Part shown: positions 1 through 64,000 of the stretch, one piece after another
Layout of the letters: each line of letters begins with the position of its first letter
Position numbering within the stretch: the stretch's first letter is position 1
NCBI RefSeq assembly: GCF_006345805.1
Contig: NC_043002.1
Coordinates: 33,108,001-33,172,000 of the forward strand
Origin: Octopus sinensis
Lineage: Eukaryota
DNA: 64,000 nucleotides
Reading direction: 5' to 3'
The notes under the pieces: model-generated
Told to the model about the DNA's origin: nothing
The model's database searches: none
The model's input: only the letters and a program-made list of their open reading frames with translations
Position numbers and translations under genes: made by a program

Positions 1-385
1 AACCATGACCATCACGTCTGTTATTCAAATATCAATTGTATTAAAGACTAAATACACTTATTTTTTAATTAAGACAGTCGTCTGATTTATGCTATATTTG
101 GTTGCTATTTCTAGCAGATTAGATCACCACATACAGGCTCACTTGTTGGCTTCCTGCTGCTGTTGTATTTAAATCTTAGATTTTCCTTCTCACAGCATCG
201 CAGGTCGTTGTTGTGATCTAGATTTAATTACAGAAAATGGGTGGGAATGAAAGCAACCAGCTAAATATTAAACTTACTTTATAAATTTACCCTTCATTTT
301 GTGCCGAGGAAATTATGCAACATGCTTTGCTCTGCTCGTGCATTGATTTAATATACATACATAGATATATGTTTGTGTGAGTGTG

Positions 386-386
<1 letters not shown>

Positions 387-421
<35 letters not shown>
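387..421. repeat. (GA)n microsatellite upstream of the putative first exon
   Basis: Direct reading of a GAGAGA tract. Confidence 0.9.
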
Positions 422-426
<5 letters not shown>

Positions 427-922
427 TTCGGATATTTTTCCTTAAATATAAAGAACGTATATGAAAGTATTTTGTATTCTTATCTGGATTTCGGTCAACA
501 ATCCATCCCGTATGCCAAGTGCGATGGCGCGCGCGTGTGTGTGTGGTGGTGGTGCATTATTGTAATTCGAAGATGCACTGGTCTTCGATCTATTCGGTAG
601 GAGATTCCAATGTATGCTAGGAAGAAAAGAAAAATGCTTATGCATACATTCACGCGAATGTTTATGTGCGTGTATTTTTCTAGTGACTTTGAAGTGTAAG
701 ACTGTTCAATACACAAATCGTATACGTTTTTTTCTTATGATAATTAAATATCACATATTCATACACACACACACATATATATATATATATGTGTGTGTGT
801 GTTATACAGACTCACAAATGTGTTTGCATATTAAATGTTTATACACAGATATAAACAAAGGCGAAATTAGTATGGTAGTTGCTGGATTTTGTGGGGAGAA
901 GAGCCACTTGATTCTAGCCATA

Positions 923-980
923 ATGGGACGAAATAGTGGATATATTTATTATTACCTTACGTTATTAGCTATTCCAACTG
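923..980 (+). CDS. Putative coding exon 1 of FOLR/RfBP-like gene (signal peptide MGRNSGYIYYYLTLLAIPT-G)
   Basis: ATG at 923 (an in-frame upstream ATG is at 872), a hydrophobic stretch YIYYYLTLLAIP and a phase-1 donor ACTG|GTAATA. It joins exon 2 in frame (G+GA=Gly). Assignment is inferred from phase and signal-peptide logic only. Confidence 0.55.
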
Positions 981-1844
981 GTAATAACAGACACCATCGA
1001 CACAGGTCGCTTCGTATAATACATACATACATACATACATTCTATATATATATATATATTATATATATATATATATTATATTATATTATATATACACATA
1101 AATACAAGCGATCATACATGTACGTGCGCACACACACACACAGTTGTCCCTCGGTTTATACAGGGGATAGGTTTCACAAGTCACCGTGTAAATCAATAAA
1201 TAATAACAAATCGAGAGATGTGTTTTTAATGATGTTATTTATTAACACGAAACAAAATACTCTAACAAAATTTTAAATGTAATGTATTGAAATGAGGAGG
1301 ATAATAATTCGATTATCATATATACGTATATGATGGAAAGGAATTGTAAAATTGGGATGCTAGAGAAGTAAAGTAAACAATAGAAACGGAAAGTGAAACT
1401 AACGATAATGATTATTACTATTTCATGTCACCTTAAGGCGGAGAACTGGCAGAATAGTTAGAGCGACCGAAAATGTGCTTTTAGGAATTCTTTTACAGTT
1501 CTTTACGTTCCGAATTCAAATTGTGCCGGTGTCATCTTTGACTTTCGTCCCTCTGAGGTCGATAACATAAAACGCCATGAGTCTATATTATTGACTAACC
1601 GCATCCCTTCTAAATAGCTGTTTTTATGCCTAACACAGAGACAGTAGTTGTTTCAAGTCACTTGTTTTTCAATACACATTAATGGTGATGGTATGTGAAA
1701 TAACGAATATTTTTAATGTACTCGAAATTTCATGGACCTATTGATTTGATGTAAAGTTAAAACAAAAATAATCGACCATATAGTGAAATCGTGTACCAAC
1801 AGTATGTATGTATGTATGTATTATGTATGTATGTATGTATGTAT

Positions 1845-2175
1845 GTAAAAGAATACAAAAAATGGGACAAGAATGCAAAACATCCAGGCAGTTAGATGAT
1901 ACAAAAGAGGGACAAGAAAAAACAAGGACAGGTCATTCGGAGTTTTCTTTCTTCAATTGAGTTCCAGATTATCTTTGCAGTTTTGGCTGGTTATACTCGA
2001 GACTGCTCCAATCTGGCCAGCCCAAAGGAAAATCTAAGTTAAGAACACTAGATTCTTTGGAAGAAAGCAGCGAATATATATACGAAAACAAAGACGAAAA
2101 GAAAAAAAAGAGAAATGGTACACAAATACAAATACAAACAACAGGACATTTACAACAGGTGTCTTTCGACTAAGG
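1845..2175 (-). mobile_element. Non-autonomous repeat, probably Penelope-derived (second copy in opposite orientation at about 14605-14900)
   Basis: The reverse complement matches 14605-14900 (agtcgaaagacacctgttg...gcagtctcgagt.taacca.ccgaaa...ctccgaatgacctgtcc). A short related piece is at about 54845-54910. Confidence 0.6.
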
Positions 2176-2357
2176 ACAAATTAAATTAACCTGGCGTGTG
2201 TGAAAGTGAAGCCTTACGGCAGGGACATAAGAGATGACAGGCATAGGAAATCAACAACCTGTAGTTAGAGCTCAATATGCATATATGCTTCGGAAGGAAG
2301 TGTCAGTCAAGTAGAGTGCAATAATTTACGTAAATAACAAATGTAATAAACATCATT

Positions 2358-2439
2358 AGCTTAGAGATGTTTCTGCTTTAAGATGCAATGCACTCATAGG
2401 CTGAATGCTTGTGTATCATCTTATAGCTTCATCAGAGCT
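2358..2439 (-). ncRNA. Degenerate type I hammerhead ribozyme motif
   Basis: Minus strand reads agct-CTGATGA-AGCTATAAGATG...CATCTTAAAGCA-GAAAC-ATCTCTA-AGCT. Stem II is long and paired and stem I is AGCT/AGCT, but stem III and pair 10.1-11.1 are mutated. A truncated copy of the same family is at about 21845-21898. Confidence 0.55.
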
Positions 2440-3579
2440 TAGTGTGTTACCCATCATACACAGGAAGTATACTTTTCCATTTTGGGTAATATCAGAAAAT
2501 ATTCATTCATACATACATATAATAATTCTAAATTAAACTTTTATTAGATATCTTATTGCTTATACAGATTGACGAAATGAATGCATATTTTCAATAGAAA
2601 AATATTTATTATTGTTTACAATTAAATAAACCAAATTTTCATTTGCATAACTCCTCCCATAGATATTGTAATTTACTCCCTCCCTGCTTTCTCCTCCTCC
2701 TCTGTCTTTATGATTCTTTCTCTTTCACTGTGTGTGTAGAAGTTTTTTTACACATTGTGTGCCACCAAGCCTGGTATATGCACTCATCCTGCACCCCTTA
2801 TATTAACTCTTCCAGTAACTTTCTTTTACTATCTCTGCTCTTTTCTCTATACAGTATATACTATGACTGGAGGAATCAACCAAACAACCTACAATTTATA
2901 TCAGCTATGACATGTGCATATACATGCATGCATGTACAAGCATGCATGCATGTATGTGTGTGTGTGGCAGGAACATGTTTATTATTTTAAGCCGGTTTAA
3001 GAATGTCAGGGAAAATTTATGACGTGTTAACTAAACTGAAAGTAGAGTTGACTTAGAACACAACCTTTTAGTAAAATTTGAAATCCCAGTCAATTTGGTT
3101 GGCCTGAGGCTATAGTAGAAGACAATTGCCTTTATATATATATAAAGGCAACAAGCTGTCAGAATCAAAAGCACACCAGACATAATGCTTAGCAGCATTT
3201 TGTCCATTTTTATGGTCTGAGTTCAAATTCTGCCAAGGTTGACATTGTCTCTCATCCTTTCAGTGTTGATAAATTAAGTACCAGTTGAGCACTGGGGTCA
3301 GTGTAATCAACCTAGGGAGGATGAGGATCTTAGACCTCAATTTCGTTTCTCTTTTTTTTTGTTCTTGTTCCAGTTTTAGCACCAACCTTCTTCACGTTTT
3401 TTCCATAATTTTCTTACTTTCTTGCTGTCCAGCAACCTTTTTTTTTTTTAATACATATAATGCATAAACAGATCCTGAAAGATTTCCTTAAGATAAATAG
3501 TGTATTTCATAAATATGCCTGTTCAAGTATCATACACCAAAGCCACCATGGAAGGCAGACATTAAGCGCTGATGATGAT

Positions 3580-3618
<39 letters not shown>

Positions 3619-4077
3619 CAGATATGTACTTGCATAGCATGTGACCTGATCTGAGATTGTGTGCTGAAACAAAAACAGTTGTAGCATGGAAGGTGTTTAT
3701 AAGCCATTTAAAAACAAACAAAAACCATTAAATTCACTTCAACATTTAAATTTAATTTGTCAAAATATTTTTGTCGCTTTGAGACTGCAACCTGTTCGGT
3801 ACCAAAATTCCATGCTGCGTCTCTGTGTTTATATATATATATACACACACATATATAAATTTGTAGTGCAACAGATGGATCCATAGAATCTTGTGGCAAT
3901 CATAAGCTCTTTTAGTGGACCAGGCTATCATATCATATAGTAATCTAATATGGAGAAATATATGAAATATATGGCAGAGTTCTACACAGCTAAAATCCAA
4001 AAGATCCTGTTGATGAAATTGTTTCAGGAAGAGTATATATACTATAAAACATCAGTAAGTATGAGAAGTGGTCATTG

Positions 4078-4290
4078 CCAGTACCGCCTGACTGGCCTCC
4101 ATGCCAGTGGCACGTAAAAAGCACCCACTACACTCTCGGAGTGGTTGGCATTAGGTAAGGGCATCTAGCTGTAGAAACTCTTCCAAATCAAGATTGGAGC
4201 CTTGTGCAGCCATCTAGTTCGCCAGCCCTCAGTCAAATCATCCAACCCATGCTAGCATGTAAAGCGGACGTTAAATGATGATGATGAACC
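4078..4290 (+). mobile_element. SINE-like/RTE-tail repeat family (aagcacccactacactctcggagtggttggcgttaggaagggcatcc...gacgttaaa(tga)n)
   Basis: The same motif recurs at about 13830-14060(+), 16140-16480(-), 17650-18380(+), 22020-22620(-), 22850-23230(-), 30885-31060(+), 31960-32120(-), 34210-34395(+), 60730-61020(-), 61090-61265(-) and 63340-63820(+). Copies end in (TGA)n. Confidence 0.85.
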
Positions 4291-5085
4291 ACATAGCATT
4301 TCAACTATTTCACAGCTTTCATAATGTAATAATTTCAGTGTATAATAAATTATCCTATGTCTGCACCAATATGCATGCTACATGTTGTGCAGTACAATTG
4401 TACATTAACAAGTCAATGCAGATATAGAAGGCTCGCTCTTCAGATCACCAGAACATCGTGGTTACACCAATACAAAACAGTTGTAATCCTACAGATATCA
4501 AGTGGTTGAATAAATATATTCACTTCTCATGCCTCTTGACTTTTTATGGTGTATATGTGATGTGACTGTGTGGTAAGAAGTTTGCTTCCCAAGCACATGG
4601 TTCCAGGTTCAGTCCTATTGTGTGGCACCTTGGGCAAGTGTCTTCTACTATAGCCTCAGGCCAACCAAAGCCTTGTGAGTGGATTTGATGGGCAGAAACT
4701 GAAGGAAGCCTGTTATATATAGATATGTATATATATATATATATTTAAAAAATTAAAACAAGTTATCATTATCTATAAAAATAATGATAAAGTGGCCAGC
4801 AAATATTATTCAAATAAGGAAAATTTATAAAAAGTCAAAGTACGATAAGTTCCTGTTGGTTTGAAAGAGGAGTTAAAATCTTCCAAAACCACTTATCTCT
4901 CACTAAATATAAACACACACAGAGAATATAGCAAACATATTTCTCCAAAACAGTCTTCCTATTTGTAAATACAAATAAAATCATAGTCATTGATTTCACC
5001 TTCTGTGTTAAACCAACACTTAAGGCTCATCAGCCTGACTTACTATATAAGCTATTTCAAAAAACATATTTACCTCTCCGTGCAG

Positions 5086-5127
5086 GATGTTCAACTGAAG
5101 GCCCCTGCAACTTTCAACCAAACGTTA
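5086..5127 (+). CDS. Putative 42-nt symmetric (phase 1-1) exon 2 of FOLR/RfBP-like gene (GCSTEGPCNFQPNV)
   Basis: Acceptor tttacctctccgtgcag| and donor GTTA|GTGAGC. Open in the frame linking exon 1 to exon 3, and supplies the N-terminal Cys expected before the R-x-P-x-PQ segment. Confidence 0.6.
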
Positions 5128-5339
5128 GTGAGCAAGTATAAATTTTAAAAACTCAAGCAAGTTATTATCTATAAAAATAATGATAAAGTGGCCAAATGTC
5201 TATTATCTTATTTGTATTCTCCGTACGTGTTTACATTTAGTGAGTGATGAGTGGTTTTGGAAGATTTTAACAGGTACTTATCATACCTTGACATTTTGTC
5301 ATAAATTATTATAAATTTTGTGTGTGTATATATATATAT

Positions 5340-5604
5340 ATCACGTGATCACGTGACCAACCAGACCATCAGATGTTGTTACACATCGCTAGTCACAATG
5401 CGTTCGCATTGTTTTAGCCTTTGAATGACGCCACCCCGCAGGCCAACAGAAGAAAGAGTAGGAGAAAGTGTGGTGAAAGAGTACAGCAGGGATCACCACC
5501 CTCTGCCGGAGCCTCGTGGAGCTTTTTAGGTGTTATTGCCTCAATAAACACTCACAACGCCCGGTCTGGGAATCGAAACCGCGATCCTACGACCGCTCCC
5601 CTAA
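5340..5604 (-). mobile_element. tRNA-derived SINE (head ggcgcaatggcccagtggttagg...ggtttcgattcc)
   Basis: Box A- and box B-like head on the minus strand; a homologous copy is on + at about 29368-29670. Confidence 0.8.
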
Positions 5605-5622
5605 CCACTGGGCCATTGCGCC

Positions 5623-5716
<94 letters not shown>

Positions 5717-5767
5717 ATCATATAATATAAATATATAATATAATAACATTGATGATCGAAGGATTCA

Positions 5768-5845
5768 GCGGTACATATGTTTCGGGCCTTTATTAGACAG
5801 ATTTATAACAATGCATAATGTATGTCTGTGGCCTTCTTCAGCCGC
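5768..5845 (-). ncRNA. Minimal type I hammerhead ribozyme (left arm of the fold-back)
   Basis: Minus strand reads GCGG-CTGAAGA-AGGCC...GGCCC-GAAA-CATATG-TA|CCGC, with an intact core, palindromic stem III ACATATGT and a GUA cleavage triplet. Confidence 0.75.
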
Positions 5846-6931
5846 GCACAACAGCTTCCACAAGGACATGTGTTAATCAAAAGTTCTTGGTTGGGGATGC
5901 AAATCCTCTCATTCACGTACGACATAATGCGGCAGCAGCATAGAGTTGAAGCGTCCATCTCTTTCTTCTCTCAATGTAGAATGAGGAAAATTGGATGTTG
6001 AGGTAATGTAAATAAATAATACATATATAGAGGTGAAGATGGAGGGGCGAGAGTTCGGACGAGGGATAAAAAATGTATAAAATGTGTAAGTGTAGAATAA
6101 TATAAAAATGTAGAGGATAAAGGGTTGTAAGGAGATGTAAAGGGGGTATAAAGAAATATAAAGTAAAAATAGAAATAGAAATAAAAGTAAAAAAAACCTG
6201 ATAAAAACATGATAAAAGTGTAAAAGAATGTAAAGATAAGGGATGTATAGAGGTTATGGACCAAGCATGGTGGTCAGGAGATTGATAAAATTTAGTTGTA
6301 GATTGTCAGTACATCAACAGTTTCGTCTGGGACTTAATGCGTTGTAAATCAGAGCTGATGAGCATTTAATCTGGTTCCTTGAATTAATGGACTTCTAGTA
6401 CATACATATATATAAATGCTCATCAGCTCTGATTTACAACGCATTAAGTCCCAGACGAAACTGTTGATGTACTGACAATTCTACAACTAAATTTTATCAA
6501 TCTCCTGACCACATGCTTGGTCCATAACCTCTATACATCCCTTATCTTTACATTCTTTTACACTTTTATCATGTTTTATCAGGTTTTTTTACTTTATTCT
6601 ATTTCTATTTTTACTTATATTTCTTTATACCCCCTTTACATCTCCTTACAACCCTTTATCCTCTACATTTTTATATTATTCTATACTTACACTTTTTATA
6701 CATTTTTTATCCCTCGTCCCGAACTCTCGCCCCTCCATCTTCACCTCTATATATGTATATTTATTTACATTACCTCAACATCCAATTTTCCTCATTCTAC
6801 ATTGAGAGAAGAAAGAGATGGACGCTTCAACTCTATGCTGCTGCCGCATTATGTCGTACGTGAATGAGAGGATTTGCATCCCCAACCAAGAACTTTTGAT
6901 GTAACACATGTCCTTGTGGAAGCTGTTGTGC

Positions 6932-7009
6932 GCGGCTGAAGAGGGCCACAGACATACATTATGCATTGTTATAAATCTGTCTAATAAAGGCCCGAAACAT
7001 ATGTACCGT
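6932..7009 (+). ncRNA. Minimal type I hammerhead ribozyme (right arm; sense to the host gene)
   Basis: Reads GCGG-CTGAAGA-GGGCC...GGCCC-GAAA-CATATG-TA|CCGT, with a perfect 5-bp stem II base, palindromic stem III and predicted cleavage after A7005. Confidence 0.8.
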
Positions 7010-7116
7010 TGAATCCTTCGCATCATGTTTTTATTTTATTTTGATCAATTTACTCCACCACCTACACCACCAAACGGTATACACAGGTGCTTATAATTAT
7101 CAAGTACTCACCCCGA

Positions 7117-7199
<83 letters not shown>

Positions 7200-7206
7200 A
7201 TATATA

Positions 7207-8138
7207 CCGTAAATCCTTGAGTATAATCCACATTTTCTTCCCTAAAATTTAATGGTCAAAATCCCTAGTGCATACTATATATGAGGTTAAAAATGAAAAA
7301 TACTTTCTAAGCAATGTCCGAGTCTCTATTTGCTGTCCGGCAATGTTTATTCAAATGTATTTTGTGATGTTGGGCACAAAAATACCTTAAGCTAAGCCTG
7401 AAAGCAACGAAGTCAGAAAAGAATCATCCATAACTTGCAGTAAGCAGCATTTATTGAAATAAAAGTATTCAGAACACAGAATAACATGTAACAAAAACAA
7501 TTTGCAAACATATTTACATTCCCATTTAACAATTGAGAACATCACCATTATTGTATTACGCATGCGCGGAAGCGTTTGTTCGACTTGGTGCTGCTGGCTT
7601 AATTATGCACGAATTGTGCTTAATAGTTTAGTGCTAAATAGTTCATCCTGCTGTTTGTATTGGCAGTCTGCATCATTACCGTGGGAAACAATAGAACTTA
7701 ATTAAATACCAGTATTAAATGTTTGAACTACTGTGGGTCTTTACTAGGGTTTTTTATAAGCGGGACTTAAACCTGTACATTAATCTCCAATAAAACATTT
7801 TATACATTACATGCCCATAAAATGCCACATAGATCTTATTCAGCTATGTTTAAACATGAAGTTATATCATATGCTGAAGAGCATGGTAATAGGGCCGCCG
7901 GAAGTAAATTTGATGTTGACGAAAGCAATGTCAGGTTATGGAGAAGAAATAAAGATGAAATTAAACAGATACCAAAGATAAAGAAGGCAATAATAAAGGA
8001 CGTTACCGTATACAATTTTACAATATAGCCCTCCTTGACTTAAGTTAGAGAAGGGGTGCGTATTATACGCAAGGTTTAGGTTTTTCAGAGGTACAGCCCC
8101 CTAAAAATCCCCTGCGTATTATACTCGAAGAGTTACGG
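7207..8138 (+). mobile_element. Internally deleted pogo-family (POGK-like) DNA transposon retaining a Brinker-type DNA-binding-domain fragment
   Basis: Imperfect TIRs CCGTAAATCCTTGAGTATAA / TTATACTCGAAGAGTTACGG with TA on the left. ORF 7822-8028 (RSYSAMFKHEVISYAEEHGNRAAGSKFDVDESNVRLWRRNK) resembles BrkDBD. A second, 5'-only copy is at about 59673-60016. Confidence 0.8.
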
Positions 8139-10169
8139 TGTATATATATATATATATATAATGCATGGCCACAGCTCTTGAGTTGAAACTAGATGAAAAC
8201 AAATATATATATATATTCAATTAGAGGTTATGTTAGCCTCATGAAGGAATGGTGTCATCCAAGGAAATACTGGTTCATTACCTATCTTATCTCCAACCAA
8301 TCTGCAAACCCCTTGCCCGAACACATAGAAATACAAAAAAAATAAACAAGATCATTCAGTCTGCTATGGTAAATCCATAAACACATATATAAAACATCCA
8401 AAGGTATATTTTTTTTCCCTCTGAGATATTAAGCTCAGGGCATATGAATTTAGAATTTGATTAATTCACTGAGTATTAATTGAAACAGCTGTAAGAGATG
8501 ATGATTGATTTGTTGTGAATATTAAGCAATTATTAACTTCCCAATCTCCATTTTCTTTTTCTTTCATTTATATATGTGTGTGTGTGTCTGCCTGCCATCA
8601 CTTAACAAATGATGCTGGTGTGTTTATGTCCCCATAACTTAGTGGTTCAGCAAAAGAAACCAATAAAACAAGCACTAGACTTACAAAGTGTAAGTCCTGG
8701 GGTTGATTTCTTTGACTAAAACCCTTTAAGGCAGTGCTCCAGCATGGCCACAGTCAAATGACTGAAACCAGTAAAAGAATGGGAGCACATGTCCCTGAAG
8801 AAGAGATAATAGCCCTGAAATATAGAAATATAAGGCACCATCCTCAGTCACACCAAAGCATGGTACATCGTGAATCACGAGATGAGTGATGGGTATGCAC
8901 AAAAGGCAAAGGTAACAGAGTGCTATATATGACAAGACCAGCAACAAAGCAAGAGGAAGATTGTGCAATGTGTGGTAATCTGAAAAGAGGAAACCATTAC
9001 CATTGTTAGTCATGCCAAGAGCATAATATTGTGCTGGTGGTATATATGTGGAGGGAGTTAGTGAAAGATGAGTAATAGGAGCATGGATGCAGAAAGCAAG
9101 AGAGATTAAGGCATGGGTGAAAGGGAAGTGTGTGACAGTTGTATGGGCAACAGAAAGATGAGTGGCAGAGACGTGTGATGGGAGGGGCAAGAAATAGAGA
9201 AGCGAGTAATATGGGTGTTAGAAAGGTATGAGGTTATCAAAGAAGTCAATGATCTAGATGAGTTAGTAAGCAGATATGCATATATATGCCTAGTCGTACA
9301 TGCCTGCCTGTACATATGTAATCTACTGACTTTAAAATTATGCTATATGTACAATATACATAACATTATTTTAAGGTCAGTATTGCTATGCCTGGCAAGG
9401 CAAACAAGTCTTCTCCTATATCTTCAGGTCAGTACAGTCCTTTGTCATTTCTTTCTTGAAGTTTAACAACTTTGGACCAGTCTTCACTAGTTTGTCTTAC
9501 TCAGTCTCATAACATGACTTTATACAACTGTGCTCCCTCATATGCATCAAATGCTCATACCAATAAACTGCACCTAATTCCCATTAAATTCAGTTTTTCT
9601 CTTACCTCAGTTGTGCTCTGTAATTCATACACACTTGTGTTGTTGCGTTAAGGAATAATTTATAAGCATTTTTTTTAATGCACACAGAAATAAAATGCAT
9701 TGGCAAAATGTTTTGTTATTTGAAAGAGAATTTTTTGCTCTACAAGACAGAATGTTTTGATATTTTAATTTTATTGATTTTTGTGAATGTACCACCCAAC
9801 ATATGCTACTGTTTAGTAATGTCAGAATAAGAGTTATCAAACTAAGACAAAAATCATTCTGGAGAAGGAAGGTATAGAATCTGCTAAATGTTTGTTCAGG
9901 GTAATTCTAAATAACATGAATGATGAAAAGGGGAATGGAATTGAGACTTACAACTTAGAGAACAGCTGACAACTTCTTCAAACCAAAATTACAGACCAAA
10001 TCTGTTAATAGAGCCAAACATCGGCTAGATGAACAGTAATATATGGTAGAATACCACCATGGAGAACCATAAAAGCTAAAAGATAGACCTGGAAAGAAGC
10101 AGCAAAGAACAGTATTATGTTGCTTGAAGAGAGGCTAAACGTGTTTAGAACATGAAAAGAAGCTGAAAG

Positions 10170-11426
10170 TATCAGGTCATTAGAGGTGGAATGTTCAATT
10201 TTCTTATATACGAAGTTTGACAGTCATTAACTCTTATGTTTTATCCTAACAATTCTTTGTTTTGTAGCATTGAAGATTTACATCATCACTTTTCGAAATG
10301 CAGTTCTTGGTGTTTAATTATATTGTGAGTTTTCTCTGGGAAATCAATTTTTGCAAACCCATGAATAGATAAAAAATTCATGTTGTTTATGAATATGAGT
10401 TCCATCGTGGAATCAATGCATCCAAGACAGCTCGAAACCTCAATGAAGTGTTTGGTGCAGATATGGCAAATGAGTGCACTGTATGTCAAGGGCTTGAGAA
10501 GTTCCAGTCTAATGACTTTACTTTTGAAAATCAACCCCATGGTAGACCTGAGACCAAGGTGGATAATAATGAGCTGGAAACTGTTGTGGAAGCAGATACA
10601 TCTCAAACTATGCATGAGTTAGCAGAAAGGTTTCATGTTTCAATTCCAACTGTATTGGACCATCTGAAACAAACTGGCAAGATAAAGAAGCTGGACAAGT
10701 GGGTACCACAAGAACTGAACAAGCATTAAATGATATGTCATCTTAAAACTTGCTGTTCTTTGCTGTCATGGCATAAAAGTGAACCATTTTTGCATAATAT
10801 TGTTACATGTGATGAAGAATGGATTCTAATTAACAATAGCAAGCATTCTGTACAGCGGTTGGATAGAGACAAAGTGCCAAAAACACAATCCGAAAAAGAA
10901 TATTCACCAAAACAGCTAACGGTGTCTATTTGGTGGTCCAGCACTGATGCCATCCACTACAGATTCATGAAACCTGGTAAGTCAATTACAGTGGATGTGT
11001 ACATCAACCAATTGGATGAAATGATGACTGAAATAGAGACAGGCTAATTCTCTTGCAAGACAATGTTCGTTAACATGTTGCACAAAGAACACTATTCAAG
11101 TTACAGGAACTGAACTTGGAAGTACTCTGTCGTTTACCATATTCACCAGACATTGCACCAACTGACTATCATGTTTTCCAGACATTAGACAACCTTTTGC
11201 AAGGTAAAAACTTTAAATCTGAAGCAGATGCAAAAACAGCCTTTCGTGATTTCATCACCTCTTGTTCTCCAGGATTTTTCACTGACAGCATAAATAAGCT
11301 ACCAATAAAATGGCAAAATTGTGTTGATGATTTAGTTGTGTGCTTTGATTAACTGCATTGCTTTTTGTTGAGATAAAGTATAACTTTCAGTTCAACATCA
11401 GACATTTCATTCTTAATGGCCTGATA
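10170..11426 (+). mobile_element. Full-length decayed mariner transposon (transposase pseudogene)
   Basis: TA-flanked TIRs (TATCAGGTCATTAGAGG.GGAATGT / ACATTTCATTCTTAATGGCCTGATA). Broken transposase frames contain WVPQEL, IVTCDEEW and PYSPDIAPTDYHVF, with stops and frameshifts. Confidence 0.92.
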
Positions 11427-11849
11427 GATTTGCCAGTATTTGGCACTAAGAGGATCAGAGGCATGTGATATTCTGGATTGTAAAGCAGTGTCAGAGTGAA
11501 CTAAGATGTTTTGTTTAGTAAAATGGAGTTTGGAATGACAGTAGCACTTTCCATAACTTAATAAAGAAATAGGCCTGGAGATATTACTGTAAGAGGTTTT
11601 TGAATGTGGAAAATGTGTGGTTGAAGAGGATCTATTTGAAGAATACCCACATAGCTATGTGGTAACAGTTATTATGGTTATGAAGTCAGAAAAAATAAGA
11701 CTCAAGTTAATCTCTTGTGTAGAAAACCAATTAAGAACAGGTGGTGTATTATAAACAACAACTACAAAATCAAAGATGCTTTAGAAAGAAGCTAGTACAG
11801 AGATATCAAAGTGATGGGCCAATTTACAAAAGTAATGGAATGAGTGTAA

Positions 11850-12480
11850 GAATTATTGATTAGGGAAAACCTTTTTAGATGAGATTCTGTTCAGTGTTGT
11901 CTCACCGATGCTCTTGTGTATTTATACTGTTGAAGAAAAGAAGACTGTCATGGCTCCATTGGAAGATATTTGCATGGGGTCAGTGCAGGTTTGTTGTGCA
12001 GTGTCGCAATTGCTTGTGGACTACACTTGCTTCTGACTGTTGGGGAATAATGAAGAGTGGTGTCAGCTGCTTTGGAGTGGATGTTGTTGAAGGTGATGGC
12101 AAATGGGTTCTTGATGTAGAATGAAGAAGAGTGAAGAGAAGTCTTATGGTCAAGACTGAACTCTGGTGCACAAGAGTTGATAGAGAGAATAAGTTCTCTT
12201 AGCTTGTACCATGATATGACCATCTGATTGGAATTTGATCACAGATCTGCTGGAAAAGGGTGACTCTGATACTAAACAATAACACCAAAAAATAGTCCAT
12301 TTCCTTGTAATCCTATAAGGCTCAGGCTTTCTTAAGCAAATGCTAATTGCTCCAGCTGTATCCAATAACCCTGAGAGGTTCCTCAAAAAGCTATAGATAA
12401 AATTTCACTTCCTTAGAGACAATGCTATTACATACATACTCCTGATATTATCAGTATTAACCTCGATAAATGTATAGTCC
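11850..12480 (-). mobile_element. Possible highly decayed LINE ORF2 linker fragment (L2/CR1-like)
   Basis: Minus-strand peptide LSGLLDTAGAISICLRKPEPYRIT loosely resembles the 'lD.haP.k....r....PW.t' linker. Support is weak. Confidence 0.3.
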
Positions 12481-12726
12481 TTGTTTTCTTGCATAACCTT
12501 AATTCGAAAAATAGTGAAACAACTAAAAGAAATAAAAATCGTCAACTTTGCTTAACAATTCTGGAATGTTTCTTGTATTATGATGAAGAAGGAATCGTTG
12601 AAAAGCTTGCAATCTATAGATACGTCTATGTGATCTTGGTTCATTTTATCGCTGTCCCCCAAGTTTGTGCCTAGGTGGGAGACTTTATATCATATCTCTT
12701 TATATGTATGTATGTATATATATGTG

Positions 12727-12970
12727 GGGGCACGTGAATTAGTGGTTAGGGTGTCAACATCATGATCGTAAGATTGTGGTTTTGATTCCTGGACTGGGCG
12801 ACATGTTGTGTTCTTGAGCAAAACACTTCATTTCACCTTGCTCCAGTCCACTCAGCTGGCAAAAATGAGTAACACTGTGATGGACTGGCGTGCCATCCAG
12901 CTGGGGAACACATACGCTATAGAAACCGGGAAACCGGGCCCGTGAGCCTGGCTAGGCTTTAAAAGGGTGC
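12727..12970 (+). mobile_element. tRNA-derived SINE (ggcgcgtggcttagtggttagg...gattcc head family)
   Basis: tRNA-like head. Related copies are at about 29120-29365(+), 53014-53320(+), 25800-25915(-), 29930-30060(-) and 63825-64000(-). Confidence 0.8.
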
Positions 12971-12984
12971 ATTTATTTATGTAT

Positions 12985-12996
12985 ATATATATTTGC

Positions 12997-13045
<49 letters not shown>

Positions 13046-13353
13046 TTTCAGCTTCGCCTTGTATTGCATATTATTTCTCCATACAGGGGTTTTTTCAATG
13101 GCGGCCCATTTTCGCGGGGTTCCACTATTTCCCTTCTCTCTCTCCCTCTTTTACGTTGTCTGCCACCCCCTCTTCCTTTGCTAAGAGCATTTAAGCCAGC
13201 CCGTCATATTCCCGTGTCAGGCCGAAGAACGAAATGTTCCCAAGATAAGAGAGTCTTTCTAATCTAATGTGTGGTTGAGCTGTTTATTATTATTATTATT
13301 ACTATATTGTAGTATTAGTATTGTCCCTTGATCCTCGGTCGAAAATTTGCTTA

Positions 13354-13406
<53 letters not shown>

Positions 13407-13575
13407 TACTATTTTCAGCTTCGCTTGTATTGATATTATTTCTCCATACAGGGGTTTTTTCAATGGGGCCCATTTTCGCGGGGTTCACTATTTCCCTTCT
13501 CTCTCTCCCTCTTTTACGTTGTTGCCATCCCCCCTCTTCCTTTGCTAAGAGCCTTTTTAAGCCAGCCGTCATATT
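12985..13575. repeat. Local tandem duplication of a unit of about 230-280 bp that begins with (TAT)n
   Basis: actattttcagcttcgc...ggcccattttcgcgggg...gccagcc.gtcatattcccgtg occurs at about 13040-13220 and again at about 13408-13582. Confidence 0.85.
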
Positions 13576-14942
13576 CCCGTGCACCCGCCCTTGCCCACCC
13601 CACCACCAATACCGGATATCTCTTATTTTTGCTCCATCTATACCGGATGTCGCTTCTCCCACCACCATTATAGGTGTCTACTCTTCGAACCCCCCTCTTC
13701 AATACGCTATTTGACCATGCATTACCCCTCTATTATATCCTACGTTCTACTTGCCTAGAACCTGTCATCATTTCTCTGAACCACCCCTCCCCACTGGTGC
13801 TCCCCTATATTTCCCCCCCCCCCACATAAAAAGCACCATCCGAACGTGGCCGATGCCAGACCCCTCTGGCACCTGTGCAGGTGGCACGTAAAAAACACCC
13901 ACTACACTCGCGGAGTGGTTGGCGTTAGGAAGGGCATCCAGCTGTAGAAACACTGCCAGACTAGACTGGAGCCTGGGGCAGTCCCGAGCTCCCCAGACCC
14001 CGGTCGAAACCGTCCAACCCGTGCTAGCGCGGAAAACGGACGTTAAATGATGATGATGATATATGTGTGTGTGTGTATGTATTTATACATGTACATACGT
14101 ATGTATGTTTGCATGTTCTCTTGTTTTTGATTGTCTAAATTATTCCTCTGAGGAAAGAGCTAATTTTTAACAAAGATACAAGCTCCATCTTTGGGATATA
14201 AATAACAAAAATAATGTCACATTTTAAACTTGACAAAATTCTTACATATTTTTACTGTTCCACTTCCAGATCGTATTTGTAATGTACGAGGTAGTTGGTT
14301 GATTTTCTGAAAACCCTAGAGCCAATTATGTAATAATGACAACTGACTTATAGAAATGCATTCTTTTTTTTACATTTATTCTTTTACTTGTTTCATTCAT
14401 TTGACTGCAACCATGCTGGATCATCACCTTTAGTTGAACAAATCAATGCCAGGACTTATTCTTTGCAAGCCTGGTACTTATTCTATCTATGTCTTTAGCC
14501 AAACCACTAAGTTATGGGGACATAAACACACCAACATCAGTTATGATGGGGGTGGGGACAAACTCAGATCCACAAATACATACATATATACATATATATA
14601 TGTATATAGTCGAAAGACACCTGTTGTTAATGTCCTGTTGTTTGTATTTGTATTTGTGTAACATTTCTCCGGTTTTTTTTTCCATCCTTGCTTTTGTATA
14701 CATTCACTTGTTTTCTTCCAAAGAATCTAGTGCTTTTAGCTTAGGTTTTCTTGGGGCCAACCAGAATAGAGCAGTCTCGAGTGTAACCAACCGAAACTGC
14801 ACAGACAATCTGCTTCGCAACTGATGACTGAAAGCTCCGAATGACCTGTCCTTGTTTGTTCCTGTCCGAATGTTTTGTTGTTGCTTGTTACATTCCTGTT
14901 CCATTTTTGTTTTGATTATATATATATATATTTCTCTTTTTC

Positions 14943-15335
14943 TCTTTTACTTGTTTCAGTCATTTGACTCCGGCCATGCTGGAGCACCACCTTTAATCGA
15001 GCAACTCGACACCGGGACTTATTCTTTTGTAAGCCCAGTACTTATTCTATCGGTCTCTTTTGCCGAACCGCTAAGTAACGGGGACATAAACACACCAGCA
15101 TCGGTTGTCAAGCAATGCTAGGTGGACAAACACAGACACACAAACATACACACACACACATATATATATATATATACATATATACGACAGGCTTCTTTCA
15201 GTTTCCATCTACCAAATCCACTCACAAGGCTTTGGTGGGCCTGAGGCTATAGTAGAAGATGCCATGCAGTGGGACTGAACCCGGAAGCATGTGATTAGTA
15301 AACAAGCTACTTACCACACAGCCACTCCTGCGCCT
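14943..15335 (-). mobile_element. Composite tRNA-derived SINE of about 400 bp (head gtgtggtaag..ggttcagtccc, internal (TA)n(TG)n, tail ending gactgaaacaagtaaaa)
   Basis: Full copies also at about 17208-17592(+), 38200-38590(-), 40445-40862(-) and 58097-58510(+). Partial copies at about 4560-4720, 8580-8780, 15345-15505, 16965-17200, 19330-19495, 34865-35205 and 45460-45620. Confidence 0.88.
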
Positions 15336-18300
15336 ATATATGACGGGCTCCTTTCAGTTTCTGTCTACCAAATCCACTCAGACAGCTTTGATTGGCCCGA
15401 AGCTATAGCAGAAGACACTTGCCCAAGATACCATGCAGTGGGACTGAACCTGGAACCATGTGATTTTGAAGCAAGCTTCTTACCACACAGCCACTCCTGT
15501 GCCTATGCATGTATATTGTATAAAGCTTAAATTTACCAATTACATTTTCTCTGCTTATTATGAATATATATGAATACATAAACCAAAACACACACACACA
15601 CATACATGTATGCATATATATATGTATGTGTGTGGATTGTTTCCAGAGACAAGTGGAATATAAAATCTCTTACTTGCAATACAGGTAAATGCTAGTGACA
15701 AGAAGAGCACTCAGCTGTAAAACATTGCCTTGATAATATGCATTTACCCAACCCATGCTAACATGATCATGAAACAAATGAACAAAGAAATGCAAGGGAG
15801 ATGTATGGGTGAGTTAATAGGACAATGGGTACCCTGACAATAACTCAGCGGTTTGTGAATTGTTATTAATGTAGTGATATATCTGTTGCTCAGACACTTC
15901 TTTACACCCTCTTCTATCTAGATCACATTCTTTTATGTCCTGTTCTATCTAGATCCCTTTCCTCATAGACAGGAGATCAGTCTGTTTCAGACAACATTCC
16001 CATACTGCCAACTGTTCATATAACCAGTAACAAAGACAATCTGAAGTGTGTAGTACACTAAATTGTGCCGCCTTTTGTGTAGACAGACAACTATGCCAAT
16101 ATTTAAGTTAAATGTAACCATATCTAGTTAACCATTCATCATCTTCATCATCATCATTTAACGTCCGCTTTCCATGCTAGCATGGGTTGGACGATTTTGA
16201 CTGAGGGCTGGCGAGCCTGATGGCTGCACCAGGCTCCAATCTTGATCTGGCAGAGTTTCTACAGCTGGATGCCCTTCCTAATGCCAACCACCCCGAGAGT
16301 GTAGTGGGTGTTTTTTACGTGCCACCGGCACAGGGGCCAGTCAAGCGGTACTGGCAATGACCTCGCTCGAATCTTTTTACACATGCCAGTGAAGCGACGT
16401 TGGTAACGATCACACTTGAATGGTGCCCTTTTACGTGCCAAGGGTACGGAAGCTAGTTGGCTGCTCTGGCAACGAGAACGTTCGAATGGTGCTCATGGTA
16501 CCCTACTAGCACAGGCATGAGTGCCAGTAAGGCGCTGCTGGTAACGACTCCTTACTGGCATACAACCATTACGCTTGTATATACAAATATAGTGTTACAT
16601 TGAAAGTAATTTTAGTCTCAGATCAATTATGTTTATTTAGATTTATGATCAAAGACATTCTAACAATAACTATTACAACTTTTATACATAATGGTGAATA
16701 ATGACATGGTAAATAGCATAGCTACCACTTCATTATGCAATGTGACCTTCTTTTGATGGGGTGATGGTTGTTTGAGAGATATTTGGTTATTCTTGGAAGT
16801 CTAGCAATCACTCAGAGATTCCCTTATTGGACATTCAAGCCTAGCAAAGGTTGTGTGAGTTCCCACATTTTTAGTTTTAGGAATGTGCCAGACATTAAGC
16901 TGATTAGTACAGGTGTAGTACTTAGGGTTTAGCCAAAAAGCCAAATGGTTCCCTTACTCTTTTACTCTTTACTCTTTTACTTGTTTCAGTCTGTGGCCAT
17001 GCTGGAGCACTGCCTTTAGTCAAGGAAATCGACCCCAGGACTTATTCTTTGTAAGCCTAGTACTTATTCTATTGGTCTCTTTTGCTGAACCTCTAAGTTA
17101 CGGGGACATAAACACACCAGCATTGGTCATCAAGTGATATTGGGGGGGGCAAACACGGACACACAAACATATACACACACATACATATATATATATACAC
17201 ACACATACAGGAGTGGCTGTGTGGTAATTAGCTTGTTTACCAACCACATGGTTCTGGGTTCAGTCCCACTGCGTGGCACCTTAGGCAAGTGTCTTCTACT
17301 ATAGCCTCGGGCCGACCAAAGCCTTGTGAGTGGATTTGGTAGACAGAAACTGAAAGAAGCCCGTCGTATATATGTATATATATATATATGCATGTGTGTA
17401 TTTGTGTGTGTCTCCCTAGCATTGCTTGACAACCGATGCTGGTGTGTTTATGTCCTCGTTACTTAGCGGTTCAGCAAAAGAGACCGATAGAATAAGTACT
17501 GGGCTTACAAAAGAATAAGTCCCGGGGTCGAGTTGCTCGATTAAAGGCGGTGCTCTAGCATGGCCGCAGTCAAATGACTGAAACAAGTAAAAAAAAATAT
17601 ATATATATATATATAAATCAAATCAAATCAAAATAGACAAAATAGATGAACATCAATGGAATTTGTATCTTGTGGTACCAGTGCCTGTGGCACACAAGAA
17701 ATCCATCAGTGCTGTAGTCAGTGCGGTGGGCACATGACAAACACCATCCGATCGTGGCCGTTCGCCAGCCTCATCTAGCACCTGTGTCGGTGGCACATAA
17801 AAAACACCATCCGAAGACCCGGCAAGACTAGTCAGGCCATAACCCATGGCCCCTACCTGGGACGTAGTCAGTCCACCTGTGCATACCTTCCTTCTTGTGA
17901 CACTTGTGAAGACCTGTTGAGGCAAGTGAAAATCAAAACAAATCAAAATAGATGAACATCAATGGAATTTGTATCTTTGTGGTACCAGTGCCGGTGGCAC
18001 GTGGCACACAAGAAAACCATCCGAACGTGGCCGTAGCCAGTACCGCATCGACTGGCCTCCGTGCTGTGGGCACGTAACAAGCACCATCCGATCATGGCCG
18101 TTTGCCAGCCTCATCTGGCACCTGTGTCGGTGGCACATAAAAAACACCATCCGAGCGTGGCCGTTTGCCAGCCTCGTCTGGCACCTGTGTCGGTGGCACA
18201 TAAAATCACCCACTACACTCTCGGAGTGGTTGGCGTTAGGAAGGGCATCCAGCTGTAGAAACACTGCCAGATCTGACTGGACTGGTGCAGCTTTCGGGCT

Positions 18301-18633
18301 CCCCAGACCCCAGTTGAACCGTCCAACCCATGCTAGCATGGAAAGCGGACGTTAAATGATGATGATGATGATGATGATGATGATATATATATATATATTA
18401 ATAATAAAATATTAGGGAATAAATCCAAACTAACAGGGAAAAATCAGATTTAGGATTAAATCCAATTTTATAGTATAAATATATTATATTATATTATATC
18501 AAATTAGGGATAAAACCACTATTAAGCAAATCAAACAATGAAAAACATAAGCCAATACATAAAATTATTAATTTATATTATTTTAAATATATATCAAAAG
18601 TATTAAAAGTTTAATAAAAGATAAAGAGTAAAA

Positions 18634-18703
18634 CACTACGATCGTTTCATGGCTGTACAATTCGTAATAATTCGAGTTATGGTTACAGTCAATCTTCAGG
18701 TTA
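18634..18703 (-). ncRNA. Minimal type I hammerhead ribozyme motif in an AT-rich Penelope-like repeat
   Basis: Minus strand reads aac-CTGAAGA-TTGACTGTA...TACAGCCAT-GAAA-CGATCG-TA|GTG. Core and palindromic stem III (ACGATCGT) are intact; stems I and II carry mismatches. Confidence 0.65.
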
Positions 18704-19965
18704 ATTGAAATATCTAAAATATAAAATATAATCAGAAATATTTAAACAATATTTTTAAGATATAAATAATATAATAATTTTACTTATAATGAACTCTATT
18801 ATCAAACTAGAAACATAAAACTTAACAATTATGATTATATCAAAATCGACTATAATGTTAAATATTAATTTTAATTTATAAGGTAGGAAACCCACCAATT
18901 GTCTAATATCGGTATTAGTCTATATCTAATTACATAAATATTTAAAAATGACTAATATATATAAATTATCAATGAAAATATATAAATGTATATAAATATT
19001 ATAATTAAGATCTAAAATAATCTCTATAAATAAATATATATGCACATATAATAATATCCTAATAAATTAATTTTTCATATTTAAAGATGAAATAGCTAAT
19101 TTCAAAATACAAATGAACAAACTTAAACAAACTTTCGGAAATCTTATGTAAGATAATTATAGAAATAATCAATTCGTAGTAATATAGTATCGAATAAATA
19201 CTATAAATACTATAAATATAATTATCAATGGGAATAACTAGCGATTATCAATTTTAAAAAATAACTAAGTTATGCTATTAAATATATATATATATATATG
19301 AATATATACATTCACACACATACATATATACAACGGGCTCCTTTCAGTTTCCGTCTACCAAATTCACTCACAAGGCTTTAGTCAGCCCGAAGCTATAGTA
19401 GAAGACACTTGCCCAAGGGGCCATGCAGTGGGACTGAACCCAGAACCATATGGTTTGTAAGTAAGCTACTTACCACACAGTCTCTCCTACGCCTATACTG
19501 TGCACAGAAGATTTACAACTAATCTTTCACTCTGTCAAACTATCTGAAATGTGGTATAAAAGAAAACAAATGCAGAACACTTTGAGGAAAGATGAAAGGA
19601 GGTGGACACTTTACAGAAGTTGTAAATAAAGTTTCTATTCCAAGAGTATAATATTGTTAAAAAAAAACATACCATTTATTTCATGCCTGTGTGTGTATAT
19701 GTGCATACACACAAAGATATGTATATATAAGTATATATATGTAAGAAAATGGAGAAATACATCTAAATCAAATATCAATTACACGATAATACTCAATCAC
19801 ATACTTTATTAAACTACCACATAAGAGACTGTAGGGTTACATATAAAAAGCAGAACAAATCAATGTACATACAGTAGTGTACATAAAAAAGTGTACATAA
19901 AAGAGTAATGATGTATAATAAGTAGAATATATATAAAAGAGAATATAAATATAAGTATAGATTAC

Positions 19966-20093
19966 ATCTTACAGCTGTTTCGGCCATGTAGATAAGTATG
20001 TCTCATTTTACCAATATTAGTATTTTATGGTAGGTCAATATATAGATATAAATGAGACATTTACAAAAATATCATAAGGCCTCTTCGGAGATT
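19966..20093 (-). ncRNA. Type I hammerhead ribozyme motif with variant core (CCGAAGA) and long stem II insert
   Basis: Minus strand reads atct-CCGAAGA-GGCC...(about 95 nt)...GGCC-GAAA-CAGCTG-TA|AGAT, with stems I, II and III all paired. Confidence 0.65.
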
Positions 20094-21303
20094 ATGTAAT
20101 ATAAATCAGTCTACATATATATCCACATGGGTGTGGGTACATACCCATAATACAACATATACATATACATATGAGTGCATATACTCACACTCCTATACAT
20201 ATACATAATGATATAAATAAATAATATAAATTAGTAAACATATATATGTTCCAGATTCAACGTCTCAGTTTTTCGACTTAATATTGTGATAATAAACATA
20301 CACATATTAGTACCTAGATGCAAATATACATAGGCAATAGTACATTATATTACTTCATACTAATTTATAAAGTGTCATTGAAGTTAGCATCATTATCGTT
20401 GTCAATACAATAAATGTTACCATTATTATCATTCATATTATTAATAACGCTTACATTAGGATCCAGATTGGCACATAAGTATGTCCAGGTTCCAGTTAGT
20501 AATTTTCCTTATGACATAAATACACTATTGGATTTGAATTTAAAATTATCATTATCTTCCTCATGGTTGGTCCATTGAGAGCCGCCCGACCTCTACCACA
20601 CCGCACAAGCAAAACATACACATCCACATCTAACCCTAAACCCACACATCCACACAGAAACTCACGCACACATGAATACACCCCTACACATCGCCACACT
20701 TTCACTGAAATGCAGAGTGCATGTCTGTCATCGCATGGCTTATAGACAAATCAGTACAGGCAGCAGTGTCTAACACTAACACTCACACTCACACACACAC
20801 TCACACGCACATGCACATATACACATAAATATTAGTACACTCACATATACTGTGTTAGGGAACATTCGCACATACATATATATATTTTAAAATATATATC
20901 TGTGCACTCATACGTACAACTAAAACCTATATTTATATCCACCCATGAATACATATTCGCATATACATATATACATATCCAAATATGCACCTGCGTGCTC
21001 TTATGTGTAATAAAAACATACATCCATACATCCACCCACGATCATACCTATATATACAAAAACATACATACGTCCATATACACATTTTCACACACCCCGA
21101 CACCTCAACTCACATCCTCTAAATCATAAATTAAAATATATGTCCGCCCATCCAAAGACGTATATATACATACACAAAAAGTAAACAGAAGTTACTATTA
21201 ATTTAGATATAAGTTCATTAATTATAAAATTATAAATTAAATTAATTATAGATTAGTAAGTGCTAGATAAACAAAAATAGATGATTAAATAAATAAATAT
21301 AAA

Positions 21304-21338
<35 letters not shown>

Positions 21339-23259
21339 ATGTATAGATAAATAGATAAATAAAACGGAATACAAATTAAGGAAGGCACAAAGATAAAAAA
21401 AAAAAAAATTTAAATTAAATAAAAAAAACACACCTTATATGCTCATCGAGATAAACAACTTATACTAATTATAGACTCTTACATATTACATATTGGTATA
21501 GCAAAAACTCAAACTAGTGCCCTAAGATATGATGCGCATATACACCTTACACCGATAAAAGATTCTATGGGGTTCCGAATATCATGCATATATCAGAATA
21601 ACCATATATTTTTGTTACCTTTGCCCATATAATACAGTAAATGAATTGATTGCATCGCAATCATTAACATTTATGTATTAACTTTGTTGGGTACTTCACT
21701 AGCAGTATATTGGATATATGTTATCCCATGGAGGGTTGCATTTACAACCCCTATCTCAATTTGTAACTATATGTATATATATATATATTTATGTATATAT
21801 AAATACACACACACACATACACACACACATATATATATATTTATGCAGTGGACTCATAGTTAAATGCTTGAGTATGCCTTTTAGCTTCATCAGAGCCTTG
21901 AATATGAAGTGTGTGTGTGTGTGTGTGCATAAATATATATATATATATATATATATGCTTACATAATATATACATAGATAGACAGGCAGACAGATATTTG
22001 TATGTTTGTCATCCTCATCATCATCATCATTTTACATCTGTTTTCCATGCTGGCATGGGTTGGACGGTTCGACCGGAGTCTGAGAAGCCAGGAGGCTGCA
22101 CCAGGCTCCAGTCTGATCTGGCAGTGTTTCTACAGCTGGATGCCCTTCCTAACGCCAACCACTCCGTGAGTGCAGTGGGTGCTTTTTACGTGCCACCGGC
22201 ACAGGTGCCAGGGGAGGTTGGCAGTGACCACGATCAGTTGGTGCTTTTTACGTTCCACTGGCACAGAAGCCAGTCAAGGTGGCGCTGGCATCAGCCTCGT
22301 TCGGATGGTGCTTCGACCACGTTCGGATGGTGCTTTTTACGTGCCACTAGCACAGGTATCACAACTACTATTTCCATTTGATATTTATTTCGATGTTTAG
22401 GTACTTGACTCAATAGGTCTCCTCAAGCACAGCAGGTCATGTGTCACTGGCACAGAAGCCAGTCAAGGTAGCGCTGGCATCGGCCACGTTCGGATGGTGC
22501 TTTTTATGTGCTGCCGGCATAGGTGTCGTAACTACAATTTCCATTTGATATTTATTTTGATATTGATGTTGATGTACTTGACTCAATAGGTCTCCTCAAG
22601 CACAGCAGGTCACTCTACGATCCAAGGTAAGCACAGCAGGTCGTTCTGCAATCCAAGGTACTTTGAATGGGCTGGGGCTATGCGAAACTGGTGCAGGAAG
22701 CAGCCCGGGTCTTTGCAGTCACAGCATATCTTCAGAGATCTCGGTCCTTCGTCATTGCCTCTGTTAGGCCCAATGCTCGAAGGTCATATGCTTACATAAT
22801 GTATACATAGATAGACAGGCAGACAGATAGATATTTGTATGTATGTCATCATCATCATCATCGTTTTACATCCGTTTTCCATGCTGGCGTGGGTTGGACA
22901 GTTTGACTGGGGCCTGAGAAGCCAGGAGGCTGCACCAGGCTCCAGTCTGATCTTGCAGTGTTTCTATAGCTTGATGCCCTTCCTAACGCAAACCACTCTG
23001 TGAGTGTAGTGGATGCTTTTTATGTGCCACCGGCACAAGGGGCCAGAGGAGCTAGCATCGACCACAATTGGATGGTGCTTTTTACGTGCCACCGACACGG
23101 AAGCCAGTCAAGGCAGTACTGGCATCGGCCACGTCTGGATGGTGCTTTTTAAGTGCTACCAGCATGGAGCTCACAACTACAATTTCCATTTGATTTGATT
23201 TTGATATTGCTGATGTTGATGTACTTGACTCAATGAGTCTCCTCAGAATGTCGCCCTAA

Positions 23260-24340
23260 ATTTTAAGATACTTTTGAGTGGGCTGGTTTTGCGACACTGG
23301 GGTAGGTTACAGCTGTGTACTCACTTTATTTGCCAGATCTTCTCAGTCACAGCATACCTCCAGAGGTCTTGGTCTTTTGTCATTGCCCCTTTGTGAGGCC
23401 CAGTGTTTGAAGGCCATGCTTCACCACCCTATCCCATGTCTTCCTGGGTCTCCCTCTACCCTGGATTCCTTCCACTGTTTGGGAGTGGCACTTCTTCACA
23501 CAGCTCTCCTCGTCCATCCACAGTACATGACCATACCAATTCAAACAATGCAGTTCACACACATGCATCATACAATCTACCTTTCACTCTGAGCAAGAGG
23601 CATATGTCACCAGTAGGGGTAGAAGCTTTCTAAACTTTGCCCAGGTTATTCTTATTCTAGTAGTAACACACTCTGAGCATCCGCCCCCCACCCCCACTAC
23701 AGTCTTGGTTGCCTAGTTAGTGGAAGCTATCAACTACTTCTAGTTTCTCCCTCTGGCATGTGATGGAGTCTGTTTTCTGAGTATCTGTGGTGTTTATTGT
23801 CCCTGTGCATCTGCTGCACATGAAAGCTATCTTCCTGGTTAATCTTCTTTTGATGTTGCTGCACCTCTTATGTATCCATAGCTTACACTGGGTACATCTT
23901 ATGGAATTTCTACCTACACCTTTTCTACAGATCAAGCAGGGCTACCTACCTGATGGGGTGTATGATGTGTTCACTTTCCTACTTACTAGAACTTTGGTCT
24001 TTGCAACATTGACTCTAAGGCCCTTCGATTCTAAACCTTGCTTCCAGACTTAAGTTTCTTCTCTAGCTATGGTAGTGATTCTGCTATGAGGGCCAGATCA
24101 TCAGCATAGAGGAGTTCCCAGGGGCAACCTGTCTTGAATTCCTCTGTTATTGCCTGGAGGACTATGATGAATAAGAGGAGGCTGAGGGCTGATCCTTGGT
24201 GGACCCCTACTTCTATTTGGAATTCTTCCTTATGTTCATATCCAATCCTAATCTTACTGACAGCATCTCTATATAGGGCCTGTGCAGCCCTTATCAACCA
24301 ATTGTCAATTCCTAGTTTCCACATTGCCCATCAGAGCAAA
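23260..24340 (-). mobile_element. RTE-clade LINE, 5'-truncated reverse-transcriptase region (pseudogene)
   Basis: Contains GVHQGSALSLLLF and WELLYADDLALIAES, a Cys-rich insert (C.ICRKGVGRNSIRCTQCKLWIHKRC) and LEVVDSF, interrupted by stops and frameshifts. Confidence 0.9.
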
Positions 24341-26544
24341 ACACTTCATCTCACTTTTCTCTGCGATCACTTTGACATCTGACATGTGGTATGCCATTCA
24401 CCTGTTTGGGCAACATCGATTTAATGGAGGAAGTGAGCTAATGTACAGAACATGTATTTCATCACTATAAACAAATCCTTGTGCAGGTCGTTCAGCAAAA
24501 GCTGAACACTCATACATTGTCTTCGACAGGAGAGTCCAGCATTATTCATTTTGATCATCATGTGTATTTTCATCATTATTTTATTTAATTTCAGGAAAAT
24601 TAGACTTATTGAACTTGTTTAGTAATGAAGATGACTGGATATGAGATTATCCACATGGTTGTAATTTGAGAACATGCAATGTCATTATGTTCACAAGAAA
24701 ATGATAGTTTGTTTATCATGTACTAGACTGCCTGACTAACACATCAAACAGGTGTTTGTTTCATTATTCACAGTTGAGTTGTTAACTGACGGAACCATAC
24801 CAGTTTTTTTTTGTTTTTTTTTTTTGTTTTTAAGCAACAAATTGCTCTAACTGATAAGCTAACCAACATGCATGCAAACATAGAACAATGATTATATAAC
24901 AATTTAGGATATATATTAGATAGATGCACCATGATATATGTATCAAATAGAGGTATCAAGTACAGTATTAGTTGAACTAAGTGAGACATTAGTCTGTGAA
25001 AATGCTCAAGTATGCTATAGACATACTGAAGTAAAGACTAATAGCAACCTGGACAAGCAAGCTGTATTTTGTTGGTTTTATTTATTTTTTATTTTTTTCA
25101 ACCATGTCTAGAAGGAAAATTTGTGTCTATAGCCTTCACAAGTATTCTTAGACTAGTGGAATCAACAAGGTTAACATCCCTTTTGAATAGCTACAAATTA
25201 ACTGTTGCAAGAAAAACATGATCATAAGATTATGACCTGAACACCCTAAGAACTTGGCTACATGTCTTCAAGGAGAGGGGGAAGAAAACAATATGAGTGC
25301 AAAACTAAAATCCCAAAGTACAGTGATATTTTTTTTCTGCTACTTTGGCAGGTTTATATTCTCACAGTTCCTCTCAAATGGGAGCCCAGACTAATGGCAT
25401 ATGATCGAGCTCAAATACTGGTCAAGTCTCTCATGTTGATTAATATATTCATCTGAGGCTAGCATAGAGTATCCAGATATAATGTGATCAATTGTTTCCC
25501 TGGTTACATGACAAAAGTGGCAGGCAGGATCAGTAACATTTTTAGGAATGCTTGCTTGGCAGTTTCTGGTGGGTAGACACTGATCCTAAGTCATTTCTGA
25601 TGCAGCAGCCAACCACTGATGGATCATAGCTAGGACCATGGGATTGCACCTAGAAAGTTACCCTCCCAAGAACAAGTCCAGGCAAGGTTGTTTGTGGAAG
25701 GCCAGCAGTCACCCTTGCATACCAACCTCCCCTCTCTATGCCACCGATGTTATCTAAGGGAAAGGCAAAGGTTGATACAGCTGACATCGCAACTCATTTC
25801 TACAGTTGAGTAAACTGGAGCAATGTGAAATAAAGTGTCTTGCTCAAGAACACAACACAGTCCAGTCCAGGATTCGAACTCACAACCTCATGCTCTAACC
25901 ACTGAGCCATGCGCCTACACACTGATGTATCATATCTGTATCAATATCAGTGTTGCAGGCCCTTATTACCTCCACCTTCTCTAAGGTGGAGGTATTGCTT
26001 TCAGTCATGTTTGTTTATTTGTCCATGGACAAGATATCTCAAGAACCACTAGATGGATTCTATGAAACTTTTTCAGGTATGTTTGACCTTATGACTGGCA
26101 TGAACTAACTAGATTTTGGGATCAATCCAGTACCTGACAAGGATTCTGGATTATTTGTTATATTTACTTTACATGAAGTATTATGATCTTATGTTGATTT
26201 TCAAGTCTTTCTCTGATTATCTCCCTTGAAAGCATGCTCATGGTTTCCACACAATTATGGTGGTGTTGCTGTTTTCAAAGTTTTATTTTCATTTCTCTGG
26301 TATTAATTTTACTCATATCTCTTTCTTAGTAGAAACTGATGGATAAAGAAATCAAACTACATAAACAAATGGCAGCAAAGCCATTCAGAGATTAAATAAC
26401 ACTAACGTATTCAGTAACAATGATAAATTTAATCTATCCTCAACAATTTTTAGTTTTACCAATTTTGAATATATCACTTCTGTTTAAAACTTCTTACCTA
26501 CTTGACAATTGCATTTCTAGCTCTGCCTTGAAGGAATCTTTACT

Positions 26545-26715
26545 TCTTGGACTCACATTTTTGTGTGCAAGGATGTTAAACCTCCATTAACAGCACCGTA
26601 TGCAGGTTCTTTCTGTTCTCTTTCATGCATGGATAAATTTTTCACTATAGACCTTAATGGTGGTAAAGACACTATATCAGTGGATAGACTAAAAAAGGCC
26701 TTCATAAAGAAAACT
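26545..26715 (+). mobile_element. Ty3/Gypsy integrase C-terminal fragment
   Basis: THIFVCKDVKPPLTAPYAGSF...KFFTIDLNGGKDTISVDRLKKAF matches the GPY/F-type integrase tail. Confidence 0.7.
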
Positions 26716-26721
26716 GCAGAC

Positions 26722-26764
<43 letters not shown>

Positions 26765-28226
26765 ACACAGCATTATAATCATGGCCTGCATACCCACCTT
26801 CATATTCCATGACTACCATTGGGAATCAAACAGGTACCAGACTAGGATTCTGGATTATTTTTCTGTTTTTTTTTACTTAATTTTTGAGAGCAGTCCAGTT
26901 TATTTTTAGTATTATTGTTTGTGAGAGCAGTCGAGTTTATTTCAGATATTCTCATTTTAAAAATCATCTCTGGCTAATCGTTGAGCAGCTGTTGGTGTTG
27001 CCTTGACTGAGGTTTATGCTCTCTGAGTGCTCTCATAATAATAATTATTATTATTATTATTACTATTATTACTAAGGTGATGAGCTGACAGAATCATTAG
27101 CATGATGGACGAAATGCTTAGTGATATTTCACTCAGCACTACGTTCTGAGTTCAAATTCCACCTAAGTCAACTTTGCATTTGATCCTTTTGAAGTTGATT
27201 AATTAAGTATCAATCAGGTACTGAGGTCGAAATAATCAACTAGTCTCCTCCTCAAAAAATTTCAGGCCTTGTGCCTATAGTAGAAAGGTTTATTATTATT
27301 ATTTACTTTTAACCTTCATGTTTGTTACAATCACTTGCCAAGACATGCTCAGCATCCTAAGGCAAGTGAAAGGTAAGAGATGTTATAGTATAACTGAAAG
27401 CTTGAGGAGGGGAAGTGGCAGGGGTAGTAAAAAGTCTTCGTGCAACACAACACATACATTTAAATTGATAGAGTTTTTCTTAGGATGTGGGCAGTACTTG
27501 TCAGCACAATCTTTTGGATTTCTCTGAGATGTGGTTTTCCTGAGATATTATTTAGATGTTTCTGACATCTCTTTCTTATCATACCTAGAGCACCCACAAT
27601 AACTGGAACAGTTCTCATTTTAAGATGCCACATCTTTCATATTTCAATTTCCAGGTCCTTATATTTACTTAATTCATCAAATTCCTTTACAGATATATCT
27701 TTATCAGTAGGAACACTTACATCCCTTAAGCTACAAGTATTTTCTTCCTTGTCTTTAATGACTATGCCTGGTCAATTAGCCTGGATCATTCTGTCGGTGT
27801 TGACTGGGCAAAATGCTTCATGGCATTTCATCCATCTTTACATTCTGAGTTCAAATTCTGCTAAGGTTAACTTCTTTCATCCTTCCAGGTTTGATAAATT
27901 CAGTAATAGTAAAGTTCTGAGGTCAATATAATCAACTTGTTCCCTCCCCCAACATTTCAAGCCATGCGCCTATAGTAGAAAGAACTATTATTATTATTAC
28001 TTTTAAGGTGGTGAGCTACCAAAATCATTAGTTCACCTGGCAAAATGCTCTGCAGCATTTTATCCATCTTTGAATTCTGAATTCAAATACCGCAGAAAAC
28101 GACTTAACCTTTCATTCTTTTGAGGTCAATATAATTGACTTATCCTCTCCCTGAAATTGCTCGCCTTGTATCTAAATTTGAAGCCATTATTATTATTAAT
28201 ATTATTTCTTTTTTCTTTACTTTCAG

Positions 28227-28428
28227 ATCCACGCAGATTTCCTGAACCACAGCATGGTCTGGTTAACTGCTCTTGGTATGCCCCAAATGCATGTTGCAAG
28301 CGGACCGAAGTGACATCTGTGTTCAGTAACATGTACCCTTTATATGGGGCATCTAAAGCTTGTATGAACCGTATGAATTACTTAATGTGCTACTTCTGTA
28401 GTCCAGAACAGGGTATTTGGTACCATGG
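28227..28428 (+). CDS. Exon 3 of FOLR/RfBP-like gene (xPRRFPEPQHGLVNCSWYAPNACCKRTEVTSVFSNMYPLYGASKACMNRMNYLMCYFCSPEQGIWYHG)
   Basis: Strong acceptor tttctttactttcag| and donor TGG|GTAAGT. The C-x-W-x5-CC and C-x8-C-x2-C-S-P pattern is typical of the folate-receptor/riboflavin-binding/NPC1-NTD fold. 202 nt, phase 1 to 2. Confidence 0.9.
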
Positions 28429-28682
28429 GTAAGTGTAATCAACCCTTTTTATTTATTATTGTAAACTGATAAAGAATAAGCTGCTACATGGTTACTTGAT
28501 TACTAAAAAATTGAAACCAAATTACCTTCGTATCTCACCTTACCATCTTGTAAAAAAAAGTGGCACATTTGATAATTTAACACTAGACATGCTATGCCTT
28601 AGGAAAGAGACCAGATAGAAGTGGCTGGACTAATTTTGATGATAGATTTGGTGGGTCAAGGCTGATTTGGAGGTAAACAGTA

Positions 28683-28683
28683 T

Positions 28684-28750
<67 letters not shown>

Positions 28751-28800
28751 CACCACCACCACCACCACCACCACCACCACCACTACCACTACTACTACTA
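28683..28800. repeat. Compound (ACT)n(ACC)n microsatellite
   Basis: Direct reading; it explains the poly-V ORF at 28592-28789. Confidence 0.95.
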
Positions 28801-30145
28801 ATACTGCTACTACTACTACAGGTTAACAAGAGAGACTACATTTATTACAATTACAAACCAAGAACAAGGAGTCATTTTTCTGCTGGAAATAGGAGCTAAA
28901 CGTCTTTAGTTTATATAATTTCCATCTTGCCATCTTTAAAAAGGAAAAAGAAAGTATTTATTTGGTGACAAAAATAAATTGATTGAGTGGTCTTGGCTTG
29001 AATCTATCTGATGATAGCTTTGCTTGATCAGAGCTGACCTGAGGCTAAATAACAACAATAACTACACCTAACTATGGATACACTTATCTGAATAGGTAGA
29101 ATATTGTATATGGGGAGTGGAGGTGTGTGGCTTAGTGGTTAGGGTGTTAGCATCATAATCGTAAGATTGTGGTTTCGATTCCTGGACCTGGCTACATGTT
29201 GTGTTCTTGAGCAAAACACTTCATTTCACGTTGCTCCAGTCCACTCAACTGGCAAAAATGAGTAACACTACGATGGACTGGCGTCCCATCCAGCTGGGAA
29301 ACACATACACCATAGAAACCGGGAAACCAGGCCCATGAACCTGGCTAGGCTTTAAAAGGGCACATTTGTGGAGGCGCAATGGCCCAGTGGTTAGGGCAGC
29401 AGACTCGCAGTTGGAGGATTGCAATTTCAATTCCCAGACTGGGCGTTGTGTGTGTTTATTGAGCGAAAATGCCTAAAAGCTCCACAAGGCTCTGCAGGGA
29501 GGGGTGGCGACCCATATTGTACTCTTTCGCCACAACTTTCTCTCACTCTTTCTTCCTGTTTCTTGAGTAACGCTGCGATGGACTGGAGTCCTGTCCAGCT
29601 GGGAGGAACACATACGCCACAGAAACTGGGAAACCAGGCCCATGAGCCTGGCTAGGCTTGAAAAGGGCGAGCAAAACTATGGATACACTTATCTGAATAG
29701 GTAGAATATTGTATATGGGGAGGGTAAAGACCCCCTTCAGTCATAAATGACCATGGGATTGCACCTAGAAAATTATCCTCCATGGCACAAGTCCAGGCAA
29801 GGTTGTTTATGGAAGACCAGCAGTTTTCCCATGCATACCTGCCTCTTTTCTCAATGCCATCGATGTTATCCGAGGGAAAGGTAAACCCCAATACAGCTTG
29901 GCACCAGTGATGTCGCAACTCATTTCTACAGCTGAGTGAACTGAAGTAACAGGAAATAAAGTGTCCTACTCAAGAGCACAACACACAGCCCAGTCCAGGC
30001 ATCGAACTAGCTACCTCGTGATTGTTAGCTTGATGCTTTAACCACTGAGCCATGCACCTTCACATGCAGAAGCCTTATTACAGTTAAGGTCCATATTTAT
30101 TCTTTCAAAGCATAAATAACAACCATTGCTATGAGAGATGTAATG

Positions 30146-30527
30146 TACACTTGCGTCAGAAATTAATTAGCACTTCTCAAATTTCTACATTAAATAGGTT
30201 AAATCAATTAACCTATGAGCTGTTCAAAACGTCTTACGCGATGAGAAAACTTAGTATGGTGTGATTTCGGTCCTTGCGAGGCACTACCTATATCTATTAA
30301 ACAAAGGAATTTGTCTGCATCCGCACTCCAAGTTGTTGTTGCACTGCTATGTCAACATCATAAGGCTGTAGACTCTCAAACTGCTCTGCAAACAAAGTTA
30401 CGTCATCGTTCTGCGCAACAGTGAACTCGCAACAAAGCAATAGTTCGAGATATGGCCACTAGGTGACAGCACATACCTTGAGTGAAGAGCAAATCAAGGG
30501 TGCTAATTAATTTCTGACGGTAGTGTA
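30146..30527. mobile_element. Tc1/mariner-type MITE (about 380 bp)
   Basis: TA-flanked TIRs TACACTTGCGTCAGAAATTAATTAGCAC / GTGCTAATTAATTTCTGACGGTAGTGTA, with no coding capacity seen. Confidence 0.8.
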
Positions 30528-31961
30528 AGTGTATCATCATGCTGCTTTTAGACTAAATATAGGATTCACCCTCTGGGTGAGGTAGTGGGTATTTTATTTA
30601 TATGTGGTAAGAAAATTTAATTTTACAAGCTTTGTAAACTAAATAACTAAATTTCTGAAATTAGTTATTGTTAAAGCAGATGCAGACATTGCTGTATGAT
30701 TAAGAAATTTGCTTCCCATCCACAGAGACTTTGATTCAATCCTACTGCACAGTACTTTGAACAAGTGTCTTCTCCTGTAGCCCTGGGATAACTAAAGCTT
30801 TGTGAGTAGATACAGGATAGATGGAACCTGAAAGATGCCTAACATATGTGTGTGTGTGTATTTGTGTGTAAGTATGTATTAGTGGCATGTAAAAAGCACC
30901 CAACTCACTCTGTAAAGTGGTTGGAGTTAGGAAGGGCATCCAGCTATAAAAACATGCCAAAACAGGTGATTGGAATGCGGACAGCTCCTCAGCTGGCCAA
31001 CTCCATGTCACACTGTCCAATCTGTGCCAGCATGGAAAAGGCACATAAAATGATGATGATATGCATACATATATATATATATATATGTAGATAGATGATA
31101 TAGATATAGATATGTATATATATATGCATACATATATACACGTATGTGTGTGTATACGTGTGCATTTGTGTGTGTGTGTGTGTGCATGCATGTGTTAATG
31201 TTTGTTTTCATGTTTAGTTATAATAAAAACAATTTCACATTAATCAGAGGGGTTTTTTTCTATACTTTTGTAGAGTACAAGTTTATTCCTAAACAAGAAT
31301 ATTGTTGGCAGTTTACTTTGAAGTTTTGGGTCAACTAAGCCATTGTTGGACTGTGATATATTAGATATTAATATTGGCTCTATATAGTCTCTGTTGGGTT
31401 AAAGTCTTCCTAGGGCATGTGGGTTTGAGTGGGATGGTAACTAGGTTTTAGGATAGGTTGTTATGGAGAGGCATTTTGGAGAAATTTTTATTATTAAATT
31501 TAAGATTTATTTATAGGTTAAGTTTAAGGTTAAGTTATTGTTTAGAATTTAGGTAAACAAGTGTGTATGTATAGGTGTGTCCCTTTGTCAGATAGGTACA
31601 GTGGGTGTAAGTAGTTAACTATTTTGGGTTTTATCAGATTTAATCCTTCGCTTGACAACATAAAGGTCCAGTATTTAAAAGCATAATAACTGGGTGTGTC
31701 AACTTATTTTATAGGAATTGTTTGGGAGGACAATAAGAATTTATGTATGTTTATGCTGGTCAGTTGCTTTATTTGTTGTTGTTATTACTTAGGGTATTTC
31801 CTATTCATTTAGAAGGTGGTGGTTATTAGTCAGGCATGTCATGGTGTTGTGAGTAAAAAAAAAATTTCTCTTATATTTTAATGTTCAGAAAAGGATTTGG
31901 TTAGGTGTAGACGCTGTTGACCTGTATGTTTTTTCCAGGTGCTCATTGTTCTGTAAGCAAT

Positions 31962-31993
<32 letters not shown>

Positions 31994-32414
31994 TTTTTAA
32001 TGTCCGCTTTGCATGCTAGCATAGGTTGAATGATTTGACTGAGGTCTGGTGAACCAGATGGCTACACCAGGCTCCAATCTGATCTGGCAGTGTTTCTATA
32101 GCTGGATGCCCTTCCTAATGCCATAATATATAGAAATTTTAATTTTTGTATTTTATGGAGGATGAGTTTGTGGGAGGTATTTCTGTTCAATTTTACTTCT
32201 GCAATTCTGTTCAAATATTGGTAATTTACGTTCTTTTAGGTTTCTGGATATATCCAAAAGTGGGGTATTATCATAAAGGCAGTGTATATATTCAGGTATA
32301 AAAATGAGAAGAAAATAAATAATTTAAAAATTAAACACTTTAGAATTTAAAATTTTTAAAAGAAATGAAAGGAAAAGTTAAAAAGGATTATAAAAGAAAA
32401 GGTTCTTACAACTT

Positions 32415-33139
32415 GGATCTTTTCTGTTTGGCTGCCAGTTTTCAATCTCGTGAATTCCTGCTCAAATTGGTTTCATATTAGGTGTAATGATGTGGTTTTT
32501 TGTGTGCTAATCCCTGCACTGAAATTCATTTTTGCATTAAATTGATAAATAAAAAATTATTAGCTTTTAAAGTTTGCAAATTTTGGGTAATTTTAGCCAA
32601 CCTTAAGCCACAGACACATTCATGCCTGTCTCCATAATAACAAACCAAGCTTAAGAACTCTTTTGTCTGTAAGAAAGCACAAGTTGACAAATATATTCCA
32701 CTCATTGAGATAGTTATCAGATGTGCTAGAAATATCAGCCAAATAGGCCTTAAATCACACACCAAAAACTCTTTTGTTTTATTTATGGATTATCGTATGA
32801 ATTCCCATGTATAGAATACAAATTTGCAAAAAATTTCTGAAAATTCCAAAATTTTTTTAAAATCTATGTGGGATTATATGACATGCATAAAGCAGAATTT
32901 CACTTGTTTACAATTGATAACACATGTTGTCATGCACACAATGACAGCTTCCAAATCCTGTTTTCTGACTGGGGGAAAATTATCAAACTTTAAACATTTA
33001 TAACTTTTTTTTTTAACTTTTTCTGGAAAAAGTGAAATATCTCCTGAGATTCAGCTAGGAAAACTGCATTAATGTACCAAATTTTAAAATTTTCAATAAA
33101 CTTGGAATTTTCGAAAATTGGCAGCCAAACTGAAAAGCT
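32415..33139. mobile_element. Possible non-autonomous DNA transposon with imperfect terminal inverted repeats
   Basis: ggatcttttctgtttggctgccagttttc is matched in reverse by gaaaattggcagccaaactgaaaagctcc. Confidence 0.45.
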
Positions 33140-34548
33140 CCTACAACTTAACTTGCATATAAATATATACTTTTTATGCATGTGTATGTGGGTTTCTGTA
33201 ATTATATTAGAAAATATTTTGTGAGGATTTGGGTTGAAGACAGGGAAACTTTTAGATAATTTGTAGAATAGTTGTTTAGCATAAAGATGTGAAAGTGTAT
33301 TTTTATAATATATTATGGTGACAGTTTATGGTGTAGGTGGAGGGAGGGGAATTAGTGACTTATTGACATGTTTAACTGCTAGAAAAAAATTATCGATTTG
33401 AAATGTTTTGGTGTTTTTAAGATTTCATCCTCTTTCCCATCTGTGGTACTATTTGGCTGTTGCACTCATCTGAAAGAAGTATCAGCACATATTACATCCC
33501 TTCCCAAACCATCTCTTCATTCCTGGAACTACTTCCATTCCTCATCAACCCAACCCACACTATTTCAGTCGATCCCCTTCTTTCTATGCCTTCAGTCACT
33601 GCTCTCTCCCCGCTCTGCTCCAATCCATTCTAAACAAATCTCTTACCTGCTATCATTCTCAATACCCTCCCATATCTGCTGTTAGGAGTCATCTAATATA
33701 GCCCCTAATGTATCCCTATTTCTCCCTTTCCACAGCTCCTACACTTTGCACATCATCCCATTACTTTCTGCTCTATTCTTCTTCCTGACCCATTCCTATA
33801 TCTCCCACCTCACCCTTTTACACACTGGTATTTCCCATCATCTGTACCACCACCATTGTTTATCACTCACAACTTTAACCTCTCCGGCCACTTGTTTGCT
33901 TCTCCCTCACATTCTTCTGAAAGCATCCACTCTCATCTCCTCCCATGACCCACTATCTGTTTCATCCCTTATGCTTTCTTTCTTATTCCTTGAGAATTTG
34001 CTCTAGCACTCCATCACTACCTTCCTCTTATCTCCTTCAGTCATGTATCTCCTCTATAACAAAACACTTCTGCTTGTCTTTCAGCACCTGGCATACAACC
34101 ACCCACCTCCAACTTCCTCTCCCAAATACATTTTCTTAGTGGTGGGAGCTTTTTCCATTTCCTTTTTTTCTCTCTGTTCTGTCTTATGAGCTACATGGCA
34201 GCCTCACTAGTGCTAGTGGCACAAAAAAAAAACCACCTTGTACACTCTGTATAGTGGTGGGCATTAGGAAGGACATCCAGCCATAGAAACCCACCAAAGA
34301 GGACACTGGCGCTCAACACAGCCATGAAGCTCACTGGTTTACTTTCAAACTATTCTACCCTTGCCAGCATGAAAAACGGACATTAAATGTTGATGATATA
34401 TATATAGTCCAGTCCCCTGTTTCTCTCAAGTTTTCATGGCATGCAACCACTAAACAGATAGCCAGATAGACAGAGAGACAGACAGGTAGACAACCTAACA
34501 GTTATACAAAATTATGATTGCATGGATTTTTTTTATTATTTCTTCCAG

Positions 34549-34628
34549 TAAAATGAGTGTATGTGAAGAATACTGCGTTGATATTTACAATGAATGTCGA
34601 CTAGCTTCCTATGAAGGAACCTCTATAG
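34549..34628 (+). CDS. Exon 4 of FOLR/RfBP-like gene (KMSVCEEYCVDIYNECRLASYEGTSIG)
   Basis: Acceptor atttcttccag| and donor ATAG|GTAAGT. Phase 2 to 1 matches both neighbours, and VC-x3-C-x6-C is the 'lC..fC..wy..C' motif of the family. Confidence 0.88.
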
Positions 34629-35441
34629 GTAAGTACCAAGTTACATCTTTATTTGATTCCTTTCCAAGTCTCCTTTGCACCATGATTCCATTTTAGATTT
34701 CCAAATATTGAGTTATGAAGCACATCACTTTCAGGTTCCGTCTCAACATCTAAAGTATAAATATACAAAAGAATAATAAGGTTAAGTAGTCAGTATATGT
34801 CTGTGTTAATACATACACACTATCTCCCTCTCACACACACACACACACACATGTTCACAAATATTCTCTTATTCTTTTATTTGTTTCAGTCATTTGACTG
34901 TGGCCATGCTGGAGCACTGCCTTTTAGTCGACTAAATTGACCCCAGGACTTACTCTTTGTAAGCCTAGTACTTATTCTATCGGTCTCTTTTTGCTGAACT
35001 GCTAGGTTACAGAAACAACATAAGTTAAAAGGACATGTATAGGCACAGGAGTGGCTGTGTGGTAAGTAGCTTGATTATCAACCACATGGTTCCGGGTTCA
35101 GTCCCACTGTGTTGCACCTTGGGCAGGTGTCTTCTACTATAGCCTCAGGCTGACCAAAGCCTTGTGAGTGGATTTGGTAGATGGAAACTGAAAGAAGCCT
35201 ATTGTGTGTGTGTGTATATATCATCATCATCATCTATATCATCATCATCATCATCATCGTTTAACGTCCGCTTTCCATGCTAGCATGGGTTGGACATATA
35301 TATATATAATTATAAAGTAGGGTATCTACAAGATACCACCATGCTGAAAATAGCAGCCATGATCTGACTCTAAAACCACCATAATTGTCCATATATCAAC
35401 ACGGAGAGAAAACAAAGAGACAAGATGAAACTAGTAAAAAA

Positions 35442-36330
35442 TTACTGAATAATTATAGATCCCGGATTTCTGGCTTTGCATCTACTTTTATTTCTATACA
35501 CTTTCAAAAAGGTGGACAAAAACCTATGGTTGCAAAAAGAGATCACCTCAGTAAATCTATTCAAAGTTTTTGGCCCAAAAGACTTAAGGATGGCAAAGGA
35601 TTCTTTTATACACAACTTACACTTATTTATGTTTACTCTGAAGTAAGGGGCTCTCAAAATAACGGACCATTCCAGAGAATAACTCTTATTATTCCTCTTT
35701 AGATTGTGTATATAAGATGCAAGTGTGGTAGAGCTACAGTATTTTTCATTTGAAAACGAGATCATATGGGCCTTATACCTAGCCTTAAAATTTACTGTAC
35801 TACCTATATAAAACTTATCTAAATTATCCTCATCCTTAACAATACATTTATAAATCACATTAGTAATTAGACAGAACCCATCAAGGGGACATAATCCAGA
35901 GTCCTACAATTACATGATTTCTCAGGGCCATCCCTAACCTTATTTCTACGACTAACAGTACTTGTCAGATTTCCCACAATCACTCCTTCACACCTCTCAT
36001 TACTGGAGTTCGATACACCCAGTGGGAGCAAAATGTTGGCATCACTAACCTTAGGCGTATCAGAACTTACCTGCCCAGAACCAGGGTTTCTATCAGAAGA
36101 ACATCTCCAGTGCACTTGCTCATTTAACTTGTTTCTATTTATAGATGCAATCATGGAGGCCAAATTTGGCATTACTTGGGAAGTTCTCCTCCAGAATCCT
36201 AAAAAACATCTTGGGCAAATTTCTTACTCAAAGGGAAAAAGGAGTGGTGGGCAAACCATATTATTTCCCTTATTCTGAGGAATGTCTAGGAGTGATAGAA
36301 CAAATAGAAAGATAAATTTCTTCAACATGT
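35442..36330 (-). mobile_element. Penelope-like element: GIY-YIG endonuclease region (frameshifted)
   Basis: Minus-strand frames give CNCR..., IYKC..FYIGSTVNFKARYKAH, TTLASYIHNLK, CKLCIKESFAI and LNRFTEVISFCNH. An upstream thumb-like segment reads PPLLFPLSKKFAQDVFRILEENF. Confidence 0.85.
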
Positions 36331-36339
36331 AAATACTGA

Positions 36340-36800
36340 GAGGCCACAGCCCATGGGAAACTAGCCTGTAGATTTAGGAAAGCTCTGAAGGAGACCAAAC
36401 TCAACATTAAGATCACTGAAAAACCAGGGCGCTCCATTAGATCATAGTTATCTAGGATGTACCGCTTTGAGAATACCACATGCACCAATGAGAACTGCAT
36501 GGAATGCAAAATTAACCCTGGTGTTAACTGTAGAACTAGAAATGTAGTCTACAGCATGAAATGCATAGAGGACGCTTGTAAAGACAAGAACATGATATAC
36601 ATTGGTGAGACATCTGGAAGCATTGCAAAAAGACTAAATGAACATTTGAGACAATATGACGACAAAAAACAGTCCTCCGTTCTCTACCAACACGTCAAAG
36701 ATCAACATAGAGGCACACTGGGCTGACTTGACATCTGCATTTCATCCAAGCACTGGAAGGACCAATCACTCAGACAAATACAGGAGTAAATGAAACACCC
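36340..36800 (+). mobile_element. Second, different Penelope-like element: GIY-YIG endonuclease region
   Basis: Reads CTNENCMEC...NCRTRNVVYSMKCIEDAC...IYIGETSGSIAKRLNEH...VLYQHVKDQH, a Zn-knuckle plus GIY-YIG arrangement. Confidence 0.85.
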
Positions 36801-38166
36801 TCTGTAATAAATAGGAAATATATATAGAAGGTAGTGATACTCCTATACCCACAGTATATACATACACAAGTACAGTTGTTAGTAGACAGTTATGTAGGTG
36901 AATACATATATATACATATCTTTATATATATAAGTAGGTAAATGGATATGAAGGTAAATAGTTAAGCAGACACGCACACACTCACATAGATGTACACAAA
37001 AGGAGACAGAAACACATTATGACCATATACACACACACGAAACTCAACCCAGCAACTCCCCTAATTCCAGGGAATGTCCTAAGGGGGTCTACTTTTTAAG
37101 GGCCACCTAACTGGAGTCCCACTGACCCCAATATATTTACTGCATTTGAAACTAAATGCATGGCATCTGTGACCAAATCAGAGCAATGACAATGAATTTC
37201 ATACCATGAACTCCCAGGGAGTACCATAAGGAGGTTCAATTTCTGAAGGACTGCTTAAATGGGGCCCCACTTACCCTGCCTATTTTGACTGCATTTTACT
37301 CACTCCTACACCTACTGATTAAACTATGATCAGCTTCAGTGCTTAGCAAATTTTCAGAAATAAGCTTGGGCATTCTAAATACCTTCATGTACATTCAAAT
37401 CAAGATAAAGAGTTATAACAGGTACGTTTCAAGTTTGGTAGTGTGAATATTTATATTTTGCAGTTTATGAATCTTATGTCTAGGTGGAAAACTAATCTTC
37501 CTCTTCTGGTTATATATTGGTGCTTGGGCCTGCAGCCCCAGAGTTCTAGAGTTTTTTTCTACCTGAATACCCTACCAAATTCCCAGCTAACCTGAATGCC
37601 ACTTGAAGGGCAGCTTGAAGGCCAGAAACTTAGCTGTAAGTCTTATAGAAAACTGTAAGTCAAACTGGGAACTATGTGTATTTCTATCGGTAAAGCTGGC
37701 AGAAAGCAGTCCATGGGTTGATACACCAACAGACTGTTACAGTGATGGAATTCACATTACATGTTGAATGAACAACAAGTTAATGGGACATGGGGTTTAG
37801 GTATAGGTATGAGTGAAGTCTAGGTATTGAGTGTATGAGTATGAATGTGTGGATATATGTCAGGTAAGGAGTTTGGAATGGAGTATCAGATAATTGATAC
37901 CAGGAGATACACAGACAATGAATGTGTCCAAATTCATTATGCTACACGAGGGTAGAGGGCTGCAATGCAGCCTGATAGTGAGGCCAAAGGCCTCAAAGGT
38001 GTCCTCCACAGGAGCTAGCCTGAATGCCACCCAAAGGGCAGCTTCAAGGCTAGTATATATATATATATATATATATATATTTAATGTAGGATAAAATTTT
38101 TTTCAAAAAAAATTTTTATCAATGGCCAGCATATTAAAAAATACCTTTAAAGGTTAAAATTATAAA

Positions 38167-38199
<33 letters not shown>

Positions 38200-39299
38200 C
38201 TCTTTTACTCTTTTACTTGTTTCAGTCATTTGACTGCGGCCATGCTGGAGCACTGCCTTTAGTCAAGCAAATCGACCCCGGGACTTATTCTTTGTAAGCC
38301 CAGTACTTATCCTATCGGTCTCTTTTGCCGAACCGCTAAGTGACGGGGACGTAAACACACCAGCATCGGTTGTCAAGCAATGCTAGGAGGACAAACATAC
38401 ACGCATACACATATATATATATACATATATACGACAGGCTTCTTTCAGTTTCCGTCTACCAAATCCACTCACAAGGCATTGGTCGGCCCGGGGCTATAGC
38501 AGAAGACACTTGCCCAAGACGCCACGCAGTGGGACTGAACCCGGAACCATGTGGTTGGTTAGCAAGCTACTTACCACACAGCCACTCCTGTAAATATATA
38601 TATATATATATTTACAAACCACGAGTGTAACAGCATAGGAAGTAATACTCATTGTCATTGGAAATAGAGAACTAAATTTTTTAAATGACACAGGTATGAT
38701 ACACTTATAACCAGAACTCTGGATTTCTTGACAGCAAATCTATTGAATACTCAGTGTCATTCATCAGTTGTAGCAAGTTTTATACCTGTTTAAACTACTG
38801 TCCAGTGTTCTCTCCTGTATTAAACTTGCATTAAACATGCAACATCTGACAAATGACAGTGAGTATCAAATAGGTCACTGATGAGGAGCTCAAAATCCTG
38901 AATTTAAGTGTTCCATATCTGTATTATTTAATAAGTGTGTGTGTTTAGATCTTAGCTTTTGGAATAGGTACACAGCCATCAGAGGTGACTAAGAGGTTGG
39001 CATCAAGAAAAACATCTGGCCACAATGCACTAGAAGAGTGGATATAAAAATCATTATGCTGATGATATATATACATACCACACATACACACACACACATA
39101 TATATATCACTGTATTGACCAGACTTTCAGATGTTATAATACATTGCTGGTCACAGTGTGCTTCCAGCTATTTCTTGATTGTGCCATTCTTTTATATTGT
39201 GCCCTAATCATTTAACTAGATCATCTCATTCCGGCATTCTGAGTGGTCTTTTCCAGTCATTTGTAAACCATTCAACAACTGCATAAGTCCACCTCTTAT

Positions 39300-40435
39300 C
39301 TAGGAACCTTGTGACCTGTCCTGTTGAACTTGTGTTTTCTGTATTCTACAATCACGTCATGTTACTCTGCTCAAATTATCTCATTTCAGATATGCTCTTA
39401 CAATGATATTCCTTGCATGGATCTTTCCATATCCCTTTACATTGTAGCCAATCATTGCTCTTCTCTCTTTGTAGTAGCCCACATCTCACTTATGTATAAG
39501 ACCACAGGTAAGATGGTGCTATTGAAATGTCTGGCACATATGGTCTTGTCCAGTTTTTTTGCCTTACATTCTGCCCTTATACTCTTTGAAGTTTCAGCAT
39601 CTATGTTTTGGTACATAATTACTCTGTATCCTAAGTAGACATAATCGATATCATTACTTCCCAACTCTGTTCAACTTTCTGCTACATTTTCAGATGGCAC
39701 TTTTGCTCATTTTAAGGCATACTGCTAAGCTATAGATGTCCAGCTATGTCAGTATGGTTTGCAGCTAATCTGTGCTGTACATGATGAGAATGATGTCATC
39801 TGCAAATAGGTGGTATGTTAGTAGCTTGCTGTTGATGTTCACACCCTTTGTCCAGTCAGTGTTTCTGATGACCATTTCTAGGTATGTGGCAAAGAGCTTT
39901 GGAGAGATGGTATCTTCTTGTCTGATGTCCTTTCCAATTAGCAAAGGAAGAGCTATATCAGAGACACATCCAGAATTCACATCCCCTAGCAGTTTGATGA
40001 ATTGTTCCCCAACACCTTGCATTTCCAGTGATTTCAACACTGTCTTCATATCAACACAATTAAAGGCCTCTTTTGTAGTTGATAAAAGTAATACACAGAG
40101 GCAGCTTGTGTTTTTTTTTGCTCATTCTGTAAGCTGTGTTACATTGAATACGGTATCCAGTAGTAGTTCTTAGAGAAACCTGCTTGCTCCTTTTTGCTGC
40201 TAGTCGTCAAAATATTTGGATTATCTAGTAACTATGACCTTTGTAAACAGCTTGTAGAGGTGGGACAAGAGATAGTTCTTTAGATCTTCTTTATTACTCT
40301 TCTTATGAAGCAAAATTCTATCTGAATCTCTCCACAGCAAAGGTATTTCACTCTTCTTCAGATAGTGATAGAAGCAAAGAATGAGGATTTTTTTCCCTGC
40401 TCTTCACCCCCATGCCTTAGCATCTCTGTTATGCC
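39300..40435 (-). mobile_element. RTE-clade LINE reverse-transcriptase fragment (heavily decayed)
   Basis: Contains IRQEDTISPKLF, LLTYHLFADDIIL, DYVYLG and HFNSTILPVVLYISEMW. Confidence 0.85.
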
Positions 40436-41063
40436 ATATATACTCTTTTACTCTATTACTTGTTTCAGTCATTTTGACTGTGGCCATGCTGGAGCACCGC
40501 CTTTAGTCTAGCAAATCGACTCCAGGACTTATTCTTCGTAAACCTAGTGCTTATTCTATCGATCTCTTTTGCCGAACTGCCAAGTTACAGGGACATAAAC
40601 ACACCAGCATCGGTTGTCAAGCGATGTTGGGGGGACAAACGCAGACACACAAAACATACACGCACACACACACACACACATATATATATACATATATACG
40701 ACAGGCTTCTTTCAGTTTCCGTCTACTAAATCCACTCACAAGGCTTTGGTCAACCCGAGGCTATAGTAGAAGACACTTGCCCAAGGTGCCACGCAGTGGA
40801 ACTGAACCTGGAACCATGTGGTTCGTAAGCAAGCTACTTACCACAAAGCCACTCCTACGCCATCTATATTACAAAGGAAGCGCAAACACAAACATACACA
40901 ATGTTTAATTGACTGCACTGTAGATAACATTTCTAATAATTCCTGTGGTTTCTTATTCAGACCATAATATTTTATTGAATTAATCTCTCTTCAACCTAAA
41001 TAGCAATTTAATTTATAAACTAATCTCATTTTTGATTTTCTTTTCTTTTTTTTTTTTTTGCAG

Positions 41064-41248
41064 GAAGTGCTTATGGCAACGGGACAGCGTTTTGTAATGC
41101 ACAGAACTTTGATGTGGTTGAAGGAACACATAACTGTTTTGAGTTTGATCCTCTGCCATTTGCTGCTGCTATATCTCTTACCTCAACATCCGTCATATTA
41201 TACACATGTTTGTGCCTTTCCATAGTTCTAAGACATTTCTCTCTTTAA
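41064..41248 (+). CDS. Terminal coding exon 5 of FOLR/RfBP-like gene (GSAYGNGTAFCNAQNFDVVEGTHNCFEFDPLPFAAAISLTSTSVILYTCLCLSIVLRHFSL*)
   Basis: Poly-T acceptor tttttgcag| in phase 1, two further Cys, an NGT sequon, a hydrophobic C-terminal tail, and TAA at 41246-41248. Confidence 0.88.
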
Positions 41249-41734
41249 ATCACCTTTACTCCGATTACATTTTATCATTCTCCATACAAAAACACTTCCA
41301 TCTTATTCCACTTCTACCCAACCCTCATTCCTACACCACTCCTGCTCTTACTCCCACTCCACTCTCCTACTGCTATTCATACTCCACTCCTACTTTTCTT
41401 CCTACTCCTATTCATACTCCACTCTTACTTTCCCTCCTTAAATATATGTATGGTCTCTTTTGACATTTTGCTTCTTCTTGTTTTTTCTCCTCTTTTTCTT
41501 TTCCTCCTCTTTTTCTTTTTCACCTTTTCTCCATCACTTCTCATTTTTCTCTCTATCTCTTTGTCTCATTCCTCTCTCCATCTCCCTTACTCCTTGTTCC
41601 ACTTACCATACATTCCCTTCCCCTTGATTTTTTTTTCCCCTTGATTTTTTTTTCCCCTTGATTTTTTTTCCCCTGCCCACCATCACTAACCTTTCTCTAA
41701 GACCCCCCCTTCATATTCATATACACACACACAT

Positions 41735-41786
<52 letters not shown>

Positions 41787-42449
41787 CCAGTGTTCATCTG
41801 TGCTAGATATAACACGAAAGGTTCATATTTCAAACATTGTGTCTGTGGAACAAAGGAACAGCCCATAGCCCTCTGCTAGAATCGGAGGGATGAGAGGTTC
41901 TGCAACACTAGTGTAAATGCTGTAGCTGTTATCGATGTTCAGTGCCACTGTCATGTGACACAAATACTACATTATATAATATTCTATACCTTTGTTACGA
42001 GGTAGCTTATATCTGGCTTAGGCTGATCTGTGTGTTGTGTGTGTCATATGACATGTGGTACAGCCTGTTGTATGCCATTGGATGTAATCACAGAGATCCA
42101 TGTGATGCAACCTGCTGTACATCATACGATGCGTATCATATGACCAACATTACACTGGAGGTAAGGTTGTCATGTGACACATGTGGTACATCCTGATTGT
42201 CATATTTCCCTTGAAGCAACATGTGCTGTTTGTCACTTGATACATGTAACTTACATTGACTTCTGTACCAGCTGTCACATGATGCATGTATTGCTGGCAT
42301 CTCATGTTACACCTAAACTGCTGGCGCACTAATATAAATTAAATTCTGTTACTGACTGTTGTGTGACACATGTGGCATTAGCTGCCACCACATGATGCCA
42401 TTCATACATTTTAATATTATCATTATTATTACTATTATTTACTTGCTTC

Positions 42450-43089
42450 GGCAGTATATATAAATTGGAACAATATTATTATTATTATTGTTATAATAAA
42501 CAGTGTCTGTTTTGCCTTTCATCCTTCCAGGGTCAACAATATAAAAGTACCAGTCATGTACAGGGGTTGATGTAATTGGCTAACTCCCTCCTCCTAAATA
42601 TCAGGCCTAGTGCCTATGTTAGAAACAAATACTCGTACTATTATTATTTTTTTTTTATTATCAACATGACTCATAAAATAAGGATGCAGTCAGGTACTGG
42701 AGTCAATTTAAACGATCACATTCTCCCCTCCACAGAAATCTTGTGGCCTTGTGCTTATATTACAAATCACAATTTTTATTAATGTTACCAATTGTTATAC
42801 TTATTATTATTATTATTATTATCGTTATTATTATTATCATCATTATTATTATCATTATTATTATCAGTGGTGGTGGATGGTAGACCAGAGTGCCAATAAA
42901 ACCACATTGTGTGATTTAGTTATGTCCCTTTACAATTTGAGTTCAAATCCCTCCACTTTCGACTTTGCCTTTCATCCTTCCAAGGTCGATAAAATATTTA
43001 CCATTGAAATACTGGAGGCGGCGTGTGATCAATTAAATTCTCTCCACCCTTCCCACAAAATCTGGGGCTTTGAGCCTAAAAATAGCTGC

Positions 43090-43138
<49 letters not shown>

Positions 43139-43573
43139 GAGATGGCAAGCTGGCCAAATTGTTAGGGTATCAGGAAAAAGCCCTTGCAACATTTGTCCCT
43201 GCTCTTCACATTTTGAGCTCAAATCCCACTTTCATCCTATCGCCTTTTCATCCTTTTGTGGGGTTAATATAATATTGTACCAGTGAAGCACTAGAGTCAA
43301 TGCTATTGACTAACTCCACTCTTCTTAAAAATGCTGGCCTTGAGCTTAAATATTATTATTATTATTATTATTATTATTATGAAAGGGAGTAGATTGGCAG
43401 TGTCATCAGTGTACCTGCTCTTTACATTCTGTGTTCAAATTGTTTCAAAATCAACTTTGCCTTGCTTCCTTCTGAGGTGAGGTCAACTAAACTAAAGCAC
43501 CAGTCAAGAACTGGGGTCATTCTGACTAACTTTACCCCACTAACATGGCTGGCCTTGTGCCAAAATTTGAAGC

Positions 43574-43612
<39 letters not shown>

Positions 43613-44060
43613 TACGGTGGTGAGCTGGCAGAATCATGAGCACACCGAGCGAAATGCACTTAGGAGTATTTTGTCTGCCACTACATTCTGAGTTCAAATT
43701 CCGCCAAAGTCAACTTTGCCTTTTATCCTTTTGGGGTCGTTTAAATAAGTACCAGTTACACACTGGAGTCGATGTAATCGACTTAATCCCTTCCCCCAAA
43801 TTTGAGGCCTTGTGCTTCTAGTAGAAGCACAATTACTCTTAAGGCGGTAAGCTGGTAGAATTGTTAGCGATATTTCATCTGTCTTCACATTTTGAGTTCA
43901 AATTCTGCCAAGGTCGACTTTGTCCCTCATCCTTTCAGGGTCGATAAAATAAGTACCAGTTAAACACTGGGGTCGATGTGACCAACTCACCCCCAACAAA
44001 ATTGCTGGCCTTGTAGCAAAATTGGAAACCATTATCATTATTATTATTATTATTATTATG
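42450..44060. mobile_element. Cluster of about 8 copies or fragments of the 'ttctgagttcaaattccgcc..gtcgactttgcctttcatcc' SINE-like family separated by (ATT)n
   Basis: The motif recurs in both orientations. Dispersed copies are at about 1434-1570, 3150-3310, 27075-27290, 27800-28190 and 56705-56940. Confidence 0.8.
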
Positions 44061-44611
44061 ATTATTATTACTATTATTGTTGTTGTTATTATCATTATTA
44101 TTCTGTTGATGTTTTTCCTCAGGAGGCTTGGGTCTTTGTAAAATTTGCAGTGTATTCTTCTTTTTTAATTATTTAAAAAAACTGGAAATAACAAAGACAT
44201 TGCAAATATATGAGGTCAACAGTTTCAATTGATTACCCTCGATAAATTATCTTTCTTATTTGGTACAACAATTTGATTGTTCCCATATTTAATTAAATCA
44301 AAATTCAATGTTGGAATTACGCACCCGTGACTTTCTAAAACACAAAAATACCTTACTATTTGGAATTATAATTTAAAGAAATATTCTTCGATATTTTCAA
44401 TGTATTATATACGATAACCCTTACCCCCAGAATTATGGAAACTTGTTATTTTACTGATGATAAAATTTAACTTATTTGGTTCAATGCCAAGATATGGCAC
44501 TTATAGAAACTGATTAATTCCTTCCATTGTAGGTTGAGTCTTTGAGCTGATCCATGACATTATCATCCGTACTATTCAGTCTATTGGAAGTGGACAAGAG
44601 GCTGGCTGCAG

Positions 44612-45228
44612 TAACTCTTTAGCATTCAGAATTACTCTGTCAAACGTGATGCTTATTTATTCACATCGTTTTGAATTAGTGGTGCATTGTCTTGTAGCTT
44701 GGAGATTTCAATGATATGATTGTTTATTTTTAGAATGACATTGGCAGGTAAGTATGAGAGGTTGAATCTGGTCTGTTTAAGCATAGAACAGGAAGAATAT
44801 TTGGGCTGGCTTTGGCCAGTTCAAATGCTGAAGAGTTGAAAGAATGGCAATGTCACTATAGACCATTTCACTTTTAAGAAGGTGTAGCAGGGTCATTATA
44901 TAGACAGTCTCACTTTAAAGACATGGGTGGGGTGGCATCAATATAGACTGTCTCCTTCTAAAGAAAGGGCAGTAATCACAATAAAGACTGTCTGACTTTA
45001 ACTCTTTAGCCTTCAGAATTACTTATGTCAAATGCAATGCTTATTTATTCAGAGTGTTTTGAATTAATTATGCATTATCTTGTAGCTTTGAGACTTCAAT
45101 GATGTGATTGTTTATTTTTAGAATGACACTGTAGGGTAGGTGTGAGAGTGTGAATATGGCTAGTTCAAACTTAAAACAGGTAGAATATTTGGGCCGGATA
45201 TGGCTAGTTTATATGCTAAAGGTTTAAC
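44612..45228. repeat. Two direct copies of a MITE-like repeat of about 230 bp flanking a short degenerate minisatellite
   Basis: taactctttagc.ttcagaattac...gctaaag.tt occurs at about 44612-44845 and 45000-45228. Between them, a unit like tatagac.gtctcactttaaag recurs four times. Confidence 0.7.
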
Positions 45229-46404
45229 AAACCAAACTGAAAACACCCCCAACACACCCTACCACCACCTCTAAGAATAATCTATTGTTCTTAAAAATAA
45301 TCTCTAGTTTTATAGGGGAAGTTTGATCACCTTATTTCTTGCTTGATATTGTGTGGTGATTAAAGAAAAGGTTTGTTCCTGCTATTAACATCATATTTGT
45401 ATCACTAACACTAAGTTTATATATATTATATATATATATATACATAAGAGAGAGAGACATCACTGTGAGATTAAGAAGTTCAGTTTGAAATCACATGATT
45501 AAGGGTTTGATTCCACTTCATGGATGCTGTTTGCTGATGCTCTAGGCCAACCAAAGCACTGTGAGTGGATTTGATAGATAGGACCAAAAAGGAACCTATC
45601 ATGGGTGTGTATGTGTGTGTTTGTGTGTGCAAGTGTGTTTGCTTACACTTGTGCTGAGCCAAAACCAGTGCCAATGTTCACATCTTTCTCATCAACAAAT
45701 TGTCTGTTGGCTCTGTGTCTTTAAAGATGTGTGGCATAAGATATCCCTTACTTGATAAATAGGTAAGGACTAGCCACAGGGTGAGTATCTGGCTATTAAA
45801 CAATGCTTCGATAATATATTCACCTAACACTTGTTAGCATGGGAAAACAGATGTAAAAACAAATAAATACTCACACACACATATATATGTACACACACAT
45901 ATATATTAATTAGCTATTATATGAATAGTGGATATATATAAATATATACATATCATCTATCTGTGTGTATATATATATATATATATATATGTGTATATTT
46001 CTGTGTCTGTATGTATACCTTTCACTAACGTATATCAGTAAAACACTATACTGGTGTAGTCAAACAAAACACCTGTAGTATTTGTTCTGCCCAAATTGTA
46101 TAAATACTCATTCCCTTGTTACACTCAATAATAATGGAAATGAAGTGAACCTATCATTGGTCTGTTGGAAATATGTAACAAACAATTGTTAGTTGTTCAT
46201 ATGACATGATATTAAATTACACCTCAATAGAGAGCAATAATTTGTATACTGTAAGAATTATTGGCTACCATTAGCAACCCAATTGAAGGCTGTTGTGGTA
46301 ACCAGTGTTTCTGCTATATAAGTTTAATTCAGTTCTAAATGCTTGCTAGTTTAGACCCTGCTACTGTCTTTCAGAATATCTCATCTCTGATGCCATTTTG
46401 TGCA

Positions 46405-47740
<1,336 letters not shown>

Positions 47741-48001
47741 TTAGAGATAAAAACCACTATTAGGCAAATCAAACAATGGAAAACATAAACCAAAACATAA
47801 AAAAACATAAAAAAATATAAATACAATTAATATAATATAAAAAATATAAATACAATTAATATAATATACAAAATATATAAAATTTAAAATTAAAATTATT
47901 CATTTATGTTTATATTTATAAATTTTAAAATTTTTATTTATTTATTTATTATTATTATTATATTTTTTTTTATATATTAAATATATATAACTATCCAAAA
48001 G

Positions 48002-48033
<32 letters not shown>

Positions 48034-48479
48034 ATGGTTTTACTTGAGTCATTGCACGGAGATTGCTTATAAGCTTTAAGCTTATAAAATACTATTATTA
48101 TTATTTACAGAATTGTAAAGATTGATGCTGTTTAACAAAAAAAAAAAAAAGAACCATTGCAGTAAAAGCACATGGAAGTTTCTTTACAAAAACAACACTA
48201 CAAACTAATTATAGTTAATTAACCTGATGGAATGAAGCATGATGGAATGAAGCAAAGACAAAGATGTTTGGGTTCGAGTCCCACATGTGTGGGAAAAACC
48301 TACTTTTTTTTCCATCAAGGGCTTATATGCCCCGTTCTTAGACTATTTTCTTTAGTCATTGCGTGATGATCACTTATAAGCTTTAAGCTTATAAAATACT
48401 ATTATTATTATTTACAGATATATTATATATACACACACACACATAGATAGATATAGATATGTATATATAAATATTTACA

Positions 48480-48525
<46 letters not shown>

Positions 48526-50506
48526 TATACATATACACACATACACACAAATACATATGTGTGTGTGTGTGTGTGTGTGTATGGAACCACTGCTAAGATT
48601 TTCAATGTAAAAGGATAGTTTAAATTATCTGTCTCAAATTAATGTTTATATATATATATATATATATATATAATCAATTTATTGATTTGTATATTGTGTG
48701 AAGCCCTTTGTAATTTTTGTCTAACCCTAAAGCTTTGCAAAAAGCATATATATATGAAAACACATCGACAAACTGAGAGGATTAGAAGGTCTCTGAGTAT
48801 TGTTCCTTTTCTGATTAACAAATTGTCTTTTTTCTCGCAGTTTATGCAGCCAGTATCTATCTCCTTGGGATTTAACACCTAGACTGACTGAGAGAGACCT
48901 GTATCTCATTTAAGTAAGATGCTACATACTAAATATTTCTCTTTTTTTTTTCTTCTAAGGGCAAAAAATCTGAATTCAATGAATTATATAAAAAAACTCT
49001 TTTTCATCTTCACATAACTGAAACTCATATGAGAGTATGTTTTTTTTTTTTATAAAAAATTAATTAATACAGTTAATAAGTCATATTAATGATACTGAAC
49101 AACCAAACTATTTACTTTGATAGTTCAGTATCCTTATCAATCCATACAATCCTTCATGATGAAGGACAACATCCTATTGTATACAGCCCTTCATGAGAAA
49201 GGACTGTGTCCTATTCCAAATAACTTCTCGCACTAAGCGATATTGTCTTCTTCCATACAGCCCTTCACAGTAAAGGATATTGTTCTATTCTACACAGTCC
49301 TCCACACCGAAAGACACAGTGTCCTATTCCACCACTCTTCACTCTCTAAAATTCCATGTATCTTTTTTTTTTTTTTTTTTTCCTTACTGTTCCAACTATT
49401 TTATGTCAACAAATATTTATACTATCTTCTTTATTTAAACCACGCATTAAAATTTAATACTCACCTTTACAGTATTTCATAGTCTTTATATATTACATAT
49501 GTGTGTTTGTGTTTGCATATATGTGTGTGTGTATGAGTCTCTGTATGTGTGCGTGTGCATGCATGCATGTATGTTGTTACTTTATCATGTTACAGATGCA
49601 CCTTGCTATGACTTAATGGTATCCCTAAGAGGGATATATTAGAGTGATTTTCCACTCCTTTTTTTTCATTTATACAAATAGACCAGGTAGTATATTGGGG
49701 AAGGTATATTAAGTTAGTGATAGAATCTGCACTTTTTCTGCCCTCCTCAGATCACTAACAATCAAGCTGAAGTGAAAAACTACAATCAGGGATCAAAAGT
49801 CGGTTGTAGGCTTAGCTCACCAGTAACCCTGTAAGGCATTCAATAGATCCCACCTATAAGGCTACTATCTATATCTATCTGATATTCAGCAGCACTTTAA
49901 AGAGTTCAAGTACAATGCTGAAATGCTAACAAAACAGACATCAGGTAGATGGTAATTCCACTGTTTACATTGGTGAATTCTGTCAATCCGACTCAATTGA
50001 ACCAATGAAATGTCATAGATCCAGTGTAGTTCTGATGACAGGATATGCACTTTAGACTATGAACTCTGACCCTTTAACCTGTAGCATGCTGTCAATTCCA
50101 TCACTTGCTGCTCGGTTAATTTATATATTTTCAAATAATCTCCTTCAGTTTAAAAAACTAGTAGAGTGTTGAAATTTAAGCAAATTTGCTTCATCATTTT
50201 AATTAACATGATGAAGAATTGTAATTAAATTCAATAGTTGAACTATTTTTTGGATTATTTCTTTTAGCCATTTGCCATTTCTATGTTTCTAAACACTAAA
50301 CTTATTTAGTATTTGTCTGGTAGTTTGGAGAAAGTCTTTTATATTTAAAAAACGGCTTCTGTACAGGGCACGTCCATACTGCAAAACCAAATGATTAACA
50401 GCAATAATTCATTCTTTCATAAACATACACACACACATGTATGTGTGTGTGTGTGTGCATACATATATATATATATATATACACACACATATATATATAA
50501 ATGTAT

Positions 50507-50562
<56 letters not shown>

Positions 50563-50851
50563 TGTATGTGTGTATGTGTATATATATATATATTATATAT
50601 ATATATGTGTGTGTGTGTGTATAGTGTATATGTGTGTGAGTATAAGTAGTTGGTGTTAGGAAAGGCATCCAGACATAGAAACCTCGCTAAATGCAACAAG
50701 GCAGTGATATTTCCCATCATGTTTAGGTGAGCAATACCCACCGAACACATGCTAATTTCAATTGTAAAGAGCCATCCGACTCATGACAGCATGAAAAGTA
50801 GATGTAAAATGATGATAGATATGTGTGTATTTATGTATGTGACTATGCGCC

Positions 50852-50904
<53 letters not shown>

Positions 50905-52089
50905 TATGCATTTCATTCCACTGCACAAATATGCAATAATGCAGTTACTTTATTTTTCATCTTCAAAACAATAAGCTAGTATTTGTGATATTGTATTCAG
51001 AATAGAAGATGAAAGGGCTCTGCTGAAATTCTTGGTCTTTGTTCTAACTCATACTACATTGAGCTTATTCCCTTACTTCCATTTCTCAGTGCCAAGCTAT
51101 CTGATAGACTGTCTGACATAGTATGTGTAACTGTATACTTCTGGCTACCAAAAATTAATTATTTATTATAATGGAATATATAAAACACTCACTTAAAATG
51201 TATAACATTTCTTACATAGATGTATATTCTATATTCTACCAATAAATATTGAGTATGGTTGATCTGTGTGTATACCATGGGATCAAGCTTTGTAACACTA
51301 TGTATATAAATCTATACCTTACATACATTAGCATGTATATATATATATATATACACACACACAGACACTCATACATATGTGTGTATGTGTATGCATGCAT
51401 GATGTATGTATGTGTGTATGTATGTATACTTGTGTATATCTATAAAGTGTTTTGCCACAAGAACAAGTAAACACAGGCTTTTAAAAAGAACTCAATACCT
51501 GTTCATAATGAAGTAGAGTACGAAATGTAAACATAAATCTTTTTGAATGATGCAATAGAAGTCTCTCTAGAGTAAAACCCTTATCTATATAACATGTTTA
51601 ATGCATGGGTATCATTGAAAAACCAGAAGTTGTAGTTTTCATCCAGGAAAAATCCTTTCGTGGACACATTGTGTTAAAAAAAACATTATATATGCTTCAT
51701 AACCAGGTAAAATGAAATCACTTCTGGGGCATCTGTAAAAGGATTTTTCCCAGACTAATAATTGCTGCTTGAGGCTTTTTAATAATGTACATTCATTAAG
51801 TGTGTTATATAGATAACACACTTAATGATTATGAATGATTTGTTGTTTGATCTCATGATATGTTCAAGTTATATTGTACAAATGATCATTCCAATCATTC
51901 ATTAAAGAAAATGAAAAATTTTGCAAAATCATTATAATTTTGTGTGTGTCTGTGTGTGTGTATGTGTATACATGCATGTGTGCATTTGTGTTTTTCAACA
52001 AGTGTCATAGGGTTAAATCATTTGTTTGAAGCTGATAAAATCATTACATTGCTACACTGAGTTTACGTATTTGTACATTTTTCATGCAA

Positions 52090-52120
<31 letters not shown>

Positions 52121-52341
52121 TCACATGTAGTGACTTAAGGAACATGACAGAAACAGCAAAAGTTCAGCTTGGAGCAAATACTTGTTATAGGTTGCTAGGA
52201 GTATTCATTAGTGAGTAACTATGTACTTGAAATTCAAATAGGTTTTACACTACTTGACATGTACACAGCCACATAAATAACCTGTTATATATGTATGTAC
52301 ATATAAGTATGTGTATTTGAGTAATATATATATATATATAT

Positions 52342-52380
<39 letters not shown>

Positions 52381-52624
52381 TAATAATAAGATATATATAT
52401 GTGTGTGTATACAAATACATATATACATATTTATATATGTATGTATATGAAGGACAGATATTCTCCATATAGAATACACTCCATAGTGCTCAAGAGATTT
52501 AAACTTGAGCAGGTAGAGGAGTAAATGTTAGGGTAAGCAAATTAAGCAAGTCGACATACAAAAAATATTAAATACATTTAATACAAACAATGTACACGTG
52601 TTTACCTATAAAAAGGTCTGACTT

Positions 52625-52965
52625 ACAGAGAATAGAAATCTCAGGAATTAAAGGAGTTGAATAAGAGTTTTACTAGTCCAAAATAATGATTGTAAATTGA
52701 TTCCATCATCGGATAATACCAGCCTCCGTCTTCAGGGAAGAAGTTTTACAGTTGACGTGTTGACAGAAAAGAGATTAAAGATATTCCATCTTTAGTCAAC
52801 ACCTCAATTGTAAAGCTTCTTCCCTGAAGAGGGAGGCTGGTATTATCCAATGATGGAATCAATTTACAATCATTATTTCGGACCACCAAGCCTCTAGAAA
52901 CAGCTGTTGGACTGGTAAAACTCTTATTCAACTCCTTCAATCCTGATATCATTTCTATTCTGTGT
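52625..52965. repeat. Fold-back inverted repeat (arms 52625-52764 and 52795-52965) carrying a hammerhead motif
   Basis: The arms are reverse complements; the left arm lacks about 30 nt that include the GAAAC half of the ribozyme. Confidence 0.85.
52821..52911 (+). ncRNA. Minimal type I hammerhead ribozyme motif
   Basis: Reads tcc-CTGAAGA-GGGAGGCT...AGCCTCTA-GAAA-CAGCTG-TT|GGA, with an intact core, palindromic stem III and a GUU triplet. Confidence 0.65.
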
Positions 52966-52970
52966 CATAC

Positions 52971-53002
<32 letters not shown>

Positions 53003-54068
53003 TATATATGTGAGGGCGCGTGGCTTAGTGGTTAGGGCATTCAGCTCATGATCGTAAGGTTGTGAGTTTGATTCCCGGCGACGCGTTGTGTCCTTGAGCA
53101 AGACACTTTATTTCACGTTGTCCAGTCCACTCAGCTGACAAAAATGAGTTGTACTTGTATTTCAAAGGGTCAGCCTTGTCACTCTCTGTGTCACGCTGAT
53201 TATCCCTGAGAACTACATTAAGGGTACACGTGTCTGTAGAGTGCTCAGCCATTTGCACGTTAATTTCACGAGCAAGCTGTTCCGCTGATCGTATCAGCTG
53301 GGACCCTCGTCGTCGTAACCGGCAGAGTCTTTTTTTTTATATATATATATATATATATGTTGGTGCAAACAGGGAAAATAGAACTCAAAATGTATCTAGC
53401 AAAAGTAACAGATTGACTCATAGTCCAAAATGTTTGTGTGTTGGTATGCGTGTTGGTGGTTGGGGGTGTGTGTGTAAAGTTGTTCTGTGAAAGGGTGGAA
53501 AATATGTGACAATTTCTGAGTATTTGTGTGTATGTTTGTATGTATACACATGTATGTATGCCTCTATATAGGTGTGTATGTATGAAAGTACATGCGTGTG
53601 TGTGTGTAATTGTTCCTTTTTATGTGTTTCTGTGTATATGTATTTATGTGTATGCGTGTGTTGCTTGCTATATATTCAAGGATGTGGGTAGGACAAGAAG
53701 AGGATATAGATTACCAGCATTATCATTGCTCCGTGACATTCCGATCTACTGCACAATAGTTCCATTGATCAACTTACACTGTACTGAAATTAATATTTTG
53801 CAGTATATACATCAGCTATATATACATTCATACACACACACACAGACACACACAGACACACACACAGACACACACACACCCACACACACACAAACACACA
53901 CACGCACACAAGTCAATAGTTGGTTGACTTGCAAGAAATAACTCAGATATCCTTTCAAATCATACCCTACCTTATCAAACAGAGATGAGATAGTCACGGT
54001 TATAATGCTTTTGATCATTGTTCTCCTCTGTTAGAACTGGCCTGGGATCAGACAACAATAAATTCATG

Positions 54069-54102
<34 letters not shown>

Positions 54103-54382
54103 CACACAAACAATTATATGAGGCTAACTTGTTGCAAGCCACAGTTCCGTCTGTGTTTATGTCTGTCCTTCTACTTGACATCTGCCTGCAAGTTGTAGGC
54201 ATACCTGTGTGGTTAAGAACTTCACATCACAGCCATCTCACTGAGCTGCACTTTGGGCCAGGCCAGTGTCTTCTGCTACAACCCCAAGCAGACCACTGTC
54301 TTTTGAGTGAACTTCATAAACAGAAATTATAAGAATCCTGTCATATATGGTATGTGTGTGTGTATATACATATATATATATT

Positions 54383-54414
<32 letters not shown>

Positions 54415-54687
54415 CCACACATGCACATGCATACATATACATATATAGATATATCTGTGTGTATTTCTATATATATATATAGATAAATATATGTGTGTGT
54501 ATATATACATATACATACATACATACATATATATATATATATGTAGGTTATGAGAGGTAATGGTGTCATTGAGACCCGAAGGTATCAGGTAATGGTGAAT
54601 AAGTACTATAGATAGACCATAGTCAAGTTCCAGGTTCGGTGATTATGTGAATAAGGGTTCAATGTTGGTCATATGTCAGCGTGTGTT

Positions 54688-54806
54688 TATAAATATTTTT
54701 TTTTCGTAATGAGATAAAAAAAACCAAGGCTGTGTAGATTTTAAATGTTCTAAAATCTACACACCCTTTGGTTTTTTTCTTATCTCATTACAAAAAAAAA
54801 TTTATA
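54688..54806. repeat. Short hairpin/MITE-like palindrome (arms of about 55 bp, 7-nt loop)
   Basis: gtaatgagataaaaaaaaccaaggctgtgtagatttta-aatgttc-taaaatctacacaccctttggtttttttcttatctcattac. Confidence 0.85.
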
Positions 54807-56073
54807 TACATATATATATATATATATATATTATAATTATATGTAGAAAAATACAAACTGGGACAAGAACGCAAAACACTTAGAAGATGATACAAAAAAC
54901 ACGGACGGGACATATATATATATATATATTATAAGACAAGGTATAAATAATAGTCTTTACATATTTTTCTTTATTGCAGTAAATTTTTGACTTACAACTG
55001 TAAATATGTTGCAACCATTATTTACACCTTATCTTGTATCTCACTCTCTGTGAAAACCAAGCTAACTAGGGCCCAACCATGGATTTACAATATAGAATGG
55101 TGATGAACTATTACCTTGGACCCTGCCACAAGAATATGCAAATTTCTTTACAAATCTAAACAGTATTGCGAGTCTGATGCACTAACAGAGCTTATAAAAT
55201 ATTTTGCCCAGATTGATAATCCCTCACTGACTTTGTGTGTGTGTGTGTGAGGTCTGTGTGTGTATATATTTATATTTAATACATATGTATGTATGTATGA
55301 GAAATAAGCATAAACACAAGTTTCTTTTATATTTCTTATGTACATTTTACTGTCATGGTTGTTTGGAGCCTTGCCTTAGGTATCCCAAGTGCATTTAAAT
55401 GCTCAGCTACAATGGATCACAAGGGAACACTTTGTTGCATTAAGTTAGAGGTATGTTTGTATGTGTCTGAGTGTCTGAATATGGAGATCTCACAGTGATA
55501 TAATATTTACAGTCCTTGTTGACATTATGATTGGTCGCTCTATGCTTTGTAAGACATCTGGAGTAAAGAAAAAATCCCTTACTTGAGAAACGAGTAAGGG
55601 TTGGCAACCAGAACATCTGGCTGTAAAAATCCTGCTTCAAAAAACCCCCTTTCTCGCCCATGCTAGCATGGAAAAGTGGGCATTGAATGGACACTGTGTC
55701 TACCCATCTAGTCAACATCTACTTTTTTTTATGTAATCAGGTTGTATCTGAAGATTAAAATTTTGTGACATTCCACTAGAATAAAATCAGTGAGCAAGTT
55801 GACACTGAGAACTGTTGCATGTAATAAAATAATTCCATAAGGATCAGTACAGTTTGGTTTTGGATTTCACCACAATACAAGCATACATACACTAGTGTGT
55901 ATATAATTCTATTGTTAAAATCCAAAATGTATATATATAGTCCTTTTACCAGTTCAGTTTAGTGAACAATTTTTGTCTGAATTTCCTTGTATTTCAAAAC
56001 CAGACATTCAAACTTTATTTGATATCTTGCTGATATTGTTGTTGTTATTGTTGTTTTAGAGTTCAGTTAATTA

Positions 56074-56141
<68 letters not shown>

Positions 56142-59100
56142 TTTCTCGCTACTTTACAAATGGCGTTCCTGTAGCAAGAATCGTTTTTGTTTTATAATAC
56201 TTTATACATTTTAATTGATTATTGTTGTTGTTGTTCATGATGGCAGTTGTATAGTGAAGATCCCAAGTAGTAAGACTTAATCTCCAAGAATTCCACAATT
56301 TTCATTTTTACAATTGTACACATCTTATTGACATTTTTGGGAAATTAAATTTTACAAAGAAATCAAATCTGTTGTTATCTTTATTTGTAACCAAATATTT
56401 CGTTCAGCAACTGTAACATATCTCACCAGTAGCAGCCATCCTTTTCCGCTATATGTCCACTGTAATCAATCTCAACTCTAGCTACTATCCACTGCCTCCA
56501 CATTTCTATACCACCACAGTCACCTATCACTACTGTAGCTTCCATCCACAACCATTACATGTCTTATCTACCATTCACTGCTGTCACATGGCCATACCAC
56601 CATTACTTCTCTACTCTTTCATTCCCCTGATCAGCTATAACTGGACCTCTCTGTGGTTACTTATCTTGCAAGAATTAGTAGCTAAATTCTAGTAGAATTA
56701 GTAGCAAGGTGGCAAACTGGCTGAAACATTAGCACGCCAGGCGAAATACTTAGCGGTATTTCGTCTGTCTTTACGTTCTGAGTTCAAATTCTGCCAAGGT
56801 CGACTTTGCCTTTCATCCGTTCAGAGTCGATAAATTAAGTACCAGTTACGCACTGGGGTCGATGTAATCAACTTAATCACTTTGCCTGTCCTTGTTTGTC
56901 GCCTCTGTGTTTAGCCTCTTGTGGACAATAAAGAAATAAGAATTAGTAGCTAAATTCCCTCAACTACATTCCACCTTCTTTAAATAACTGATACTCTGGA
57001 CGATTGGTCCCTGATAAATATATAAAAAAGACTAGATGGTCATGACTGGAATCATTTTGGTTATAGCTCTGAACTTAACCAGAGCTGAACTGGAGCTAAA
57101 CAACAACTCTTTTTTATGGTCTAGCCAACACAGATATCTTTAAACCAAGATTGGGCAACTATTCTCAAGAAGTAGACCACATGAGGCATGACTTATCACC
57201 AGGTAGGCTACACTACTAAAAAATTTGTTGGTATACCATTCAGAAAGTTTTGTTGGTTGTAGTTTGCCCATGACTGCTCTAAACCACCCTGCAAATGTGA
57301 TACTTTCCACAAAAGAAGTCTCTAAAACTCATATCAGAAATAAAATTTCAAACCAATAATTAAAAATTATATATGGATTCTTTTGATATTAAAGGTTCAT
57401 GATTTTTCTCAGTAGAGATATGAACTGCACAAGAAATACACCTGTAGTATTAAAGTGATTCCTCATTACTGTTTTACACTGTTGCAGCCTGCTAGGGACG
57501 ACAGCCCTCAAATCACATTCCCTACCATCTCAAATAAATAAGGTAAATACACATTAGAATAATTTGATCTTAGACATATACCTAAAATTTCAGGATGGTC
57601 ACACAGCTGTAATGTCTTTTATACAGGGCTTAGACATTTTTTCAAACATTTGAATTGTAGTGCTTATAGACACTTAGTAGTAAACACACTTGTAGTGTAA
57701 AACAATGTAAACCTGTGCATAATATTCCTGTTTTCATTGCACAACCTGAGCACATATGTAAGCATTTATGTAGTATTTTGTGAAAGTTTTATCAAAATTG
57801 TGTGATAATATTTTTCAGACTACCAGAACATGGGACAGTCATTTTCATTCACCTTTAAGTTCTCACCCTAAGTGACTTTTTCCTTCCCCTTTTCTTCTTC
57901 TTTTAGTTATACTTGTTCTTGAACATATATTCTCCTGTAGACTTTGAAATCTTCAAATCAACAGCTATTTTTCTTACGCTTAGATCATCTTTTCTCTTCC
58001 TTTGAATCAAAGAAATTATTTCCTTTGAATGTATTTGAATGTATTTCCATCAGATTAAAAAAAAAAAGATCCTTCTTGAAAGATGATATTTATTCAGGCA
58101 CAGGAGTAGCTGTGTGGTAAGTAGCTTGCTTACCAACTACATGGTCCTGGGTTCAGTCCCACTGTGGAGCACCTTGGGTAAGTGTCTTCTACTATAGCCT
58201 CAGGCCAACCAAAGCATTGTGAGTGGATTTGGTAGACAGAAACTGAAAAAAAGCCCATCGTATATGTATATATATATATATGCATGTATGTATGTGTGTG
58301 TGTGTATATATGTTTGTGTGTTTGTTTATCCCCTCAACATTGCTTGACAACTGATACTAGTGTGTTTACATCCCTGTAACTTAGCGGTTCAGCAAAAGAG
58401 ACCAATAGAATAAGTACTAGGCTTACAAAGAATAAGCTCTGGGGTCGACTATAAAGGCAGTGCTCCAGCATGGCCGCAGTCAAATGACTGAAACAAGTAA
58501 GTAAAAGAGTATTGGACTACTGTAAGCTGCCTTTGCACTGGAAAATTTGCATTAAAAAGTTTGAAGGGATTTTCTAAGGTGATACTAAAGTAAAAAGTGC
58601 TCACAATACAGAAAAGACTGAAAACTATTCTTAAATAGCTCCATGAAATAAACTTTTGAGAAAGTACAATTTCTCAGGCGTATGAAAAAATCTGCCTATC
58701 ACCTGTTATAGCTCTCTAAGATCTGGTTCAACATCGTGAGTTAAAAGCAAAACAACACCTTCTATTTTAGATACCACCACCATCACTACTGCCACCTATT
58801 ACTATTATACACTGAAGCCACTTTGAAAGATGATCTAATTGAAACTGTAATTAAATATCTGAGAAAATTGAGCTGTGGTTACTTGACTACTGAATCACCC
58901 TGAACAGGTGTAGTGTGGTTCTGTGGCGGACATCAATTTAATGCTTCACTAAATTCATAGTCATGAATCTGATTGTCAATGTGAAGAGAAGGAAGGAATG
59001 GTTAAAATGTTTAGCCCACTTGTTTGTTCATAAACAAGCTTAGAGACTTATATTCATTACAATATGTAAGCAGACAGAGAACATATATTAAGTAAGTAGG

Positions 59101-60222
59101 CCACAGAAAGTTAGCTGCATAGTATCATTGTGCATTGTATACAGGCTTTAAACCTATCAAATATATTGGACTCGGTTTGGAATCAGAAGAAAAATAATAG
59201 AGAAAAGGAACTGCATATTCCATAAAGCAGGTTATAAAAAAGAAACATGTGCATGTAAATACAGACACATACATACATGCAAATTTACATATGCACATAC
59301 ATGCATACATATGTAAATGCATGCATGCATACATACATACAAATTTTGCATACATATGTGCATGCATGCCTGCCTACCTACCTACATGCATACATATATA
59401 CATACATTACCTACCTACCTACATACATACATACATACATACATAGAAACATACATACATATATACATACAAACATACGTACATAATACATAAACAAAAG
59501 TGTACAGTAAGATCCATGATGGTAGAGTCTGAAAAGTATAAGGATCTAATGGTAATCTGGATGAAGTGATGGTAAGATGGATAAAGAGGAGTATTGAAGA
59601 TTCAAGAAGGTAGGAGAGATGAGGGTCCAAGAGTGGAGGAAGTTCAGTCAAGCAGGGAACTATAAATACATACCGTAAATCTTCGCATATAATCCACATT
59701 TTTTTCCCAACATTTAAAGATCAAAATCCCTAGTGCGTACTATATACTAAAAATGAAAAATATTTTGTAAGCAATGTCCAAGTCTCTATTTGCTGTCCGG
59801 CTATGTTCATTCAGACGCATTTTATGATGTCGGGCACGAAAATACCTTAAGCTGAGCCTGAAAGCAATGAATTCATAAAAGAATCATCCATAACTTGCAG
59901 TAAGCAACATTTATTAAAATAAAAGTATTCAGAACCCAGAATAACATGTAACAAAAACAATTTGCAAACATATTTACATTCCCATATAACAGTTAAGAAC
60001 ATCACCATTATTGTATATAGTGGATTTGGTAGATGAAAAGTGGAAGAAAACTGTCATATATATATATATATATATATACAACTTATAAATAAGGGCAAAC
60101 AAAAAAATTTCTAATGCCAAATATGCCGAAATTGGACACATTGTCCATAACCAAATAATTTTTCACAATATGCACGCTACTCGAAAAAAGGTCGACAGAA
60201 ATTTCTGAAAAAATTCCATTAT

Positions 60223-60279
60223 TACCATATCGGACCGATTTCAGGGTTAGTTCATAAGTACCCTTCCTTCGTCAGTGAT
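60223..60279 (-). ncRNA. Type I hammerhead ribozyme motif, near-canonical
   Basis: Minus strand reads ATCA-CTGACGA-AGG(AAGGGT...ACC)CT-GAAA-TCG-GTC-CGA-TA|TGGT. It has a 4-bp stem III with a 3-nt loop, an AUA triplet and a 4-bp stem I. Confidence 0.7.
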
Positions 60280-60455
60280 AAATGTGGCAAAAGAAATAAA
60301 TGAGATACTTACTAATACCCATGGAAGAAGCAAAACACTAAGTCATGAGCACAATTAAGTACCCCAAATACATCCAAAATAGAAATACTCCAGTATTTTT
60401 TAATATGCTGGCCATTGATAAAATTTTTTTTTTCAAAAATAATTTTATTCTACAT

Positions 60456-60485
<30 letters not shown>

Positions 60486-60486
<1 letters not shown>

Positions 60487-60735
60487 GGAAGCTTAAAGAT
60501 CCTGCGAATCGACAAAGATTTAGAGATGTAACACTCAAAGCCTTTGACGAAATAGAAGGGGATGTAGTTTCACCCGATGTGGATGACAATTGGAGGTTTT
60601 TATGGGACAACCGGCTGAGAGCCACTGACCAAGTCTGTGGATGGTGCAAAGTCCCCTCTTGACCCAAGATTACATGGTGGTGGAACAATGTTGTTGACAG
60701 GGCTATTAGAGAAAAGAAACAGGCTTGGAAGGACA
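60486..60735 (+). mobile_element. RTE-clade LINE fragment (linker between endonuclease and RT)
   Basis: KITWWWNNVVDRAIREKKQAWK is the conserved 'WWn..v..ai..Kk.a.k.w' motif. Confidence 0.75.
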
Positions 60736-61271
60736 TATATCATCATCGTTTAACGTCCGCTTTCCATGCTAGCATGGGTTGGACGGTTCGACTGGGTTCT
60801 GGCAAGCCCGAAGGCTACACCAGGCCAGTCAGATCTGGCAGTGTTTCTACAGCTGGATGCCCTTCCTAACGCCAACCACTCCGAGAGTGTAGTGGGTGAT
60901 TTTATGTGCCACCGACACAGGTGCCAGACGAGGCTGGCAGACGGCCATGCTCGGATGGTGTTTTTTATGTGCCACCGACACAGGTGCCAGACGAGGCTGG
61001 CAGACGGCCACGCTCGGATATGGTGTTTTCGGTGTTTATTAAACGATGATGATGATGATGATTATATATATATATATATATAATCATCATCATCATCATC
61101 GTTTAATGTCCGTTTTCCATGCAGGCATGGGTTGCATGGTTTGACTGAGGTCGGAAAGCCAGCAGCTGCACCAGGCTCCAATCTGACCTGGGAATGTTTC
61201 TACAGCTGGAGCCCTTCCTAATGCCAACCACTCCGAGAGTGTAGTGGGTGCTTTTTATGTGCCACCAGGGC

Positions 61272-61559
61272 GTGATACATGTAAAGTATTAGCAGATGCT
61301 CAGGGAAGGAAAGAAAGATGGTTTAATGTTTCGAGCAGATGCTCTTCTTTGGAAACAGAGGAAGGTCCAATAGAAGGGAAGATGGAGGAAGAAAATCACC
61401 AATGATTCACATAACCACATGTGAATCATTGGTGATTTTCTTCCTCCGTCTTCACTTCTATTGGACTTTCCTCTGTTTCCAAAGAAGAGCATCTGCTCGA
61501 AACGTTAAACCATCTGTCTTTCCTTCCCTGAGCATCTGCTAATACATTACATGTATCAC
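61272..61559. repeat. Fold-back inverted repeat (arms of about 140 bp, 6-nt loop) with a mutated hammerhead motif at about 61475-61510
   Basis: Near-perfect arms. The right arm reads gttt-CCAAAGA-AGAGCatctGCTC-GAAACGTTA|AAC, with core G5 changed to A. Confidence 0.85.
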
Positions 61560-61610
61560 ATTCTCGCGTTGTGTTTTTTTTGTGTTTGTTCTTTTTTTTT
61601 TGATTTACTA

Positions 61611-61641
<31 letters not shown>

Positions 61642-61699
61642 CAAATAAAGATAAGAAAGATAAAATTATGTCTTATGTTTTCACATAATAAATGTTTTC

Positions 61700-62742
61700 A
61701 TATGAGATGACATCTGGTGTGCCGCAGGGATCTGTTCTTGGCCCCCTTTTATTTGTTGCATATGTTAATGACATAGATGCCAACTTAAAGAATGCCACAG
61801 TGCTGAAATATGCAGATGACATCAAGCTGTACCTCGAAATAAAGAGGTCAAATCCTATACACTATGGATCTCTATTGCAAGCAGACCTGGACACAATGCA
61901 GCAGTGGATCATGGACTGGCAACTCAAGCTGGCTGTGGACAAATGTACCACCATGCATTTTGGGAGGAGAAACCCAGCGTCCACCTACTCCCTCCACAAC
62001 ACTAGTCTCAAAAAGTCTTCAAGTGAACGTGACCTGGGTGTTATTGTCGACAGTGATTTGCGTTGGACAAAACACATCGCTAAAATTGTCAAGAAGGCTG
62101 AGGGTGTCTTGGCATCACTCACCAAATCCTTTGTGAGCCGCTCTCCGGCTATCTATCTGTGGCTTTATATAGCTATGGTAAGACCTCACCTGGAATTTGC
62201 ATCACCGGTCTGGAACCCCTATCTTGCCCAGGACATCAATCGTCTGGAAGCTCTTCAGCGACGTGCAACCAAAAGAATACCCTCCATCAGGCATTTGCCA
62301 TATCCTGCACGCCTTACTTCTCTGGGCATGGACACATTGAAACTCCGACGCCTGGCAGCTGACTTGGCAGACACCCATAAAATTATCAACCATCGCACAA
62401 ACAATAACTCTGAGCACCTCTTCAAACTCCACCCATCTAACACCCGTGGACATATTTACAAAGTAAGAAAACAGCACAGCTCCCATAACTTCAGGAAACA
62501 TTTTTTCACGCTGAGAGTTGCTGAAGCGTGGCACAAACTGCCGGCATCAGTTGTTAGTTGTCGGAGCACTGCATCCTTCAAGACTTCCATGCTTCCTGAG
62601 ATTCGCCAACACTACACTTGATTTTCTCCCCTCCATACACACACAAGCATGTTCACTTTCCAGACATTTCTACATTACTGCATGTACTTTATATGCACTT
62701 TCTGACAAGTTGTGGTGCACCTGAGCACTGTATACAATAATT

Positions 62743-62800
<58 letters not shown>
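61700..62800 (+). mobile_element. 5'-truncated CR1-like LINE: RT C-terminal half (uninterrupted ORF 61692-62621), 3' UTR and (TTA)n tail
   Basis: Contains SGVPQGSVLGPLLF, YADDIKLY, ERDLGVIVD and VRPHLEFASPVWNP. The frame is stop-free for 309 aa and followed by a microsatellite tail. Confidence 0.93.
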
Positions 62801-64000
62801 AAAGTTTTAAGAGAAAAATATAAGTGAATGTTTTCACACAATGAGTTTTACACAAGAAAGGAATCATATTTAACTGAAAAGTTGCCACATAAAAAAGTTA
62901 TACAGAATATATGTTTTAACCAAAGAAGTTTTACAAGAAGAGCAAAGTCACGTTTTACTAAGCAGTTTATGCTGTTTTCAGCTTTCAAAGTTTAAAGCAA
63001 TTCTTAGCCCATGCGGTGGAAGAAATATATGATTAATTTTATATAGAAATGTCACTTATGCCATTTCCAAGATAAAGAATGCAACTGTTTATTTTGGTGT
63101 TCCATTCACTTATGCTCTTCTGATAAGGGCATTTATTTGTCACTATTTATTGTAACTGTCACAGGTGTTGGTATTAACATAATTGCTCCTTTTCTTTATC
63201 AGCCTAATCTTAAGATTATAATTCAAATTACTTCAATCCATGTACATATTCAGAAGTGTGTGCGTAAAAGTAAAAGTAAAGTTCTTTCCCGAATCATATC
63301 GACTCATGGGACCGGCGTCCTGATTTCCATAGCATATATATCGATCAATGGAAATTGCAGCTGAGTTACCAGTGCCGGTGGCACGTAAGAGAACCATCCG
63401 AACGTGGCTGTTGCCAGCGCCGCCCCGACTGGCCTCGTGCCGGTGGCACGTAAAAAGCACCATCCGTTCGTGGCCGTTGCCAGCCTCGCCTGGCCCCCAT
63501 GCCGGTGGCACATAAAAAGCACCATCCGATCGTGGCCATTTGCCAGCCTCGCCTGGCCTCCATGCCGGTGGCACATAAAAAGCACCATCCGATCGTGGCC
63601 ATTTGCCAGCCCCGTCTGGCACCTATGCCGGTGGCACGTAAAAAGCACCCACTACACTCATGGAGTGGTTGGCGTTAGGAAGGGCATCCAGCCGAAGAAA
63701 CATTGCCAGATCAAATTGGGCCTGGTGCAGCCTTCTGGCTTCCCAGACCCCAGTTGAATCGTCCAACCCATGCTAGCATGGAAAGCGGACACTAAACGAT
63801 GATGATGATGATGATGATGATGATATATTCCTCTCCAGGATGGGACACCAGTCCATCACAGGATAACTCATTTTTGTCTGCTGAGTAAACTGGAGCACTG
63901 TGAAATGAAGTGTTTTGTTCAAGAACACAGAGCATCACCCAGTCCAGGAATTGAAACCACAATCTTATGGTCATGAGTCCAACACCCTAACCACTAAGCC

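What the first reader, a model, noticed from the sequence alone, without database searches (positions are those of the whole stretch)
923..41248. Hidden five-exon gene for a small, probably GPI-anchored folate-receptor/JUNO-fold protein
Seen: five exons with canonical splice sites and matching phases give 567 nt, or 188 aa: MGRNSGYIYYYLTLLAIPTGCSTEGPCNFQPNVNPRRFPEPQHGLVNCSWYAPNACCKRTEVTSVFSNMYPLYGASKACMNRMNYLMCYFCSPEQGIWYHGKMSVCEEYCVDIYNECRLASYEGTSIGSAYGNGTAFCNAQNFDVVEGTHNCFEFDPLPFAAAISLTSTSVILYTCLCLSIVLRHFSL. Sequons NCS and NGT are present. Known: this Cys pattern belongs to the folate receptor/riboflavin-binding protein/IZUMO1R (JUNO)/retbindin/NPC1-NTD fold. Inference: it is a compact invertebrate member that lacks the Trp-rich C-terminal pocket segment of vertebrate FOLRs, so its ligand may not be folate (another vitamin, a sterol or a protein partner such as in gamete recognition). 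The ORF track shows only fragments of it.
Basis: partly seen in the sequence, partly recalled or inferred. Interest (0 to 1): 0.7.

Follow-up and report, generated by a model that had tools for sequence, protein, structure and literature searches.

The report
Annotated octopus folate-receptor-like gene

Summary
The window is Octopus sinensis chromosome CM016864.1. They are exons 2-4 of RefSeq gene LOC115212873, whose 198-aa product is identical in O. sinensis, O. vulgaris and O. bimaculoides.

In O. bimaculoides exon 1 carries an in-frame TGA and exon 2 is absent, yet that species makes the same protein. The true exon 1 holds the signal peptide, an acidic stretch and the conserved first cysteine (CTYF).

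The family call is right: Pfam Folate_rec scores 61.5 bits, and an AlphaFold model matches riboflavin-binding protein, JUNO, FOLR2, NPC1-NTD and HHIP-N. A GPI-type tail is present in all 40 aligned relatives. Ten of 15 FRalpha folate-contact residues fall in deleted loops, and D81 is Leu.

The protein belongs to an old, strongly conserved, functionally uncharacterised compact family found from sponges to amphioxus. The gene is ordinary and already catalogued; only its ligand is unknown. Nothing supports a JUNO-like role in gamete recognition.

The parts
28227..28428 (+). It encodes (D)PRRF...GIWYHG, including C58, C66, C67, C89, C98, C101 and the invariant motifs CCKRTEVTSVF and NYLMCYFCSP.
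   Evidence: AG acceptor and GTAAGT donor. 100% identical to P0056 residues 44-111. The exon with its flanks is 93.8% identical to O. bimaculoides. The junctions are colinear in cDNA contig L004.
34549..34628 (+). It encodes KMSVCEEYCVDIYNECRLASYEGTSI(G), including C116, C120 and C127.
   Evidence: Canonical splice sites. 100% identical to P0056. No nucleotide differences from O. bimaculoides across the 80-nt exon.
41064..41248 (+). It holds C148, C162, the NGT sequon, the FDPLPFAAA candidate omega region, the hydrophobic GPI-signal-like tail and the TAA stop.
   Evidence: AG acceptor and stop codon at 41246-41248. 100% identical to P0056 residues 138-198. Tail layout analysed.
57819..57871 (+). 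Alternative terminal exon of O. sinensis isoform X2 (XP_036359703.1, 154 aa). It is spliced directly after the exon ending at 34628 and gives ...TSI|DYQNMGQSFSFTFKFSP*. This isoform lacks C148, C162 and the membrane-anchor tail.
   Evidence: The peptide is found at 57821-57868, preceded by TTTTTCAG and followed by TAA. The annotated gene end L001:68374 equals window 57871. It is a predicted isoform, and read support could not be checked.
48841..48882 (+). Counterpart of the terminal exon of O. bimaculoides isoform X2 (tail FCAASISLGFNT), which would use an internal donor at 41207|GT. In O. sinensis that splice would read FYAASIYLLGI* in a different frame, so its use here is doubtful.
   Evidence: SISLGFNT is encoded at 48856-48879 after a CTCGCAG acceptor. 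No O. sinensis isoform with this tail was among the three members of the octopus cluster.
923..980 (+). It is not an exon; it is intron 1 sequence about 1.3 kb downstream of the true exon 1.
   Evidence: In-frame TGA at codon 6 in O. bimaculoides, and 7 of 58 nt differ, which is intron-like divergence. Its best 11-residue hydropathy is weak, 1.48 against 2.58 for the true N-terminus. It lies inside a 220-aa junk ORF rich in simple repeats.
5086..5127 (+). It is not an exon; it is a 42-nt intronic segment.
   Evidence: No counterpart in the O. bimaculoides locus, either by blastn at E<=1e-5 or by a scan allowing 8 mismatches. No orthologue has its residues. It stands in for the conserved C-T-Y-F motif that the true exon 1 encodes.

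Best explanation
The window carries most of Octopus sinensis gene LOC115212873. The gene has four coding exons spread over about 42 kb, with introns full of SINE-like repeats.

The 198-aa product has these parts, in order:
- a cleavable signal peptide (MASIRVSLFIILYIFSVGLTLLVHC);
- a short acidic/basic linker;
- a compact folate-receptor-fold domain of about 125 residues, held by six disulfides and carrying a conserved N-glycan site (N57);
- a C-terminal GPI-attachment-type signal.

It is therefore most likely a glycosylated protein tethered by GPI to the outer face of the plasma membrane. It would use the groove homologous to the FOLR/RBP ligand pocket to bind a small, probably hydrophobic or aromatic, ligand, or possibly a conserved protein partner.

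Shown here: the gene structure, the family and fold, the conservation, and the loss of the folate-contact loops. Inferred: signal-peptide cleavage, GPI anchoring, the disulfide pairing and the non-folate ligand. The ligand itself is unknown.
For: - The window maps exactly to CM016864.1.
- The four-exon CDS of 597 nt translates to P0056. That protein is predicted identically by the annotations of three octopus species, including NCBI LOC-numbered models and an O. vulgaris record with a CAI accession.
- Only 4 silent differences in 597 nt separate it from O. bimaculoides, while the flanking introns differ by about 6-13%.
- An intronless cDNA contig of a relative crosses all the junctions.
- Pfam Folate_rec scores 61.5 bits.
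- The AlphaFold model has pLDDT 81. Its Foldseek hits are RBP, JUNO, FOLR2, NPC1-NTD and HHIP-N, with probability 0.99-1.0 for the first twelve.
- The 12 conserved Cys align with 12 of the 16 Cys of FRalpha.
- All 40 relatives share a tail of about 32 residues: small residues, a polar spacer, then a hydrophobic stretch ending a median of 5 residues from the C-terminus.
- Ten of 15 FRalpha folate contacts lie in deleted segments, with D81->L96 and S174->N152.
- Orthologues occur from a sponge and cnidarians to amphioxus, at 36-65% identity to the octopus protein in A1.
Against: - No RNA-seq from O. sinensis itself could be examined, so the octopus junctions rest on gene predictions, cross-species identity and a cDNA from a relative.
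- No trained signal-peptide or GPI predictor was available, and a short C-terminal transmembrane anchor is not excluded.
- The Foldseek TM-scores are only about 0.4, partly because the signal peptide and tail were included in the model.
- The loss of folate contacts is read from a remote alignment (below 20% identity), anchored on the cysteines.
- C. elegans FOLR-1 shows that invertebrate members of this superfamily can respond to folates (PMC11442744).
Confidence: 0.85

Rival explanations
1. The reader's five-exon model is a genuine alternative isoform, transcribed from a second promoter inside intron 1 and using exons at 923-980 and 5086-5127.
For: All four extra splice boundaries are canonical and the phases fit. 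The ATG, frame and donor of 'exon 1' are kept in O. vulgaris, the closest of the three species here, where the true CDS has no differences and these segments are 98-100% identical.
Against: O. bimaculoides has a stop at codon 6 of 'exon 1' and lacks 'exon 2' altogether. Neither segment shows coding-type conservation. The N-terminus is a poor signal peptide. The product would lose the C40 'CTYF' cysteine, which most relatives keep and which aligns with FRalpha C37. The product is not in a collection of about 15 billion proteins. There are 407 chance alternatives of the same kind upstream.
Confidence: 0.03
2. It is a working folate receptor that binds and takes up, or senses, folates like FRalpha/beta or C. 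elegans FOLR-1.
For: It passes the Pfam Folate_rec threshold. The fold matches FOLR2. Three aromatic pocket positions are kept: FRalpha Y60, Y85 and Y175 align with Y83, F100 and F153. C. elegans FOLR-1 responds to a specific folate (PMC11442744).
Against: The pterin-anchoring Asp (D81) is Leu. W102, R103, R106, W134-W140 and W171 fall in deletions. A family profile does not find FOLR1, FOLR2 or JUNO in the PDB even at E<=10; it finds only RBP and HHIP-N.
Confidence: 0.12
3. It is a gamete-recognition protein analogous to mammalian JUNO.
For: JUNO structures are among the best fold matches, and both proteins have GPI-type tails.
Against: JUNO arose by a mammal-specific duplication (PMC4807442). 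This protein is identical in three octopus species and is conserved from a sponge to amphioxus, the opposite of the fast evolution typical of gamete recognition proteins. The fold match to RBP is equally good.
Confidence: 0.03
4. The C-terminal hydrophobic stretch is a permanent transmembrane anchor, or the protein is secreted, rather than being a GPI signal.
For: No trained GPI predictor was run. The octopus tail ends with RHFSL after the hydrophobic stretch. Predicted isoform X2 lacks the tail and would be secreted.
Against: The hydrophobic window is only about 12-17 residues long and ends 0-15 residues (median 5) from the C-terminus in all 40 relatives. Small residues (G, A, S, D) lie about 10 residues upstream, as in known GPI signals, and there is no cytoplasmic domain. 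Vertebrate FOLR1, FOLR2 and JUNO are GPI-anchored (established knowledge; PMC4751342 abstract).
Confidence: 0.1

Closest known systems
Chicken riboflavin-binding protein (PDB 6HCE)
   Same: It is the best PDB match both by sequence profile (E 8.3e-5) and by fold (Foldseek E 2.9e-4). The cysteine framework is shared, as is the aromatic residue in the C-x-x-C-S-P motif (RBP chain Y92 aligns with octopus Y99/F100).
   Different: RBP is a secreted yolk protein with a phosphorylated C-terminal domain. The octopus protein is shorter and has a GPI-type tail. It lacks the 'CAHNWLTDWERDESGENHC' loop, and the Trp (chain W173) that stacks on riboflavin, as I recall from the RBP crystal structure literature, falls in a deletion.
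Human folate receptors alpha and beta (FOLR1/FOLR2; PDB 4LRH, 4KN2)
   Same: Same Pfam family and fold. Twelve of the 16 cysteines align. Both have a signal peptide plus a GPI-type C-terminus, and the conserved core motif C-x-x-C-S-P...W is shared.
   Different: The mature octopus protein is about 60 residues shorter. FRalpha Cys 89, 152, 169 and 175 have no counterpart; from memory of the UniProt record, these form two disulfides. Ten of 15 folate-contact residues are deleted, and D81 is Leu. No sequence-profile hit at E<=10.
Mammalian JUNO (IZUMO1R; PDB 5F4Q, 5JKA)
   Same: Fold match with probability 1.0. JUNO is also GPI-anchored and has also lost folate binding (PMC4751342, title and abstract).
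   Different: JUNO is a recent mammal-specific FOLR duplicate (PMC4807442), so the octopus gene is not its orthologue. The two lost folate binding in different ways: substitutions in JUNO, loop deletions here.
NPC1 / NPC1L1 N-terminal domains and HHIP-N (PDB 3GKH, 3QNT, 7PGK)
   Same: Weaker matches in the same cysteine-rich fold superfamily (Foldseek E 1e-2 to 0.15; HHIP-N profile E 0.007). These bind sterol (NPC1 and NPC1L1 N-terminal domains) or glycosaminoglycan (HHIP-N), which shows that the fold is not tied to vitamins.
   Different: They are domains of large multi-domain proteins. Identity is 13-18%, and no ligand residues were compared.
C. elegans FOLR-1
   Same: It is the invertebrate Folate_rec-family protein with experimental data that my literature searches turned up. 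It acts as a signalling receptor with the GON-2 TRPM channel (PMC11442744).
   Different: No nematode protein appears among the named members of the compact family. Its relationship to the octopus protein was not tested here.

Membership tests
Pfam Folate_rec (PF03024) superfamily | HMM score above the curated gathering threshold | tested here: met
Only profile positions 8-121 of 172 are matched.
Pfam Folate_rec (PF03024) superfamily | FOLR/RBP-type cysteine-rich fold | tested here: met
   AlphaFold model with pLDDT 81.3 and pTM 0.67. The 17 best Foldseek hits are RBP, JUNO, FOLR2, NPC1/NPC1L1 N-terminal domains and HHIP-N; the first twelve have probability 0.99-1.0, with TM about 0.4.
Pfam Folate_rec (PF03024) superfamily | Conserved disulfide framework | tested here: met
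   The family's 12 conserved Cys align with FRalpha C37, 57, 65, 66, 96, 105, 109, 135, 139, 146, 189 and 209 (UniProt numbering). That is six of the eight FRalpha disulfides if the pairing I recall from the UniProt record is right. The pairing itself was not tested.
Functional folate receptors (FRalpha/FRbeta type) | Folate-contact residues: D81, Y85, W102, R103, R106, W134-W140, W171, S174, Y175 (numbering of the FRalpha-folate structure 4LRH; list from memory of that paper) | tested here: not met
   Ten of 15 lie in segments deleted in the family. D81->L96 and S174->N152. Only three aromatic positions are kept: Y60, Y85 and Y175 align with Y83, F100 and F153. The FRalpha sequence was verified against 4LRH_A.
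Functional folate receptors (FRalpha/FRbeta type) | GPI anchoring through a C-terminal signal | tested here: inconclusive
   A rule-based look finds small residues (AAA 171-173), a polar spacer and a hydrophobic end. All 40 relatives have the same layout. No trained predictor or experiment was available.
Functional folate receptors (FRalpha/FRbeta type) | High-affinity folate binding | not testable with these tools
   This needs a binding assay with the recombinant ectodomain.
JUNO / IZUMO1R | Orthology to the mammalian FOLR4 duplicate | tested here: not met
   JUNO arose within mammals (PMC4807442). The family profile does not find JUNO by sequence even at E<=10. The resemblance is at fold level only.
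JUNO / IZUMO1R | Binding to IZUMO1 on sperm | not testable with these tools
Riboflavin-binding protein | A Tyr/Trp pair that stacks on the isoalloxazine ring (mature Y75 and W156, from memory of the RBP structure literature) | tested here: not met
   The Tyr position is aromatic (Y99/F100), but the Trp (chain W173, in 'QSMWGES') falls in a gap of the family profile.
Compact metazoan Folate_rec family (about 185-215 aa; named 'uncharacterized' or 'riboflavin-binding protein-like' in databases) | Invariant motifs NC[ST]W, CC[KR].TEV[TA]SVF and NY[LM]MC[YF]FC.P, 12 Cys, a signal peptide and a hydrophobic tail | tested here: met
   P0056 carries all of them. It is 36-65% identical to the 39 relatives from molluscs, annelids, nemerteans, a brachiopod, tardigrades and cnidarians. 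Further members occur in a sponge, a flatworm, echinoderms, a hemichordate and amphioxus.

The most novel reading that the evidence does not exclude
The compact, roughly 190-aa, GPI-tailed Folate_rec proteins form an ancient and strongly conserved metazoan family. It runs from a sponge to amphioxus, and no vertebrate, arthropod or nematode member was seen among the named hits. Its ligand is not folate, and no member has been studied. It could represent the ancestral form from which vertebrate FOLR and RBP arose by insertion of Trp-rich loops, or a receptor for an unrecognised conserved ligand or partner.
Probability: 0.45. Interest if true: 0.4.

Novelty: already known. Interest (0 to 1): 0.2.

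Why it matters
The practical lesson concerns the scan. When a window starts inside a gene, a reader without tools will tend to invent 5' exons to complete the open reading frame. Here the three well-conserved exons were called exactly, and the two invented ones failed a simple cross-species test.

Biologically, the gene is ordinary and already in RefSeq. The one mildly interesting point is that it belongs to a deeply conserved, unstudied branch of the folate-receptor fold that has lost the folate-binding loops. Its ligand is an open, testable question in tractable relatives such as Nematostella, oysters or amphioxus.

Tried and rejected
- I looked for the orthologue's N-terminal 43 residues in the window by sensitive tblastn and found nothing. 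That led to locating exon 1 upstream of the window.
- I first took the window to be O. bimaculoides because the exons were 100% identical. Exact 40-mer mapping showed it is O. sinensis.
- Several 1300-1500-aa 'calcium channel alpha2delta-3' models carry this domain at the N-terminus. The Lingula example reads as a FOLR-like paralogue with its own hydrophobic tail, followed by a second signal peptide. It is probably two neighbouring genes fused by the gene caller. No alpha2delta sequence lies within the 78 kb of L001, so I dropped this lead for this locus.
- A global hhalign of the family against FRalpha failed. A local hhalign and a MAFFT alignment gave consistent, cysteine-anchored results.
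- A single-sequence PDB search gave only a weak NPC1-related hit.
- Rfam found no RNA family in the window.
- Literature searches found no paper on this locus or on this invertebrate family. The amphioxus 'folate receptor' paper (PMC10199209) was not opened; its title describes a leucine-rich-repeat receptor.
- Exact look-up found no contig carrying P0001 and only genomic contigs for P0056, so no octopus transcript contig was available.


Full report
**1. The observation**

The model splits into two parts of very different standing.

**2. Where the window comes from**

A protein search returned an annotated Octopus protein as the best hit. It covered only 80% of the query.

The cluster holds isoform X1 (P0056, 198 aa; XP_029637523.1, XP_014779161.1, CAI9724665.1).

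Exact 40-mers taken every 1 kb place the whole window on O. sinensis chromosome CM016864.1, so that window position p equals L001 position p+10503.

**3. The true gene structure**

The annotated start codon is at L001:10001. The first exon is 130 nt long (L001:10001-10130, which is window -502..-373) and ends at a GTAAGA donor in phase 1. It encodes MASIRVSLFIILYIFSVGLTLLVHCRRHDDEEEEKKKMSCTYF plus the first base of D44.

Joining it to window 28227-28428, 34549-34628 and 41064-41248 gives 597 nt that translate exactly to P0056.

Further support:
- A 952-nt contig from a public sequencing run of another cephalopod (L004) carries the whole orthologous ORF without introns. It aligns ungapped to CDS nucleotides 85-512, across all three junctions.
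- Between O. sinensis and O. bimaculoides the CDS differs at 4 of 597 nt, all silent. The exon flanks differ by roughly 6-13%.

**4.

- No orthologue contains their residues, and the exact 188-aa product is absent from a collection of about 15 billion proteins.
- In O. bimaculoides the 'exon 1' segment has a TGA at codon 6 and 7 differences in 58 nt. 'Exon 2' has no counterpart in the locus at all. That species nevertheless encodes the identical protein from the true exon 1.
- The invented N-terminus is a weaker signal peptide. Its best 11-residue hydropathy is 1.48, against 2.58 for the true one.
- It replaces the 'CTYF' cysteine (C40), which most relatives keep and which aligns with FRalpha C37.
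- The 28 kb upstream of 28227 contains 407 open ATG...GT segments of 40-300 nt in a compatible phase, 62 of them with a hydrophobic start. A plausible-looking solution is expected by chance.

These two exons are artefacts made to complete a truncated gene.

**5. Other ends of the gene**

The annotated gene runs to window 57871. O. sinensis isoform X2 (154 aa) splices 34628 to an exon at 57819-57871 and loses C148, C162 and the tail. The terminal exon of O. bimaculoides isoform X2 has its counterpart at 48841-48882, but in O. sinensis the frame differs. Both are predicted isoforms that I could not check against reads.

**6. What the protein is**

- Pfam Folate_rec matches at 61.5 bits against a cut-off of 29.8, but only over profile positions 8-121 of 172.
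- An alignment of 40 relatives (A1) shows 26 invariant columns. These include N57-C58 of a sequon, CCKRTEVTSVF, NYLMCYFCSP and 11 cysteines; a twelfth conserved cysteine, C40, lies in exon 1.
- The AlphaFold model built on A1 has pLDDT 81.3.
- By sequence profile the family reaches only RBP (E 8.3e-5) and HHIP-N (E 0.007). It does not reach FOLR1, FOLR2 or JUNO even at E<=10.

**7. The pocket**

I verified the human FRalpha sequence against PDB chain 4LRH_A and aligned it to the family.

- Twelve of the 16 FRalpha cysteines align with the family's twelve. C89, C152, C169 and C175 have no partner. From my memory of the UniProt record, these form exactly two disulfides (89-175 and 152-169).
- I took the 15 folate-contact residues from memory of the paper describing the FRalpha-folate structure. 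The numbering fits the verified sequence.
  - W102, R103, R106, W134, H135, K136, G137, W138, W140 and W171 fall in segments that are deleted in the family.
  - D81 aligns with L96, and S174 with N152.
  - Only three aromatic positions are kept: Y60, Y85 and Y175 align with Y83, F100 and F153.
- The Trp that stacks on riboflavin in RBP (chain W173) also falls in a gap.

The caveat is that the alignment is remote and anchored on the cysteines.

**8. Membrane attachment**

All 40 relatives have a tail of about 32 residues after the last cysteine motif. The tail reads 'DPxVF' plus small residues, then a polar spacer of about 10 residues, then a hydrophobic stretch that ends a median of 5 residues from the C-terminus. 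None has a cytoplasmic domain. This is the layout of a GPI-attachment signal. No trained predictor was available, so this step is inferred.

**9. Distribution and what is known**

- An exhaustive profile search found 551 cluster representatives at E<=1e-3 and 104 at E<=1e-30.
- Named members come from molluscs, annelids, nemerteans, a brachiopod, a flatworm, tardigrades, cnidarians, a sponge, echinoderms, a hemichordate and amphioxus. No vertebrate, arthropod or nematode appears among the named hits.
- The databases call these proteins 'uncharacterized', 'Folate receptor-like domain-containing' or 'riboflavin-binding protein-like'.
- I found no paper on the locus or on the family.
- JUNO is a mammal-specific duplicate (PMC4807442), so a JUNO-like role has no support. 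The extreme conservation also argues against a role in gamete recognition.
- C. elegans FOLR-1 shows that invertebrate members of the wider superfamily can act as signalling receptors (PMC11442744). Its relationship to this family was not tested.

**10. Verdict**

This is a real, ordinary and already annotated gene. Three exons were called exactly, and two were invented because the window cuts off the first exon. The 'hidden gene' claim and the gamete-recognition idea are not supported. The remaining open point is the ligand of this conserved compact family.

Noticed in passing
window 61692-62621 (+): A 309-aa ORF matches the C-terminal part of the Pfam reverse transcriptase model RVT_1 (60.1 bits; profile positions 116-194 of 205) and contains a YADD motif. 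It looks like a 5'-truncated non-LTR retrotransposon copy lying downstream of the gene.
   Followed up: partly
window 18069-18205, 60900-61029 (inverted), 63422-63649; also the 281-nt inverted pair 18086-18366 / 60739-61019: A 63-bp unit (GGCACATAAAAAACACCATCCGAGCATGGCCGTTTGCCAGCC...) occurs as short tandem arrays at three separate places and in both orientations. Two copies are 95% complementary over 281 nt. It is probably part of a dispersed repeat element that carries an internal minisatellite.
   Followed up: partly
window 4556-4745, 14400-15516, 16986-17597, 19290-19498, 35033-35221, 38229-38611, 40473-40861, 58086-58448: The introns hold at least ten copies, in both orientations, of an interspersed repeat of about 180-400 nt at 80-90% identity. 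It is SINE-like. One copy ends about 200 nt upstream of the exon at 41064.
   Followed up: no
window 46406-47733: About 1.3 kb of (TA)n microsatellite in two arrays explains the drop in G+C to 23% at 44-48 kb. Shorter (AT)n, (CTA)n and (ACAT)n arrays lie at 5625, 28684 (just after the exon ending at 28428), 50459 and 59267.
   Followed up: no
Relatives, not the window: P0097 (Lingula, 1379 aa) and other hits of 1300-1560 aa: A paralogous FOLR-like unit sits at the N-terminus of proteins named 'calcium channel alpha2delta-3' in several invertebrates. In Lingula the unit keeps its own hydrophobic tail and is followed by a second signal peptide. This suggests two adjacent genes fused by the gene caller, and possibly a conserved neighbourhood of the paralogue with alpha2delta. 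No alpha2delta sequence lies within 78 kb of the octopus gene.
   Followed up: partly
L003:50865-51248 (O. vulgaris), just after the stop codon of the orthologue: The O. vulgaris annotation calls a separate 127-aa gene with no Pfam match about 200 nt downstream of the stop codon. It is probably 3'-UTR sequence miscalled as a gene.
   Followed up: no
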